In this document: in pieces, positions 1-36,719 of the stretch
Layout of the letters: every line of letters starts with the position of its first letter
Numbering within the stretch: the first letter of the stretch is position 1
Assembly (NCBI GenBank): GCA_049619235.1
Contig: JBMZMP010000001.1
Coordinates: 1-36,719, forward strand
Reading direction: 5' to 3'
DNA length: 36,719 bases
Source of the DNA: Thermoplasmatota archaeon
Lineage (GTDB): Archaea; Thermoplasmatota; E2; JACPAO01; JAHFTW01
Notes under the pieces: model-generated
The model's input: the letters and a program-made list of their open reading frames with translations, nothing else
Databases searched by the model: none
What the model was told of the DNA's origin: nothing
Made by a program: the position numbers and the translations under genes

Positions 1-1
1 G

Positions 2-235
2 GACGAAACCGACTCCGGCCTAGACATCGACGCCATGAAAGCGGTGGCAGAAGGGGTCAACAAGCTCAAGCGCGACGACAACGGCTTCCTGGTCATCACC
101 CACTACCAGCGCCTGCTCGACTACATCGTGCCCGACTACGTGCACGTGCTCGCCGACGGCAAGATTGTCAAAACCGGCGGCAAGGAACTCGCCTTGCAGC
201 TGGAAGACGAAGGCTACGCAACCATCGCGGAATGA
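2..235 (+). CDS. sufC: Fe-S cluster assembly ATPase SufC, C-terminal fragment (5' end outside window)
   Basis: The frame is open from base 2. Translation [22 protein letters not shown]...[44 protein letters not shown] matches the Walker B / D-loop / H-loop end of SufC. It is followed directly by sufD and sufS. Confidence 0.85.
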
Positions 236-236
236 C

Positions 237-1283
237 ATGATTGGAAAGGACGAACGGTACCTACACGCCCCCAAGGCCATCCTCAGCGTGGACGTGCTTC
301 CCGGCACCGTCCCAGACGCGCCTGACTTGGGCCTTCCGCAAATTCACCTACTCGACGGCCAACTCCAAGACACCAATCAACACGTTCGGGAATGGACGGC
401 CGCCGACGGCACCGACGAGGACCCGGACCACTTCGCCGCCATCAACCGCGACGAGGCCACCAACGGCGTGGTCATTACCGTCCCCAAGAACACGCAAGCG
501 GCGTACCACCTTGTCAACACCACGACGAAGCGCGTGGTGACCCGCGTGCACATTCACCTCGAAACCGGTGCCGAACTGCGACTCATCGAACACCACCTCG
601 GCCACGGCACCGTCAACCAAGTCACACGCATCACGCAAGACGCCAACAGCCACCTCAAGCACGACAAACTGCAAGAGGACACGGGCATCCGCGTGGACAC
701 GCTCAGCTGCGACATCCACCGGGACGCGAACTGCAAACTGGGAAACATCAGCCTCAACGGCGACGCCATCCGCAACACCGCGACCGCAAACCTCCTAGGA
801 GCCGGGGCACACGCCGCCATGCACGGCCTCTACGTGGTCGGCCGCAAGCGCCACGTGGATAACTGGACCCGCGTCGATCACGCAGTCGCCGACTGCACCA
901 GTGAACAACTCTACAAAGGTGTCCTCAGCGACGAAGGCCACGGCGCGTTCACCGGTAACATCCTCGTCCGCAAAGATGCACAACGCACACGCAGCGAACA
1001 AGAAAACCGCAACCTCCTCCTCAGCCGCAAAGCCCACGTGGACACCACGCCGCAACTGGAAATTCACGCCGACGACGTGCAATGCGCGCACGGCAGCACC
1101 GTGGGGCAACTGGACGAAGAAGCGTTGTTCTTCCTTCGAACCCGCGGCATCGGCGCCGAGGAAGCACGAGTCATGCTCACGAAGGCGTTCGTTCAAGAAG
1201 TGGTGGACCAATGCCAACCCGAAGTGCGCGAACTGATCACCAGCCGCATTGAAGCCTGGTTCATGCGCCACGAGGCCCCATGA
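237..1283 (+). CDS. sufD: Fe-S cluster assembly protein SufD
   Basis: ORF 165-1283 was trimmed to the in-frame ATG at 237, which lies 1 nt after the sufC stop (233-235). The C-terminus HADDVQCAHGSTVGQLDEEALFFLRTRGIGAEEARVMLTKAFV is the SufB/D signature in its SufD form. The stop overlaps the sufS ATG (ATGA, 1280-1283). Confidence 0.8.
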   Translation: MIGKDERYLHAPKAILSVDVLPGTVPDAPDLGLPQIHLLDGQLQDTNQHVREWTAADGTDEDPDHFAAINRDEATNGVVITVPKNTQAAYHLVNTTTKRVVTRVHIHLETGAELRLIEHHLGHGTVNQVTRITQDANSHLKHDKLQEDTGIRVDTLSCDIHRDANCKLGNISLNGDAIRNTATANLLGAGAHAAMHGLYVVGRKRHVDNWTRVDHAVADCTSEQLYKGVLSDEGHGAFTGNILVRKDAQRTRSEQENRNLLLSRKAHVDTTPQLEIHADDVQCAHGSTVGQLDEEALFFLRTRGIGAEEARVMLTKAFVQEVVDQCQPEVRELITSRIEAWFMRHEAP

Positions 1284-2491
1284 ATGTGGAAGAGATTCGG
1301 AAGGAATTCCCCCTCCTGCACCAAGACGTGCACGACCACCCCTTGGCGTACCTAGACAACGCCGCCACCAGCCAAAAGCCGCAATGCGTCATCGACAAAG
1401 AACGGCGGTACTACGAACTGGACAACGCAAACATCCACCGCGGCGTCCATGAATTGTCACAACGCGCCACGGACGAATACGAAAAAGCCCGGGAAAACAT
1501 CCGGGACTGGATCAATGCCCCCCGCGTGGAGGAATGCATCTTCGTCCGGGGCACCACGGAAGCCATCAACCTCGTCGCACAAACCTTTGGGCGCCAGCTT
1601 CAAGCAGGCGACGAAATCGTCATTGGCCACAGCGAACACCACAGCAACATTGTCCCCTGGCAACTATTGTGCAAAGAACGGGGCACCGTGCTTCGCGTCA
1701 TCCCCCTCAATGACAAAGGCGAATGGGACCTAAGCTCCCTCGACGCCGTCATCACGGACAAGTGCAAATTGGTCAGCGTCGGCCACGTCAGCAACGCCCT
1801 CGGCACCATCAACCAAGTCGGCCCCGTCATCGCCCGCGCCAAAGCCGTCGGTGCAGCCACGCTCCTCGACGGAGCCCAAGCGGTCCCACACATGAAAGTG
1901 GACGTCCAAGCACTCGGCTGTGACTTCTACGCATTCTCCGCCCACAAAATGTACGGCCCCACAGGCGTCGGCATCCTCTGGGGCCGCACTGAACTCCTCG
2001 AGGCCATGCCCCCTTGGCAAGGCGGTGGCGAAATGATCAACAAGGTCACTTTCGAAGAGACCACCTACAACGAAATCCCTCACAAATTCGAAGCGGGCAC
2101 CCCCAACATCGCGGGCGGCATTGGCTTTGGAGCCGCCATTGAGTTCCTGCGCCGAGTGGGCATCGAAAACATCGCCGCCCACGAAGCAGAACTGGAAGCG
2201 TACTGCACCGCAGAACTCTCCAAAATCGAAGGCGTGCGCCTCATCGGAACCGCCGCCGAAAAAGCAGGCGTCGTCAGTTTCGTCATCGACGGCGTGCACC
2301 CACATGACGTGGGCACCCTCGTGGACCGCTACGGCGTTGCCATCCGCACGGGCCACCACTGCGCCCAACCGGTCATGCAGCACTTCGACGTCCCAGCCAC
2401 CTGCCGCGCCAGTTTCGCATGCTACAACACCCGCGACGAAGTGGACCGCCTCATCGTCGCGTTGAAGAAAACCATTGAGCTGTTTGCATGA
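1280..2491 (+). CDS. sufS: Cysteine desulfurase SufS (class V aminotransferase)
   Basis: 403 aa. Motifs seen: LDNAATSQKP, HRGVHELS, FSAHKMYGPTGVGIL (PLP-Lys) and RTGHHCAQP (catalytic Cys loop). Sits in suf operon context. Confidence 0.9.
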   Translation: MNVEEIRKEFPLLHQDVHDHPLAYLDNAATSQKPQCVIDKERRYYELDNANIHRGVHELSQRATDEYEKARENIRDWINAPRVEECIFVRGTTEAINLVAQTFGRQLQAGDEIVIGHSEHHSNIVPWQLLCKERGTVLRVIPLNDKGEWDLSSLDAVITDKCKLVSVGHVSNALGTINQVGPVIARAKAVGAATLLDGAQAVPHMKVDVQALGCDFYAFSAHKMYGPTGVGILWGRTELLEAMPPWQGGGEMINKVTFEETTYNEIPHKFEAGTPNIAGGIGFGAAIEFLRRVGIENIAAHEAELEAYCTAELSKIEGVRLIGTAAEKAGVVSFVIDGVHPHDVGTLVDRYGVAIRTGHHCAQPVMQHFDVPATCRASFACYNTRDEVDRLIVALKKTIELFA

Positions 2492-2901
2492 ACCTGTACC
2501 AAGACGTCATCATGGAACACAACCGGTTCCCCCGCGGCTTCGGCCCCCTCGACGGCGCCACGCACGTGGCCCACGGCCACAACCCCCTCTGCGGTGACAA
2601 CGTGGTCGTCCGCCTCAAGATGGCTGGTGAACAGGTGCAAGACGCGGCCTTCGAAGGCGTCGGTTGCGCCATTTGCAAAGCCAGCGCAAGCATGATGATG
2701 GAGACCTTGAAGGAATCCGGCACAGCGCTTGCGGAACCGTTCCTGGAATTGCTCCGCACCGGCAAAGGCGACCTCGGGAAACTGCAAGTGTTCGAAACGG
2801 TCTGGAACTACCCCGCCCGCGTCAAATGCGCCGCGCTGCCATGGCGCACCATGCAAGCCGCCCTCGCCGGCACACCCGCAACCACAACGGAAGAAACATG
2901 A
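2488..2901 (+). CDS. sufU: SufU / IscU-like sulfur acceptor scaffold
   Basis: 137 aa with three conserved Cys motifs: NPLCGD, GCAICKAS and RVKCAALPW. ATGA overlaps occur with sufS (2488-2491) and with the next gene (2898-2901). Confidence 0.85.
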   Translation: MNLYQDVIMEHNRFPRGFGPLDGATHVAHGHNPLCGDNVVVRLKMAGEQVQDAAFEGVGCAICKASASMMMETLKESGTALAEPFLELLRTGKGDLGKLQVFETVWNYPARVKCAALPWRTMQAALAGTPATTTEET

Positions 2902-3455
2902 GCAGCCTAGAAACCGCGCTACTGACTCGCAAAGTGAAAGCCGTGCAAATCCCGGAAGGCGTGGAAGTGGACCTGGATGCAGGGCAAGTGGTCACGATCA
3001 CGCAAGCCCTCGGGTTTAGCTACACCATTCAAAACGTGGAGAACCGCAAGTTCCGCATCGAGATGCGAGACGCGGACGCCCTAGGAAAACCGGTTCCGGA
3101 ACACATCAAGGCTGCCGAGGGGGAACCCATGGGCGCCGAGGAAGCGGAAGAGCGGGCTTGGGAACTCCTCAAGCAAGTGCATGACCCAGAAATCCCCGTG
3201 AACGTGGTGGATCTTGGGCTGGTGTACACGGTGAAGATGCACAAGCGGGGCGATGGTTTGTTGTTTTGCGAAGTGCGCATGACCCTCACCGCCCCTGGCT
3301 GCGGCATGGGTGATTTCCTCATCCGGGACGTGGAAACTGTGCTCAAAACCATCCCCGGTGTGGACACGGTGGATGCCAAAGTGGTGTTCGACCCCGTGTG
3401 GAACCCCCACCGGGACATGAGTGAAGGGGCAAAACTTCAGCTGGGCCTGCTGTAA
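2898..3455 (+). CDS. sufT: SufT-like DUF59 (MIP18 family) Fe-S assembly protein
   Basis: ORF 2664-3455 was trimmed to ATG 2898, which overlaps the sufU stop. The C-terminal half, LLKQVHDPEIPVNVVDLGLVYTV...MTLTAPGCGMGDFL...VVFDPVWNPHRDMSEGAKLQLGLL, is a typical DUF59 domain. Confidence 0.75.
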   Translation: MSSLETALLTRKVKAVQIPEGVEVDLDAGQVVTITQALGFSYTIQNVENRKFRIEMRDADALGKPVPEHIKAAEGEPMGAEEAEERAWELLKQVHDPEIPVNVVDLGLVYTVKMHKRGDGLLFCEVRMTLTAPGCGMGDFLIRDVETVLKTIPGVDTVDAKVVFDPVWNPHRDMSEGAKLQLGLL

Positions 3456-3507
3456 GTAGCCGGTGCGTGCTTAGGAACGGCCCTGCCCTCACGGTTCGCT
3501 TTTGCGG

Positions 3508-3515
3508 CTTATATT
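3508..3515 (+). promoter_or_regulatory. TATA-like box (CTTATATT) upstream of the pilin-like gene
   Basis: AT-rich octamer in an otherwise GC-rich spacer. It lies 28-35 nt upstream of TTG 3543 and 46-53 nt upstream of ATG 3561. Confidence 0.3.
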
Positions 3516-3560
3516 GCCCCCAACGAAATCCCTTTCCTTTGATTGAGTCCAATAACATGC

Positions 3561-4517
3561 ATGGGCTGGCGAAACGAGCATGCCGTGGCTCCCATCGTGG
3601 GCGTCATCATGCTGCTTGGCTCCACAATCGTGCTCGGTGCGGGCATTTGGTTCATCGCCTCCGGCCTTTCGGAGGGCGACTTGGATACGCAGTACTCCGT
3701 CCCAAGCGTTCTCAAAGCTGATGATGGAAGCGCCCTGTACGTCACGCTCATCGCCGGAGAATCGGTCCCATTGGATCGGGCGCGACTGCAGGTCTCCATC
3801 GATGGTGTCGCCGCTGAGTATCCCATGACCGTGTACGCCAACGAAGTCAGAGATGGCAAGACCTGGCGCGCGGGGGACCACTTGTGTGTCGTCGGTAGAT
3901 TGCCCGGTTGCCTTGTGAATTCAGGCAACACCGTGAGTGCACAAATCGTGGTCCACGAAACCCTCATCTGGAAAGGCTCCTGGCTCCTGAACCCTTGGAG
4001 CATCGACTCCTCAGGTACCCTGGTTTCCCATTGTGCCGGGCCCGTTTTCGTGGACGTGCTTGGAACCTCCATCACGTATGGCGCCGGCGGGCCAGACATT
4101 CCTGTCCGCGTTGACTTGGACTCCGGCAACGGATTCGAACCCCTCTTTGGCGGCGACCCAGTAGCGGGTGGCGAGTCGTACAACATTGCATGGAGCACCC
4201 TCGGAACCGAATTCCGCCTGCAAGGTCGCGCCGACTATCTCTCCTTCCACGCCAGCTACGCAAGCGGCATAGGGGACGACCACGTTCTCGTGCTCTTGGA
4301 CGGCGACCCGGTTCCGGACATCCCCGCCTATGGGAACCAAGCAGGCATCGAAGACTTCCTCACCTCGTACATTGACGTGGCCAGTGGCACCGTGACCCTG
4401 GATCCGTCCCAGGCGATTCTGCTCTTCGAATTCACATCCAACCTGGCAAGCCCCGCCGCCGACTGGCAGGACCTCGTGGTGGTCGTGGACTTCGAAGGGC
4501 CGCTCTGTGATGCGTAG
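3561..4517 (+). CDS. Archaeal type IV pilin-like protein (class III signal peptide, DUF1628-like N-terminus) with an uncharacterised C-terminal region
   Basis: The N-terminus MGWRNEHAVAPIVGVIMLLGSTIVLGAGIWFIASGL resembles the archaeal prepilin motif (charged residues, then A-V-x-P-[IV]-[IV]-G-V plus a hydrophobic helix). The following LYVTLIAGESVPLDRARLQVSIDG resembles the DUF1628 core. The start could instead be TTG 3543. Confidence 0.6.
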   Translation: MGWRNEHAVAPIVGVIMLLGSTIVLGAGIWFIASGLSEGDLDTQYSVPSVLKADDGSALYVTLIAGESVPLDRARLQVSIDGVAAEYPMTVYANEVRDGKTWRAGDHLCVVGRLPGCLVNSGNTVSAQIVVHETLIWKGSWLLNPWSIDSSGTLVSHCAGPVFVDVLGTSITYGAGGPDIPVRVDLDSGNGFEPLFGGDPVAGGESYNIAWSTLGTEFRLQGRADYLSFHASYASGIGDDHVLVLLDGDPVPDIPAYGNQAGIEDFLTSYIDVASGTVTLDPSQAILLFEFTSNLASPAADWQDLVVVVDFEGPLCDA

Positions 4518-4700
4518 CGCGACCGAGCGAGCCGTGCCAAGGGCAAATGTTCGACGGATACGAGGCGTGGGTCCGACGATGCTGGCCCGTGCTGATATGT
4601 TGATATGTTCAAGTGATACCCAACCTGTTCGGCGCGGCTTCGTCAAATCACGAACCGAAAACAATAGAATCCGTTGATTGACGAATCGTTGGTATCAACC

Positions 4701-4707
4701 TTTATAG
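4701..4707 (+). promoter_or_regulatory. TATA box (TTTATAG) of the megasynthase operon; first gene probably leaderless
   Basis: This is the only AT-rich heptamer in the spacer. Its centre lies about 28 nt upstream of ATG 4732, which fits archaeal TATA-to-TSS spacing with the TSS at or near the ATG. Confidence 0.45.
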
Positions 4708-4731
4708 CCCACCTCTGGAGAGCCCGTCACA

Positions 4732-6291
4732 ATGACGGACCCCATTGCCGCCCTTCGCGAACGCAAAGCCAAAGCCATGCAAGGCGGCGGCGCAGCACGC
4801 ATCGAAGCCCAGCACAAGAAAGGCAAATACACGGCGCGCGAACGCCTCGATTTGCTCCTTGACAAGGACTCCTTCGTGGAAATGGATCCATTCGTCCGCC
4901 ACCAAGCCAAACACTTCGGCATGGACAAAATGCAATTCGACGGCGACGGCGTCGTCACCGGGCACGGCACCGTCAAAGGCCGCCTCGTCTTCGTGTACAG
5001 TCAAGACTTCACCGTCCTTGGCGGCAGCCTCGGCAACGCCACCGGCAAAAAAATTGCCAAAGTCATCGAGCAAGCCATCAGTTGCGGAGCCCCCGTCATT
5101 GGGTTCAACGACTCCGGCGGCGCCCGCATCCAAGAAGGCGTCGCAAGCCTCGCCGGATACGGTGACATCTTCTTCAACAACGTCAAAGCAAGCGGCGTCA
5201 TCCCACAAATCTCCGTCATCGTGGGACCCTCCGCAGGCGGCGCCGTGTACAGCCCCGCCCTCACCGACTTCACCATCATGACCCAAGACACGAGCCACAT
5301 GTTCGTCACCGGTCCAGACGTGGTGAAAACCGTCACGGGGGAACAAGCCACGCAGGAAGAACTCGGCGGCGCAAGCGTCCACGAAGTCAAATCCGGCGTC
5401 GCCAGTTTCAGCGGCCTCGACGAGGACGAAACCATCGAAATGATTCGCACCCTCCTCGAATACCTCCCCAGCAACAACCTCGCAGACCTCCCAATTAAAG
5501 ACACCGGGGATGAACGGGGCCGCATGGACGAAGACATCCAAAACATCGTCCCACGCGAACCCAACAAACCCTACGACGTCCGGGAAGTGGTCAACCGCGT
5601 CATGGACCTCGGATCCTTCTTCGAAATCCAACCAAAATGGGCACAAAACATCGTCGTCGGCTTTGCCCGCCTCGACGGCATCCCCGTCGGCGTGGTTGCA
5701 AACCAACCCGCCGTCCTCGCAGGTGCCCTCGACATTGAAGCCAGCATCAAGGGCGCGAAATTCATTCGCTTCTGCGACTCCTTCAACATCCCACTCATCA
5801 CCATGGTGGACGTGCCCGGCTTCCTGCCCGGCATGGGCCAAGAACACGGCGGCATCATCCGAAACGGCGCCAAACTCCTGTACGCATACTGTGAAGCCAC
5901 CGTGCCCAAACTGCAAGTGGTGCTCCGCAAGTCCTACGGTGGCGCCTACATCGTCATGAGCAGCAAGCACGTAGGAAGCGACCTCAACCTCGCCTGGCCA
6001 GGCACCGAAATCGCCGTCATGGGAGCCGCCGGAGCCGTGGAAATCATCCACCGCCGGAAACTCCTCGCCCTCGCCGAAGAGGACCCGGAAGCAGCCGCGA
6101 AGATGAAAGCCGAATTCGAAGCCGAATACGCAGAGAAATTCAGCAACCCCTACGCCGCCGCGGAAATGGGTTGGGTGGACGACATCATCGAGCCACGGGA
6201 AACCCGCCCGCGCCTCATCGCTGCCCTCCTGCCGCTCCTCAACAAGCGCGAACAACGCCCCGCCAAGAAACACGGACTCACGCCACTTTAG
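4732..6291 (+). CDS. pccB: Acyl-CoA carboxylase carboxyltransferase subunit (PccB / 12S-type; acetyl/propionyl-CoA)
   Basis: 519 aa. Motifs seen: QHKKGKYTARERLDLLLD, FTVLGGSLG, GFNDSGGARIQEG, VIVGPSAGGAVYSPALTDF, ANQP..LAG.LD and GGAYIVM, which are typical of the carboxyltransferase beta subunit. Confidence 0.9.
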   Translation: MTDPIAALRERKAKAMQGGGAARIEAQHKKGKYTARERLDLLLDKDSFVEMDPFVRHQAKHFGMDKMQFDGDGVVTGHGTVKGRLVFVYSQDFTVLGGSLGNATGKKIAKVIEQAISCGAPVIGFNDSGGARIQEGVASLAGYGDIFFNNVKASGVIPQISVIVGPSAGGAVYSPALTDFTIMTQDTSHMFVTGPDVVKTVTGEQATQEELGGASVHEVKSGVASFSGLDEDETIEMIRTLLEYLPSNNLADLPIKDTGDERGRMDEDIQNIVPREPNKPYDVREVVNRVMDLGSFFEIQPKWAQNIVVGFARLDGIPVGVVANQPAVLAGALDIEASIKGAKFIRFCDSFNIPLITMVDVPGFLPGMGQEHGGIIRNGAKLLYAYCEATVPKLQVVLRKSYGGAYIVMSSKHVGSDLNLAWPGTEIAVMGAAGAVEIIHRRKLLALAEEDPEAAAKMKAEFEAEYAEKFSNPYAAAEMGWVDDIIEPRETRPRLIAALLPLLNKREQRPAKKHGLTPL

Positions 6292-6299
6292 GTGCCCCC

Positions 6300-9200
6300 A
6301 TGACCAAAGAACCCATTGCAATCATCGGCACCGGTTGCGTCCTCCCAGACGCCCCCGACGTTGCCACATTCTGGAACAACCTCCTCGCGGGCAAAAGCAG
6401 CATCACCGAGGTGCCCCGCGAACGCTGGGACCCCACCCTCTACCACTCCGACGACAAAACACTCCCCGACATGACGTACACCAAAATCGGTGGCTTCGTC
6501 GCAGACGACGCGTTCAACGGCATCGACTACCGCATGCCGCCAAAAGTCGTGGACCAAATCGACCCCTGCCAACGCTGGGCCCTCGCCGCAACCCGGCAAG
6601 CGTTCCAAAACGCAGGTTACGCAACCGGCCTCAAGGGCGACGAAGGGAAGGCATTCGACCGCGACCGCTGCGCAGTGATCGTCGGGAACGCAATGGGTGG
6701 CGAAGTGCAAAAAGCGGTCAGCAAGCGGGTGTACTGGGCCGAAGCAGAAGCAGCCATCCGAGCCGACTCCAAGTTCCAAACCCTTCCCCAGGAAGCCCAG
6801 GACGAAATCCTCTCGCGGGCACAAGCTGAATTCAAAGCCACAACCAACCCCATCACCGAAGACACCTTGCCCGGCCACCTCAGCAACGTGGTCGCCGGCC
6901 GCATCGCCAACGCCTTCGATTTGGGTGGCAAAAACTTCACCACGGACGCCGCTTGCGCAAGCAGCTTCGCAGCCCTCGACGCTGCGGTCAAAACACTGCG
7001 CGACCAAGACAGCGACCTCGTCATCTGGGGCGGCACCGACCGCTCCATGGATGTCACGGCCTACATCCAATTCAGCAAAATTGGGGCCCTCAGTCCCGAC
7101 GGCAGCCGCCCCTTCGATGAAGGCGCAAACGGCTTCGTCATGGGCGAAGGATGTGCCATGTTCCTCCTCAAGCGCCTCAGCGACGCGGAACGGGACGGCG
7201 ACAACATCATCGCCACCATTCGCGGCATCGGAAGCAGCAGCGACGGCAAAGGGAAAGGCATCACCGCCCCCAACCCCAGTGGCCAAGTGAAAGCAGTCGA
7301 ACGCGCCTACAAAGACGCCGGCGTGGACCCCGCCACCATTGGCTACATGGAAGCCCACGGCACCAGCACCCCCGTCGGTGACCCCGTGGAACTGGAATCC
7401 GCCAGCAAAGGCATCAGTGCCACCACCACGCAAACCATCGCCCCCGGCAGCATCCGCGTGGGGAGCGTCAAGAGCAACATCGGCCACCTCAAGGCAGCAG
7501 CCGGCGCCGCCGGCGTCCTGAAGGCCGCCCTGGCCCTCAAAGAAGGGGTCCTTCCGCCAAGCATCAACGTCAAGACCCTCAACCCCCGCATTGACTGGGA
7601 AAACAGCGTCTTCAAAGTGCAAACCACGCAAGAAGGCTGGGTCCAAGAAGGCCCACGACGCGCCGCCGTCAGCAGCTTCGGCTTTGGCGGCACCAACTTC
7701 CACGTGGTCCTCGAGCAACACGTCCCCGGCGCATGGCAAGCCCCCGTGGCAACGCAAGCGGTCGCCGAAACCCGCACCGAGTTGGACCTTGCAGGGTTTC
7801 AAGCAGGCTTCAACGCCAGCCTCGAACCAGAAGCGGTCGTCCTAAGCTCCGCACAAGCCGCAAGCCTCGACCTCCAAACCACAAACTTCGCGGAAACTGG
7901 CACCGGCGCACGTCTCCGGGACCAACTGCACCCGCTCACCAAAGAAGGGGTTGCTGCAAACGAACGAGTCGCATTCCACGTGGCCGACGTGGCTGAGATT
8001 CCAAAGAAACTTGGACTCGCCCAGAAAGCCATGGAAAACCCCGCCGCAGCCCGCCTTGCCTTCAACCAAGGCGTCTTCCTCGGACGCGGTGCGCCAGAAG
8101 GCAAAGTGGCGTTCCTGTTCCCCGGACAAGGCACCCAGTACGTCAACATGGGCCGCGACCTCGCCGAAAAATACGAGATCGTCCGCAAAACCTTCGAAGA
8201 AGCCGATGAGGCACTCTTCGACGACATCGGCGGCAAACTCACTGACATTCTCTGGCCCACACCCAACACGGAAGAAAACCAAAAGGCCAGCAACGAGAAA
8301 CTCAAACTCACCGAATACACGCAACCCGCGGTTCTCGCAATGGACCTTGCCTGCCTGCGCCTGTTGCAAAGCTGGGGCATCAAGCCCGACATGGTCGCCG
8401 GGCACAGCCTCGGCGAATACGGTGCCCTCATGGCAGCCGGTGTGTTGAGCCTCAAAGACGCCCTACATGCAGTCGCTGCCCGCGGTCGCGAAATGGCAAA
8501 CGTGGACCTCCCGGACCTTGGCAAAATGGCCAGCATCAGCGCCGACTGGCACGACGTGCAAGGGTTCCTGGACGGCGTGGACGGCTACGTCATCCCCGCC
8601 AACAAGAACTGCCCAAGCCAAACCGTCATCGCAGGCAGCACCGAAGGCGTCGAGAACGCCGTCGCCAAAATCAGTGAAGCCGGCATCCAAACCATGTTCC
8701 TGCCGGTGAGCGCCGCGTTCCACAGTGAAATCGTCGCCCCCGCCAGCGGACCGCTTCGCAAAGTGCTCGGGCGCCTCGACGTCCAATCCCCGAAAGTGCC
8801 CGTCATCACCAACGTTGGCGCTCGCTTGTACGAAGACGACCCGGAATGGATTCGGGACAACCTCGCCGTCCAAGTTGCAAGCCCCGTTGACTGGATTGAC
8901 ACCATTGAGAAAATGTACGCCGAGGGCGTTCGGTACTTCATCGAAGTGGGCCCCAAGCGCGCGCTCAGCGGCTTCGTGATGGACATCCTGAAAGACAAAC
9001 AAGACGTCCGCGCCATGTTCGCCAACCACCCCAAGAAAGGTGGCATTCAATCCTTGAACGAAATGTACGCCTTCCTCGGCGCCAGCGGATTTGCACCCCA
9101 AGTGCACGCCCTCGATGACGCGGACGTATACACCAAATCGTTCCTCGACCCAGTGGCTGCATTCACGAAGGAAGTGGCCGTTGCTGCTCAGCCCCCCATC

Positions 9201-12200
9201 ACGGCACCCGCAAGCAACGACCCCCGAACCGAAGTCATAGCAAATGCCCTCACCGAATTGAACGCCACGCTCGCCTCCATGAACGGAGTCACCGCTGCGC
9301 CGCAAGCCGCGACTGGCACCGTGGACAGCCAACTGCAAGCCAAACTGGACGCGTACGGCATTTGCCTCGACGACATCACCATCAGCGGCGCAGCCGTCGG
9401 ACTCCCCGGCGGACAACTGTTTGGCGAAGACAACTGGGACCGCATCCTACGAGGCGACAACCTCATCAGCGAAGTGCCCGAGCCGCACCGAGCCGGCATG
9501 GTGGACCGAAACATCGTTCGCCTCGTCAAAGGCAGCGACGGACAAGCCACGTTCCAATCCATCCAAGACATGGCGCAAGTGATTCACCTCGCTGGGCGCC
9601 GCGGCGGATTCGACCTCGCGGAATGGGGCATCGACATGGCCGACGTGTTGGACAAAACCAGCCAGTACGCCATGGCAGCCGGACTCGAAACACTGCGCGA
9701 CGCAGGCATTCCCCTGCAACGCACGTACATGCAAACCAGCACCGGCAGCTTCCTTCCAAAAGAATGGAAACTCCCCGAGCCCCTGCGTGACGGCACCGGC
9801 ATCATCTTCGCCAGTGCATTCCCCGGGTACGACAACCTCATTGACGAAATCAGCCGCCACCTCGCGGACAAATACGCCGGTGCCAGCCTCGACCGGCTGC
9901 AAGCGTTGTACGAAGAACTCGGAGGCGTCGTCTCGGACGACGAGCAAAAAGAGCGACTGACGAAGCTGTTCGACGAAGAATTCGAACGCCTGCAAGCAGT
10001 CCTCCCCGATCAAGGAGCAGCGCGGTACGAATTCAACCGAAAATTCCTCTTCACCGTCCTCAGCATGGGGCACAGCCAACTGGCACAACTCATTGGAGCC
10101 CGTGGCCCCAACACGCAAGTGAACGCCGCCTGCGCCAGCACCACGCAAGCCATCGGCATCGCCGAAGACTGGATTCGCACCGGCCGCGCCCGCCGCGTCC
10201 TCGTGGTTGGCGCAGATGACGCCACCAGCGACAACATGCTCCCATGGATTGGCAGCGGGTTCCTCGCAAGCGGAGCCGCCACCACCAAACGCAACGTGGC
10301 CGACGCCGCATTGCCCTTCGACGCCCGCCGCCACGGCATGATCATCGGCATGGGAGCCGTCGGCGTCCTCGTGGAAGCCGCTCCCGAAGTGGAAGCCCGC
10401 GGCATGCGACCCATTGCCAACTTGCTCGCCACCAAGGTCAGCAACTCCGCATTCCACGGCAGCCGCCTCGACATCGAACACATCGCCAGCGAAATGCAAG
10501 CGTTGGTCGGCAAGGCCTTGGCCACCCGACGCGCCACTGGCCGAGCGGCCAACGGCGAAACCGCGGAGAGCCTCGCGGCATCCACGGTCTTCATGTCCCA
10601 CGAAACCTACACGCCCGCTCGCGGCGGAAGCGCCGCAGCAGAAATCCACGCACTCCGTGCCACCTTCGGCGCCGGCGCAGACAGGGTCGTCATCGCCAAC
10701 ACCAAGGGCTTCACCGGCCACCCGCAAGGCGCGGGCATCGAAGACGCAGTCGTCCTCAAGTGTCTGCAACGAGGCCAAGTGCCACCCATTCCGAACCTCA
10801 AGGAACCGGACGCGGAACTCGGCAACCTCAACCTCAGCAAAGGCGGCAACTACGACATTCGGTACGGACTACGTCTTGCCGCTGGATTTGGAAGCCAAGT
10901 GGCCATGACCTTCACGGAATTGGTCGCCCGCGAGAACGAACGCTTCGCCAACCAAGCCCAATACGATGCCTGGCTCGCAAGCGTCAGCGGCATGCCAAGC
11001 GCCGTCGTGGAAACCGTGCATCGTACGCTCCGCATCGTGGACCAAGGCGCCCCCGAACGGGTGGCCCCTGCCGCAAAGCCGGAACCAGTTGCGGTGCAAA
11101 CACCAACGACGCCGGCCGTCCCCGCCGTGGACGCGCTTCCGACGGTCATCGACCTTGTGGCCAAGAAAACGGGATACCCCGTGGAAATGCTGGAACCCGA
11201 CCTCGACCTTGAAGCGGACCTTGGCATTGACACCGTGAAGCAAGCAGAACTGTTTGGCGAACTGCGCGAACATTTCGGTGTACCCTTGAGTGACGACTTG
11301 AAACTCAGTGACTACAACACGCTCCGCAAAGTGGCTGATTACATGGGCGGCGGAAACGGTGCCAGCGCACAGCCTGCGGCTGCCCCTGCCACCACCACTT
11401 CTACCGCCCCCAATGTGACGGTTCCAACGCCTCAACCTGTTGACCCCGCCGCGTCCGCGCCTTCTGCGGATGTGCTTGCAACCGTCACCGCCATGATTGC
11501 CGAAAAGACCGGCTACCCACCAGAAATGCTCGAGCCCGCACTTGATCTCGAAGCGGACCTCGGCATTGACACGGTCAAGCAAGCCGAGCTCTTTGGCGAA
11601 CTGCGCGAACACTTCGGCATTCCCCTCAGCGACGACCTCAAGCTTAGCGACTACAACACCTTGGAGAAAGTGGCAGCGTACATGGGAGGCGGCAATGCCG
11701 CACCGACACCCGCAACGCCTCCTCCCGCCGCAACGCCCACCCTCGCCCCAATTGTTGGGGCACAAAGCCCCGCGGCGCCAGCTGGGGACGTTCTTGCCAA
11801 AGTGACCGCCGTCGTAGCCGAAAAAACCGGCTACCCCGCGGAAATGCTCGAAGCGGACCTGGACCTCGAAGCGGACCTGGGCATTGACACCGTCAAGCAA
11901 GCGGAACTCTTCGGGGAACTGCGGGAAATGTTCGGCGTCTCCCTCAGCGAGGACTTGAGCCTCGCCGATTACAACACGCTCCGCAAAGTCGCATCCTACA
12001 TGTCCGGTGGTGCCGGCACCGAAACGGCCGCAAGTGCTCCCCCCACTCCCGCCGTGGCGCCTGCTCAACCAGGCGCGGAAACGGCTCCGGCGGCGGATGC
12101 GGGCGACGTGCTTGCCAAAGTCACCGCCGTGGTGGCTGAGAAAACCGGCTACCCCGTCGAGATGCTCGAACCTGCATTGGACCTTGAAGCGGATCTCGGC

Positions 12201-15200
12201 ATTGACACGGTCAAACAAGCAGAGCTCTTTGGCGAACTCCGGGAAATGTTCGGAGTCCCCCTGAGCGAAGACCTGAGCCTCGCCGACTACAACACTCTCG
12301 AAAAAGTGGCGGGCTACATGGCCGCCGGTGGAGCCTCCGCTACAAACACTGCCACCGAAGCGGCCGTTGAACAAGCAACCGAGGCTGCACCTTCCGGCAT
12401 CCAACGGTTGGTCCCCTTCGCCCGCCCACAAGCATGCGAAGAAGACAACCACCTGCCACAAGGACAACTCCTCGTGGTGGGCGACGCGGACACGGAATTC
12501 ATGGACGCCTGGAAGGCCGCCGGGTTCAAACCCACCATGCACCACGCGGACGCACCCGTGGGCATCCTGTGCCTCGCAACCCGCCCCGGCGAAAACGCCC
12601 ACACGCGGGCAGCGGCACTCTTCGAAGCCGCCAAAGCCAACCCCAACGCCTTCGTGGTCGTTGCCACCGCACAAGACGGAAGCCACGGGCTCCGCAAACC
12701 TCGTGACGCCGGCATGGCCGCAGTTTCAGGGCTTGGAAAAGCATTGAACAAGGAACTCCAAGGGCTCGTCAAGGTCATCGACGTGGACCCCGCCGACCGC
12801 GACGGACCCAAGCGCGTGGTGCAAGAAGCCATGCACGGCGGATTGCGCTGCGAAGTGTGCTTCGACCGCAACGGCAACCGCTGCGTCGTTGAAGTGGCTC
12901 CGGAAAGCCAACAAGGCACCCCCGACGTCGCCGGCAAAACGCTCGTCGTCAGCGGAGGCGCACAAGGCATCACCGCTGAACTGCTACTCCAACTCGCGCC
13001 GCAACACCCGAACCTCGTACTCCTTGGCCGCACACCGCTCCCACGGGAAGTGGCAGACTGGGCCAACTGGACCGACGAGCAATGGCGCGCCGAAGAACTC
13101 CGCGTCCTGGAAGAACTGAAAGCGAGTGGCGAAAAAGCCACCCCTGTGATGGTCAAGAAGCGCGTGGACCCCATGCGAAAAGCCGTGGAAGTGCAACGAA
13201 ACATCACCTCCATGCAAGCAGCCGGAGCCACCGTTTCCTACGCCGCAGTGGACGTCACGGACGCCGCCGGCGTCGCACAAGTGGTGTCCGAAGCCCGAGA
13301 CAAATTCGGCTCCATTGACGGCGTCATTCACGCCGCCGGCATGGAAATCAGCAAATTCCTCGCCGACAAACCACGGGAACAATTCGACCTCGTGTTTGGC
13401 ATCAAACACGATGGTATGAACGCCCTCGTGGCCGCCACGGAACAGGACGACCTGTCCATCCTCGCGGCCTTCGGAAGCGTTGCCGGACGGTTTGGAAACA
13501 TCGGCCAAGTGGACTACTCCGCCGCCAACGAATACCTCTGCAAAGAAGTCAAGCGCGTTGCACAAGCCCGCGGCATCCCCGCGGCATTCACCATCGCGTG
13601 GGGCCCCTGGGGGGAAGTGGGCATGGCAACCCGCGGCGGCATCATGACAGTCCTCAAGGAAAGCGGCGTCACACCCATCCCGACTGCAGACGGCATTGCG
13701 GCGTTCATGAACGAACTCGGCACGCCCGGGGTTCGCGAAAGCGTCGTGTGCGGAGAGATTGGAGGACTGGACGCGGACGGCCAAGTGGTCGCACACGTCT
13801 GGGACCCAGCCGTTGCGGAAGCAGAAAGCTGGCTGCAAACCGCCCCCGATCGGTTCAGGCTCCTGGACTCCATCGAAGCCATCAACACGGAACGCATCGT
13901 TGCCCGGTTGGTCATGGACCGCGTCAAGGACCCATACCTGATGGACCACGCCATTGACGGCGTGCCCCTCCTGCCCGGCGTCTTCGGTCTTGAAGCGTTT
14001 GCAGAAGCAAGCCGCCTCCTGGTCCCAGAAGACCTCGACTTCATCGGCGCCGAAGCGGTGCGATTTGCCGCGCCACTCAAGCAACACAAAGACACCCCCG
14101 TGACCGCGCGCATCGAAGCCCTGGTCTTGGAGCGAGGCGAAGAGACAAAGGTGCGATGCCAACTGACAAGCCAATTCGTCGGCCCAGACGGCCGCCCACT
14201 CGGCGAACCCAAACTGCACTTCGAAGCGGTGACCCGCTTCGGCACTGGACGCACCATGCGCACCGGAGACGTTCCCGTCTCGGATCGAAGCCGCACCAAC
14301 GTCTACCCGCCATTCTTCCACGGACCCAGCTTCCAAGTGCTCCCCGCAGCCGGGCCGCTTGGCGAGGAATCCATTGGCGAATTTGTCTTCCCCGAAGCTC
14401 CCTGCTTCGCCGACGGCAACGCCACGTTCCTCAGCCACCCCCTCGTGACGGAGGCCCTGTTCCAACTCTGCGGTCTCCGCACCATGGACGTGGACCAACG
14501 CATGAGCCTCCCCGCCGCCATCGAACGCATCGACGTATTCCCCGGCGCCACGGGACACGGCCGGCTCTGGTCCGCCTACAAGGGCAAGGAAGATTTGCAC
14601 CAATTCGACGCGGCCGCCTGCACCGATGACGGCACAGTCCTCATCCGAATGGTGGGCTACCAAATGATTGAAACTGGCCCCATCGCAGACAGCGAACCCG
14701 CGGAGCCAGAAGGTGCAACGGATCCGGCCCCAGCGCCGTCCGAACCGGCCCTACCCGAACCACCGGCCCACGTGCATCTACCAGACGTGGAAGGACTCAT
14801 GTTCCAGTGGGAGCCGGTCAAAGACGCACCGCTCAACGACTGGTTCTCCGCCGCGGAAAAGGAAACCCACGCCGGATTCAAAACCAGCAAGCGCGCCGCC
14901 GAATGGCGCGCCGGCCGCATCGCCGCCAAACGCGCCGTCGCAGCCAGCACAGGGGCCCCACACAACGAAATCGAACTCCGAGCCAACGACGCAGGCGCAC
15001 CCAGTCTTTACGTCCGTGGGAAACCAAGCCCTGTCCGCGTCAGCATCACGCACCGCGACGGCGTTGCCATCGCCGCCTTTGGAAACGACGCCATCGGCAT
15101 CGACTTGGAAACCGTCGAACCCCGCAGCGAACCGTTCTGGGAACAAGCCTTCGGAGCCGACGAACGACGACACCTTGGTGCCATGGCCAACAAGGACGTG

Positions 15201-15413
15201 GCCGCAGCGTGTGCCTGGGCCGCGAAGGAAGCCTGCCTGAAGCGGGTTGGAACCGGCCTCGATTGTGCCCTGCACGACTTGGTGGTTCGCCCCGAAGGCG
15301 GCGGCGCGCACGTCTCTGGACCGTTCGGCCAATGGTACGTCCGCTTCTGGGACCTTGATGGCCGCGTTCTCGCCGTGACCACGCCCCAATTTGATGTGCA
15401 GGTGAACGCATAG
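6300..15413 (+). CDS. Iterative type I polyketide / PUFA-synthase-like megasynthase, 3037 aa: KS-AT-KS-ACPx4-KR-DH-PPTase
   Basis: ORF 6171-15413 was trimmed to ATG 6300 (MTKEPIAIIGTGCVLPDA...), 8 nt after the pccB stop and preceded by AGGTG (6290-6294). The domain motifs are listed in the sub-features below. The stop TAG (15411-15413) overlaps the GTG start of bioY. Confidence 0.9.
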   Translation: MTKEPIAIIGTGCVLPDAPDVATFWNNLLAGKSSITEVPRERWDPTLYHSDDKTLPDMTYTKIGGFVADDAFNGIDYRMPPKVVDQIDPCQRWALAATRQAFQNAGYATGLKGDEGKAFDRDRCAVIVGNAMGGEVQKAVSKRVYWAEAEAAIRADSKFQTLPQEAQDEILSRAQAEFKATTNPITEDTLPGHLSNVVAGRIANAFDLGGKNFTTDAACASSFAALDAAVKTLRDQDSDLVIWGGTDRSMDVTAYIQFSKIGALSPDGSRPFDEGANGFVMGEGCAMFLLKRLSDAERDGDNIIATIRGIGSSSDGKGKGITAPNPSGQVKAVERAYKDAGVDPATIGYMEAHGTSTPVGDPVELESASKGISATTTQTIAPGSIRVGSVKSNIGHLKAAAGAAGVLKAALALKEGVLPPSINVKTLNPRIDWENSVFKVQTTQEGWVQEGPRRAAVSSFGFGGTNFHVVLEQHVPGAWQAPVATQAVAETRTELDLAGFQAGFNASLEPEAVVLSSAQAASLDLQTTNFAETGTGARLRDQLHPLTKEGVAANERVAFHVADVAEIPKKLGLAQKAMENPAAARLAFNQGVFLGRGAPEGKVAFLFPGQGTQYVNMGRDLAEKYEIVRKTFEEADEALFDDIGGKLTDILWPTPNTEENQKASNEKLKLTEYTQPAVLAMDLACLRLLQSWGIKPDMVAGHSLGEYGALMAAGVLSLKDALHAVAARGREMANVDLPDLGKMASISADWHDVQGFLDGVDGYVIPANKNCPSQTVIAGSTEGVENAVAKISEAGIQTMFLPVSAAFHSEIVAPASGPLRKVLGRLDVQSPKVPVITNVGARLYEDDPEWIRDNLAVQVASPVDWIDTIEKMYAEGVRYFIEVGPKRALSGFVMDILKDKQDVRAMFANHPKKGGIQSLNEMYAFLGASGFAPQVHALDDADVYTKSFLDPVAAFTKEVAVAAQPPITAPASNDPRTEVIANALTELNATLASMNGVTAAPQAATGTVDSQLQAKLDAYGICLDDITISGAAVGLPGGQLFGEDNWDRILRGDNLISEVPEPHRAGMVDRNIVRLVKGSDGQATFQSIQDMAQVIHLAGRRGGFDLAEWGIDMADVLDKTSQYAMAAGLETLRDAGIPLQRTYMQTSTGSFLPKEWKLPEPLRDGTGIIFASAFPGYDNLIDEISRHLADKYAGASLDRLQALYEELGGVVSDDEQKERLTKLFDEEFERLQAVLPDQGAARYEFNRKFLFTVLSMGHSQLAQLIGARGPNTQVNAACASTTQAIGIAEDWIRTGRARRVLVVGADDATSDNMLPWIGSGFLASGAATTKRNVADAALPFDARRHGMIIGMGAVGVLVEAAPEVEARGMRPIANLLATKVSNSAFHGSRLDIEHIASEMQALVGKALATRRATGRAANGETAESLAASTVFMSHETYTPARGGSAAAEIHALRATFGAGADRVVIANTKGFTGHPQGAGIEDAVVLKCLQRGQVPPIPNLKEPDAELGNLNLSKGGNYDIRYGLRLAAGFGSQVAMTFTELVARENERFANQAQYDAWLASVSGMPSAVVETVHRTLRIVDQGAPERVAPAAKPEPVAVQTPTTPAVPAVDALPTVIDLVAKKTGYPVEMLEPDLDLEADLGIDTVKQAELFGELREHFGVPLSDDLKLSDYNTLRKVADYMGGGNGASAQPAAAPATTTSTAPNVTVPTPQPVDPAASAPSADVLATVTAMIAEKTGYPPEMLEPALDLEADLGIDTVKQAELFGELREHFGIPLSDDLKLSDYNTLEKVAAYMGGGNAAPTPATPPPAATPTLAPIVGAQSPAAPAGDVLAKVTAVVAEKTGYPAEMLEADLDLEADLGIDTVKQAELFGELREMFGVSLSEDLSLADYNTLRKVASYMSGGAGTETAASAPPTPAVAPAQPGAETAPAADAGDVLAKVTAVVAEKTGYPVEMLEPALDLEADLGIDTVKQAELFGELREMFGVPLSEDLSLADYNTLEKVAGYMAAGGASATNTATEAAVEQATEAAPSGIQRLVPFARPQACEEDNHLPQGQLLVVGDADTEFMDAWKAAGFKPTMHHADAPVGILCLATRPGENAHTRAAALFEAAKANPNAFVVVATAQDGSHGLRKPRDAGMAAVSGLGKALNKELQGLVKVIDVDPADRDGPKRVVQEAMHGGLRCEVCFDRNGNRCVVEVAPESQQGTPDVAGKTLVVSGGAQGITAELLLQLAPQHPNLVLLGRTPLPREVADWANWTDEQWRAEELRVLEELKASGEKATPVMVKKRVDPMRKAVEVQRNITSMQAAGATVSYAAVDVTDAAGVAQVVSEARDKFGSIDGVIHAAGMEISKFLADKPREQFDLVFGIKHDGMNALVAATEQDDLSILAAFGSVAGRFGNIGQVDYSAANEYLCKEVKRVAQARGIPAAFTIAWGPWGEVGMATRGGIMTVLKESGVTPIPTADGIAAFMNELGTPGVRESVVCGEIGGLDADGQVVAHVWDPAVAEAESWLQTAPDRFRLLDSIEAINTERIVARLVMDRVKDPYLMDHAIDGVPLLPGVFGLEAFAEASRLLVPEDLDFIGAEAVRFAAPLKQHKDTPVTARIEALVLERGEETKVRCQLTSQFVGPDGRPLGEPKLHFEAVTRFGTGRTMRTGDVPVSDRSRTNVYPPFFHGPSFQVLPAAGPLGEESIGEFVFPEAPCFADGNATFLSHPLVTEALFQLCGLRTMDVDQRMSLPAAIERIDVFPGATGHGRLWSAYKGKEDLHQFDAAACTDDGTVLIRMVGYQMIETGPIADSEPAEPEGATDPAPAPSEPALPEPPAHVHLPDVEGLMFQWEPVKDAPLNDWFSAAEKETHAGFKTSKRAAEWRAGRIAAKRAVAASTGAPHNEIELRANDAGAPSLYVRGKPSPVRVSITHRDGVAIAAFGNDAIGIDLETVEPRSEPFWEQAFGADERRHLGAMANKDVAAACAWAAKEACLKRVGTGLDCALHDLVVRPEGGGAHVSGPFGQWYVRFWDLDGRVLAVTTPQFDVQVNA
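6309..7722 (+). other. Domain: ketosynthase 1 (approximate bounds)
   Basis: TTDAACASSFAALD (Cys codon 6954-6956), EAHGTSTPVGDP, KSNIGHLKAAAGAAG and FGFGGTNFHVVLEQH give an intact Cys-His-His triad. Confidence 0.85.
8103..9030 (+). other. Domain: acyltransferase (malonyl-type; approximate bounds)
   Basis: Motifs seen: FLFPGQGTQYVNMG, VAGHSLGEYGALMAAG (Ser codon 8406-8408), TEYTQPAVLA and PVSAAFHSEIV. Confidence 0.8.
9375..10925 (+). other. Domain: divergent second ketosynthase with retained active-site Cys (approximate bounds)
   Basis: ITISGAAVGLPGG at the N-terminus, NAACASTTQAIGIAEDW (Cys codon 10131-10133), MSHETYTP (His), NTKGFTGHPQGAGIED (His) and GFGSQVAMTF. A long helical insertion (RHLADKYAG...ARYEFNRKF) precedes the Cys. 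Confidence 0.7.
11133..12320 (+). repeat. Four tandem in-frame ACP-like carrier domains (11133-11345, 11466-11684, 11784-12002, 12102-12320) separated by Ala/Pro/Thr-rich linkers
   Basis: Each unit reads (V/L)A(K/T)VTA.(V/I)AEKTGYP.EMLE..LDLEADLGIDTVKQAELFGELRE.FG..LS.DL.L.DYNTL.KVA.YM. Unit spacing is 339, 318 and 318 nt. The position normally held by the phosphopantetheinyl-Ser is Thr in all four units (codons 11232-11234 ACC, 11571-11573 ACG, 11889-11891 ACC, 12207-12209 ACG). Confidence 0.85.
12400..13730 (+). other. Domain: ketoreductase with N-terminal structural subdomain (approximate bounds)
   Basis: Motifs seen: KTLVVSGGAQGITAELLLQL (Rossmann fold), DGVIHAAGM and FGSVAGRFGNIGQVDYSAANEYL (Tyr codon 13515-13517). 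Confidence 0.8.
13850..14670 (+). other. Domain: PKS-type double-hotdog dehydratase (approximate bounds)
   Basis: LMDHAIDGVPLLPGV matches HxxxGxxxxP (His codon 13947-13949). FFHGPSFQ resembles YGPxF, and HPLVTEALFQL resembles D/ExxxQ. Confidence 0.7.
14800..15410 (+). other. Domain: C-terminal Sfp/EntD-like 4'-phosphopantetheinyl transferase (approximate bounds)
   Basis: Motifs seen: EWRAGRIAAKRAV, VRVSITHRDGVAIAAF, AIGIDLETVE (Asp codon 15102-15104) and AWAAKEACLKRVG (Lys-Glu codons 15225-15230). These are the metal-binding and W/FxxKEAxxK motifs of PPTases. Confidence 0.7.
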
Positions 15414-16213
15414 TGGAGTACCGATTCGGAAACCTCGAGCAAACGCTCACCGGCTGGCCCACCCGGCTCCTCGCAAGCGCAGGCTTCGCAGGCATCCTCT
15501 CCCTCCTCGCCCTCATCAGTTTCCCCCTCCCCTGGACCCCGGTCCCCTTCTCCATGATGCCCCTGGGACTTCTCCTCGCAGGCGCATACCAGCGCCCGCT
15601 GTGGGGCTTCCTCTCCGTCGCCATGTACCTCGTGGCCGCAGGCATCGGCGCACCGATCTTTGCGGACGGGGAATCTGGCTGGAGCTGGTTCCTCGGCGCA
15701 AGCGGCGGCTACCTGTTCGGTTTCCTCCTCGTTTCGCCGCTCGTCGGTTGGTACATGCGGGAACGACGCGGCATGCTCCCCACCAAGTGGGTCGCCTTTG
15801 TCATCAGCGCGTTCACGCTCGCCGTCCTCGGTGGCCTCGGCGCCATCATTTGGATGACCACCACCGGAAGCAGCATCAGCAGCCTCGACGGAGACACGCA
15901 AAACTGGAACATGGGCCGTAGCACCCTCTGGGTTCTCCTGTTCCTCATCGTCGCCATGACCGCCCTGACGCTCACGTTCCTGCGCCGATACCGGCAACAA
16001 AGCCAAGAAGCGCTGAACCTGTTTCTTGTCATGATGGGCGCCATCATTGTGCTCCACACCTGCGGCGTCCTGGTCCTCTGGATGGCCACCTCCCTCACAT
16101 TCATGGAGGCATTGTTGCTTGGAAGCCTCGTCTTCTTACCCTTCGATGTACTCAAAAGCGGCCTCGCCGTCGCCCTCTCTCTGCCCTTCGTCCCCCCGGT
16201 GAACCATGACTGA
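15413..16213 (+). CDS. bioY: Biotin transporter BioY (solitary S-component)
   Basis: The GTG start shares one base with the megasynthase stop. Sequence PVPFSMMPLGLLLAGAYQRPLWGFLSVAMYLVAAGIGAPIFADG...GASGGYLFGFLL...FLPFDVLKSGLAVAL matches the BioY pattern. At 266 aa it is longer than usual, with a central insertion. Confidence 0.75.
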   Translation: MEYRFGNLEQTLTGWPTRLLASAGFAGILSLLALISFPLPWTPVPFSMMPLGLLLAGAYQRPLWGFLSVAMYLVAAGIGAPIFADGESGWSWFLGASGGYLFGFLLVSPLVGWYMRERRGMLPTKWVAFVISAFTLAVLGGLGAIIWMTTTGSSISSLDGDTQNWNMGRSTLWVLLFLIVAMTALTLTFLRRYRQQSQEALNLFLVMMGAIIVLHTCGVLVLWMATSLTFMEALLLGSLVFLPFDVLKSGLAVALSLPFVPPVNHD

Positions 16214-17774
16214 CATCAACAAAATTCTCGTTGCCAACCGCGGCGAAATCGCCCTTCGCGTAATGCGAACCGCCCGCGAACTCGGAATTGCAACCGTCGC
16301 CGTCCACAGCCCCGTGGACGCCAAGGCTGCCCACGTGCGCTTCGCCGACGAAGCCGTGGATCTTGGCGGCGACGCCGCATCCGAGAACTACCTCAACATC
16401 GACAAATTGGTCGAAGTTTGCAGCGACCACGGCGTGGACGCCGTGCACCCCGGCTACGGTTTCCTCAGCGAACGAGACGACTTCGTGGACGCACTTAGCA
16501 AAGCCAACGTCACATTCATCGGCCCACCCGCAAGCGCCATCCGAATCCTTGGGGACAAAGTGGCCAGCAAGGAAGCGGCCCGCAAGGCCGGCGTGCCCGT
16601 GGTTCCCGGCCTTGACAAATTCATCAACACCGTGGACGAGGCGAAGGAAGTGGCGGAGCTCACCGGTTACCCGCTCATCATCAAAGCCGCATTCGGTGGC
16701 GGCGGCATGGGCATGCTCGTGGTGGAGAAAGAGGAAGACCTGGAAGCTTCCCTCATCGCCACGCAACGGCAAGCCAAAGCCGCCTTTGGCCGCGGCGAAG
16801 TGTTCATTGAGAAATTCATTGGGCGCCCCCGTCACATCGAATTCCAAATGGTTGCTGACCAACACGGCCACGCCGTGCACTTCGGGGAACGGGAATGCAG
16901 CATCCAACGCCGCCACCAGAAACTCATCGAAGAAGCGCCAAGCCCCATTGTCACGGAAGAGGAACGGCAAGAAGTTGGTGGCAGCGTCGCCAAATTGCTC
17001 ATCGACGTGGGCTACACCAACGCGGGCACCGCTGAATTCCTGTACGAAGATGGCAACTTCTTCTTCAACGAAGTCAACACCCGCCTGCAAGTGGAACACC
17101 CTGTCACGGAGCAGGTGTACGGCATGGACCTCGTGGCGGAGCAAATCCGCATCGCCCGCGGCGAGGAACTCGGCTACGACCAAGCATGGGTGAATGCCCG
17201 CAAGCGCGGCTGGAGCATCGAGTGCCGCATCAACGCCGAGGACCCCGCGCAGAACTTCATGCCCACCCCAAGCCTCGTCAAGCGACACAACCCCCCCATG
17301 GGCAGCGGCATCCGCTTGGACACGTTCCTCTACCCCGGATTCCAAGTGCCAGCCATTTACGACTCCATGGTCGCCAAACTGATCACCACCGGCAGCGACC
17401 GCGCCGAAGCCATTCGCAAAATGGAACGCGCCCTCGACGAATACGACCTCGGAGACATGACCACCAACAAGGAACTCCACGCGCTCCTCATGCGCAACGA
17501 ACATTTCCGCGCCGGTGACATGACCACGAAGTTCCTCGACGAACACGGCATCATTGACCAATACCTCGGCAACCAAGCCGGCGCAAGCGACGCAGCAAAG
17601 CGCCGCCTCGCTGCCATCGCCGCGGTGCTGGCCGAACAACCCGGCGGCATCGACGCCATGGTTGCAAAGAACTACGGGTTCAAGGCTGGCGTGGGCGTGG
17701 ACGAACACGGCCGCAGAAAGCTCAACGCATGGGGCCAACGGTCTCGCGGCGAAAGCAACGGAAGGTGGGCCTAA
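16206..17774 (+). CDS. accC: Biotin carboxylase subunit of acyl-CoA carboxylase
   Basis: 522 aa. Motifs seen: ILVANRGEIALRVMRTARELGI, HPGYGFLSE, YPLIIKAAFGGGGMGM, HIEFQMVADQHG, ERECSIQRRHQKLIEE and EVNTRLQVEHPVTE. The start overlaps the bioY stop by 8 nt, and GGTGA (16198-16202) lies upstream. Confidence 0.92.
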   Translation: MTDINKILVANRGEIALRVMRTARELGIATVAVHSPVDAKAAHVRFADEAVDLGGDAASENYLNIDKLVEVCSDHGVDAVHPGYGFLSERDDFVDALSKANVTFIGPPASAIRILGDKVASKEAARKAGVPVVPGLDKFINTVDEAKEVAELTGYPLIIKAAFGGGGMGMLVVEKEEDLEASLIATQRQAKAAFGRGEVFIEKFIGRPRHIEFQMVADQHGHAVHFGERECSIQRRHQKLIEEAPSPIVTEEERQEVGGSVAKLLIDVGYTNAGTAEFLYEDGNFFFNEVNTRLQVEHPVTEQVYGMDLVAEQIRIARGEELGYDQAWVNARKRGWSIECRINAEDPAQNFMPTPSLVKRHNPPMGSGIRLDTFLYPGFQVPAIYDSMVAKLITTGSDRAEAIRKMERALDEYDLGDMTTNKELHALLMRNEHFRAGDMTTKFLDEHGIIDQYLGNQAGASDAAKRRLAAIAAVLAEQPGGIDAMVAKNYGFKAGVGVDEHGRRKLNAWGQRSRGESNGRWA

Positions 17775-18277
17775 TGCGGTACGCATTCCGACTGGGGCAA
17801 CACACCCACAAATTGACGCGCCAAGAACGCGCCGAGGGGCCCCTGTACAAGATTGAAGAATCCGAGTACGAACCCGCTGTGGAAGCCAAAGGCAACGGCA
17901 GCTACCGCGTGGTCGTGGACGATCAAGTCTTCGAGTTCTCCCTAAAAGACGGTGTCCTCTACGAAGGCGCCAGCCCACTGGACTTGGAAATTAGCCGCGC
18001 CAAGCCGGAACTGATTCGCGCCGGCGGCAAAGGCCGCAAAGGCGACGGACGCATCAAACCCCCGATGCCGGGCAAGATTGTGGAAGTGCCAGTCAAGGAA
18101 GGTGACGAAGTCCAAGAGGGCCAAGTGGTCATCATCTTGGAAGCCATGAAGATGCAAAACGACATCAAGGCGCCCTTCGGAGGCATCGTCCAAAAGGTGC
18201 ACGTGCAGGAAGGTTCGAACGTGGAAGCAACCACCGTCATGGTAGACATTGCTCCCCACGCGGAGCCCGAAGCATGA
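17774..18277 (+). CDS. accB: Biotin carboxyl carrier protein (biotinyl domain)
   Basis: ORF 17729-18277 was trimmed to ATG 17774, which overlaps the accC stop (TAATG). The C-terminus PMPGKIVEVPVKEGDEVQEGQVVIILEAMKMQNDIKAPFGGIVQKVHV carries the EAMKM biotinylation motif. Confidence 0.8.
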   Translation: MRYAFRLGQHTHKLTRQERAEGPLYKIEESEYEPAVEAKGNGSYRVVVDDQVFEFSLKDGVLYEGASPLDLEISRAKPELIRAGGKGRKGDGRIKPPMPGKIVEVPVKEGDEVQEGQVVIILEAMKMQNDIKAPFGGIVQKVHVQEGSNVEATTVMVDIAPHAEPEA

Positions 18278-19038
18278 GTGTGGACGTCGCCATCGAAGGC
18301 CGCGTGGCCACCATCACCATCAACCGCCCCGAGGCGCTCAACGCCCTCAACAGTGCAACCCTCGACGCCATCGGCGCGGCGGCGCTGGATCTACGGGACA
18401 AAGTGGACGGCATTCTTCTCACCGGTGCCGGCAAGGCCTTCGTGGCCGGTGCCGACATCGCCGAAATGAAGGACTATGGCCAGGAAGAAGCCGAAGCCTT
18501 CAGCCGGCGCGGCCAAGAGGCCTTCCAAAATCTCTCCGAATTCCCCGGCCCCGTGGTCGTTGCCATCAACGGATTCGCCCTCGGCGGCGGACTGGAATTG
18601 GCCCTCTCGGGGGACATCCTCGTTGCAAGCAACCGCGCCAAACTAGGTCTCCCTGAAACCACGCTTGCAGTGGTCCCTGGCTTCGGCGGAACGCAGCGCT
18701 TGCCCCGCCGCGTGGGCCCAGGCAATGCCAAGAAACTCTTGTTCACGGGCGGCATGATTGGCGCCGAAGAGGCGCTCCGTATGGGCCTCGTGGACGAAGT
18801 GGTGGAACCAGATGAACTGCTGGAAACCTGCCAAGGAATTTTGCAAAAGGCCCTCGCCAATGGACCCCTTGCGGTTCGGCAAGTGAAGCGCCTCGTGGAC
18901 GTTGGCTCGGACATGGAGCTCCTCGACGCCATCGACATGGAAGCAGACGCATTCGGCGACATCTTCACCACTGAGGATCAAAAGGAAGGAATGGAAGCGT
19001 TCCTTTCCAAGCGGAAGCCGGATTTCACTGGCAATTAG
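18274..19038 (+). CDS. Enoyl-CoA hydratase (crotonase family)
   Basis: 254 aa. Motifs seen: ITINRPEALNAL, LTGAGKAFVAGADI, INGFALGGGLELAL and LGLPETTLAVVPGFGGTQRL, with both catalytic Glu positions present. ATGA overlap with accB. Confidence 0.88.
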   Translation: MSVDVAIEGRVATITINRPEALNALNSATLDAIGAAALDLRDKVDGILLTGAGKAFVAGADIAEMKDYGQEEAEAFSRRGQEAFQNLSEFPGPVVVAINGFALGGGLELALSGDILVASNRAKLGLPETTLAVVPGFGGTQRLPRRVGPGNAKKLLFTGGMIGAEEALRMGLVDEVVEPDELLETCQGILQKALANGPLAVRQVKRLVDVGSDMELLDAIDMEADAFGDIFTTEDQKEGMEAFLSKRKPDFTGN

Positions 19039-19055
19039 AACGCCGTTGATTGCGG

Positions 19056-19070
19056 GATTGCGTAGCAATC
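19056..19070. terminator. Short hairpin (GATTGC-gta-GCAATC) between convergent genes
   Basis: Perfect 6-bp stem in the 43-nt spacer between the crotonase stop (19038) and the Zn-ribbon gene stop (19082). A T4 run follows at 19085-19088. This is a weak structure. Confidence 0.25.
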
Positions 19071-19081
19071 GTGCTTGCGGC

Positions 19082-19621
19082 CTATTTTCCGAATAAGCTC
19101 GGCAAGTGAATGAGGTACGCCCCGTCTTTGTGAACGACGATGGGGTTCTTCTCAAGGAGCCCCTTCACGTCGATGTCGTACTCGCCGGTTTCCCCAATGG
19201 TCACAGTGTCGGGCTTGTCGTCCATTTCCGTTTCGGACAAGATGGCTTCCCGGGCGCGCCTTGCGGCTTCAATGCGGGCGGGGCTGTTCACGGGCTCGTC
19301 TTCGATGCGGGGTCCGCGGGACTTTTGTTCTTGTTGGACTTGCTTCATGATTTTGCGCAAGTCCTTGGGCTTCAATTCCGCCCATCCGTCGCCGTCCGCT
19401 TCCAGTTCCTTCGCTGTTTCGGGTGCCGTGTTTTGCAGGAGGTCTGCGACCACTTTGCGGAGGTCGTTTTGTGCTTGGCCTTGGATGCGTTCCCGTTCTT
19501 CCTGGCTCACTTCCGTGGCGCTGTAAAAGAACCGGGTTCCCTTGCATTCGGGGCAGCCGCTCAGGAGCGCGCTGCTGCCTTCTTCAAAGGAAAATCCACA
19601 AGACAAGCACTGATGAGGCAC
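19082..19621 (-). CDS. Zn-ribbon protein (DUF2072/COG3364-like), conserved archaeal
   Basis: The N-terminus MPHQCLSCGFSFEEGSSALLSGCPECKGTRFFY has CxxC...CxxC. An acidic, charged middle region follows. It is linked to the DUF2073 and GTPase genes. Confidence 0.6.
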   Translation of the reverse strand: MPHQCLSCGFSFEEGSSALLSGCPECKGTRFFYSATEVSQEERERIQGQAQNDLRKVVADLLQNTAPETAKELEADGDGWAELKPKDLRKIMKQVQQEQKSRGPRIEDEPVNSPARIEAARRAREAILSETEMDDKPDTVTIGETGEYDIDVKGLLEKNPIVVHKDGAYLIHLPSLFGK

Positions 19622-19719
19622 TATGCATCACTCCGCGACGCATCGCACCTCATCATCCGACAACCTGCGGTTGCCTGGAGAAAAGCACGCTTCGCGTCCG
19701 TGTCTCCTTGACGCGGCAT

Positions 19720-20097
19720 TTACTTGCCCACCAGTTTTGTGACAATCTTTTCGTCGTCTTTGCTGACCAGTTTGAGGAGGTCTGCGGGGCCGATGACGGC
19801 CATGCGTGGGCGGCTGCCCATGACGGCGCGTTGGAGGAAGTTTTTGCCTTCTTCCATGCCGTAGGATTGCAATTCGATGCCGATGAAGCTGTCTTGGTCA
19901 ATGACCCGCATGGTTTCCGCGATGAGGTCCGCTTCTTCCTGGGGCGTGAGGCCCCGTTCGAGGATCAGGATTTTGCCCTTCGTGACTTCCTTCAAGATGA
20001 AGGCAATTTTCTCGGTTCCCGCCATGGATTCCATTTTCTCCATGGAGATGAGGTGAATCTTTGGGAAGCTTTTCTTGGTTTGACTCTTTTGTCCCAT
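19720..20097 (-). CDS. Conserved archaeal protein, DUF2073-like
   Basis: 125 aa. KIAFILKEVTKGKILILERGLTPQEEADLIAETMRVID..FIGIEL resembles the DUF2073 pattern. It lies 4 nt downstream of the GTPase gene. Confidence 0.5.
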   Translation of the reverse strand: MGQKSQTKKSFPKIHLISMEKMESMAGTEKIAFILKEVTKGKILILERGLTPQEEADLIAETMRVIDQDSFIGIELQSYGMEEGKNFLQRAVMGSRPRMAVIGPADLLKLVSKDDEKIVTKLVGK

Positions 20098-20101
20098 GGT
20101 T

Positions 20102-20740
20102 TCACCTGAAGTGTTTTGCCATGACCTCGTAGAGGGCGTCCATGTTCGAGCCTTCGCCGGCGCTCACTGGCACGACGGGGTGCTGTGGGAACGCGGTCTT
20201 GATGGTTGCCGGGGATGCCTCGGGGAGGTCCACTTTGTTGGCAACGATGATGACGGGGAGCTTGCGGGCTTCCAAGTTTCCAAGGATGGTGATGTTCACT
20301 TGGTTGAAGGGGTCCTCTGCTGCGTCCATGACGAGCAGGACGCCGTCCACTTCTTCGAGCCAGCGAATGGCTTCGATGACGCCCTCCGTGGCTTCCTTGG
20401 CGCGGCGGCGTGCTTCGGCTTCGTCCATGCCGTGGTCTTCGACGAATTCGTGGAAGTCAATTTGCGTGGCGACGCCGGGGGTGTCGATGATGTCCATGTG
20501 GAGCTTGGCATTGCCTGCTTTGAGGTCAATGTCTTGCTTCTTGCGGACGCGGCGGGTTTCGTGCGCGATGGGACTGGCGCTTCCGACGGTTTCACCCGTG
20601 AAGTCGCGGGCGATGCGGTTTGCAAGCGTGGTTTTGCCGGCGTTTGGAGGGCCGTAAATGCCCACGCGGGCGTGTTTCTTGCCAAAGACGCCTTTGAGCA
20701 ACTTGCCCAGGCTCTTTCCGAAGAGGTCAGCGAGTGCCAT
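20102..20740 (-). CDS. Small GTP-binding protein (Era/Arf-like archaeal GTPase)
   Basis: G1 GPPNAGKT, G3 DTPG, G4 NKVD and G5 SAG are present in the canonical order. 212 aa. Confidence 0.8.
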   Translation of the reverse strand: MALADLFGKSLGKLLKGVFGKKHARVGIYGPPNAGKTTLANRIARDFTGETVGSASPIAHETRRVRKKQDIDLKAGNAKLHMDIIDTPGVATQIDFHEFVEDHGMDEAEARRRAKEATEGVIEAIRWLEEVDGVLLVMDAAEDPFNQVNITILGNLEARKLPVIIVANKVDLPEASPATIKTAFPQHPVVPVSAGEGSNMDALYEVMAKHFR

Positions 20741-20870
20741 TAGGCTGCCTCCAATGCGTGCGATTCCATCCAGTTTCCAACAGATGAGATTGGGCGATAA
20801 AGGCTCCGCAACGAACGGGAGGCGGGCCGGAAGCCAAGCATACTAAGGCAGATGACCGAAATGAGCCGGT

Positions 20871-21956
20871 ATGAACGACGTGGTTGCCCTTCGGCACGAA
20901 TTGCACCGGTTGGCGGAAACCTCTGGAAACGAGGCGGCAACGTCGGCCCATTTGCAGGCGTGGCTGTCGGCGCGCGGCGTGGACGTGGTCGAAACCGGCA
21001 TCGGTGGCGAGGGTTTTCTTGCAAAAGTGGGGGAACCCAATCGCTTGTTCCGCGCCGACCTGGATGCCCTGCCCCTTGCCGAAGCCACGGGGGTTTCCTA
21101 TGCCGCTGAGAATGCGCATCATGCCTGCGGACACGACGGCCACATGGCCATGCTGGCCGGAGCGCTTTCGAAGATGGCCGTAGATGGTGGTTCCGCGTTT
21201 GGATTGTTTCAGCCGGCAGAGGAAACCGGTGAAGGGGCCCTCGCTTGCCTCGCGGACGCGTCGGTTGCAAACTTACCCGTAAAGCATTGCTTCGCCATTC
21301 ACAACTTGCCCGGACTGCCCTTGGGTGCTGTTTCCGTCGCGGACGGGACGGCTGCGGTTGCCAGTGAAGGGCTCCGATTGGACTTCACCGGCGCCTCAAG
21401 CCACGCGGCGGAACCGTTTGCCGGGCGCTCCCCGGTTGCCGCCGTTGCGAGCCTTGCACTTTTTGCCCAGGGGCTCCCGAACCAAGTGTTGCCCTTTGAC
21501 GAGGGGGCACTTGCGACCGTGGTGGGCATGCAATCGGGTGGCGAACGATACGGAACCAGCCCCGGCGAAGGGCAATTGTTTGTGACGCTCCGCGCAGGCT
21601 CCGATGCCGCCGTGCAGACGCTCAGGGAGGGCCTCGTTCAGCACGCAAAAGGCCTCGCCGAAGGCTGCGGCTTGACGCTGCAATGGACCCAAATTGAACC
21701 TTTCCCGGCCACCAGGAACGATTCCACGGCCGTGGCACTTGCTCGTGATGCAGCCAAGCGCGCCGGCTGCGAAGTGATTGCGCCACAAACCGCTCCTTGG
21801 TCCGAGGACTTTGGCCATTTCACTTCCAAGTGGCCCGGCGCGTTGGTGCTCCTTGGCGCAGGGGTATCACAGCCCGCGCTGCACGCCCCGACCTACGACT
21901 TCCCGGATGCCTTGCTGGAACGGGGCGTGCAATTTTGGTGGGAGTTGGCCCAATGA
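20871..21956 (+). CDS. M20 family amidohydrolase / peptidase (N-acyl-amino acid amidohydrolase-like)
   Basis: 361 aa. Motifs seen: LRHELHRLAETSGNE, FRADLDALPL and HACGHDGHMAMLAGA, the metal-binding motifs of M20D enzymes. Confidence 0.78.
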   Translation: MNDVVALRHELHRLAETSGNEAATSAHLQAWLSARGVDVVETGIGGEGFLAKVGEPNRLFRADLDALPLAEATGVSYAAENAHHACGHDGHMAMLAGALSKMAVDGGSAFGLFQPAEETGEGALACLADASVANLPVKHCFAIHNLPGLPLGAVSVADGTAAVASEGLRLDFTGASSHAAEPFAGRSPVAAVASLALFAQGLPNQVLPFDEGALATVVGMQSGGERYGTSPGEGQLFVTLRAGSDAAVQTLREGLVQHAKGLAEGCGLTLQWTQIEPFPATRNDSTAVALARDAAKRAGCEVIAPQTAPWSEDFGHFTSKWPGALVLLGAGVSQPALHAPTYDFPDALLERGVQFWWELAQ

Positions 21957-23122
21957 GCCCCAACATGGAAGCCTCGGTGCAGGCATGTGGCTCCTGGATT
22001 GAACTGGATGCGTCGGCACTCCGGCACAACCTCTCGGTCCTGCGCGAAGAAATGGCCCCCGCGGCCCTTTGCATGGTGGTAAAAGCCAACGCGTACGGCC
22101 ACGGCTACAGCCCCATGGTCGAAATGGCAGAAGCGGCGGGGCAGCGGCTTTTTGCCGTCTTTAGCGCCCGTGAAGCGGCCGGTTTTTACCGGGCCAGCGA
22201 CGGCCAAAGCCGGCTCATGGTCATGGGGTACACCCACGATGCCGACGTGCCCTGGCTGCTTGGCCGGAACGCCGAGTTCTGGGTGAACGACCCGGAGGAC
22301 GTTGCCAAGTTCGCAGCGCACGCGGAAGCGACAAACGCCGTTGGGAGGGTCCATTTGGAAGTGGAGACCGGAATGAACCGAACGGGCGTCCCTTTGCAGG
22401 ATGCCTTTGAGCTGGCAGAACGCATCCACGCGCACCCCAACCTGGAACTGCAAGGCGTCTGCACCCACTTGGCCGGCGCCGAGGACCGCGCCAACCTACC
22501 AAGGCTCTCCAAGCAACGGGAACGCTTCGAAGCATTCGTCGGGCAACTCCGCGACGCGGGGCTCGAAGTGGAAGCCCACTTGTCCAGCAGTGCTTCTGCA
22601 ATCCTTGATGAAGCGAGTCGCTACGACTTGGTTCGCACCGGCATCGCTTGCTACGGGCACTGGCCAAGCACCCAGGTGCGCGAGCAACGAGAGAAGAAGT
22701 TCACGTTGAAACGCGTCATGAGCTGGAAGAGCGTGGTGATGTCCGTTCACGACGTCCGGGACGGAGACATGGTCGGTTACGGCGGCAGCTTCGAAGCGGA
22801 AGGCGACACCAAGGTCGCCGTGGTGCCAGTTGGCTACGTGGATGGGCTCGCAAGGGACCTCTCAAATCGAGGCCACGTCCTCATTGATGGTCGCCGAGCC
22901 AGCATCGTCGGCCCCGTGAACATGAACATGATGCAAGTGCACGTGAGCCACATTCCAGACATTTCCCCCGGCGACGAAGTGGTCCTCATCGGCAACTCAG
23001 GCAACCGGGAAATCGGCGTCAGCAGCTTCGCCGACTTCAGCGGCAGCATGACGTACGAAATGATGGCCCGGTTGAGCGTGGAAATTCCCCGCATCGTGAA
23101 AGGGGAGGCGACGCCTGGATGA
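21953..23122 (+). CDS. alr: Alanine racemase
   Basis: ORF 21797-23122 was trimmed to ATG 21953 (ATGA overlap with the M20 stop). Motifs seen: VVKANAYGHG (PLP-Lys), THLAGAED, PVGYVDGL and MTYEMMARL. Confidence 0.85.
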   Translation: MSPNMEASVQACGSWIELDASALRHNLSVLREEMAPAALCMVVKANAYGHGYSPMVEMAEAAGQRLFAVFSAREAAGFYRASDGQSRLMVMGYTHDADVPWLLGRNAEFWVNDPEDVAKFAAHAEATNAVGRVHLEVETGMNRTGVPLQDAFELAERIHAHPNLELQGVCTHLAGAEDRANLPRLSKQRERFEAFVGQLRDAGLEVEAHLSSSASAILDEASRYDLVRTGIACYGHWPSTQVREQREKKFTLKRVMSWKSVVMSVHDVRDGDMVGYGGSFEAEGDTKVAVVPVGYVDGLARDLSNRGHVLIDGRRASIVGPVNMNMMQVHVSHIPDISPGDEVVLIGNSGNREIGVSSFADFSGSMTYEMMARLSVEIPRIVKGEATPG

Positions 23123-23775
23123 GCCTGGTCGCGCGGTCGGATTCGGTCACGGCGCGGGTGCGGGACTACGTGGCAAGCCACGCGGTGGTCCGAGACTGCC
23201 TTGCCATGGACTTGGCGAACCTCTCCGCACTTCGGCGGCGCATCTGTGAAGAAGAATCCATTGACCACCCGGATGCGGTCTTGAGCGCCTTGCGACGCAT
23301 TCGCAAAGAATTGTCAGATCCAACGGACGCGTCACTGGTCAACGCGCATCTTGCCGAAAGCAGGCTCGAAGTGCGAACTGGGGTGGGCACGTTGTCGTTC
23401 CACCCGGACTGGGTTTGGTTGGGTGAACTGGCCAACAAGATTGCGGCGCTCCCCGGCCATGAGCGGGTGCACTTGTACCACGGATGGGAGGCGTTGTTGG
23501 TTGTGGGAGAAGAGGCAGTTCTGGATGATCTTGTCCAAATGGCTGGCCGAAACCCGCCCTTTGAACGACAGGCTGGCCTTGCAGAGATCAACGTGCAAAC
23601 ACCGGACCCATTGGCGGATGTGCCGGGGTTCATCGCCCACGTGAGTAGCAATTTGGCCCGCCGGGGCATCCGCATCGTCGATCTATCCACCTGTAGGCGG
23701 GACCACGTTTTCTTGATTGAGGAGTCGGATTTGCCGGAGGCGCTTGCGGCGCTTCAGATCGTCACGGAGTCTTGA
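23119..23775 (+). CDS. Hypothetical protein with C-terminal ACT-like domain (putative amino-acid-responsive regulator)
   Basis: ATGA overlap with the alr stop. The C-terminus VPGFIAHVSSNLARRGIRIVDLSTCRRDHVFLIEESDLPEALAAL looks like an ACT fold. The N-terminal part was not recognised. Confidence 0.4.
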   Translation: MSLVARSDSVTARVRDYVASHAVVRDCLAMDLANLSALRRRICEEESIDHPDAVLSALRRIRKELSDPTDASLVNAHLAESRLEVRTGVGTLSFHPDWVWLGELANKIAALPGHERVHLYHGWEALLVVGEEAVLDDLVQMAGRNPPFERQAGLAEINVQTPDPLADVPGFIAHVSSNLARRGIRIVDLSTCRRDHVFLIEESDLPEALAALQIVTES

Positions 23776-24901
23776 TCACTTCACAAATCGTGGACACCGC
23801 TTCAAGCAATTCCGTCTCGTTCACGGTGAACGCGGGTGAGATGCGAAGGGCCTTGCCCGCGGAGCCGACGAGGATGCCCTTGTTTTCAAGGACCGATTGG
23901 GCTTCGCCTGGGTCGTCGTGATCGATGGCCCAAAGGAGCCCTGCCCCGCGAAACGAAACACCTTCAGATGCGAGTGTTTCTTGGATGCGTGTTCCTAGCT
24001 TTGCGACTCGAGGCACCAATCGCTGGGTCTCCAATTCTTGCAGCATGGCGATGCTGGCTGCTGCTGCGACGGGGTTTCCCCCGAAAGTGCAGCCGTGGCT
24101 CCCGGGGCCAAAGCCCTCTGCAAGTTCCGGTCTCATGAGGCAAGCGCCCAGGGGCAACCCGGCGCCGAGAGCTTTGGCGCTCGTGATGATGTCTGGTTGC
24201 AATCCATGAACTTGGTGTGCCCAGAAGCTGCCGGTGCGGCCGATGCCGGTTTGCACTTCGTCGGCAACGAGCAACGTTCCCTGTGTTTGGGCATTTTGCA
24301 AGGCCGTGGCCATGGCTTCCGTCATGGGGATGACGCCCCCTTCGCCTTGAATTGGTTCAAAGAAAATGGCTCCAACGTCGTGGGCACGTAGCATTTCCTC
24401 GAGAGCGTCCACGTCGTTGAATGGGACGTGCACAATCTGGTCGGGCAATGGGCCAAACCCGTGTTTGTGCTTTGCTTGACCCGTGAGGGCAAGGGAGCCC
24501 GCGGTTCGTCCATGGAAACTGCCGCCAAAGGCAAGCACCACGGATTCCGGGTTGTCTTGGCACCGGGCGCGGACCACTTTTAGGGCCGCTTCGTTGGCTT
24601 CGGTGCCACTGTTGACAAAGAGAACGTGGTATCCGTACGTTCGTGCTTGTAGCATGGTTGCCAGGGTGAGGCCTGGCTCGTGTGCGTAGAGGTTGCTTGT
24701 GTGTTGCAGGGTTTCCATTTGCTTGGTTGCGGCTTCCACCACCGCCGGGTGGCTGTGCCCGAGTGTTTGGACTGCGATGCCGCCAATGAGGTCCAAGTAT
24801 TGCTTTCCATCGTTGCCTTTCACCAGTGCCCCGCGGCCTTCTACGAGTTGCAAGGTTGGGGTGGGGTAGTTTGCCACCATGACGTCCGTCCAATGGTTCA
24901 T
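23762..24901 (-). CDS. argD: Acetylornithine aminotransferase (class III)
   Basis: ORF 23762-25219 was trimmed to the in-frame ATG at 24901 (MNHWTDVMVANYPTP...). Motifs seen: YLDLIGGIAVQTLGHSHP, FVNSGTEANEAALK, ADEVQTGIGRTG and ITSAKALGAGLP (PLP-Lys). Confidence 0.88.
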   Translation of the reverse strand: MNHWTDVMVANYPTPTLQLVEGRGALVKGNDGKQYLDLIGGIAVQTLGHSHPAVVEAATKQMETLQHTSNLYAHEPGLTLATMLQARTYGYHVLFVNSGTEANEAALKVVRARCQDNPESVVLAFGGSFHGRTAGSLALTGQAKHKHGFGPLPDQIVHVPFNDVDALEEMLRAHDVGAIFFEPIQGEGGVIPMTEAMATALQNAQTQGTLLVADEVQTGIGRTGSFWAHQVHGLQPDIITSAKALGAGLPLGACLMRPELAEGFGPGSHGCTFGGNPVAAAASIAMLQELETQRLVPRVAKLGTRIQETLASEGVSFRGAGLLWAIDHDDPGEAQSVLENKGILVGSAGKALRISPAFTVNETELLEAVSTICEVIKTP

Positions 24902-25635
24902 GCGGTCACCGCGGGGAGCATTTCGGTTCGGGGGGCTTCGCGGCTCCATGCCGCCGAGACGGGGCCAATGGTGACTCGTTGCACGCCGCAACGGAGGGCT
25001 TCTGCTGCGTTTTCGGTTTTCTGAATCATGCCGCCTTGGATGACTCCCTGGGCTTGCAAACCGCGAGCGTCGTCCCACGTCAAATGGGGAATGGGCTTGC
25101 CTTCCACGAGCACGCCGGGGACGTCCGTGGCCAGGACCAGCTCTGCGGCACCTAGGGCACTTGCGGCCACGCAGGCTCCTTCGTCCGCATTGAGGTTGAG
25201 TGGGCCGTTTGCGTCCCACCCGACGGGCGTAATCACGAGGAGTGAATCATCTGAAACCTGTACGCGGTGAGCTTCGAATCCGTTCGCGGTGCCCACGCGC
25301 CCAAGGCCAACGGGTTGTTCTTTGCGCGCGGCTGGAAACAGGCATTCGGTGGCCGGGACGTGCTTGGCTGGAACCCCGGCTTCTTGCAGGAGTTGTGTGA
25401 GTGTTTGCCCCACTTGGTCCATGGCTGCACGCACAATCTCTGCGCCTTGTTCGGTGGTTCGTCGCAGGCCTCCCACGCGAATGGGCGGGCCTTCTGCTTC
25501 GAGTGCTTCCGTGAGTTGGGGGCCTCCGCCATGAATCAAGGCCCAGGGTTCGGACCGCTGATGCCATGCCGTGGCGAGCTTGGCGATGGTTTCGGGTTGG
25601 TGGCAAATGGCTCCGCCGAGCTTGATGATTTTCAT
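24898..25635 (-). CDS. argB: Acetylglutamate kinase (short ArgB/LysZ-like form)
   Basis: 245 aa. Motifs seen: KLGGA, LIHGGGPQL and LNLNADEGA. There are 4-nt overlaps with argJ and argD. Confidence 0.8.
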   Translation of the reverse strand: MKIIKLGGAICHQPETIAKLATAWHQRSEPWALIHGGGPQLTEALEAEGPPIRVGGLRRTTEQGAEIVRAAMDQVGQTLTQLLQEAGVPAKHVPATECLFPAARKEQPVGLGRVGTANGFEAHRVQVSDDSLLVITPVGWDANGPLNLNADEGACVAASALGAAELVLATDVPGVLVEGKPIPHLTWDDARGLQAQGVIQGGMIQKTENAAEALRCGVQRVTIGPVSAAWSREAPRTEMLPAVTA

Positions 25636-26825
25636 GTTCGCCCCTCGCTGTTGAATGCGACGTACTCTGGACTGAGGTCACTTCCCCAGGCTGTCGCCTC
25701 AGCAGAGCCGGAGTCAAGGTCCAGAATGAATGAAATCTCGCTCTCGTCCAACAAGTGGTCTGGGCGCTCGAGGGGGGCGCCGCCTTTGAAAAGCCAGGCT
25801 TCGCCACGGGCGCTTTTGCATTCCAATTGGACCTTGTCCACATCCAGCTCTCGCCATGCGGCGCCTGCTGCTGCTAGGATCCGTCCCCAATTCGGGTCGC
25901 CTCCGTGAAGGGCAGCCTTGACGAGGTTGTCCCTGGCAACGGCGCGAGAAACGGAACGGGCAATCTGGTCGTTGGGGGCGCCGCGGACGCTCACTTCCAT
26001 GAGGCGGGTGGCGCCTTCGCCGTCGGCGGCAATTTGTCGTGCCAAGTCCGTGCACATGCGAAGCAGCTCTTCTCGGAATTCTTCGTGCTCGGGGCTTGCG
26101 ACGCGGATGTGTTGGCCGCTTGCTCCATTGGCCATGATGGCCACCATGTCGTTCGTGGATTCGGAACCGTCGATGCTGATTTGGTTGAACGAAGCTTGGA
26201 TTGCGTGGGTGAGGTCTTGTTGCAGAACCGGCGCGGGGATTGCCACATCGGTGACGATGAGTCCCAGCATGGTTGCCATGTTTGGATGCACCATTCCGGA
26301 ACCCTTTGCGATGCCGGAGAGTTGGGCGCCGCCGGTCAATTCGGCGTGGGCGTGTTTGATGCCGCTGTCGGTGGTCAAGATGGCTTGTGCGACGGAGGCA
26401 CCGCCGCCTTCGTGGAGTTGTTTGGTTGCTTCATTGATGCCGCGACTGATGCAGTCCATTTCGAGTGGTTCGCCAATCACGCCTGTGCTGGAGACGATGA
26501 CGTCCTCGGGTCGGATGCCGAGGGCATCGCCGGTTTGGTTGGCCATGGAGATGGCATCGCGGAGGCCGGTTCGGCCGGTGCACGCGTTTGCGTTGCCGGA
26601 GTTGATGACCATGGCTTGCGCCACGCCGTTTCCTAGGTGTTGTTTGGTGATGTGGATGGGTGCGGCTTGGAACGCGTTTTGCGTGTACACGGCGGCAGCG
26701 TTGGCTGGGGACTCGGAGTAAATGACTGCCAAATCTGGCCGTTCGTTCTTGATGCCGCAGTGGACGCCGGCGCTTTTGAATCCGCGAGCGAGCAGAATGG
26801 GCTGGTGTAGGAGCATTGGGCTCAT
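25632..26825 (-). CDS. argJ: Bifunctional ornithine acetyltransferase / N-acetylglutamate synthase
   Basis: ORF 25632-27452 was trimmed to the in-frame ATG at 26825 (MSPMLLHQPILLARGFKSAGVHCGIK...). Motifs seen: VINSGNANACTG and the autoprocessing site ATMLGLIVTD. Confidence 0.88.
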   Translation of the reverse strand: MSPMLLHQPILLARGFKSAGVHCGIKNERPDLAVIYSESPANAAAVYTQNAFQAAPIHITKQHLGNGVAQAMVINSGNANACTGRTGLRDAISMANQTGDALGIRPEDVIVSSTGVIGEPLEMDCISRGINEATKQLHEGGGASVAQAILTTDSGIKHAHAELTGGAQLSGIAKGSGMVHPNMATMLGLIVTDVAIPAPVLQQDLTHAIQASFNQISIDGSESTNDMVAIMANGASGQHIRVASPEHEEFREELLRMCTDLARQIAADGEGATRLMEVSVRGAPNDQIARSVSRAVARDNLVKAALHGGDPNWGRILAAAGAAWRELDVDKVQLECKSARGEAWLFKGGAPLERPDHLLDESEISFILDLDSGSAEATAWGSDLSPEYVAFNSEGRT

Positions 26826-27769
26826 GGGTTGCCTCCGAGGCCGGTTCCGCTTTCCCAACCCAGCGCGTCGTTCATGTTTTGCACGGCTGTGCCACTGCCT
26901 CCTTTTTGCAGGTTGTCGATGGCGGCTCGAACCACGAGGAGGTTGTTCTTTTTGTCCGCGTCCACGGCGATGTGTGCGTGGTTCGACCCACGGACCGCTC
27001 CCGTGCTGGCTTCTGCTTTGACGTGGACGAATTGGTTGTGCTTGTACGCGGTTTCGTACACTAACTTGGCGTCTTCGAGCTGGCTGCTTGGGATGTACAC
27101 GGTGTCGAGGAGGCCGCGGGTCTGGGGCACCAAATGGGGGGTGAACCGGATGGATTGTTTGCGTCCGAATCCGCCTGCGAAGGCTGCCATTTCTTCGGTG
27201 TGGTCGTGGCCTGTGACTTTGTAGGCGGTGGTGTTTTCGTTCATTTCGGGGTAGTGCAGATGTGATTGTGGTTTGATGCCGGCGCCGCTGACGCCGCTTT
27301 TGCCATCCACGATGATGGTTTGGTTCTCGACGAGGCCTGCCTGCAGGGCGGGTGCGATGGCAAGTGCTGCGGCGGTGGGGTAACAACCGGGGTTTGCAAT
27401 GCGTTTGGTGCCTTTGGAGACTGGCTTCCAATCGGCAAGCCCGTAGGTCCATTTGTCGCCGTTGAGGGCTTCCAAGCGGTGGTCGCGGCTCAAATCAATG
27501 ATGGTTTGGTCGTCTCGGGCCTTGCGTGCGATGTCTCTTGCGACGCCACCGGGGGTTGCGAGGAAAAGTACGTCGGATGCGGCCATTTTCTCTGGGGGGG
27601 CCACGGTGAGGCCGCTGTTTTCGAAGCCGCTTACGTGGTCTTCGTAGGGGGTGCCATGGTCGCTGGTTGCGATGGGGGTCACGTTGTTGACGTGGGGGTG
27701 GTCGTGGAGCAAGCGTACCAATTCGCGTCCAAGGTACCCGCGGGCACCAACGACGGATGCGTTGATCAT
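26822..27769 (-). CDS. argC: N-acetyl-gamma-glutamyl-phosphate reductase
   Basis: ORF 26822-27832 was trimmed to ATG 27769 (MINASVVGARGYLGRELVRLL, Rossmann fold). IANPGCYPTAA holds the catalytic Cys. The stop overlaps the argJ ATG. Confidence 0.85.
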   Translation of the reverse strand: MINASVVGARGYLGRELVRLLHDHPHVNNVTPIATSDHGTPYEDHVSGFENSGLTVAPPEKMAASDVLFLATPGGVARDIARKARDDQTIIDLSRDHRLEALNGDKWTYGLADWKPVSKGTKRIANPGCYPTAAALAIAPALQAGLVENQTIIVDGKSGVSGAGIKPQSHLHYPEMNENTTAYKVTGHDHTEEMAAFAGGFGRKQSIRFTPHLVPQTRGLLDTVYIPSSQLEDAKLVYETAYKHNQFVHVKAEASTGAVRGSNHAHIAVDADKKNNLLVVRAAIDNLQKGGSGTAVQNMNDALGWESGTGLGGNP

Positions 27770-27897
27770 TGGGCGGAAGCTTCCGGGCTTCCTTCTTAGG
27801 AGTTCTGTGACTGATTGACCCAGCCGCCCCAAATTGACTCAAATGGGTCAGTTCGTTGCAGTTGTTCTAGGCTCCATGCCGGCCCATGGCGAGCGGT

Positions 27898-28902
27898 TCA
27901 GTCTGCCAGGAACGTGTGGTTCATGGCGGTTTCCGCGATGTCGATGGCGTAGGAGCGGACGCGGTCCACGGAGTCGGCAATGAGTGTGAGTGGCCCCACG
28001 ACCTCTGCCTGCAAATCATTGGTGAGCTTGCTGAACGTTGCCCTCCAGCCACCGCCTTGTTTGCCGAGATCCACGGCTTGGCTGCTTTGGTCGAAGTCGG
28101 TTCGCTTCAATCCGGTGAAGCCTTCGTCCCAGACGGTTCGGACGCGGGCCACTTGTTCGAGGATGCTGTTTCGCACGTCTTCGGGGAGGGATTCCATTTC
28201 CCGCACGTTCTTGCAGATTTTGCTGGCGTGGTCTCCCATGCGTTCCAGGGTGCGGGCGACGAGGAAGAAGTTGAGCGCTTCGGCGGGTCGAATGGCGAGG
28301 CGTGCTGCGAGGCGGGGCTGTTCGAGAAGCGCGTGCATTTGTTTGCTCACGTGCCATTCGAGGCGGTCCAGTTCGTCGTCGCGGCTGGTGACGTCTTCGG
28401 CGAGGTCGTGGTCCATGGTTTGCATGGCTTCGATGGCGTCGTCGAACATGATGCGGGCGATGCGGTGCATGCGCGTGACGGTTTTTCGCAGGTCCATTTC
28501 ACTGGCACCGACGAGGTCTTGCAAGGTGACCGATTCGCTGTTTTCTTCAAGGATTTCCACGCCAACGAGGTCGCGGATGGCGTTGCGGATGGTGCTGCGT
28601 TGTGCGGCGTCAAGGCGGCCTTCGCGGGAGATGTGGATTTCGTCGGCACCGGCGAGGTAGGCCCCAATGAGTTGACGCGTGATGGCTTCGGGGCCGGCGT
28701 CTTTGAGTTTGATTTCGACGCGGCGTTTGCGCGGGCGCATGTCTGCGTGGGGGACGATGAGGAGGCTGCCGTCGCTTTCCTCGTGGATGGCAAGGTTGTC
28801 GCTGCGCGTGAGGCCGCTTCGGTCGATCCATTTTTTTGGCAGGCTGATCACGTGCGTGCTTCCGCCCGTCACCTGGATTTTCCGTAGTTCCACGTTTGCC
28901 AC
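27898..28902 (-). CDS. AbrB/SpoVT-domain + PhoU-domain fusion protein (putative archaeal phosphate-responsive regulator)
   Basis: Only the last 334 codons of ORF 27898-30201 are plausible. The start is taken as GTG 28902 (MANVELRKIQVTGGSTHVISLPKKWI, a swapped-hairpin AbrB motif); GTG 28893 is an alternative. Two PhoU repeats follow (...DDELDRLEWHV...LVARTLERMGDHASKI...SYAIDIAE). Confidence 0.8.
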   Translation of the reverse strand: MANVELRKIQVTGGSTHVISLPKKWIDRSGLTRSDNLAIHEESDGSLLIVPHADMRPRKRRVEIKLKDAGPEAITRQLIGAYLAGADEIHISREGRLDAAQRSTIRNAIRDLVGVEILEENSESVTLQDLVGASEMDLRKTVTRMHRIARIMFDDAIEAMQTMDHDLAEDVTSRDDELDRLEWHVSKQMHALLEQPRLAARLAIRPAEALNFFLVARTLERMGDHASKICKNVREMESLPEDVRNSILEQVARVRTVWDEGFTGLKRTDFDQSSQAVDLGKQGGGWRATFSKLTNDLQAEVVGPLTLIADSVDRVRSYAIDIAETAMNHTFLAD

Positions 28903-28936
28903 GATGGGCAGGTAGACATCATGTCTTCGTATAGTT

Positions 28937-28946
28937 TCTCTATAGA
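28937..28946. promoter_or_regulatory. Pho-locus motif copy 1: TCTCTATAGA
   Basis: Lies 35 nt upstream of the AbrB-PhoU start (28902, minus strand) and immediately after the ArsR-like stop. A partial second TATAG lies at 28930-28934. Confidence 0.5.
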
Positions 28947-29294
28947 TTATTGTGGGGGTGTGCGGGTTGCAGGTGGCTGGTATGGCTGCCCGGCCCGCGT
29001 TGCTTCGGTGATGTGGCCTAAGCGCGTTCCCACTTGACCAAGCTCTGCCAACAGGAGGGCCAAGTGGGGGTCGGCAATGCTGTAGCGGCGCGAACGGCCC
29101 ATGGGACGGCTGCGCACAATCCCCTGCTCCTTCAACTTCCGCAATTGGTGGCTCACGTTGGATTGTTCCACCTTTGTGTAGGCTACGAGGTCGGAGACGG
29201 TTGCACCTCCTTGCAGCAGCCGCGTCAAAATGGCTCGCTTGGTGGGTTCCGTCATCAAATGGATCAGGGACAAGCCATCCATATGAACCAACAT
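28947..29294 (-). CDS. ArsR/SmtB-family winged-HTH transcriptional regulator
   Basis: 115 aa. EPTKRAILTRLLQGGATVSDLVAYTKVEQSNVSHQLRKLKEQGIV is the ArsR HTH signature. The start could be ATG 29282. Confidence 0.75.
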   Translation of the reverse strand: MLVHMDGLSLIHLMTEPTKRAILTRLLQGGATVSDLVAYTKVEQSNVSHQLRKLKEQGIVRSRPMGRSRRYSIADPHLALLLAELGQVGTRLGHITEATRAGQPYQPPATRTPPQ

Positions 29295-29321
29295 TCATGC
29301 GAACATGAAGAGGCTTTTCAT
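29283..29321. promoter_or_regulatory. Array of ATGAA/TTCAT half-sites including the perfect palindrome TTCATG-N4-CATGAA in the divergent ArsR/NikR control region
   Basis: ATGAA at 29283-29287, TTCAT at 29294-29298, ATGAA at 29305-29309 and TTCAT at 29317-29321. The central inverted repeat is 29294-29299 / 29304-29309. Confidence 0.4.
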
Positions 29322-29341
29322 TCAGACCAAGATGGCACAGC

Positions 29342-29719
29342 ATGGCCGTGGTCAGTGTCAGCCTCCCAGACGAACTCGTCGCATCCATGGATGAAGACAT
29401 CCAACGGCGCAACTTCAAAGGCCGCAGCGAATGGCTTCGCGCCGCAGCACGGGAACACCTGCAGCAAACCACCGAATCCGAAGGCCACCTGCACGGCAGC
29501 ATCACACTTTCATACAAGCACGGGCACGAAAACCGCATCAGCGACGTGCGCCACCAGTTCCATGACGTGGTCCTCAGCATGATGCACACCCACTGCGACC
29601 CCACCCTCTGCATGGACGTGCTCATTGTCGGCGGCCCTGCGGAAACCGTGCGGGAACTGCAAGCGACCCTCCTGCGCCTGCCGGCCATCAAGACCTCCGT
29701 GCTGGTTGCCATTGAGTAA
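29342..29719 (+). CDS. nikR: NikR-family ribbon-helix-helix metalloregulator
   Basis: 125 aa. The N-terminal RHH is VSVSLPDELVASMDEDIQRRNFKGRSEWLRAAAREHL. The C-terminal metal-binding ACT-like domain has His/Cys motifs (HGHE, HQFHD, MMHTHCD). Confidence 0.72.
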   Translation: MAVVSVSLPDELVASMDEDIQRRNFKGRSEWLRAAAREHLQQTTESEGHLHGSITLSYKHGHENRISDVRHQFHDVVLSMMHTHCDPTLCMDVLIVGGPAETVRELQATLLRLPAIKTSVLVAIE

Positions 29720-29743
29720 ATAGGCAAACTGCAATGGCGCCTT

Positions 29744-30331
29744 GTGGCCGACGATTTCCAAGACCCCGACATTGGCATCTGGAAAGTGTACACGCGGGGC
29801 GGCGACAAAGGCGAAACCAGCCTCGTTGGCGGACAACGGGTCTCCAAGACGGACGCACGCATCGACGCATATGGAACCGTGGATGAATTGGGTGCCATCG
29901 TTGGCCTCATCCGGGCCGAACTCGGATCCGAAACCGCCCAACTGGATGCACACCTCACCCGCGTCCAACATGCACTGTTCAACACGGGCAGCATCCTCGC
30001 CACCTTGCCTGGCGACCGCGGGCCCAAGCAACCTGCGGTTCGGCAAGCGGACATTGACAACCTGGAACATTGGATGGATGCAGCAAACGATGGCTTGCCC
30101 GCCCTCACCAGTTTCGTGCTTGCAGGTGGAAGTCGACTCAATGCGTTGCTGCACCTGGCACGCACCGTGTGCCGACGGGCGGAGCGGCTGGCCGTTGCCA
30201 TGAATGATGGCCACTACGACTTGGAGGTGGCCTACCTGAACCGCCTGTCCGATGCGTTCTTTGTTTGGGCGCGCTGGGCTGCGGCGCAGTTGGGGCACGA
30301 AGAAGTGCTCTGGGCACCCAACCAGGCATAG
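29744..30331 (+). CDS. PduO-type ATP:cob(I)alamin adenosyltransferase
   Basis: YTRGGDKGETSL...RIDAYGTVDELGAIVG...RTVCRRAER is the PduO/MMAB signature. The start is GTG 29744; the in-frame GTG at 29786 (giving MYTRGGDKGETSL) is equally plausible. Confidence 0.78.
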   Translation: MADDFQDPDIGIWKVYTRGGDKGETSLVGGQRVSKTDARIDAYGTVDELGAIVGLIRAELGSETAQLDAHLTRVQHALFNTGSILATLPGDRGPKQPAVRQADIDNLEHWMDAANDGLPALTSFVLAGGSRLNALLHLARTVCRRAERLAVAMNDGHYDLEVAYLNRLSDAFFVWARWAAAQLGHEEVLWAPNQA

Positions 30332-30341
30332 TTCTCAATCT

Positions 30342-30351
30342 TCTCTATAGA
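30342..30351. promoter_or_regulatory. Pho-locus motif copy 2: TCTCTATAGA
   Basis: Lies 52 nt upstream of the pstS ATG (30403) and 11 nt after the preceding stop codon. Confidence 0.5.
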
Positions 30352-30402
30352 AACAAGGGGATTTTGCTAAACTTGGCAACCAATCGTGGGCGTTTGAGCA
30401 AC

Positions 30403-31308
30403 ATGAACACCAAGCTCCTACTCACAGTCGCCAGCCTCTGTGCGCTCGCAATCTCTGGTTGCGTCAGCTCAGAAACCATCATCCAAGAAGGCAGCAGCAC
30501 CGTGGAACCCCTTGCCAAAGTATGGGCCAACGAAGTCGCAGCCCAAGGCCTCGACGTCATCGTGGATGGCGGTGGCTCCGGCCACGGCGGCAAAGGCATC
30601 TGCACCGGTGAATTGACCATCGGTGACATGAGCCGCGCCATGAAGACGTCCGAAAAGGAACTGTGCGCCCAAAACGGCATCACGCCCCTCGTCTGGAAAG
30701 TGGCCCTCGACGCCCTTTCCGTCGTCACCTCGAAAGGTAGTTTCGTGGACGACTTGACTGTGGATCAACTCGCAGATATCTTTGGCAACCCAGAAGTCAC
30801 GCACTGGGACCAAGTGGACGCAGGCTTCCCATCCACGGCCATCAGCCTCTGCTTCCCTGACGCCGGCAGCGGCACCTACGACTACTTCCTCGAAGAAGTG
30901 CTCGAAGACCACGAATTCAACTACAAGACCGAGCAACAAGTCGCAAGCGGCGCCACCCACTTGCAAAGCGCAAACGACGAACAAATCGTCAACTGCGTGA
31001 AGGACAACGACAACGCGATTGCCTTCTTCGGCTTCAGCTACTACGACTCCAACCGTGCAACCCTCGATGCAGTGAACATTGGTGGTGTCTCCCCAAGCAT
31101 CGCCAACGTGGTCAGCGGTGCCTACAGCCCGCTTGGTCGCTACCTCTACATGGTCACCAGCAGCGAACTCAGCGCCCCCGTGGTGGAGTACTTCGCCTAC
31201 GCCCTCAACGAAGGTCAAGCCGAGTCCTTGATGGTTGGTGCTGGCTTCATCCCCTTGGATGGTCCCACCTTGACTGAGATGCGGGAACAACTGGAACGCT
31301 ACGCCTAG
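30403..31308 (+). CDS. pstS: Phosphate ABC transporter substrate-binding lipoprotein PstS
   Basis: ORF 30265-31308 was trimmed to ATG 30403. The signal peptide has a lipobox (LCALAISGC). Motifs seen: GSSTVEPLA, GGGSGHGG and DMSRAM. Confidence 0.85.
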   Translation: MNTKLLLTVASLCALAISGCVSSETIIQEGSSTVEPLAKVWANEVAAQGLDVIVDGGGSGHGGKGICTGELTIGDMSRAMKTSEKELCAQNGITPLVWKVALDALSVVTSKGSFVDDLTVDQLADIFGNPEVTHWDQVDAGFPSTAISLCFPDAGSGTYDYFLEEVLEDHEFNYKTEQQVASGATHLQSANDEQIVNCVKDNDNAIAFFGFSYYDSNRATLDAVNIGGVSPSIANVVSGAYSPLGRYLYMVTSSELSAPVVEYFAYALNEGQAESLMVGAGFIPLDGPTLTEMREQLERYA

Positions 31309-31358
31309 GGCGCCAGGGAAGGACGGCCGCTTCGGACAGAACATCCCTGCGGCCCCGG

Positions 31359-31441
31359 TCCCCGTCCTCTCCCTCTCTTTCTTTTCCCTGTCCTTCTTCT
31401 CCCTCTTCCAAATTCTTCCGTTTTTGCATCCTGTTTGTTTT
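31359..31441 (+). terminator. Polypyrimidine (C/T) tract followed by oligo-T runs downstream of pstS
   Basis: Positions 31359-31409 hold only 2 purines in 51 nt. A T5 run lies at 31421-31425 and a T4 run at 31438-31441. Oligo-T is the usual archaeal termination signal. Confidence 0.35.
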
Positions 31442-31531
31442 GCGTGCTGTCTCTCCAGCCGCTCCGTTGGGGCTGGTGGTTGCTTTTGGTTGTCTATTGC
31501 GAATCCATGCGAAGGAACCCTGACGCAATAT

Positions 31532-31541
31532 TCTCTATAGA
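31532..31541. promoter_or_regulatory. Pho-locus motif copy 3: TCTCTATAGA
   Basis: Lies 44 nt upstream of the in-frame GTG at 31585 of pstS-downstream gene pstC. It is followed by a degenerate CTCTATCG at 31542-31549. Confidence 0.45.
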
Positions 31542-31584
31542 CTCTATCGCCAAACCCTATCCTTCCCACGCATACCCCCACCAT

Positions 31585-32529
31585 GTGAACCGACTGCAAC
31601 CCACCGCGCGAGGCGTCCGAACCAAGGACCGACTCGCCGCCATCAGCTTCCGGACGGCCGCATACAGCGTCTTCGGAATCGTGGGACTCATCCTCTGGCT
31701 GCTACTTGGAAACAGCCTCGTCTTCCTCACCGAAACCAGCTTCAGCGAGTTCCTAACCGGAAACCGCTGGATCGTCACCAGCACCGAAAGCAGCAACGCA
31801 TACGGCATCATGGCCCCCCTCAGCGGCACACTCATGGTCGCCATTGGAGCGCCCATCCTCGCCGTGCCCTTCGGTCTCGCCGGCGCCATCTACCTCGCCG
31901 AGTACGCACAACCCCGCGTCCGCGCCATCGTCAAACCCACCCTCGAAATTCTCACCGGCATCCCAAGCATCGTCATGGGATTCTTCGCCTTCCAAGTCAT
32001 CAACCCCTGGATCCGCAGCATCACCGAACCCGGCGACGCCCTCTACTACCTAAGCGGCGGCAACAGCGCCGAGCAATACAACATGCTCAGCGCCATCATC
32101 GCAGTCGCCATCATGATCCTCCCCATCATCGTCACCTTCAGCGAAGACGCCATCCGGGCCGTGCCCAAGCACCTCAAAGAAGCCAGCATGGGCCTCGGCG
32201 CCACCAAATGGGAAACCACTCGCAAAGTGGTCTTCCCAGCCGCCATCAGCGGCATCACCGCAAGCGTCGTCCTCGCCGTGGCCCGCGCCATCGGCGAAAC
32301 CATGGCCGTGACCATGGCAGCCGGAACAGCCCAATACGTCAACTTCAACCCATTCGCAGGTGCACTCACTGCAACCAGCGCCATCGCCAACACAGCAGCC
32401 AACGACATCGCCCACGACGGCCCCGCCTACAGCAGCCTGTTCATGGTCGGGTTGGTGCTGTTCCTGCTCACGCTGGTCATGAACCTCATCGCGCAACGAA
32501 TCGTCAAGAAATTCAGGGAGGAAGAATGA
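31585..32529 (+). CDS. pstC: Phosphate ABC transporter permease PstC
   Basis: Multi-TM permease with an EAA-like loop (EASMGLGATKWETTRKVVFPAA). The start is taken as GTG 31585 (314 aa) because motif copy 3 lies upstream of it. ATG 31507 and the ORF start at 31435 are alternatives. The stop overlaps the pstA ATG. Confidence 0.8.
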   Translation: MNRLQPTARGVRTKDRLAAISFRTAAYSVFGIVGLILWLLLGNSLVFLTETSFSEFLTGNRWIVTSTESSNAYGIMAPLSGTLMVAIGAPILAVPFGLAGAIYLAEYAQPRVRAIVKPTLEILTGIPSIVMGFFAFQVINPWIRSITEPGDALYYLSGGNSAEQYNMLSAIIAVAIMILPIIVTFSEDAIRAVPKHLKEASMGLGATKWETTRKVVFPAAISGITASVVLAVARAIGETMAVTMAAGTAQYVNFNPFAGALTATSAIANTAANDIAHDGPAYSSLFMVGLVLFLLTLVMNLIAQRIVKKFREEE

Positions 32530-33434
32530 ACCTCAAACCCTCCCCGCAACTGCACCGCCGGCACCGCCGAGAACGCGTGGCAAAAACGCTCATGACTGCC
32601 ATGAGCTGGAGCATCGTCGCCATCCTCGTCCTCATCCTGTGGCGAGTCATCGGTGCAGGCACCGTCGCCTTCGACGCAAGCTTCTGGACCACGGAATACT
32701 CCCCGCAAAGCCAACCGTTCAACGCCACCACGGACAACGCCAACGATCTCGCCACCGGCGTCTTCGACTCCATCATGTACAGCGTCATCATGCTCGCCGT
32801 TACCATGGTCTTCGCGGTCCCCATCTCCTTGATGGCAGGCATCTACCTACACGAATACGCAAGGCCCGGAAAGGTCACCAACGCGATCCGAACCGCCGTG
32901 AGCAACCTCGCCGCAGTCCCAAGCATTGTCTGGGGTCTCCTTGGGCTTGCCATTTTCGTTCGGTTCCTTTCCCTCGGAAAGAACCCGCTCGCCTCCGGAT
33001 TGACACTTGGCATCCTCGTGTTGCCAATCCTCATCGTCAGCACCGAAGAAGCCCTCAAGACCATTCCAAAGGAAGTCCGACACGCAAGCCTCGCCCTCGG
33101 CGCCAACCGCTGGCAGACCATCAAGAGCCACGTGGTCCCCTACGCCATGCCCAACATCCTCACCGGCCAAATCGTCGCCCTCGCACGAGCCGCCGGGGAA
33201 ACCGCTCCGCTCCTCTTGCTAGGGGCCGGATCCTACCGCGCACTCATCCAGTATGGTTTGCTGGAACCCGGGGCCGCCTTGCAGACCCGGGCCTACAAAC
33301 TCATCCTAGGCGCGCACGAAGTGGACAAAGCAACCGGCGCTGGCGCCATCGTCATCCTCCTCATCGTCACCCTTAGCCTCAACCTCACAGCCATCATCCT
33401 GCGGCAACGACTCGCATCCAAAATCAAGTGGTAA
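32526..33434 (+). CDS. pstA: Phosphate ABC transporter permease PstA
   Basis: ORF 32208-33434 was trimmed to ATG 32526 (ATGA overlap with pstC). [20 protein letters not shown] is the EAA loop. The protein is multi-TM. Confidence 0.85.
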
Positions 33435-33436
33435 CC

Positions 33437-34189
33437 ATGAACGTACTCCAAATCAACAACCTCGACTTCCACTACGGCGACAACCAAGCCCTGTGGGACA
33501 TCCAACTCGACATCCCCGCCAACCAAGTCACCGCGTTCATTGGCCCAAGCGGCTGCGGAAAATCCACGCTGCTACGGTGCCTCAACCGCATGAACGACCT
33601 CATCCCAGGCACCAAGCTCACCGGCACCATCGCCTTGAACGGGGAAGACTTGTACGAAGCCTCCGTCGACCCCGTCGCCGTCCGCCACCACGTGGGTATG
33701 GTGTTCCAGAAACCCAACCCCTTCCCCAAGAGCATCTTCGACAACATCGCCTTCGGCATCAAGTTGCACGAACAATTGAGCAAAGAAGAACTGGCCGAAC
33801 GGGTGCAATGGGCGCTTGAAAAAGCACATCTTTGGGACGAAGTCAAAGACCGCCTGCAAGAACCCGGCACCGGCCTCAGTGGCGGCCAACAGCAACGGCT
33901 CTGCATTGCACGAGCACTCGCCGTGAAACCGGAAATCCTCCTCATGGACGAACCATGCAGCGCCCTCGACCCCGTCGCCACCCAGAAAATCGAAGACCTC
34001 ATCTTGGAACTCAAAAAAGAAGTCACCATCGTCATCGTCACCCACTCCATGAGCCAAGCGGCTCGTGTCAGTGACAAAACCGCGTTCTTCTACAAGGGAG
34101 AACTGGTCGAAGCAGGTGCAACCAAACGACTCTTCGAAAACCCACAAGAGGAACTGACAGAACAATACATCACCGGCAGGTTCGGCTAA
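33437..34189 (+). CDS. pstB: Phosphate ABC transporter ATPase PstB
   Basis: Motifs seen: [20 protein letters not shown] (Walker A), [15 protein letters not shown] (signature), [11 protein letters not shown] (Walker B) and VTHSM. GTG 33428 is an alternative start. Confidence 0.9.
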
Positions 34190-34213
34190 ATCCACTGCCA
34201 CCCACTCACACTC

Positions 34214-34951
34214 ATGAAAATGAACATAGCACACGTAAGCGACTTCCATGCCAGCGGCAGTTGGTTCGACGAACAAGCTTTCGAAAAAGGCCTGAAACTC
34301 GTAAACGACCTCAACGTGGACCAAGTCATCTTCACCGGCGACTTGACCGACCACGGGCTCCCGGCGGAATACGAAAAAACATTGCCCCTGCTGCAACGAT
34401 TTGCAGCCCCCGTCTCCTGCGTCATGGGCAACCACGACGCCATGCGGGAAGGATGGCGCATCTTCATCGAAGAGCTCCTCGGCGGCGAACGGTACTACGC
34501 CAAGCCGATGGGGGAATTCCAATTTGTTGGACTCGACAGCGCAGAACCAGATGTGAATGAAGGTCACGTGGGTCGCGAACAAATGGCCTGGTTCCGCAAG
34601 CAAGCAAACGGAAAACCAGCGCTGGTGGCACTGCACCACCACGTCATCCCCGTCCCCTTCACGGGTCGAGAACGCAACATCCTCCTGGACTCCGGCGACT
34701 TGTTGCTGGCATTGGACGAATGCAAAGTGCCTCTGGTCTTCACAGGGCACAAGCACCAACCATGGGCATGGCGCGTCAACGACACCGTCATCAGCACCAC
34801 GGGCACCTTCTGTTCCAAGAAAACCAACTGCGGCCAATCCTTCAACCACATCCAAATCGACGGCGATGACTTGCTGATTGAGAACGTGGACGTGAACACG
34901 GGCGTTGCCCGAAAGCTCGGCCAATGGAAACTCCCAACGTTGATCCCATGA
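34214..34951 (+). CDS. Calcineurin-like metallophosphoesterase
   Basis: Motifs seen: HVSDFH, FTGDLTDHG, GNHD, LHHH and TGHKH. These are the five metallophosphoesterase motifs in the correct order. Confidence 0.75.
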   Translation: MKMNIAHVSDFHASGSWFDEQAFEKGLKLVNDLNVDQVIFTGDLTDHGLPAEYEKTLPLLQRFAAPVSCVMGNHDAMREGWRIFIEELLGGERYYAKPMGEFQFVGLDSAEPDVNEGHVGREQMAWFRKQANGKPALVALHHHVIPVPFTGRERNILLDSGDLLLALDECKVPLVFTGHKHQPWAWRVNDTVISTTGTFCSKKTNCGQSFNHIQIDGDDLLIENVDVNTGVARKLGQWKLPTLIP

Positions 34952-35604
34952 GCAGGCAAGGAATGGTTTCCGAACTGGAAACATTGGAAAACCAAGTCTT
35001 GGAAATGGCCAAGCTTGCAACGGACATGCTCTCCGAAGGCACTCGTTCTTTGGAGCAATTGGACCGGGACATGGCCGCAGCGGTGATCGACCGGGCGGAC
35101 CGTTTGGCAGAACTGGATGAGCAAATCGAAACCGGCTTGCTGAGCTTCCTTGCACTCCAAAGCCCACTTGCGGGGGACCTCCGCCGCGTGGGGGCCGCGC
35201 TGAAATTGATTACGTACATCAACCGCATTGGGCGCTACGGCTACGACATCGCGAAGGCAACCGCTGCGTGGCCGGCGGACTTGGAACACGTGGCCAAAAT
35301 GGTGGACCTGCGCGAAATGAGCGACAAGGTGCTTGCCATGGTGGAATTGGTCGTTGGCGCGTTCAAGGCGCACTCGGTTCCCGACGTGGCGGCATTGAAG
35401 TCCTTGGAGGATGACGTGGATGCGTTGCGCTACGGCGTGTGGCGCCAGTGCTTGTCGTACATGGATGAATCTAAGGTGAACATTGAGCGCTGCACCCATT
35501 ACATGATGGTGGCGCGGTACCTGGAGCGCTGTGGTGACAACGTCTGCAAGATGGCGGAAAAGCAACATTACGCGGCAACTGGCACCCGGATCTTCATCGA
35601 TTGA
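34948..35604 (+). CDS. phoU: Phosphate signalling/transport accessory protein PhoU
   Basis: Two PhoU repeats (...DRADRLAELDEQIE...YINRIGRYGYDIAK...EDDVDALRY...VARYLERCGDNVCKMAE). The start is taken as ATG 34948 (ATGA overlap with the upstream stop); ATG 34924 is an alternative. Confidence 0.85.
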   Translation: MSRQGMVSELETLENQVLEMAKLATDMLSEGTRSLEQLDRDMAAAVIDRADRLAELDEQIETGLLSFLALQSPLAGDLRRVGAALKLITYINRIGRYGYDIAKATAAWPADLEHVAKMVDLREMSDKVLAMVELVVGAFKAHSVPDVAALKSLEDDVDALRYGVWRQCLSYMDESKVNIERCTHYMMVARYLERCGDNVCKMAEKQHYAATGTRIFID

Positions 35605-35630
35605 GGCGCCCCAGCCAGCAAACCCCCAAA

Positions 35631-35655
35631 TCTCTATAGAAGCTATATTCTATAG
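35631..35655. promoter_or_regulatory. Pho-locus motif copy 4: TCTCTATAGA plus a second TTCTATAG
   Basis: TCTCTATAGA at 35631-35640 and TTCTATAG at 35648-35655, which is 41-65 nt upstream of the PiT start at 35696. Confidence 0.5.
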
Positions 35656-35695
35656 TGGGCAGGGTCTTACTGGAAACTGGCTCGGCTCTCAATAG

Positions 35696-36719
35696 ATGCT
35701 AGACTTTGGATTTCTAAGCGTAGAAACCATCATTGTCCTCGCCGGTGCCTTCGGCCTCTACATGGCCTGGACCATCGGTGCAAACGACGTCGCAAACGCC
35801 ATGGGAACCAGCGTCGGAAGCGGCGCGCTCACACTCAAGAAAGCCATCATCGTTGCCGGTGTCCTCGAATTCGCAGGAGCCGTCCTCGCAGGTGGAAGCG
35901 TCACAGGAACCGTCCGCAAAGGCATCCTCGACGCAGAAACCACCTTCGTGCGCCACAACACCACCATGGTGCAAGGCAACATGACTGCAAACGGAACCAT
36001 GGGCCCCAGCACCGCCGGCCCCGGTCTCGAATTCGCCCCCGAACTCTACATCTACGGCATGCTCGCAGCCCTCCTCGGCACAGCCATCTGGCTCACCATC
36101 GCAACCTACTGGGGCATGCCCGTCAGCACCACCCACTCCATCGTCGGCGGTGTCATCGGCGCCGGTCTCTTTGCAGCCGGCAGCTTCTACGGCTGGAGCA
36201 ACGCCGGCATGGGCGTCGCCTGGGACAAAGTCGGCGACATCGTCGCAAGCTGGCTCTTTGCACCCCTCCTCGGCGGCATCATCGCCTTCCTCCTGTTCTG
36301 GCTCATCAAACTGGTGATCTTCAACAACCCCGACCCCATCGCAGCCACCCGCAAATGGCGCCCCCTGTTCATCTTCCTCGACGTGCTCATCATCGCCATG
36401 GCCACCCTCCTCAAGGGCCTCAAGAACGTGGACTGGTACAAGAGCATCGGACTCACCGAAGGCGAGCAATGGTTCTACAGCTTCCTCATCGCAGCCCTCG
36501 TCACCCTCGTGGCTGAAGTCATCATCCGCAAACGCGCAGGCAATCTCGAAGCCGCCCCAGGCAAGGAGACCTACAAAGTGGTCGAACGGCAATTCATTGC
36601 ACTCCAAGTGGTTACCGCAGGCAGCGTCGCCTTCGCACACGGAGCCAACGACGTGGCAAACGCCATCGGCCCACTCGCAGGCATCGTCAGCGTGGCCCAA
36701 GAAGGCGCCTTCGTCGCAA
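35696..36719 (+). CDS. pit: PiT-family inorganic phosphate transporter, 3' end outside window
   Basis: This gene is not in the ORF track because it has no in-window stop. My own translation from ATG 35696 gives MLDFGFLSVETIIVLAGAFGLYMAWTIGANDVANAMGTSVGSGALTLKKAIIVAGVLEFAGAVLAGGSV...YWGMPVSTTHSIVGGVIGAG, and near the end AFAHGANDVANAIGPLAGI. These are the two PHO4 repeat signatures. Confidence 0.85.
   Translation, partial: MLDFGFLSVETIIVLAGAFGLYMAWTIGANDVANAMGTSVGSGALTLKKAIIVAGVLEFAGAVLAGGSVTGTVRKGILDAETTFVRHNTTMVQGNMTANGTMGPSTAGPGLEFAPELYIYGMLAALLGTAIWLTIATYWGMPVSTTHSIVGGVIGAGLFAAGSFYGWSNAGMGVAWDKVGDIVASWLFAPLLGGIIAFLLFWLIKLVIFNNPDPIAATRKWRPLFIFLDVLIIAMATLLKGLKNVDWYKSIGLTEGEQWFYSFLIAALVTLVAEVIIRKRAGNLEAAPGKETYKVVERQFIALQVVTAGSVAFAHGANDVANAIGPLAGIVSVAQEGAFVA

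Follow-up and report, generated by a model that had tools for sequence, protein, structure and literature searches.

A PfaA-family, Type R-like synthase operon with a putative malonyl-CoA supply of its own in Thermoplasmatota archaea

PfaA of the marine bacterial and thraustochytrid pfaABCDE systems is a synthase with KS-MAT, tandem ACP, KR and PKS-type DH domains, in which the ACP motif reads LGIDxxK. The enediyne synthases (PKSE; SgcE, CalE8 and DynE8) are built as KS-AT-single ACP-KR-DH-PPTase in ~1900 aa, have no second KS, and are accompanied by a conserved cassette and a thioesterase. HglE-type systems are characterized by the partners HglC, HglD and HglG and a reductive release domain. 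An additional group, the Type R secondary lipid synthases, consists of a single pfaA homologue of KS-MAT-CLF-ACP(3-6)-KR architecture and is defined by an adjacent PPTase; an acyl-CoA carboxylase (ACC) gene was also noted, the product is uncharacterised, and the strains named are Koribacter, Solibacter, Elusimicrobium and Roseiflexus (Shulse & Allen 2011, PLoS One 6:e20146, PMC3098273). In this 2011 survey, the secondary lipid synthase family was reported in only two domains of life, and no role as a primary FAS is known for it, as the bacterial Type R carriers also have FAS II (PMC3098273).

The window analysed here, a stretch of 36,719 nucleotides from a Thermoplasmatota archaeon, contains six tightly coupled genes on the positive strand (4732-19038). 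All of the open reading frames are present where the earlier note had placed them, every assignment is backed by Pfam, and the view that they form one operon is borne out by tight junctions that are also kept in homologous archaeal loci. The genes encode a carboxyltransferase (CT) of the PccB/AccD5 type (519 aa, 4732-6291; Carboxyl_trans, 2.8e-194), an iterative type I synthase of 3037 aa (6300-15413; Pfam and NCBIfam TIGR02813), a BioY biotin transporter (266 aa, 15413-16213; BioY, 7.9e-28), a biotin carboxylase (BC; 522 aa, 16206-17774; Pfam and NCBIfam accC-type models), a BCCP with the biotinylation motif EAMKM (167 aa, 17774-18277; Lys126, by Pfam and motif search) and a short-chain enoyl-CoA hydratase (ECH), or crotonase (254 aa, 18274-19038; ECH_1). 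The junctions were checked to the base and are as close as described before (8 nt or less): CT and the synthase are separated by an 8-nt gap, while the others are TAG/GTG with one base in common (synthase/BioY, 15411-15415), ATGACTGA (BioY/BC, 16206-16213), TAATG (BC/BCCP, 17772-17776) and ATGA (BCCP/ECH, 18274-18277). The SD-like GGTG motifs are found 5-6 nt 5' of internal starts (6291-6294, 16198-16201 and 17764-17767), and a TATA-like box, TTTATAG (4701-4707, positive strand), lies 24 nt 5' of the CT ATG as a candidate archaeal promoter of a leaderless first gene. At least six other archaeal loci have a (T/A)(T/A)ATAG box ~24 nt before the CT start, with a similar box at the same spacing in L002, L005, L008, L016 and L021 and variant forms in L004 and L010; in the bacterial loci L018 and L019, its place is taken by Shine-Dalgarno sites (GGAGGA). 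Scanning the sequence for sigma-70 and terminator signals revealed none above background. The list of open reading frames also holds a longer synthase start (TTG at 6171); the homologue alignments start at ATG-6300.

The synthase passes the PfaA model (TIGR02813, omega_3_PfaA) with 1067.1 bits against a curated cutoff of 1010.1, and its tandem carrier domains lie between AT/KS2 and KR-DH, which supports the PUFA-type assignment made in the earlier note. Full-length homologues in Thermoplasmatota MAGs are 59-67% identical. By Pfam, the protein starts with KS1 (residues 4-475, 6309-7724), which has Cys218 in DAACASS and the His residues of EAHGTST and NIGHLK, followed by the acyltransferase (AT; residues 605-904, 8112-9011; NCBIfam fabD, 235 bits), whose GHSLG, Arg and AAFH motifs are indicative of a malonyl extender. 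KS2 (residues ~1025-1536, 9372-10907; Pfam on segments) is divergent and FabF-like, and it keeps Cys (NAACAST), His (SHETYT), and Lys and His (NTKGFTGH) in alignment with the catalytic residues of FabF 2gqd/1j3n; a motif comparison revealed that these residues are conserved in archaeal and bacterial homologues. KS2 corresponds to what the Type R description calls the 'CLF', yet it is not a classical CLF, and its full catalytic triad is surprising. Downstream of the carrier domains, the KR (residues 2214-2438, 12939-13613) has its Ser, Tyr and Asn (SVAGRFGN...DYSAAN), the PKS-type DH (residues 2529-2793, 13884-14678) reads HAIDGVPLLP for HxxxGxxxxP, and the C-terminus is a fused Sfp-type 4'-phosphopantetheinyl transferase (PPTase; residues 2863-3018, 14886-15353; 4PPT_N and ACPS) with the motifs GIDLE and WAAKEA and Sfp as its best solved structure. 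The operon has no ER, thioesterase or other release domain, nor do the archaeal loci examined have a conserved one in their vicinity, hence the operon is not the self-contained unit that had been proposed.

The four tandem carrier (PP-binding) domains (residues 1615-1681, 1728-1794, 1834-1900 and 1940-2006; 11142-12317, positive strand, Pfam) are unusual in that each reads LGIDTVKQAE. The conserved GxDS Ser of PP-binding carriers is missing, with GIDT in four out of four domains, and Thr 1645, 1758, 1864 and 1970 (codons at 11232, 11571, 11889 and 12207) occupy the phosphopantetheine Ser position, aligning on the Ser of the PigH and AcpM carrier structures. We know of no precedent for Thr at this site, and if Thr cannot take phosphopantetheine, the carrier domains would be inactive. 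Such inactivity is argued against by the conservation of Thr, which replaces Ser in nearly all carrier domains of the synthase family, and by the Ser/Thr interchange seen at the site within the family; phosphopantetheine would apparently be carried on Thr in place of the canonical Ser.

In comparison with PfaA, the archaeal synthase shares the KS-MAT, tandem ACP, KR and PKS-type DH domains and has a very similar ACP sequence, but it differs in its extra internal KS2, in the carrier Thr and in the fused PPTase, which is the equivalent of PfaE. Genes for PfaB (AT), PfaC (KS-CLF and FabA-type DH) and PfaD (ER) were found neither in the 36.7-kb window nor in the 10-kb flanks of L002, L003, L023 and L024. 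Given these differences, the synthase cannot follow the known route to EPA or DHA. The HglE partner genes are likewise missing from the window and the related loci, which does not fit a heterocyst glycolipid synthase of the HglE type.

The Type R synthases offer a closer match. The KS1-AT-KS2-ACPx4-KR-DH order, with a KS-like domain at the 'CLF' position, corresponds to their single KS-MAT-second KS-like-ACP(3-6)-KR(-DH) protein, a dedicated PPTase is present downstream, although as a fused C-terminal domain and not as a separate gene, and ACC genes are sometimes linked in Type R as well. The synthase can be regarded as 'Type R'-like, a membership that rests on architecture and neighbour taxonomy: the closest bacterial matches belong to the same phyla as the Type R strains (~45-50% identity in KS1, AT, KS2 and the ACPs), and in a tree built without the named Type R reference sequences, the nearest bacterial relatives with the same architecture are from Elusimicrobia, Acidobacteria, Chloroflexi and others. 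The sister grouping of the archaeal synthases with Elusimicrobia, Myxococcota and Deltaproteobacteria is weakly supported. In the Chloroflexota locus L019, PPTase, CT, BC and BCCP lie directly 3' of the synthase, and the Anaerolineae locus L018 is similar; the bacterial order is ACAD-synthase-PPTase-CT-BC-BCCP, with PPTase as a separate gene in both. The PPTase and ACC genes are found in bacterial Type R cassettes too, and this accessory set is therefore not an archaeal adaptation, contrary to the idea that the operon brings everything that an archaeal host lacks. The archaeal operon differs from the bacterial cassettes in its host, its fused PPTase, the upstream position of CT, its archaeal promoter signals and the lack of the upstream acyl-CoA dehydrogenase gene. 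It also has BioY inserted, at the same position in L001, L002, L003, L023 and L024, which is missing from L019, the one complete bacterial cassette examined. Furthermore, its BC is not of the cassette type, with 66-90% identity within Thermoplasmatota, ~50-56% to other archaeal and bacterial BCs and 37-43% to those of the Type R cassettes, whereas the identity of CT is 74-85% with Thermoplasmatota loci, 62.5% with L025 and 56-57% with the bacterial cassettes.

An archaeal host is confirmed by archaeal genes on both sides of the operon within one contig and by continuous composition. Pfam recovered all of the flanking genes named previously, i.e. an archaeal Pilin_N gene (3543-4517), OapC/OapB/GTPase (19082-20740, negative strand) and an AbrB(MazE)-PhoU gene. 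There is no break at the operon edges, since the operon and its flanks correlate at r 0.93-0.95 in tetranucleotides and 0.96 in RSCU, and the operon is fully ameliorated. The syntenic copies sought in archaeal MAGs do exist: more than 15 Thermoplasmatota contigs, among them contigs of 264, 341, 351 and 673 kb, show the order CT-synthase-BioY-BC-BCCP(-ECH), often with the same Suf cluster alongside, and identical junctions were recovered independently across many samples and assemblers (NCBI, JGI, ENA and Logan). One exception is L023, in which CT is not adjacent to the synthase. Among the loci examined, BioY and the archaeal gene order are restricted to archaeal ones, while the PPTase fusion is also found outside the Thermoplasmatota clade. 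In the KS-AT tree, the core archaeal clade has 100/100 bootstrap and the all-archaeal clade only 34/100. Beyond Thermoplasmatota, the Heimdallarchaeota-labelled protein P0267 has the same domain architecture, and the Heimdall-like contig L025 (1.13 Mb) has the order BC-BCCP-CT-synthase, with a BC that shares 66% identity with its counterpart in a Kariarchaeaceae MAG locus holding archaeal markers; it is therefore probable that a related cluster is carried by Asgard archaea.

These data bear on two earlier proposals. The nearest non-archaeal relatives are bacterial, but a simple block transfer from bacteria does not account for the discordant BC (37-43%) and CT (56-57%) identities and the ameliorated composition. 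As to an undescribed pathway, this holds only in part: we found no close homologue that has been characterised and has a known product, but the family has been described in bacteria, the archaeal proteins already have a type I PKS label at NCBI, and BGC surveys count T1PKS second by size among the BGC classes of marine archaeal genomes. We found no paper that analyses the archaeal synthase; the surveys only count archaeal T1PKS.

The best explanation of the whole, to which we assign a probability of about three in four, is a native operon, stably carried and vertically inherited in the Thermoplasmatota lineage, that encodes a PfaA-family 'Type R' synthase with its own malonyl-CoA supply. BioY would import biotin, as its family suggests, BC would carboxylate BCCP at its AMKM motif, and the PccB-type CT would generate malonyl-CoA from acetyl-CoA. 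The PPTase domain may convert the four carrier domains to the holo form in cis, apparently on Thr, and AT, with its malonyl-type motifs, would load malonyl units. Both KS1 and KS2, the latter catalytically complete, could then perform repeated decarboxylative condensations, and the KR and PKS-type DH would turn each beta-keto group into an enoyl. Since the synthase has neither an ER nor a thioesterase, nor a FabA-type isomerising DH, its most likely product is a long unsaturated acyl chain, either polyenoic or hydroxy-enoic; this would be a specialised 'secondary' lipid, and a separate enzyme would reduce it in trans and/or off-load it. The synthase may derive from an ancestor common to the bacterial Type R cassettes by an old transfer, followed in archaea by a rearrangement that put CT first, fused the PPTase and inserted BioY.

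Alternatively, the operon could encode a primary FAS whose products, given an ER gene at another site, would be ordinary fatty acids (saturated or mono-unsaturated) for 'mixed membrane' lipids. Its conservation and amelioration among housekeeping genes across a broad clade are consistent with such a role, a dedicated malonyl-CoA supply and tandem carriers suit high flux, and the acyl-CoA dehydrogenase-family gene adjoining the bacterial cassettes could be a reductase. Moreover, the G1P-backbone enzyme is missing from some Thermoplasmatota (Poseidoniales), which have a G3P dehydrogenase gene (PMC6461757). However, the related loci have 63-67% GC, above the Poseidoniales maximum of 62.7% (PMC6461757), and thus the link to this lipid puzzle is not established. 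A primary FAS is unlikely, because no ER domain is present, no ER, thioesterase or acyltransferase gene is conserved in or near any archaeal locus examined, and the bacterial Type R carriers have their FAS II besides.

Even less probable is an enediyne-type (PKSE-like) synthase making a conjugated polyene for a pigment or hydrocarbon. The two share an iterative type I organisation without ER, a KR-DH-PPTase end and self-activation in cis, and a polyene is the default product of KS, KR and DH cycles. Nevertheless, the enediyne-type alternative in the earlier note is not supported by the TIGR02813 score and the architecture, as the archaeal synthase differs in its four PfaA-like ACPs, its second KS and its 3037-aa length, and sequence similarity favours PfaA. 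No enediyne structure is among the best 60 solved-structure matches listed, the window holds no enediyne cassette genes or hot-dog thioesterase, and the PPTase fusion is secondary because PPTase is a separate gene in L018 and L019.

It is similarly hard to credit that the carboxylase genes work in central metabolism, be it anaplerosis, propionate metabolism or CO2 fixation, and are only neighbours of the synthase, not forming one functional unit with it. BC, BCCP (AMKM at residues 124-127) and the PccB-type CT make up a complete ACC of three separate subunits, as in the archaeal acetyl/propionyl-CoA carboxylases (AccC-AccB-PccB) of Sulfolobales and Thaumarchaeota, and BC is ~50-56% identical to archaeal BC/PycA proteins. 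CT has its best NCBIfam match, below that model's cutoff, in the mmdA/PccB subfamily, and its scores against the PccB structures from Thermotoga and Streptomyces are ~650 bits. Its nearest relatives are thus the beta subunits of propionyl-CoA carboxylase, which makes malonyl-CoA formation from acetyl-CoA putative; CT is also apart from the synthase in L023. In contrast to the known archaeal enzymes, the operon genes are tied to a megasynthase and a biotin transporter and not to a CO2-fixation pathway. The overlapping or close junctions are conserved throughout the operon, both of the more distant Thermoplasmata BC homologues inspected (67-69% identity) adjoin the synthase, and the synthase-ACC linkage occurs independently, in a different gene order, in Chloroflexota and the Heimdall-like contig. 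The crotonase, present in L003 and L024 and missing in L002 and L023, is an ordinary CoA-ester hydratase (closest structure, 5z7r, a crotonase from a clostridium; the two catalytic Glu residues align) that is only loosely tied to the cluster, though translationally coupled here. Finally, an assembly or binning artefact joining bacterial DNA to archaeal sequence, suggested by the bacterial non-archaeal relatives and by one related contig labelled 'bacterium' (P0155), is already effectively refuted by the archaeal genes on both sides of a compositionally seamless operon, the same junctions in contigs of several hundred kb, and the archaeal promoter motif in place of a bacterial SD site.

The prevailing view is that archaea have no acyl-chain synthesis based on carrier proteins, which is why a synthase operon in archaea matters. 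Heimdallarchaeia are the Asgard group closest to eukaryotes. A tentative and rather doubtful extension would be that two archaeal phyla, Thermoplasmatota and Heimdallarchaeia, make long acyl chains de novo by a carrier-dependent PfaA-type megasynthase with phosphopantetheine on Thr, and that these chains enter cellular lipids. If true, this would contradict the view of archaeal acyl-chain synthesis as ACP-independent and would give 'mixed' membranes that bridge the lipid divide a concrete enzyme.

The synthase encoded in the window is a PfaA-family enzyme resembling the secondary lipid synthases of bacterial Type R clusters (Shulse & Allen 2011), and what is new here is its presence in archaeal hosts together with a rearranged operon. 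Six co-directional open reading frames lie exactly where the earlier note had placed them, and Pfam assigns them to a carboxyltransferase (Carboxyl_trans, CT; 4732-6291), a multidomain synthase of 3037 residues (6300-15413), BioY (15413-16213), a biotin carboxylase (BC; 16206-17774), a biotinyl domain protein (BCCP; 17774-18277) and an ECH_1 crotonase (ECH; 18274-19038). The stop/start overlaps, the 8-nt gap between CT and the synthase, and the GGTG motifs 5' of the internal starts are likewise all seen in the sequence, and the overlapping junctions are kept in the homologous archaeal loci. The synthase reading frame can be extended to a TTG at 6171 (6171-6299), overlapping the CT gene; since the alignments of homologues begin at the ATG at 6300 and a GGTG lies 5 nt upstream of it, this ATG is the likely start.

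A TTTATAG box is seen 24 nt 5' of the first ATG, and a (T/A)(T/A)ATAG box stands about 24 nt before the CT ATG in at least six other archaeal loci, as expected of a TATA box from which an archaeal leaderless first gene is transcribed. The previously proposed archaeal promoter with a leaderless first gene thus gains comparative support from the conservation of the box at the same distance. At the bacterial loci, GGAGGA Shine-Dalgarno sites are found in place of the TATA-like box. Scanning the window for bacterial promoters and terminators gave no signal above background, and neither Rfam families nor tRNAs were found in it. The 10-mer CCGTTGATTG occurs exactly at 4671-4680, 21 nt upstream of the TATA-like box, and at 19043-19052, 5 nt after the ECH stop, and these only two copies in the window bracket the operon; with one mismatch allowed the count is 7, not above the shuffled expectation of 3.8 +/- 1.9, and a meaningful bracket was therefore rejected.

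Pfam searches with the whole synthase and with its segments delineate a first ketosynthase (KS1, residues 4-475), an acyltransferase (AT, 605-904), a second KS-like domain (KS2, about 1025-1536; window 9372-10907), four PP-binding carrier domains (1615-2006), a ketoreductase (KR, 2214-2438), a PKS-type dehydratase (DH, 2529-2793) and a C-terminal 4PPT_N plus ACPS phosphopantetheinyl transferase (PPTase, 2863-3018), and detect neither an enoyl reductase (ER) nor a thioesterase domain in the protein. In an alignment of the window synthase with four archaeal homologues and one from Chloroflexota, the catalytic motifs other than the carrier site are intact throughout (KS1 Cys/His/His, the Cys being residue 218; KR Ser/Tyr/Asn; DH HxxxGxxxxP). 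The AT motifs (GHSLG, Arg, AAFH) are of the malonyl type, and the PPTase, which is of the Sfp type, retains GIDLE and WAAKEA. The best alignments of KS2 are with FabF enzymes; its Cys (residue 1277), both His and the Lys are in register there, and it is predicted to be a complete condensing enzyme rather than a chain-length factor, which would give the synthase two potentially active ketosynthases.

The earlier note had named both PUFA-type and enediyne-type synthases. An enediyne PKSE was rejected on the match to the PfaA model, the architecture and the lack of enediyne cassette genes in the window. The PUFA-type assignment holds at the level of the enzyme family, as the synthase scores 1067 bits with NCBIfam TIGR02813 (PfaA subfamily) against a curated cutoff of 1010; a canonical PUFA synthase was rejected, however, as its partner genes are absent from the window and the 10-kb flanks of L002, L003, L023 and L024. 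A Type R-like synthase accounts better for the architecture. Type R clusters contain one pfaA homologue of the order KS-MAT-CLF-ACP(3-6)-KR and, after it, a gene for a PPTase; in Koribacter an ACC gene intervenes. These clusters, of uncharacterised product, were found in Acidobacteria, Elusimicrobia and Chloroflexi (PMC3098273). Archaea appear nowhere in that survey, which places the pathways in two domains of life (PMC3098273). While the Type R description has a 'CLF' at the position of KS2, the window enzyme keeps the full Cys/His/His(+Lys) set there.

A search with the first 1000 residues of the synthase recovered bacterial KS-AT matches of 44-51% identity from the Type R phyla, Actinomycetota and Myxococcota, and these have the same second KS. 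In a Chloroflexota locus (L019) the gene order is ACAD (acyl-CoA dehydrogenase), KS-AT-KS2-ACP, ACP-KR-DH, PPTase, CT, BC and BCCP, and an Anaerolineae locus (L018) holds an equivalent cassette. In contrast, the archaeal operon begins with CT, its PPTase is fused to the synthase rather than encoded by a separate gene as in L019, and it has BioY between synthase and BC, a gene lacking in L019, the only bacterial cassette inspected in full. Furthermore, the Thermoplasmatota operons lack the dehydrogenase gene found upstream in bacterial Type R cassettes. Such ACAD-family genes, 479-564 residues long where complete, lie directly upstream of the synthase in L018 (7564-9195), L019 (1-1063) and a Mycobacterium locus (L020, 8296-9990), and upstream of BC in an archaeal Kariarchaeaceae locus (L026, 8450-9889); they could encode the missing reductase or desaturase partner.

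Archaea are commonly considered to have no ACP, holo-ACP synthase or FAS/PKS machinery, and the operon had been proposed to carry everything that such a host would lack. This host-specific completeness did not survive the comparison, because the bacterial cassettes hold the same PPTase and the same malonyl-CoA supply, so that the PPTase and CT/BC/BCCP genes are properties of the cassette and not compensation for archaeal deficiencies.

All four carrier domains contain the motif LGIDTVKQAE, and its threonine (residues 1645, 1758, 1864 and 1970; codons at 11232-11234, 11571-11573, 11889-11891 and 12207-12209) aligns precisely with the serine that bears phosphopantetheine in the carrier structures of PigH and AcpM. 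The same threonine is present in every archaeal locus (L001-L013) and in the bacterial L018 and L019, and among database matches in 36 of 37 carrier motifs; serine occupies the position in two exceptions, the Deltaproteobacteria protein P0010 and the Heimdallarchaeota protein P0267. No other serine is conserved in the carrier domain in the alignment of archaeal and Chloroflexota homologues. As the simplest reading, we infer that the threonine would be the phosphopantetheine acceptor. Housekeeping enzymes would presumably not serve a threonine site, which may explain why a PPTase is always adjacent or fused. A change of Ser to Thr generally turns an ordinary ACP into a poor substrate, and nothing on threonine-linked phosphopantetheine was found in the limited literature collection searched.

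The flanks are archaeal, as the earlier note had described them. Upstream of the operon lie SufBD, SufS, NifU and an FeS-assembly protein (Suf cluster, 165-3455) and an archaeal type IV pilin, and directly downstream are OapC, OapB and a GTPase (19082-20740, minus strand), which we take to be counterparts of origin-associated proteins in Haloferax, followed by an M20 peptidase, alanine racemase, arginine biosynthesis genes, AbrB-PhoU and a Pst phosphate transporter. Composition runs without a break across the operon edges: GC is even at about 0.60 across the window, the tetranucleotide correlation of the operon with either flank is 0.93-0.95, and in codon usage the synthase and the flanking genes correlate at r = 0.96, compared to 0.93 between the two flank halves. 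Together with the recurring synteny, these checks rule out both a chimeric assembly and a recent transfer.

Syntenic copies are frequent in archaeal MAGs. When each GTDB species was represented by one genome, scanning recovered 16 loci. Of these, 15 come from Thermoplasmatota or Thermoplasmata MAGs, the complete ones sharing 59-67% identity along their whole length and two lying on contigs of 351 and 341 kb, and one comes from a Deltaproteobacteria MAG (46%). In tblastn searches with all window proteins, the order Suf genes, CT, synthase, BioY, BC, BCCP and, in some cases, ECH recurs, and the same operon is also found on an ENA contig and on JGI contigs of 264 and 673 kb, the BC of the latter being recorded in 39 contig blocks. 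The Suf cluster is syntenic with the operon in the window, L003, L005, L010, L015, L016, L021 and L024, upstream at most loci and inverted downstream in L024, and the gene separating it from CT differs (a pilin in the window, a cupredoxin in L021). The related loci have a GC content of 63-67%, exceeding the Poseidoniales maximum of 62.7% (PMC6461757), and sample names suggest that they derive from sand, sediment and groundwater. A divergent Thermoplasmatota copy of about 50% identity (L022; GCA_041658815.1, 3044-10185) has the context CT, SDR, synthase and an extra PP-binding domain, apparently at the beginning of the synthase; an extra carrier motif ahead of KS2 is also seen in the proteins P0276, P0277, P0280, P0287 and P0295 (about 3000-3400 residues).

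A neighbour-joining tree of 116 KS1-AT sequences recovers the core archaeal clade with a bootstrap value of 100/100; in it, an all-Thermoplasmatota clade including the divergent 47-51% copies is present with 34/100, and the nearest bacteria, weakly attached, are Elusimicrobia, Myxococcota and Deltaproteobacteria. All BC homologues with 66-90% identity belong to Thermoplasmatota, the two whose neighbourhoods were inspected (67-69%) lie in the same operon, and the next tier (50-56%) mixes archaeal PycA-type with bacterial AccC proteins. BC is 37-43% identical to its counterparts in the bacterial Type R cassettes, whereas CT reaches 56-57%, and the ACC genes of the operon were thus probably not simply transferred together as one block. 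CT has its closest relatives among the propionyl-CoA carboxylases, but the AT motifs speak for malonyl. The crotonase follows BCCP in only some genomes (the window, L003 and L024) and is predicted to be an ordinary, catalytically complete short-chain enoyl-CoA hydratase; a role in polyketide beta-branching or as a decarboxylase was rejected, as it is a standard crotonase by comparison.

A related cluster is probably also present in Heimdallarchaeia. Searching 1.84 billion representatives with the DH-PPTase segment revealed many proteins of about 2900-3600 residues that match DH and PPTase in one C-terminal stretch, thus the fusion is not unique to the Thermoplasmatota clade; many representatives of about 3000 residues from other lineages are also fused, and a clade-specific fusion was rejected on this ground. 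Among the matches, P0267 (MCY3414055.1; 3234 residues; 158-kb contig) is annotated as Candidatus Heimdallarchaeota and has an architecture identical to the window synthase (KS-AT-KS2-ACPn-KR-DH-PPTase). P0265 (3275 residues) lies on a 1.13-Mb JGI contig of 33% GC in the order BC, BCCP, CT, synthase (L025, 10001-21476), where CT is 62.5% identical to the window CT and BC shares 66% identity with its counterpart at a Ca. Kariarchaeaceae MAG locus (L026, 8450-12722). This locus has ACAD, BC and BCCP adjoining DUF5591/PUA, Roadblock/LC7 and gyrase genes; its contig ends at the cluster, which may continue into a synthase.

The operon would supply malonyl-CoA and activate its own carriers, and iterative KS/KR/DH cycles would proceed without enoyl reduction in cis, therefore an unsaturated or hydroxylated long acyl chain is expected, to be finished and released by further enzymes. 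No conserved ER, thioesterase or acyltransferase partner was found in the examined flanks of the archaeal operons; the candidates there (a variable ECH, one ACAD in L003, one SDR in L024 and a distant 4HBT gene in L023) are not conserved.

Archaeal genes of this kind are on record, and in this respect they are not undescribed as had been proposed, since the archaeal proteins already bear the NCBI name 'type I polyketide synthase' and biosynthetic gene cluster (BGC) censuses count archaeal T1PKS; what stands is that no analysis of their identity was found. Among the BGC classes of marine archaeal genomes, T1PKS ranks second in size (PMC10304266). T1PKS and HglE-KS clusters of Poseidoniaceae appear in a study since retracted, and cold-seep archaea are said to 'encode PKSs'. 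Within the limited collection, searches combining archaea or Thermoplasmatota with polyketide synthase, PUFA, PfaA, hglE-KS and the lipid divide returned only such censuses, the Marine Group II genome papers make no mention of the synthase, and no paper analysing it was found, while an existing description is possible.

PfaA-type 'secondary lipid' synthases have been catalogued as a bacterial and eukaryotic trait (PMC3098273). Judged by its sequence and context, this machinery is a stable, conserved chromosomal part of an archaeal lineage, under predicted expression signals of the archaeal type. The near-universal carrier threonine and its dedicated PPTase, if real, would add a new form to a post-translational modification of textbook standing, which makes the system of interest to carrier-protein enzymologists as well as to archaeal lipid biologists. 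Through the archaeal synthase, the product of the entire, still uncharacterised Type R family may become accessible. The synthase is also a defined enzyme that can be cloned to ask if fatty-acyl or polyene lipids are produced by some archaea, which bears on the 'lipid divide' and on models of how eukaryotes arose.

What the first reader, a model, noticed from the sequence alone, without database searches (positions are those of the whole stretch)
6300..15413. Non-canonical domain order KS-AT-KS-ACPx4-KR-DH-PPTase mixes PUFA-synthase and enediyne-PKSE features
Seen in sequence: KS1 has C/H/H intact (Cys codon 6954). The AT has GHSLGE and AAFHS. A second KS retains its active-site Cys (NAACAST, codon 10131) and both His residues (SHETYTP, FTGHPQGAG), and carries a long helical insert before the Cys. 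Four tandem ACPs, a KR, an HxxxGxxxxP dehydratase and a terminal PPTase follow. Established knowledge: PfaA-type subunits are KS-MAT-ACPn-KR(-DH). PfaC supplies KS-CLF, where the CLF lacks the Cys. Enediyne PKSE is KS-AT-ACP-KR-DH-PPTase. Inference: this single polypeptide combines the tandem ACPs of PUFA synthases with the integrated PPTase of PKSE, and adds a second, apparently catalytic KS between AT and the ACPs. I do not recognise this layout from a described family.
Basis: partly seen in the sequence, partly recalled or inferred. Interest (0 to 1): 0.72.

Follow-up and report, generated by a model that had tools for sequence, protein, structure and literature searches.

The report
Archaeal two-ketosynthase lipid megasynthase operon
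A 3037-residue fatty-acid/polyketide-type megasynthase with two working chain-extending domains sits in a malonyl-CoA-supply operon of a Thermoplasmatota archaeon. It belongs to a widespread family catalogued in 2011 whose product is still unknown, and whose carrier domains have threonine where every textbook carrier has serine.

Summary

The layout is not undescribed. It matches the "Type R" secondary-lipid synthase of Shulse & Allen 2011 (KS-MAT-"CLF"-ACP3-6-KR plus PPTase, sometimes linked to acetyl-CoA carboxylase genes). The family is large: at least 579 metagenome relatives and 592 clusters at 50% identity. The fused PPTase is common in it, and the PKSE resemblance is superficial.

Its Cys/His/Lys/His are invariant in 122/122 sequences, and its predicted fold is FabF-like.

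What I added:
- The host is an archaeon (Thermoplasmatota).
- The gene lies in a tight operon: carboxyltransferase, synthase, BioY, biotin carboxylase, BCCP, enoyl-CoA hydratase.
- All carrier domains carry Thr, not Ser, at the phosphopantetheine site (228/228 in related loci).
- There is no enoyl reductase here. Many bacterial relatives fuse a PfaD-type ER, or carry an acyl-CoA dehydrogenase/ETF module directly upstream.

I found no report of the product. Rating: a new member of a known but uncharacterised kind, of moderate interest.

The parts
4732..6291 (+). Acyl-CoA carboxylase carboxyltransferase subunit, first gene of the operon
   Evidence: Pfam Carboxyl_trans 646.8 bits. It is 81% identical to the gene in the same position in the Thermoplasmatota locus L001. 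It ends 8 nt before the synthase start.
6300..15413 (+). 3037-aa megasynthase KS1-AT-KS2-ACPx4-KR-DH-PPTase (Type R-like PfaA homolog)
   Evidence: ORF, translation. Pfam. TIGR02813 PfaA 1067.1 bits against a cutoff of 1010.1. Codon-position GC is 0.69/0.48/0.72, typical of coding sequence here.
6309..7724 (+). KS1, a PfaA-type ketosynthase (Cys219 at nt 6954, His353, His396)
   Evidence: Pfam ketoacyl-synt, Ketoacyl-synt_C and KAsynt_C_assoc. Motifs. The only PDB match covering its whole N-terminus is 6riw (aa 4-474).
8112..9011 (+). Acyltransferase, predicted malonyl-specific (GHSLGE Ser703; AAFHS)
   Evidence: Pfam Acyl_transf_1 159 bits. TIGR00128 FabD 234.8 bits. Motifs.
9369..10994 (+). 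KS2, a FabF-like second ketosynthase with an intact Cys1278/His1434/Lys1469/His1474 set
   Evidence: Pfam. In-register alignment to FabF. The four residues are invariant in 122/122 homologs. AlphaFold pLDDT 87.8. Best Foldseek matches are FabF, TM 0.82-0.88.
9828..10001 (+). Two-helix insert in KS2 upstream of the active-site Cys (aa 1177-1234)
   Evidence: Helices H227-260 and H264-284 of the AlphaFold model. FabF has no counterpart in the phmmer alignment.
11127..12359 (+). Four tandem carrier domains, each DLGIDTVKQAELF, with Thr1645/1758/1864/1970 at the phosphopantetheine position (Thr codons at nt 11232, 11571, 11889, 12207)
   Evidence: Pfam PP-binding, 4 stretches. Alignment A2. The Thr aligns with the Ser of solved ACPs. 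The family-wide count is 228/228 Thr.
12939..13613 (+). Ketoreductase
   Evidence: Pfam KR 100.8-109.3 bits. PDB matches are PKS KR domains.
13884..14678 (+). PKS-type double-hotdog dehydratase (His2550 in HAIDGVPLLP)
   Evidence: Pfam PKS_DH_N and PS-DH. Motif.
14886..15410 (+). C-terminal Sfp-type phosphopantetheinyl transferase (GIDLE ... WAAKEACLK)
   Evidence: Pfam 4PPT_N 30.8 bits and ACPS 44 bits. Weak match to Sfp. Motifs are read from the translation.
15413..16213 (+). BioY biotin transporter component; its start overlaps the synthase stop codon
   Evidence: Pfam BioY 97.6 bits. The same gene sits in the same place in L001.
16206..17774 (+). Biotin carboxylase
   Evidence: Pfam Biotin_carb_N, CPSase_L_D2 and Biotin_carb_C. 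It lies downstream of the synthase in most related loci.
17729..18277 (+). Biotin carboxyl carrier protein
   Evidence: Pfam Biotin_lipoyl 71.4 bits. Conserved downstream of the biotin carboxylase in related loci.
18274..19038 (+). Enoyl-CoA hydratase/crotonase family protein, last gene of the operon (4-nt overlap with BCCP). Its role in the pathway is unknown.
   Evidence: Pfam ECH_1 212.6 bits. NCBIfam short-chain enoyl-CoA hydratase, below cutoff. It is absent at this position in L001.

Best explanation
This is an archaeal member of the 'Type R' PfaA-like secondary-lipid synthase family. It is an iterative type I synthase, co-transcribed with its own malonyl-CoA supply.

**Proposed mechanism.**
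1. The flanking carboxyltransferase, biotin carboxylase and BCCP make malonyl-CoA. BioY imports the biotin they need.
2. The C-terminal PPTase arms the four tandem carrier domains, apparently on Thr rather than Ser.
3. The malonyl-specific AT loads the carriers.
4. Two catalytically competent ketosynthases extend the chain: KS1 (PfaA-type) and KS2 (FabF-like). They most likely divide the work by chain length, or between initiation and elongation, as the two KS of PUFA synthases do.
5. KR and the PKS-type DH process each beta-keto group to an enoyl.
6. No enoyl reductase and no release domain are encoded in cis. Either a trans ER acts, giving a long, largely saturated acyl chain, or the chain stays polyenoic.

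**Shown:** domain content, intact catalytic motifs, operon structure, family membership, family size and archaeal host.

**Inferred:** division of labour between the two KS, Thr pantetheinylation, the product and the release step.
For: **Domains and motifs.**

**KS2 is catalytic.**
- Its four catalytic residues are invariant in 122/122 sequences.
- It is FabF-like in sequence and in predicted structure.

**Operon.**
- The genes overlap or nearly abut: 6291/6300, 15413/15413, 16213/16206, 17774/17729 and 18277/18274.
- The same CT-synthase-BioY-BC-BCCP cassette occurs in a Thermoplasmatota MAG, with the synthase 59% identical over its full length including the PPTase.
- BC and BCCP follow the DH in most of the 80 metagenome loci, in an Ardenticatenaceae MAG and in Nonomuraea gerenzanensis.

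**Match to the literature.** The family fits the Type R description, including the ACC link.

**Reduction is part of the family's chemistry.**
- About 19 of 56 complete representatives carry an N-terminal NMO (PfaD/FabK-type) ER.
- 55 of 63 loci with enough upstream sequence have an acyl-CoA dehydrogenase about 93 nt upstream, and many of them also carry ETF alpha/beta and an Fe-S oxidoreductase further upstream.

**Release.** WS/DGAT acyltransferase genes lie in 13 loci and in Nonomuraea, which suggests ester-lipid products in those organisms.

**Precedent.** Two KS with different substrate ranges are described for PUFA synthases (PMC11962503, abstract).
Against: - No ER, thioesterase or acyltransferase for release was found in the 36.7-kb window, so the product cannot be deduced.
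- The carrier Thr could mean the domains are modified inefficiently, or by unusual chemistry.
- The enoyl-CoA hydratase is not conserved in L001, so its role is unclear.
- Nothing shows the operon is expressed.
- I found no biochemical work on any family member.
- The link to Type R rests on architecture and taxon overlap, not on direct comparison with the type-strain proteins.
Confidence: 0.7

Rival explanations
1. It is a polyene synthase that works like enediyne PKSE. With KR and DH but no ER, the iterative enzyme would make a conjugated polyene, armed by its integrated PPTase. In the archaeon the product could be a pigment or a hydrocarbon precursor.
For: The C-terminal order KR-DH-PPTase and the lack of any ER in cis or in the window. 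The archaeal clade lacks both the ACAD/ETF module and the fused NMO ER seen in bacterial relatives.
Against: KS1-AT scores as PfaA. A second KS and four ACPs are not PKSE features. No PKSE-type thioesterase or enediyne cassette genes neighbour it. Many family members carry an ER, so the ancestral chemistry includes enoyl reduction. A dedicated ACC operon suggests bulk lipid flux.
Confidence: 0.15
2. It is the PfaA subunit of a canonical PUFA synthase. PfaB, PfaC and PfaD partners elsewhere in the genome would then complete a pathway to polyunsaturated fatty acids.
For: TIGR02813 PfaA scores above its curated cutoff. The tandem ACPs and KR-DH tail resemble PfaA.
Against: KS2 interrupts the PfaA order. 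No pfaB, pfaC or pfaD genes, and no FabA-type DH, are in the window or in L001. In 80 related loci the conserved neighbours are ACC and ACAD/ETF genes, not pfaBCD. The carriers have Thr rather than the PfaA-type Ser.
Confidence: 0.05
3. KS2 is a chain-length-factor-like partner, as the 2011 'CLF' label implies. It would pair with KS1 and set chain length, or only decarboxylate malonyl-ACP for priming, without condensing.
For: Shulse & Allen call the domain a CLF. KS1 and KS2 are very divergent, 28% identical over 107 aa, as KS/CLF pairs are. The helical insert could reshape the interface or the substrate tunnel.
Against: The Cys, both His and the Lys are strictly invariant across about 50%-identical homologs from many phyla. 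Defined CLFs lack the Cys. The fold is a complete FabF. Variants with an extra ACP between AT and KS2 look like two modules rather than one heterodimer.
Confidence: 0.1

Closest known systems
Type R secondary lipid synthase (Shulse & Allen 2011, PLoS One 6:e20146)
   Same: A PfaA homolog with a second KS-like domain between MAT and the tandem ACPs, followed by KR. A PPTase is encoded with it. There is an acetyl-CoA carboxylase gene association. The taxonomic distribution is patchy and suggests horizontal transfer. No report of its product was found.
   Different: Here the PPTase is fused rather than a downstream gene, and the host is an archaeon. The full ACC set plus BioY flanks the gene. The domain labelled 'CLF' has an invariant catalytic Cys/His/Lys/His set. 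The 2011 paper does not mention the Thr carrier site.
PfaA of the canonical pfaABCDE PUFA synthase
   Same: A PfaA-type KS-MAT (TIGR02813 above cutoff), tandem ACPs, KR and a PKS-type DH. It uses iterative logic with more than one active KS in the system.
   Different: The second KS is in cis, between AT and the ACPs, rather than in PfaC. There is no CLF, no FabA-type DH/isomerase and no PfaD ER in the locus. The carriers have Thr instead of Ser.
Enediyne polyketide synthase PKSE (SgcE/CalE8/DynE8)
   Same: An iterative KS-AT...KR-DH with an integrated C-terminal Sfp-type PPTase and no ER.
   Different: PKSE has one KS and one ACP, and it works with a dedicated thioesterase and the enediyne cassette. 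None of these apply here. The sequence affinity of KS1-AT is to PfaA.
FabF (KAS II) of type II fatty acid synthase
   Same: KS2 has the FabF fold and the same catalytic residues in register.
   Different: KS2 is embedded in a megasynthase, carries a 58-residue two-helix insert, and has the motif SHETYTP where FabF has HGT(S/G)TP.

Membership tests
Type R secondary lipid synthase (Shulse & Allen 2011) | A single pfaA homolog with the order KS-MAT-second KS-like domain-ACP(3-6)-KR | tested here: met
   Pfam gives KS1, AT, a second ketoacyl-synt pair, 4 PP-binding domains and KR. The definition is quoted.
Type R secondary lipid synthase (Shulse & Allen 2011) | A PPTase encoded with the synthase | tested here: met
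   4PPT_N + ACPS at aa 2863-3018, fused to the synthase. Related loci show both fused/adjacent PPTases and PPTases several kb further downstream.
Type R secondary lipid synthase (Shulse & Allen 2011) | Association with acetyl-CoA carboxylase genes (reported for one member) | tested here: met
   CT lies upstream, and BioY, BC and BCCP lie downstream, in one operon. BC/BCCP are conserved in most related loci.
Type R secondary lipid synthase (Shulse & Allen 2011) | Homology to the type-strain proteins (Roseiflexus, Koribacter, Solibacter, Elusimicrobium) | tested here: inconclusive
   KS2 homologs at about 50% identity come from Roseiflexaceae, Acidobacteria/Bryobacteraceae and Elusimicrobia MAGs. 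The type-strain sequences themselves were not available for comparison.
PfaA subunit of canonical PUFA synthase | Scores above the curated cutoff of TIGR02813 | tested here: met
   1067.1 bits against a cutoff of 1010.1.
PfaA subunit of canonical PUFA synthase | MAT followed directly by the tandem ACPs | tested here: not met
   A FabF-like KS of about 540 aa lies between AT and ACP1.
PfaA subunit of canonical PUFA synthase | Clustered pfaB/pfaC (KS-CLF-FabA-type DH) and pfaD (ER) partners | tested here: not met
   None among the annotated genes of the window or in L001. Only 36.7 kb of the genome is visible.
Enediyne PKSE | KS-AT-ACP-KR-DH-PPTase with a single KS and a single ACP | tested here: not met
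   Two KS and four ACPs.
Enediyne PKSE | A neighbouring PKSE thioesterase and enediyne cassette genes | tested here: not met
   The neighbours are Suf, pilin, ACC, BioY, ECH, OapC, arginine and phosphate-transport genes.
KS-CLF pair (PfaC, HglC/D, type II PKS) | The second domain lacks the active-site Cys | tested here: not met
   Cys1278 is present and invariant in 122/122 homologs, together with both His and the Lys.
KS-CLF pair (PfaC, HglC/D, type II PKS) | KS and its partner form a heterodimer | not testable with these tools
   Only single-chain prediction up to 1200 aa is available, and KS1 through KS2 spans 1565 aa.
Canonical phosphopantetheine carrier domain (PP-binding) | Ser at the start of helix II (GxDS) as the attachment site | tested here: not met
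   All four domains read GIDT. The Thr aligns with the Ser of solved ACPs. Across related loci the count is 228/228 Thr.

The most novel reading that the evidence does not exclude
The whole family, about 600 clusters at 50% identity, uses threonine-linked phosphopantetheine. A co-evolved PPTase, always encoded in cis or nearby, would make each cassette self-sufficient. That self-sufficiency, combined with its own ACC genes, would have allowed transfer into Thermoplasmatota archaea. There it would provide an ACP-dependent route to fatty-acyl or polyenoyl lipids in a domain of life generally thought to lack one.
Probability: 0.3. Interest if true: 0.8.

Novelty: new member of a known kind. Interest (0 to 1): 0.5.

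Why it matters
**As a domain-order curiosity, the finding is largely explained.** The layout was catalogued in 2011 and is abundant in soil, peat and sediment metagenomes.

**It still matters for three reasons.**
1. The family is large, and I found no study of its product.
2. The published 'CLF' label is wrong for this family. It has two catalytic ketosynthases in one chain, which makes it a compact model for how iterative synthases split work between KS domains.
3. Two features invite direct experiments:
   - a near-universal Thr at the carrier attachment site, a position where, to my knowledge, Ser is regarded as universal;
   - a complete ACC-plus-synthase-plus-PPTase cassette in an archaeon, which bears on whether some archaea make acyl lipids through carrier proteins.

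Nonomuraea gerenzanensis, a cultured organism, offers a host for testing these.

Tried and rejected
- **Literature.** Full-text searches did not find a characterised product, an archaeal report or any Thr-linked phosphopantetheine. Terms tried were the architecture strings, haloarchaea/Poseidoniales plus PKS, hglE-KS plus archaea, Marine Group II fatty acid synthesis, pfaA plus ACAD/ETF, and the Type R host names. Only Shulse & Allen 2011 was relevant.
- **A haloarchaeal host.** I considered this first because of OapC, the acidic proteins and 60% GC. I dropped it in favour of Thermoplasmatota.
- **Source contig.** An exact-sequence lookup of the window's carboxyltransferase found nothing.
- **SufS as a taxonomic marker.** It was uninformative beyond showing close unnamed relatives.
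- **RNA genes.** tRNA and Rfam scans were empty.
- **Tandem Repeats Finder.** It reported no repeat in the ACP region at the DNA level.
- **NCBIfam.** It has no model specific to KS2 or to the DH-PPTase tail.
- **First phylogeny attempt.** It timed out. The NJ tree has no support values.
- **KS1+KS2 chimera prediction.** Not attempted.
- **DH-motif regexes.** The second-motif patterns (HPxxx[D/E]xxx[Q/H] and YxxFHGPxF) matched almost nothing across the family, so they say nothing either way.
Full report
**1. What is in the sequence.**

The window holds one very long ORF on the + strand, 6171..15413. The upstream carboxyltransferase gene ends at 6291, so the ATG at 6300 is the sensible start. 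That gives a 3037-aa protein. Its codon-position GC (0.69/0.48/0.72) matches the other genes of the window, and its overall GC (0.61-0.64) is close to that of the flanks.

Pfam finds these domains in order:
- KS1, aa 4-475;
- AT, aa 605-904;
- a second, divergent ketoacyl-synthase pair around aa 1000-1560;
- four PP-binding domains;
- KR, aa 2214-2438;
- a PKS-type DH, aa 2529-2793;
- a 4PPT_N + ACPS phosphopantetheinyl transferase, aa 2863-3018.

The four ACPs are 70-76% identical to each other.

**2. The second ketosynthase.**

Scanned alone, the region matches FabF-type enzymes best, in both NCBIfam and PDB sequence searches. The alignment puts Cys1278, His1434, Lys1469 and His1474 in register with the FabF catalytic residues.

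These four residues are invariant in all 122 sequences: 121 database homologs at about 50% identity plus the query. An AlphaFold model built on 54 sequences is confident (mean pLDDT 87.8, pTM 0.86). Its best structural matches are FabF enzymes, covering the whole FabF chain at TM 0.82-0.88.

The 'helical insert' consists of two long helices at aa 1177-1234. KS1 and KS2 are only 28% identical over 107 residues, so KS2 is not a recent duplicate of KS1.

KS2 therefore has everything expected of a condensing enzyme. It is not a Cys-less chain length factor.

**3. The layout is a described and very common family.**

The KS2 region alone recovers:
- more than 840 proteins in the word-indexed database;
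- 592 clusters at 50% identity with E<=1e-30 in the exhaustive search;

A tblastn survey of 80 metagenome loci using the window's own domains shows KS1-AT-KS2-ACP(1-5)-KR-DH in virtually every locus.

Among 56 representative proteins that are complete from the N-terminus through DH (Pfam check of three of them):
- about 26 carry a C-terminal PPTase;
- about 19 carry an N-terminal NMO (PfaD/FabK-type) enoyl reductase;
- at least 15 have exactly the window's domain string.

Shulse & Allen 2011 (PMC3098273) defined this arrangement as 'Type R': a pfaA homolog KS-MAT-CLF-ACP(3-6)-KR with a PPTase gene. They found it in Koribacter, Solibacter, Elusimicrobium and Roseiflexus, with an ACC gene in one cluster and no known product. 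My hits include Roseiflexaceae, Acidobacteria/Bryobacteraceae and Elusimicrobia.

No later paper in the searchable library uses these architecture strings or reports a product. NCBIfam has no dedicated model.

The family is, however, only catalogued, and its 'CLF' label is contradicted by section 2. The PKSE resemblance is superficial. KS1-AT scores as PfaA (TIGR02813, 1067 bits against a cutoff of 1010), and no enediyne-associated genes are nearby.

**4. Genomic context and host.**

The synthase is the second gene of a tight operon:
- carboxyltransferase, 4732-6291;
- synthase, 6300-15413;
- BioY, 15413-16213;
- biotin carboxylase, 16206-17774;
- BCCP, 17729-18277;
- enoyl-CoA hydratase, 18274-19038.

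The gene ends overlap or lie within 8 nt of each other. The rest of the window is housekeeping: Suf Fe-S assembly, arginine biosynthesis and phosphate transport.

Several lines point to a Thermoplasmatota archaeon:
- The window carries an archaeal type IV pilin N-terminal domain protein (3543-4517). The Pfam score is marginal, 26.3 bits against a cutoff of 25.2.
- It carries an OapC origin-associated protein, 19082-19621 on the - strand.
- The named OapC homologs are from Thermoplasmatota. One lies on the same 350-kb Thermoplasmatota MAG contig that carries the closest full-length relative of the synthase.
- That locus, L001, has the same CT-synthase-BioY-BC-BCCP cassette. The synthase is 59% identical over 3207 aligned positions, PPTase included, but the outer flanks differ.
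- A closer relative, with SufS 87% identical, has Suf-CT-synthase synteny. A sister contig encodes an Spt5-NGN protein.

In a rough NJ tree of KS2, the window groups with L001 and with the MAG proteins labelled Thermoplasmatota or Halobacteriales. Two unnamed representatives (P0242, P0243) sit close to it, and two more (P0256, P0259) join the wider ten-member clade. This clade stands apart from the bulk of bacterial sequences. The tree has no support values.

The simplest reading is a bacterial cassette acquired by, and then maintained in, a Thermoplasmatota lineage.

**5.

*(a) Thr at the carrier site.* All four carrier domains read DLGIDTVKQAELF. The Thr aligns with the phosphopantetheinylated Ser of solved ACPs such as PigH, PksA and S. 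aureus ACP.

The same holds elsewhere in the family:
- 228 of 228 carrier domains in the related loci have Thr.
- The scripted census of representative proteins gave 335 Thr, 11 Ser, 6 'E' and 4 unmatched, out of 356 domains. By eye, the 6 'E' rows also read DLG[IV]DTV, so about 341 of 356 have Thr.
- The Ser cases are confined to a few divergent proteins. That suggests the position needs a hydroxyl.

I found no paper on Thr-linked phosphopantetheine. From my own knowledge, the site is regarded as universally Ser, and an E. coli ACP S36T mutant is reported not to be modified by AcpS. A PPTase co-evolved to accept Thr would explain why one is always fused or encoded nearby. This is inference.

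*(b) No enoyl reductase in the window.* Bacterial relatives supply candidates:
- a fused NMO-type ER;
- an acyl-CoA dehydrogenase a median 93 nt upstream, in 55 of 63 loci with enough flank. ETF-alpha, ETF-beta and a 700-aa Fe-S oxidoreductase were found further upstream in 35, 32 and 28 loci respectively.

WS/DGAT-type acyltransferases (HHxxxDG) occur in 13 loci and in Nonomuraea. This hints at ester-lipid products and a release route in those organisms. The archaeal clade has none of these next to the synthase.

**6. How it most likely works.**

Shown:
- an intact set of KS, AT (malonyl-type motifs), ACP, KR, DH and PPTase domains;
- two KS domains, each with a full catalytic residue set;
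- a dedicated ACC and biotin-uptake operon.

Inferred:
- The ACC makes malonyl-CoA and the PPTase arms the Thr carriers.
- The AT loads the carriers, and KS1 and KS2 share the elongation cycles. They may be specialised by chain length or for initiation, as reported for the two KS of PUFA synthases (PMC11962503, abstract).
- Variants with an extra ACP between AT and KS2 (L005, L025 and several representatives) suggest a two-module origin: KS1-AT-ACP plus KS2-ACPn-KR-DH.
- KR and DH give enoyl intermediates. Saturation then depends on a trans ER that is not visible here.
- The product is probably a long acyl chain, or possibly a polyenoyl chain, destined for a lipid. Its identity and the release step are unknown.

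**7. Verdict.**

The locus is a new, archaeal, PPTase-fused member of the known but uncharacterised Type R class. I rate interest as moderate (0.5). It is low for the domain order itself. It is raised by the archaeal host, by the correction of the 'CLF' label, and above all by the family-wide Thr carrier site, which is directly testable.

Noticed in passing
window 11232, 11571, 11889, 12207 (Thr codons of the four ACPs); loci L001-L085: Every carrier domain has Thr instead of the canonical phosphopantetheinylated Ser (G[IV]DTVK). The count is 228/228 domains in related loci and about 341/356 in representative proteins. A few divergent members have Ser.
   Followed up: partly
L006-L085, L003 and L089: upstream of the synthase (e.g. 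L063 1290-6893): Most bacterial relatives carry a 559-aa acyl-CoA dehydrogenase about 93 nt upstream of the synthase (55 of 63 loci with enough flank). ETF-alpha, ETF-beta and an Fe-S oxidoreductase lie further upstream in 35, 32 and 28 loci. This is a candidate trans enoyl reductase or desaturase module. It is absent from the window, L001, L006, L016, L025, L049 and L005.
   Followed up: partly
P0245 (aa 101-267) and about 19 of 56 complete representatives: An N-terminal NMO (PfaD/FabK-type) enoyl reductase is fused to the same KS-AT-KS-ACP-KR-DH(-PPTase) chain. This gives an all-in-one reducing synthase.
   Followed up: partly
L005 10103-10333; L025 5834-6040; several representatives: Some family members have an extra Thr-type ACP between AT and KS2, which suggests a two-module ancestry.
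   Followed up: no
L089 (Nonomuraea gerenzanensis NZ_LT559118.1, record 5987714-6013333); 13 metagenome loci: A cultured actinomycete carries WS/DGAT ... ACAD-KS1-AT-KS2-ACP(DLGVDTVK)-KR-DH-BC-BCCP ... PPTase. The stretch is unannotated in the PLSDB record, which files the 11.85-Mb replicon as a plasmid. The WS/DGAT genes hint at wax-ester or TAG-type products.
   Followed up: partly
L004 10001-11804 (Nostocoides australiense HG764815.1): A lone 601-aa KS2 fragment sits among unrelated genes and a transposase. It is apparently a relic of a decayed synthase gene.
   Followed up: no
window 3543-4517 versus L086 3450-3757: The pilin-like gene lies between the Suf genes and the carboxyltransferase in the window. 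It is missing at that position in a close relative (SufS 87% identical), which suggests a local insertion or deletion.
   Followed up: no
window 25632-27452 (-) and 26822-27832 (-): The 606-aa ArgJ ORF has its ArgJ domain only at aa 227-606, and its N-terminal part overlaps the ArgC ORF by about 630 nt. The true ArgJ start is probably internal, so the long ORF is likely an artefact of ORF calling.
   Followed up: no
window 27898-30201 (-): A 767-aa ORF combines a MazE/AbrB-type domain (aa 443-486) with a PhoU domain (aa 575-666), next to the phosphate ABC transporter genes.
   Followed up: no

What the first reader, a model, noticed from the sequence alone, without database searches (positions are those of the whole stretch)
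11133..12320. All four tandem carrier domains have Thr in place of the phosphopantetheinyl-Ser (DLGIDT instead of DLGIDS)
Seen in sequence: each of the four ACP-like repeats has an otherwise canonical helix-II motif, LEADLGID-T-VKQAELFGEL. The residue at the attachment position is Thr in every copy: ACC 11232-11234, ACG 11571-11573, ACC 11889-11891 and ACG 12207-12209. The repeats differ at many synonymous sites and use two different Thr codons. This argues for a selected state rather than a sequencing error or a recent copy of one mutation. Each Thr codon is one substitution away from a Ser codon. By eye I found no other D-S-[LIV] carrier motif in the 3037 aa. The only other Ser conserved in all four repeats is in LS(D/E)DL, about 19 residues downstream. 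Established knowledge: 4'-phosphopantetheine is attached to the Ser of the DSL motif, and replacing that Ser is the standard way to obtain non-modifiable apo carrier proteins. Inference, with three alternatives: (a) the fused PPTase modifies Thr, which would be new chemistry; (b) the domains act without a prosthetic group while the enzyme uses CoA thioesters, which would fit archaeal ACP-independent metabolism; or (c) the synthase is inactive, although its intact catalytic motifs argue against decay.
Basis: partly seen in the sequence, partly recalled or inferred. Interest (0 to 1): 0.88.

Follow-up and report, generated by a model that had tools for sequence, protein, structure and literature searches.

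The report
Threonine-type carrier domains in archaeal synthase
An archaeal fatty-acid/polyketide megasynthase, and a widespread family of relatives in bacteria and archaea, carry threonine instead of the otherwise universal serine at the site where the phosphopantetheine arm is attached, which points to an undescribed threonine-linked version of this modification made by a dedicated partner enzyme.

Summary
All four carrier (ACP) domains of the 3037-aa KS-AT-KS2-ACP4-KR-DH-PPTase protein (window 6300-15413) have Thr at the phosphopantetheine-attachment position, the first residue of helix II.

It is a family trait, not a quirk of this gene. In loci recovered through non-ACP domains, 268 of 268 complete ACPs (84 loci) have Thr. 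These come from Thermoplasmatota, Heimdallarchaeota, Acidobacteriota, Chloroflexota, Actinomycetota and Myxococcota. All four Thr codons are used, and no Ser is conserved anywhere in the domain.

The family matches the uncharacterised "Type R" secondary-lipid synthases of Shulse & Allen (2011). An orthologous Sfp-type PPTase with intact catalytic residues travels with it: fused in archaea, a neighbouring gene in bacteria.

Homologous synthases of the same architecture carry Ser at this position (MGII archaea, one Brocadiia MAG, protein P0166). Ser and Thr swapped at least three times. No other residue appears in an intact domain, and the two are almost never mixed within one protein.

Best explanation (about 0.7, not shown experimentally): the cognate PPTase phosphopantetheinylates Thr. 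E. coli ACP S36T cannot be modified, so this would be a new variant of the modification. Decay and a prosthetic-group-free role are poorly supported. I found no report of it in the searchable literature.

The parts
6300..15413 (+). Megasynthase ORF, 3037 aa: KS-AT-KS2-ACPx4-KR-DH-PPTase
   Evidence: ORF and translation. Pfam domains. Scores 1067 bits against TIGR02813 PfaA subfamily, cutoff 1010.
6309..7724 (+). KS1 (ketosynthase with Cys-His-His motifs DAACASS, EAHGTST, SNIGH)
   Evidence: Pfam ketoacyl-synt, Ketoacyl-synt_C and KAsynt_C_assoc at aa 4-475. Motifs read from the translation.
8112..9011 (+). Acyltransferase (malonyl-CoA:ACP-type)
   Evidence: Pfam Acyl_transf_1 at aa 605-904. 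TIGR00128 FabD-like hit.
9480..11024 (+). KS2, second ketosynthase-like domain (the 'CLF' of Shulse & Allen). Here it retains Cys (NAACAST) and both His (SHETYTP, TGHPQG).
   Evidence: Pfam ACP_syn_III and Thiolase_N hits at aa 1268-1311. Alignment A2 shows 49-55% identity to bacterial relatives. Motifs read.
11133..11360 (+). ACP1; Thr codon ACC at 11232-11234
11472..11699 (+). ACP2; Thr codon ACG at 11571-11573
11790..12017 (+). ACP3; Thr codon ACC at 11889-11891
12108..12335 (+). ACP4; Thr codon ACG at 12207-12209
12939..13613 (+). Ketoreductase
   Evidence: Pfam KR at aa 2214-2438
13884..14678 (+). PKS-type dehydratase
   Evidence: Pfam PKS_DH_N and PS-DH at aa 2529-2793
14886..15353 (+). 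Fused Sfp-type 4'-phosphopantetheinyl transferase. It keeps the Sfp H90, D107, E109, W147, K150, E151 and K155 equivalents (ITHR, GIDLE, WAAKEACLK).
   Evidence: Pfam 4PPT_N and ACPS. Alignment to Sfp 1QR0/4MRT. Family conservation.
4732..6291 (+). Acyl-CoA carboxylase carboxyltransferase subunit (malonyl-CoA supply), immediately upstream
   Evidence: Pfam Carboxyl_trans, E 2.8e-194. Syntenic in Thermoplasmatota relatives.
15413..16213 (+). BioY biotin transporter component
   Evidence: Pfam BioY. Synteny.
16206..17774 (+). Biotin carboxylase
   Evidence: Pfam. Synteny.
17729..18277 (+). Biotin carboxyl carrier protein
   Evidence: Pfam Biotin_lipoyl. Synteny.
18274..19038 (+). Enoyl-CoA hydratase/crotonase family protein. 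It is syntenic in 6 related archaeal loci; its role in the pathway is unknown.
   Evidence: Pfam ECH_1. Synteny.

Best explanation
The four domains are working acyl carrier domains whose 4'-phosphopantetheine arm is attached to the hydroxyl of Thr instead of Ser. The C-terminal Sfp-type PPTase of the same polypeptide does the attachment; in bacterial relatives a separate PPTase gene in the same operon does it.

Inferred working model:
1. The PPTase transfers phosphopantetheine from CoA to Thr at the N-terminus of helix II in each ACP.
2. The flanking biotin-dependent carboxylase (CT, BC, BCCP, with BioY) supplies malonyl-CoA.
3. The AT loads malonyl units. KS1 and KS2 extend the chain iteratively. 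KR and DH process it.
4. No enoyl reductase is present in the protein, so the product is an unsaturated or partly reduced lipid or polyene. Its identity is unknown.

What is shown: the domain identities, the Thr position, its family-wide conservation, the co-inheritance of the PPTase, and the Ser/Thr-only pattern.

What is inferred: that Thr is actually modified, and that the pair is specialised for Thr.
For: 1. Thr is at the exact Ser position by sequence and by model.
2. Sampling that did not use ACP words. KR-DH patterns gave 12 Thermoplasmatota loci. KS2 patterns gave at least 579 genomes, of which 80 loci were kept. In these, 268 of 268 complete ACPs in 84 loci have Thr, and no Ser-type ACP lies within 10 kb either side.
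3. All four Thr codons occur at the site (ACG 131, ACC 111, ACT 17, ACA 12), with no non-synonymous change.
4. In 581 distinct ACPs no column has a conserved Ser (maximum 21%).
5. A related PPTase lies in 53 of 58 loci of 20 kb or more, fused in archaea. H90 is kept in 96%, D107, E109, W147, K150 and E151 in 100%, and K155 in 98%.
6. Homologous synthases carry Ser in the same ...LG[IV]D-S-VKQAE... context. These are MGII/Poseidoniales KS-AT-KS2-ACP2-KR, Brocadiia L176, and Firmicutes/Streptomyces AT-ACP2-KR-DH. P0166 is KS-AT-KS2-ACP5-KR-DH-PPTase with a DSVKVAE-type motif.
7. The bootstrapped KR tree needs at least 3 Ser/Thr changes. No other residue occupies the site in any intact domain.
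8. In an exhaustive word-free search, 88 representative proteins are all-Thr, 48 are all-Ser and none mixes the two. This argues that a cluster-level factor, the PPTase, fixes the state.
9. A PKS from Stigmatella aurantiaca Sg a15 (AIS92916.1) has Thr-type ACPs. It is probably part of the PUFA-like dawenol polyene PKS, in a strain that makes the product. This link is unverified.
Against: No experiment shows a Thr-linked phosphopantetheine. I found no report of one in six literature searches.

In E. coli, ACP S36T cannot be modified and does not complement (PMC3340395). A canonical PPTase therefore rejects Thr.

Comparing 48 Thr-associated with 14 Ser-associated PPTases gave no convincing specificity-determining residue. 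The only candidate column is Leu in Sfp itself.

The product and any in vivo activity of the archaeal enzyme are unknown.
Confidence: 0.7

Rival explanations
1. The Thr domains stay unmodified (apo). They act as structural or docking repeats, and the catalytic domains work on CoA- or other thioesters.
For: E. coli ACP S36T is not modifiable. Archaea in general lack ACP-dependent fatty-acid synthesis (established knowledge). No PPTase residue that would explain acceptance of Thr was found.
Against: The trait is not archaeal. It is universal in hundreds of bacterial relatives.

A catalytically intact PPTase is co-inherited or fused and has no other carrier substrate nearby.

A site that needs no nucleophile should drift to Ala, Gly or Asn. 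Instead it is 100% Thr in the family and Ser in sister families.

The whole helix-II recognition motif LEADLG(I/V)D-T-VKQAE is nearly invariant.
Confidence: 0.1
2. Thr carries a different group or linkage. Candidates are another CoA-derived prosthetic group, as on citrate-lyase or malonate-decarboxylase ACPs, or direct O-acyl (oxoester) tethering of intermediates.
For: Nothing direct. The idea is only compatible with the hydroxyl being required and with the lack of precedent for Thr-phosphopantetheine.
Against: The partner enzyme is a standard Sfp-type PPTase with all Mg/CoA-binding residues. No triphosphoribosyl-dephospho-CoA machinery was seen in the window. Ser-type sister enzymes of identical architecture imply the same chemistry. 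Without a long arm a carrier could not reach six active sites (inference).
Confidence: 0.07
3. The gene is a decaying or inactive synthase, or the Thr is a sequencing or assembly artefact.
For: None beyond the textbook expectation that replacing the Ser kills a carrier.
Against: There are four independent codons in diverged repeats. The same state occurs in 84 loci from independent assemblies. The 9.1-kb ORF is intact, with catalytic motifs in KS1, KS2 and PPTase. The operon is conserved in Thermoplasmatota at 52-58% protein identity.
Confidence: 0.02
4. Thr is phosphopantetheinylated, but nothing is specialised. Sfp-type PPTases in general tolerate Thr, and the Thr state is a near-neutral variant fixed by history. 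It would be the mutational bridge between TCN and AGY serine codons.
For: No PPTase specificity residue was found. Ser and Thr changed state several times. Brocadiia L176 uses AGY-Ser, whereas the other Ser families found use TCN-Ser. Interconverting those codon families by single steps passes through Thr (or Cys).
Against: If the two were equivalent, tandem ACPs within one protein should often be mixed. Among 136 representative proteins with only Ser or Thr at the site, none mixes them. All 268 ACPs in 84 loci are Thr. One partial exception exists, P0089. Thr has been held through complete synonymous turnover.
Confidence: 0.11

Closest known systems
'Type R' secondary-lipid (Pfa-like) synthase clusters of Shulse & Allen 2011 (PMC3098273)
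   Same: The architecture is KS-MAT-'CLF'-ACP(3-6)-KR followed by a PPTase gene. An acetyl-CoA carboxylase gene is sometimes in between. The hosts are Acidobacteria and Chloroflexi, and the product is unknown. The bacterial relatives recovered here have the same layout.
   Different: In the window the PPTase is fused to the C-terminus, the carboxylase is split into subunits that flank the gene, and the host is an archaeon. The paper never mentions the Ser/Thr state (0 occurrences of 'serine' or 'threonine'). Sequences of the named Type R strains were not examined here, so the assignment rests on architecture and taxonomy.
PfaA, subunit A of bacterial PUFA synthases (TIGR02813)
   Same: KS-AT-tandem ACP-KR-DH. 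The ACPs are closely similar, including KTGYP and the LG(I/V)D-x-(I/V)K motif. The score passes the NCBIfam subfamily cutoff. A true PfaA, P0080, was retrieved as a homologue.
   Different: PfaA ACPs have Ser (DSIKRVEIL). PfaA has no KS2 between AT and the ACPs and no fused PPTase. No pfaB, pfaC or pfaD partners are in the window.
MGII/Poseidoniales archaeal megasynthases, and protein P0166
   Same: The MGII proteins share KS-AT-KS2-ACPn-KR (the loci end after KR) and have a PPTase next door. P0166 has the full KS-AT-KS2-ACP5-KR-DH order with a fused PPTase. The helix-II motif is similar in both.
   Different: They have Ser at the attachment site. P0166 is about 42% identical to the window protein over KS1 to the ACPs and about 32% over KR to PPTase. 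The MGII KR domains form their own clade with 100% bootstrap support.
Enediyne polyketide synthases (PksE: SgcE, CalE8)
   Same: They are iterative type I PKSs with a C-terminal fused PPTase and KS-AT-ACP-KR-DH-PPTase order (from my own knowledge, not tested here).
   Different: They have a single Ser-type ACP and no KS2. They come with an enediyne cassette and a thioesterase, which are absent from the window. The window protein scores as PfaA-like.
E. coli ACP S36T mutant
   Same: It has the same substitution at the same position.
   Different: It is a dead protein that cannot receive 4'-phosphopantetheine and cannot complement (PMC3340395). Here the Thr state is the conserved wild type of a large family.
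Stigmatella PUFA-like PKS (AIS92916.1; probably the dawenol polyene PKS of Osswald et al. 2014)
   Same: It has tandem Thr-type ACPs (DLGIDTVKQVE) followed by KR. The S. erecta orthologous locus has a PPTase in the cluster.
   Different: The system is multi-protein with a different gene organisation. Its KR branches with the Ser-type Firmicutes/Streptomyces group. The link to dawenol is from memory and context and could not be verified, because the paper is not held.

Membership tests
Acyl carrier protein / PP-binding domain (PF00550) | Profile match above the curated threshold | tested here: met
   PF00550 scores 136.5 bits (cutoff 20.8) over 4 stretches.
Acyl carrier protein / PP-binding domain (PF00550) | Four-helix bundle with the attachment residue at the N-terminus of helix II | tested here: met
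   The AF2 model has pLDDT 88.5 and helices at 2-13, 34-48, 58-61 and 64-71. Thr34 starts helix II. Foldseek TM is about 0.8 to holo- and apo-ACPs.
Acyl carrier protein / PP-binding domain (PF00550) | Conserved Ser in the (D/E)-S-(L/I/V) motif as acceptor | tested here: not met
   Thr is present in all four repeats and in 100% of 581 family ACPs.
Acyl carrier protein / PP-binding domain (PF00550) | Covalent 4'-phosphopantetheine on that residue | not testable with these tools
   This needs mass spectrometry. The only support is indirect.
Type R secondary-lipid synthase (Shulse & Allen 2011) | pfaA homologue with KS-MAT-CLF/KS2-ACP(3-6)-KR | tested here: met
   The protein is KS-AT-KS2-ACP4-KR-DH. 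The description is in PMC3098273.
Type R secondary-lipid synthase (Shulse & Allen 2011) | Associated PPTase directly downstream; ACC genes often associated | tested here: met
   The PPTase is fused at the C-terminus. CT, BC and BCCP flank the gene. Bacterial relatives have ACC followed by PPTase downstream.
Type R secondary-lipid synthase (Shulse & Allen 2011) | KS phylogeny placing it with the named Type R strains (Koribacter, Solibacter, Roseiflexus, Elusimicrobium) | not tested
   Sequences of those strains were not retrieved. The relatives found are from the same phyla.
PUFA synthase PfaA (TIGR02813) | Score above the NCBIfam subfamily cutoff | tested here: met
   1067.1 bits against a cutoff of 1010.1.
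PUFA synthase PfaA (TIGR02813) | Partner genes pfaB, pfaC (KS-CLF-DH2) and pfaD (ER) in the cluster | tested here: not met
   No such genes are among the Pfam-scanned ORFs of the window.
Enediyne PKS (PksE) | KS-AT-single ACP-KR-DH-PPTase, with enediyne cassette genes and a hot-dog thioesterase nearby | tested here: not met
   The protein has four ACPs plus an extra KS2. Its neighbours are carboxylase, BioY, crotonase and housekeeping genes.
Sfp-type (group II) phosphopantetheinyl transferase | Two-lobed ACPS fold domains with the GxD(x)E and W/FxxKE(S/A)xxK motifs | tested here: met
   Pfam 4PPT_N and ACPS match. The alignment to Sfp shows GIDLE and WAAKEACLK. The motifs are conserved in 48 family members.

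The most novel reading that the evidence does not exclude
O-(4'-phosphopantetheinyl)-threonine is a natural, undescribed protein modification. Thr-type ACPs and their co-inherited PPTases form a mutually specific pair. This includes a self-activating type I synthase in archaea that otherwise lack ACPs.
Probability: 0.4. Interest if true: 0.9.

Novelty: new variant of a known kind. Interest (0 to 1): 0.8.

Why it matters
The Ser acceptor of carrier proteins is one of the most invariant features in fatty-acid, polyketide and non-ribosomal peptide biochemistry. Changing it to Thr is used as a way to inactivate an ACP.

A large, strongly conserved family with Thr would add a new acceptor residue for phosphopantetheinylation. 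It would imply PPTases with altered acceptor specificity, which could serve as orthogonal labelling or activation pairs.

It would also give a handle on a widespread lipid/polyene pathway of unknown product in soil Acidobacteriota, Chloroflexota, Actinomycetota and uncultured archaea.

It is directly testable with a small recombinant didomain, or by proteomics in cultured hosts.

Tried and rejected
1. The homologue search with the whole 3037-aa protein failed. I used a shorter segment instead. That search is word-seeded and therefore biased toward Thr-containing words, so I did not rely on it for conservation.

2. A loose regex count suggested stray Ser in P0041 and P0085. Profile-based domain calls showed these lie outside ACP domains.

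3. I looked for PPTase residues that track the Ser/Thr state (48 Thr-associated against 14 Ser-associated). The only candidate is the column of Sfp L161, and Sfp itself has the 'Thr-type' residue there. No determinant was found.

4. An overlooked Ser acceptor is rejected: no Ser is conserved in 581 ACPs.

5. A separate Ser-type ACP gene nearby is rejected for the window and for 84 related loci.

6. A horizontally acquired, compositionally odd island is not supported: GC is uniform at 0.56-0.64.

7. Six literature searches for Thr phosphopantetheinylation, the motif strings or an archaeal PfaA-like synthase returned nothing relevant. A seventh, on MGII/Poseidoniales, returned nothing about the archaeal synthases and only surfaced the L. 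reuteri fun cluster lead. The dawenol paper is not held, so I could not check whether its authors noticed the Thr.

8. The deep branching order among the archaeal-Thr, MGII-Ser and bacterial-Thr clades is unresolved (bootstrap below 60%). The direction of the switches is therefore unknown.

Full report
**1. What is in the window**

The finding lies in a 9.1-kb ORF (6300-15413, + strand, 3037 aa). Pfam gives KS, AT, a second KS-like domain (KS2), four PP-binding domains, KR, a PKS-type DH and a C-terminal Sfp-type PPTase (4PPT_N + ACPS). The protein passes the NCBIfam PfaA subfamily cutoff (1067 against 1010 bits). KS1 and KS2 both keep Cys-His-His motifs (read).

The gene sits inside a biotin-carboxylase operon. 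The order is carboxyltransferase (4732-6291), megasynthase, BioY, biotin carboxylase, BCCP and an enoyl-CoA hydratase. The rest of the window is housekeeping: Suf, arginine synthesis and Pst/PhoU. One gene has an archaeal pilin N-terminus. GC content is uniform.

**2.

- The four Thr codons are at the stated coordinates and in frame.
- The repeats are 76-87% identical in protein but 74-81% in DNA. Between 39% and 48% of identical-residue codons differ synonymously. Tandem Repeats Finder sees no DNA array.
- In PDB alignments the Thr falls on the phosphopantetheinyl-Ser of PigH, PksA and AcpP-type ACPs.
- An AlphaFold2 model (pLDDT 88.5) is a four-helix ACP whose helix II begins at the Thr. It superposes on solved ACPs at TM about 0.8.
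- No other carrier domain exists in the protein or anywhere in the six frames of the window.

**3. It is a family trait**

The word-seeded protein search returned 120 proteins with 449 of 458 ACPs carrying Thr. That search is biased toward Thr-containing words, so I retrieved relatives through other domains.

- KR-DH peptide patterns gave 12 Thermoplasmatota loci at 52-58% identity, all with Thr.
The 80 loci kept came from Thermoplasmatota, Heimdallarchaeota, Acidobacteriota, Chloroflexota, Actinomycetota (including cultured Planobispora takensis), Myxococcota, Spirochaetia and others.

In these loci 268 of 268 complete ACPs have Thr, and no Ser-type ACP lies within 10 kb. All four Thr codons occur at the site. 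In 581 distinct ACPs the Thr is 100% conserved and no column has a conserved Ser.

**4. The partner enzyme**

A mutually similar Sfp-type PPTase is present in 53 of 58 loci of 20 kb or more. It is fused in the archaeal proteins. In bacteria it is a separate gene just downstream, often after a single-chain ACC. The catalytic residues H90, D107, E109, W147, K150, E151 and K155 (Sfp numbering) are kept in 96-100% of members.

The archaeal operon CT-megasynthase-BioY-BC-BCCP-ECH is syntenic across diverged MAGs.

**5. Identity of the family**

The layout matches the 'Type R' secondary-lipid synthase clusters of Shulse & Allen 2011. Those are KS-MAT-CLF-ACP(3-6)-KR plus a downstream PPTase, with ACC in Koribacter, found in Acidobacteria and Chloroflexi, with an unknown product. 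That paper does not mention the Ser/Thr state. The assignment rests on architecture and taxonomy, because I did not examine the named strains.

**6. Ser-bearing sisters**

Scanning all genomes for DNA encoding G(I/V)D-Ser-VKQAE found 79 stretches with TCN codons and 4 with AGY codons. They belong to homologous but distinct groups:

- MGII/Poseidoniales archaea: KS-AT-KS2-ACP2-KR with a PPTase gene next door.
- Firmicutes and Streptomyces: AT-ACP2-KR-DH plus a PPTase.
- Myxococcaceae: small ACP2-KR proteins.
- A Brocadiia MAG: KS2-ACP2 with AGY-Ser.

An exhaustive, word-free HMMER search gave 88 all-Thr and 48 all-Ser representative proteins among the best 150, and none that mixes Ser and Thr. 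One Ser-type protein, P0166, has exactly the window's architecture, including the fused PPTase.

A bootstrapped NJ tree of KR domains supports several groupings:

- the archaeal-Thr clade (100%);
- the MGII-Ser clade (100%);
- the core bacterial-Thr clade (99%);
- a split (99%) that places Stigmatella-Thr with the Ser-type Firmicutes/Streptomyces group.

This needs at least three Ser/Thr changes. Deeper order is unresolved.

**7. Interpretation**

Across homologous synthases the site is Ser or Thr in every intact domain and is fixed per cluster. This is what is expected of a required hydroxyl nucleophile whose identity is tied to a cluster-level factor. The co-inherited, intact PPTase has no other substrate nearby. 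The most economical reading is that Thr is phosphopantetheinylated by its cognate PPTase.

This is unusual. E. coli ACP S36T cannot be modified and is non-functional (PMC3340395).

I could not find a PPTase residue that explains Thr acceptance, and no experiment is available. I put the confidence at about 0.7.

- The prosthetic-group-free idea loses its archaeal rationale, because the trait is mainly bacterial and MGII archaea use Ser.
- Decay is excluded by purifying selection.
- A neutral 'any Sfp-type enzyme tolerates Thr' version remains possible, but it does not explain the near-absence of mixed proteins.

**8. Product**

The protein has no ER domain. Bacterial clusters carry an acyl-CoA-dehydrogenase-like gene upstream that could act in trans (inference). 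The archaeal operon instead has a crotonase. The product is unknown. An unsaturated long-chain lipid or polyene is the default guess.

A Stigmatella PKS with Thr-type ACPs (AIS92916.1) is probably part of the PUFA-like dawenol polyene PKS. I could not verify this.

**9. Novelty**

Seven full-text searches, including motif strings, found no mention of Thr-linked phosphopantetheine or of this motif. The library lacks most subscription journals, so prior notice cannot be excluded.

I rate this a new variant of a known kind (carrier protein plus PPTase) in a catalogued but uncharacterised synthase family. The window adds an archaeal, self-activating member.

Noticed in passing
L099, L104, L114, L117, L131, L139, L148, L171 (MGII/Poseidoniales and 'Methanobacteriota' MAGs): Marine Group II archaea encode a homologous megasynthase of at least 2600 aa (KS-AT-KS2-ACP2-KR...) with ordinary Ser-type ACPs and a separate PPTase gene. 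Two related type I synthase lineages therefore exist in Thermoplasmatota-related archaea, one Ser-type and one Thr-type.
   Followed up: partly
L021 (Heimdallarchaeota MAG), L004 (labelled 'Halobacteriales'): Thr-type synthase relatives also occur in a Heimdallarchaeota MAG and in a MAG labelled Halobacteriales. Contamination or mis-binning was not checked.
   Followed up: no
L070 4624-6273 and L014 5124-6779: Bacterial clusters have a conserved acyl-CoA-dehydrogenase-like gene of about 550 aa directly upstream of the synthase, and a eukaryote-like single-chain ACC (1742-1826 aa) between the synthase and the PPTase. In Planobispora a WS/DGAT gene lies nearby. The dehydrogenase may be a trans-acting enoyl reductase.
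   Followed up: partly
P0089 (752 aa, metagenomic): This is the only protein seen that mixes four Thr-type ACPs with one divergent domain reading ELGITSIK, where Asp is replaced by Thr and Ser sits at the acceptor column.
   Followed up: no
L176 559-585 and 871-897 (Candidatus Brocadiia MAG): Both ACPs after a KS2 domain use AGY-Ser, whereas the other Ser families found use TCN-Ser. AGY and TCN interconvert by single steps only through Thr or Cys. This hints that Thr may have been a viable evolutionary bridge.
   Followed up: partly
window 19106-20743: Overlapping ORFs of about 200-230 aa (19106-19711, 19423-20109, 20096-20743) downstream of the crotonase have no Pfam or NCBIfam match and no counterpart in the related archaeal loci.
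   Followed up: partly
window 27898-30201 (-): A 767-aa ORF combines a MazE/AbrB-type domain (aa 443-486) with a PhoU domain (aa 575-666), next to the Pst phosphate-transport genes. The N-terminal 440 aa are unassigned, and the ORF overlaps a 333-aa ORF on the + strand.
   Followed up: no
window 3543-4517 (+): This ORF has an archaeal type IV pilin N-terminal domain. It is the only direct archaeal marker in the window apart from the similarity to Thermoplasmatota MAGs.
   Followed up: no
L123, L165 and other Firmicutes loci; PMC6498181: The Ser-type Firmicutes AT-ACPn-KR-DH + PPTase (+ACC) clusters resemble the 'fun' cluster of Lactobacillus reuteri R2lc (funD AT-ACP, funE KR, funF PPTase, funH-K ACC), which is predicted to make a polyene fatty acid. 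Homology was not tested.
   Followed up: no

Follow-up and report, generated by a model that had tools for sequence, protein, structure and literature searches.

Background

In Halobacterium salinarum, pho boxes in the pst1 and pst2 promoters are reported to be essential for up-regulation at low phosphate (Kliemt et al. 2019, PMC6560208, citing Furtwangler 2010). The boxes described here resemble them in being cis-elements of pst promoters attributed to PhoU-type regulators. Unlike those boxes, the present element is known from comparative genomics alone, in uncultured Thermoplasmatota; it was found in a stretch of 36,719 nt from a Thermoplasmatota archaeon (the window, meaning the whole stretch of DNA analysed), in four promoters referred to here as pho promoters, those of AbrB-PhoU, pstS, pstC and the PiT transporter.

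The bacterial Pho box (PhoB/PhoP) consists of direct 7-bp repeats of the CTGTCAT type with 4-bp spacers and an 11-bp period, replaces the -35 element, and is read by an OmpR-family winged-helix protein phosphorylated by PhoR. The present boxes share its logic of an operator common to pstS, the pst operon, phosphatase genes and the regulator gene, with putative autoregulation. They differ in being palindromic hexamers, mostly at 7-, 9- or 11-bp spacing, located upstream of an archaeal TATA element and with AbrB-PhoU as the candidate binder. In the four pho promoters no direct repeats of the CTGTCAT type were seen, and the window showed no PhoB/PhoR.

In anatomy the boxes, 6-8-bp palindromes in arrays of 2-3 at 7-11-bp spacing, resemble the operators of MetJ and of AbrB/MazE/SpoVT proteins. 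The met boxes of MetJ are 8-bp palindromes, 2-5 in tandem, with one small dimer bound cooperatively to each box. MetJ and the AbrB/MazE/SpoVT proteins read DNA with beta-sheets, and the candidate binder here has a SpoVT/AbrB domain. To our knowledge bacterial AbrB follows no strict consensus, whereas the box described here is sharply defined. Archaeal activators (Ptr2, TFB-RF1, GvpE-type UAS) bind just upstream of BRE/TATA and act through recruitment of TBP/TFB; the present boxes, at about -37 to -60 next to weak core promoter elements, are similarly placed, although those activators belong to other protein families. Activation is suggested here only by this position, by the weakness of the TATA-like elements and by what is reported at second hand for H. 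salinarum.

Genes of the phosphate locus

Gene identities were established by Pfam profile matches, which confirmed the phosphate genes named in the initial annotation (Table 1). The pstS gene, whose translation contains a lipobox (AISGC), is a transcription unit of its own, with a pyrimidine-rich tract including a T5 run at its 3' side. The window DNA is GC-rich; TATA occurs 10 times in it, 7 of these inside the four pho promoters, and is otherwise very rare.

Table 1. Genes, boxes and promoter elements of the phosphate locus (window coordinates)
Feature	Position	Strand	Remarks
AbrB-PhoU	27898-28902	-	Pfam MazE/SpoVT + PhoU; candidate regulator
Proximal box GTATAG (CTATAC in gene direction)	28929-28934		26 nt upstream of GTG 28902
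Copy 1, TCTCTATAGA	28937-28946		Core TCTATAGA 28939-28946; between ArsR-like stop codon and AbrB-PhoU start
ArsR-family gene	28947-29294	-	Stop codon 28947-28949 abuts copy 1
Palindrome TTCATG-N4-CATGAA	29294-29309		At ArsR gene start
Degenerate box CTCAAT	30334-30339		Precedes copy 2
Copy 2, TCTCTATAGA	30342-30351		10 nt past cobalamin adenosyltransferase stop codon, 51 nt before pstS ATG
CTAAAC	30367-30372	+	Putative weak TATA element of pstS, from its position only
pstS	30403-31308	+	Pfam PBP_like_2; lipoprotein phosphate-binding protein
Upstream box CTATTG, pstC promoter	31494-31499		Weak: lone one-mismatch hexamer
Copy 3	31532-31549		TCTCTATAGA with CTCTATCG immediately after it; contains box CTATCG 31544-31549
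Partial copy CTCTATCG	31542-31549		
CCCTATC	31555-31561	+	23 nt before GTG 31585; conserved second element
pstC	31585-32529	+	Pfam; start GTG 31585
pstC-pstA-pstB-metallophosphoesterase-phoU operon	31585-35604	+	Pfam; genes overlapping or contiguous
Copy 4, three-box array	35631-35655		CTATAG 35634-35639, CTATAT 35643-35648, CTATAG 35650-35655
Partial copy TTCTATAG	35648-35655		
Extra box CAATAG	35690-35695		Abuts PiT ATG; within TCTCAATAGA 35687-35696
PiT phosphate transporter (PHO4 family)	35696-36719, past window end	+	Pfam PHO4 2e-65

The candidate regulator AbrB-PhoU begins with a SpoVT/AbrB domain and ends in a PhoU six-helix bundle, with an alpha/beta domain between the two. Its Pfam PhoU match scored 74.6 bits (8e-21, above the gathering score) and its MazE_antitoxin match 28.6 bits (cut-off 24.7; 1.4e-6). 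Foldseek of the AF2 model (pLDDT 82.9) retrieved solved PhoU structures including 1xwm and 4q25, with a target-normalised TM of up to 0.82; no solved structure of an AbrB-PhoU fusion was found. The AbrB segment RK.Q.TG.ST..SLPK.W is almost invariant among homologues. Translation starts at GTG 28902 or alternatively at GTG 28893, and the gene calls of close relatives place the start at GTGGCCAAC.

Boxes in the window

Four exact copies of TCTCTATAGA are present in the window, all on the + strand and at the coordinates given in the initial annotation, and the 10-mer was absent from 100 of 100 dinucleotide-preserving shuffles (chance expectation 0). Its 8-bp palindromic core TCTATAGA has 6 matches in the window at no more than one mismatch, against 0.99 expected, and all 6 are within the four pho promoters; the two additional ones, TCTATAGT at 35649 and TCAATAGA at 35689, have one mismatch each. 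The absence of copies outside the phosphate locus, the T preceding three of the four copies and the partial copies next to copies 1, 3 and 4, all noted earlier, were also found. The genes downstream of the copies are those assigned before, but the start codon follows the end of the motif after 34 (AbrB-PhoU), 51 (pstS), 43 (pstC) and 55 nt (PiT), each 1 nt below the 35, 52, 44 and 56 nt claimed. Copy 1 does lie upstream of AbrB-PhoU; however, it is inverted relative to its gene, because AbrB-PhoU is on the minus strand, and the neighbouring ArsR-family gene had been missed. Comparison of the promoters indicates that the unit recognised is not the 10-mer but the hexamer CTATAG, with TCTATAGA as its best form; two or three such boxes make up an array, and the box starts are mostly 7, 9 or 11 bp apart.

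In the direction of the AbrB-PhoU gene, copy 1 reads TCTATAGAGAAACTATAC, a block that is unchanged in relatives with 93% and 81% identical AbrB-PhoU while the flanks diverge. The proximal GTATAG has the position of the conserved -30 to -24 element of the relatives, and is a putative second box and/or weak TATA element of a leaderless AbrB-PhoU mRNA. In the orthologous pstS promoters, the region around -55 to -69 holds CAATAG-TCTATAGA or CTATAGAGAAAC, and CCTATAC or CCCTATG takes the place of CTAAAC. CCCTATC in the pstC promoter may serve as a weak TATA box for an operon mRNA without a leader; in the relatives' AbrB-PhoU promoters it is found at an equal spacing of 23-24 nt to the start. The box starts of the copy 4 array are 9 and 7 bp apart, and three-box arrays spaced 7+11 or 9+7 are present in the PiT promoters of 6 relatives. 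The extra CAATAG at the PiT ATG may be a site overlapping the start; it was not conserved in the relatives and is specific to the window.

Specificity and conservation in related Thermoplasmatota

The window and 19 related Thermoplasmatota loci provided 49 pho and 141 non-pho promoters. An exact CTATAG was found in 32 of the 49 pho-leading promoters versus 3 of the 141 others (Fisher p=1.5e-20), and all three exceptions are in a divergent intergenic region that has AbrB-PhoU or pstB on its other side. At least two boxes were present in 29/49 pho promoters versus 2/141 other promoters. The exact hexamer was missing from 17 of the 49 pho promoters, most of which have one-mismatch boxes. Across 258 kb, all matches but one to TCTATAGA at no more than one mismatch were intergenic. 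The generic promoters of the lineage have TTTAWMA-type boxes at about -27 to -31 from the start codon. The generic promoter element that the initial annotation had named as the outcome contrary to its proposal thus does not describe the motif.

As in a regulon-specific operator, the boxes are enriched before pho genes and conserved while their flanks diverge. They precede the orthologues of AbrB-PhoU, pstS, pstC and PiT in the relatives, in agreement with what had been proposed, and also distant AbrB-PhoU homologues; like an archaeal Pho box, they are located before pstS and pstC both in the window and in the relatives. In most related loci, 43-46 nt separate the end of the palindrome from the AbrB-PhoU start, with conserved blocks AATCTcTATAGAcTATTg at -55 to -37 and CCCTAT at -30 to -24. 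In loci L017 and L018, pstS has TCTATAGAGAAAC upstream, and in L016 a PhoD phosphatase gene is preceded by CCATAGA-N4-CCATAGA and then ATAAAG. A composite site is used in either orientation, as TCTATAGA-CTATTG before AbrB-PhoU and as CAATAG-TCTATAGA before pstS.

A Pho-specific operator could be read by another protein, such as the winged-helix regulator of the ArsR family whose gene is immediately upstream of copy 1. Between the end of the ArsR-like gene and the box there are 0-10 nt, both in the window and in numerous relatives, and palindromes are commonly read by winged-helix dimers. However, the box is kept before AbrB-PhoU genes without an adjacent ArsR gene (L006, L012, L013, L015-L019, distant metagenomic loci and haloarchaea), and the ArsR gene start carries its own, different palindrome (Table 1). 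Furthermore, going by established HTH spacing, a palindrome of 8 bp whose 4-bp half-sites abut, repeated in tandem at 7 bp, would be too compact for typical wHTH dimers. We consider a reader of this kind improbable.

Distant AbrB-PhoU homologues and haloarchaea

A metagenome scan yielded 53 de-duplicated AbrB-PhoU loci, most of the homologues being 30-38% identical. The density of CTATAG/CTATATAG in the 150 nt upstream of AbrB-PhoU was 4.96/kb, versus 0.55/kb in other intergenic and 0.15/kb in coding DNA of these loci; 39 occurrences were observed upstream of the gene, against 4.05+-2.0 expected. A perfect box was present in only 32 of the 53 loci, and one of the box-carrying groups is labelled Candidatus Bathyarchaeota.

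The cultured haloarchaea Natrinema and Halostagnicola carry the identical TCTATAGA before AbrB-PhoU, in the arrangements TCTATAGA-N9-TTTTATAT-N25-ATG and TCTATAGA-N10-TTTATATT-N22-ATG, respectively; Halococcus has CTATATAT-N10-TTTTATCA-N23-ATG. In all three genera the palindrome is followed, after 9-12 nt, by a canonical TATA box that is placed as expected when an mRNA is leaderless. TCTATAGA is also found upstream of a Haladaptatus metallophosphoesterase gene, and no clear box was found in the H. volcanii pHV4 pst/AbrB-PhoU locus.

Being upstream of canonical TATA boxes, the palindrome would therefore be outside the transcript in haloarchaea. This bears on the idea that the repeats act at the RNA level, are generic or due to chance, or are left over from a mobile element, with no phosphate role at the DNA level. 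Palindromes could in principle pair within a transcript, and four identical 10-mers could stem from recent copying, yet the site is used in both orientations and the window has no match to an Rfam family or tRNA. The shuffles gave no chance copies, and the same promoter positions are kept, with diverged flanks, between homologues whose protein identity ranges from 93% to ~30%. Such an origin is very improbable.

The haloarchaeal promoters also bear on the second proposal of the initial annotation, a specialised core promoter. Here TCTATAGA would be a TATA box with flanking BRE, giving phosphate mRNAs with leaders of ~20 nt that are regulated via an alternative TBP/TFB preference or by a factor on the downstream CCCTATC element. 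Since the box contains TATA, so rare elsewhere in this GC-rich window, and an A/T-rich class at -41 to -50 occurs in non-pho promoters as well, the palindrome, centred ~47 nt before the start codons, could be a TATA box. Often a run rich in A (AAT/AAA) stands before it, as expected of a BRE, and in L017/L018 a GAGGA Shine-Dalgarno sequence precedes pstS, with no evident TATA from the box to the start. However, the haloarchaeal TATA box is a separate element, and the present lineage likewise has a second conserved element (CCCTATC and similar) 23-24 nt before the start codon, at ~-27; in the PhoD promoter the two boxes are followed by ATAAAG at -27. The boxes are also grouped by two or three and occur in either orientation, and the presumed leaders of PiT, pstC and many AbrB-PhoU genes lack a Shine-Dalgarno sequence; by contrast, GGAGG is seen in several of the lineage's genes that do have leaders. 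We regard a specialised core promoter as unlikely, though less so than an ArsR-type reader, and favour an operator read by AbrB-PhoU.

Proposed function of the boxes

That the boxes exist, are specific and conserved, and stand where they do are direct observations. On the sequence evidence, it is probable that the repeats are a Pho-regulon operator (an archaeal 'Pho box'), with an autoregulated AbrB-PhoU as its most likely reader. Indirect evidence for this reader is the presence of the box ahead of the AbrB-PhoU gene in several lineages, together with the conserved AbrB segment. An array stands before each of the phosphate transcription units: AbrB-PhoU, pstS, pstCAB-metallophosphoesterase-phoU and PiT, and the PhoD phosphatase in a relative. 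The short palindromes would be contacted by dimers of the SpoVT/AbrB domain at the N-terminus, the PhoU bundle would report phosphate status, and AbrB-PhoU would regulate its own gene.

The array centres are placed ~40-60 nt upstream of the start codons and ~20 bp upstream of a putative weak TATA-like element centred near -27; the mRNAs are probably leaderless or have very short leaders. Given this distance to the TATA-like element, a bound protein would control TFB/TBP recruitment. Our guess as to the sign is activation at low phosphate, on intrinsically weak TATA boxes; alternatively, the protein may repress at high phosphate by BRE/TATA occlusion. Bacterial PhoU proteins are negative regulators.

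The element recurs before AbrB-PhoU homologues of several other archaeal lineages. As the boxes are specific to phosphate genes and recur in distant archaea, they are very probably the site of a phosphate regulator.

Results

Copies of the motif and phosphate genes of the window

The initial annotation had placed an identical 10-mer before the genes for AbrB-PhoU, pstS, pstC and PiT (copies 1–4). An exact count over the window gave four copies of TCTCTATAGA, all on the plus strand, and the partial copies described beside them were found in place when the sequence was inspected.

Table. Coordinates of the motif copies, genes and other features of the window
Feature	Position	Strand	Basis or remark
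TCTCTATAGA, copy 1	28937	+	before AbrB-PhoU
TCTCTATAGA, copy 2	30342	+	before pstS
TCTCTATAGA, copy 3	31532	+	before pstC
TCTCTATAGA, copy 4	35631	+	before PiT
AbrB(MazE/SpoVT)+PhoU	27898-28902	-	Pfam
AbrB-PhoU middle domain, residues ~61-129	28516-28722	-	no Pfam match
ArsR/SmtB-family regulator	28947-29294	-	Pfam HTH_5 2e-14, NCBIfam HTH_metalloreg 6e-20
Palindrome TTCATG-cgaa-CATGAA	29294-29309		overlaps ArsR start
NikR-like	29342-29719	+	RHH + NikR_C; divergent from ArsR-like gene
GAGCAcc/GAGGAcc element	30396-30402		immediately 5' of pstS ATG
pstS	30403-31308		Pfam
pstS-pstC spacer	31309-31584		276 bp
Pyrimidine-rich tract	~31358-31430		long; in the spacer
T5 run	31421-31425		ends the tract
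pstC, pstA, pstB			Pfam
Calcineurin-like metallophosphoesterase	34214-34951	+	Pfam; between pstB and phoU
phoU	34924-35604		Pfam; overlaps metallophosphoesterase gene
Extra CAATAG box	35690-35695		on PiT start codon
PHO4/PiT transporter	from 35696		Pfam
3037-aa multidomain protein	6300-15413	+	KS-AT-ACP(x4)-KR-DH-PPTase
Acyl-CoA carboxylase parts (carboxyltransferase, BioY, biotin carboxylase, BCCP)	4732-6291, 15413-16213, 16206-17774, 17765-18277		flank the 3037-aa gene

The 8-bp palindromic core, TCTATAGA, had 6 matches in the window with at most 1 mismatch where 0.99 were expected, all 6 inside the same four intergenic regions. TATA occurs only 10 times in the window (~60% G+C), 7 of them in these promoters. 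When the hexamer CTATAG was searched with 1 mismatch over the entire window, no enrichment was seen (23 matches versus 21.9 expected); the signal resides only in exact boxes and in near-exact boxes clustered beside them. Readings of the motif as a product of chance, as an RNA-level signal or as part of a mobile element are disfavoured: TCTCTATAGA was absent from 100 dinucleotide-preserving shuffles of the window, and the window gave no match to Rfam families or tRNAs.

Copy 1 does lie upstream of AbrB-PhoU, as had been stated, but its orientation was corrected, the site being inverted relative to its gene. It directly adjoins the stop codon of the ArsR-family gene, which was absent from the initial annotation. 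The 440-bp region past copy 1 was rejected as a candidate RNA gene, as it is this ArsR-family open reading frame on the minus strand. Likewise, the TTTATAG that precedes the carboxyltransferase gene (4732) was rejected as a phosphate site and regarded as an ordinary TATA box.

Specificity among related loci

When genomes were searched with AbrB-PhoU as query, 20 loci (L001-L020) were obtained. Homologues of the protein come from Thermoplasmatota metagenome-assembled genomes, which upholds the assignment of the window to archaea. Of the 20 loci, 19 were Thermoplasmatota-type relatives with 58-72% identity and conserved synteny: in one direction the ArsR-like gene followed by AbrB-PhoU, a pairing conserved in many relatives, and in the opposite direction genes for a NikR-like protein, a PduO-type adenosyltransferase, pstS, pstCAB, phoU and PiT. 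The metallophosphoesterase gene is missing at its place between pstB and phoU in most relatives. Genes were called with a codon-usage log-odds model trained on the window, covering 258 kb and 282 genes; calling by GC per codon position was rejected, as it failed to tell sense frames from antisense ones.

In this set every exact TCTATAGA was intergenic, and nearly all lay 35-65 nt upstream of AbrB-PhoU, pstS, pstC, pstB or PiT. The motif was thus found at the orthologous AbrB-PhoU, pstS, pstC and PiT promoters of relatives, a check proposed in the initial annotation, which had also named a similar density before unrelated genes as evidence against its reading. Among the genes leading transcription units in the window and the 19 relatives, exact CTATAG was present in 32 of the 49 phosphate promoters versus 3 of the 141 others (Fisher p=1.5e-20), and at least two boxes were present in 29/49 versus 2/141. 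In each of the 3 exceptions, AbrB-PhoU or pstB lies divergently across the same intergenic region. At generic promoters of this lineage, TTTAWMA-type boxes stand ~27-31 nt ahead of the start codon, or else the leader contains GGAGG; on these grounds a generic promoter element was rejected.

Two unlabelled genes downstream of TCTATAGAGAAAC (in L017 and L018) were identified as PstS. The taxonomic labels of these two loci, 'uncultured Halobacteriales archaeon' and 'bacterium', look doubtful, as the AbrB-PhoU encoded there has 58% identity to that of the Thermoplasmatota and the promoter architecture is the same. In L016, the gene at 1..1995 encodes a phosphatase of the PhoD family that carries a twin-arginine signal. 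Its promoter reads CCATAGA-gatg-CCATAGA, followed by ATAAAG ~22 nt before the start codon, and PhoD is likely a further regulon member in this relative.

Anatomy of the box arrays

The recognised unit is the palindromic hexamer CTATAG (the box), with the variants CTATAT, CAATAG and CTATTG. There are usually two and at times three boxes per promoter, their starts spaced by 7 bp (commonest), 9 or 11 bp, as in TCTATAGACTATTG, CTATAGTCTATAGAGA and, for PiT promoters, CAATAG-T-CTATAG-AGAAG-CTATAG. Such an array stands before each phosphate transcription unit, including that of the regulator itself.

When 21 AbrB-PhoU promoters were stacked on the conserved (M/V)ELR start, two conserved blocks appeared: AATCTcTATAGAcTATTg at -55..-37, and CCCTAT(C) at -30..-24, at a constant 23-24 nt to the start codon. 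The pstC promoter of the window has exactly this layout (TCTATAGA, 13 nt, CCCTATC, 23 nt, GTG). Some 20 bp separate the array from a second conserved element further downstream, which is TATA-like and in haloarchaea is a canonical TATA box. Block TCTATAGAGAAACTATAC is identical in relatives with 93% and 81% identical AbrB-PhoU, while the flanks have diverged.

The main rival explanation takes the palindrome for the TATA box, in mRNAs whose leaders would be ~20 nt long; one class of non-phosphate promoters in the lineage is likewise A/T-rich at -41..-50. However, the composite site occurs in both orientations relative to the gene (TCTATAGA-CTATTG before AbrB-PhoU, CAATAG-TCTATAGA before pstS), as expected of a regulator site and unlike a direction-setting BRE/TATA pair, and we consider a TATA box the less likely explanation of the palindrome.

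Other elements of the locus

It is very improbable that the ArsR-like neighbour binds the boxes: a box is still present at loci without an adjacent ArsR gene, and the ArsR gene has its own, different palindrome, TTCATG-cgaa-CATGAA. In relatives (L007, L009, L013, L014, L016, L019) the NikR-like gene is preceded by TTCATAAC-N13-GTTATGAA. As this is a distinct operator of its own, the NikR-like protein was rejected as binder of the boxes. Together with the palindrome overlapping the ArsR start, it looks like a separate NikR-type operator.

In the pstS-pstC spacer, the pyrimidine-rich tract with its T5 run looks like an archaeal terminator; pstS would therefore be a separate transcript, probably more abundant than pstCAB. 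The sequence immediately before the pstS ATG (GAGCAcc/GAGGAcc) is conserved in L001, L003, L005, L014, L016 and L019, with pstS orthologues that are only ~42-46% identical, and might mark a start site with a short leader or serve as a minimal Shine-Dalgarno sequence.

Elsewhere in the window, the 3037-aa protein resembles PUFA synthase PfaA or a type I PKS/FAS. To our knowledge, archaea mostly lack ACP-dependent fatty-acid synthesis, which makes a cluster of the KS-AT-ACP type unusual for an archaeon.

Breadth across archaea

A metagenome scan with the AbrB-PhoU alignment gave 80 further loci, most with 30-38% identity and with G+C contents between 31% and 71%; many of these loci have pstSCAB-phoU and AbrB-PhoU in divergent arrangement. 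After de-duplication (53 loci), the 150 nt preceding AbrB-PhoU held CTATAG or CTATATAG at a density of 4.96 per kb, compared with 0.55 per kb in other intergenic and 0.15 per kb in coding sequence. Upstream of AbrB-PhoU, 39 boxes were observed versus 4.05+-2.0 expected under a first-order Markov model, and 32 of the 53 loci had at least one perfect box. One box-bearing group is labelled Candidatus Bathyarchaeota / Bathyarchaeum.

On annotated plasmids of cultured haloarchaea the palindrome also precedes AbrB-PhoU genes: TCTATAGA-cacaagtag-TTTTATAT-N25-ATG in Natrinema salinisoli, TCTATAGA-N10-TTTATATT-N22-ATG in Halostagnicola larsenii and CTATATAT-N10-TTTTATCA-N23-ATG in Halococcus dombrowskii. 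In Haladaptatus, a metallophosphoesterase gene has its own TCTATAGA 65 nt upstream. The N-terminal AbrB segment RK.Q.TG.ST..SLPK.W is near-invariant in all these AbrB-PhoU proteins (Thermoplasmatota, metagenomic and haloarchaeal). On Haloferax volcanii pHV4 (HVO_A0477-A0481) no convincing box was found upstream of the AbrB-PhoU homologue, and the AbrB segment of this protein is divergent. The Nitrososphaera locus (L020) has suggestive TATAG repeats before pstC, pstB and AbrB-PhoU, in A/T-rich surroundings with 57 CTATA/TATAG in 10.9 kb.

Discussion

The operator reading of the initial annotation is supported: the box array is specific to phosphate genes, conserved, and present before the regulator's own gene. 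We infer that AbrB-PhoU is the binder. Its AbrB domain, as a dimer, would recognise the palindromes, the PhoU bundle would report phosphate status, and the bound protein would control TFB/TBP recruitment, since the array abuts the BRE/TATA region.

As to the sign of regulation, we lean towards activation at low phosphate, because Kliemt et al. report the pho-boxes of the H. salinarum pst promoters to be essential for up-regulation (PMC6560208). The -27 elements, the TATA-like sequences downstream of the boxes, are moreover weak (CCCTATC, CTAAAC, CTTACT), and the position of the array matches known archaeal activator sites, both of which favour activation. Repression at high phosphate through BRE/TATA occlusion is a real alternative. 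Bacterial PhoU has a negative role, in line with repression, and at the PiT promoter the additional CAATAG box lying over the start codon would be consistent with it.

In the AF2 model of AbrB-PhoU (mean pLDDT 82.9), a beta domain at the N-terminus is followed by a middle domain of beta-alpha-beta-alpha-beta-beta order, and the C-terminal part forms a six-helix bundle matching solved PhoU structures; no solved structure of the fusion was found. The middle domain gave weak Foldseek matches to Alba/Sso10b-type nucleic-acid-binding proteins (E 0.3-0.9, target-normalised TM ~0.5-0.6) and may serve as a further module for DNA contact or oligomerisation.

In regulon content and autoregulation the system is like the bacterial Pho box, which differs in its defining anatomy, 7-bp direct repeats at 11-bp periodicity with an OmpR-type reader, whereas here the units are hexamer palindromes. 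Met-boxes are short tandem palindromes read by small beta-sheet proteins, and the arrays described here resemble them and would suit such readers. Of the systems known, the haloarchaeal pho box described for the pst promoters of H. salinarum (PMC6560208) comes closest. No description of the CTATAG motif was found in the full-text literature searched, which did not include the primary H. salinarum pho-box paper.

Phosphate sensing in archaea, and the control of phosphate uptake in the absence of PhoR/PhoB, are not well understood, and the regulatory role of AbrB-PhoU fusions is so far a prediction. The finding itself is no surprise in kind; it makes archaeal phosphate-uptake regulation directly testable, cultured haloarchaea included. 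A sharply defined, widely conserved box is a concrete target for binding assays (EMSA, footprinting, DAP-seq), and with TCTATAGA also present in Natrinema and Halostagnicola the model may be genetically testable there. The box enables prediction of the Pho regulon in uncultured archaea, which here would consist of pstS, pstCAB, PiT, PhoD and a metallophosphoesterase, and would yield phosphate-controlled promoters for archaeal genetics. We tentatively propose, at somewhat less than even confidence, that CTATAG is the general archaeal Pho box, which AbrB-PhoU one-component regulators recognise through their AbrB domain and which has been kept, with autoregulation and pst linkage, in Thermoplasmatota, Halobacteria, Bathyarchaeia and perhaps Nitrososphaeria. 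If so, it would represent an ancient phosphate circuit replacing bacterial PhoR-PhoB, previously undefined at the sequence level.
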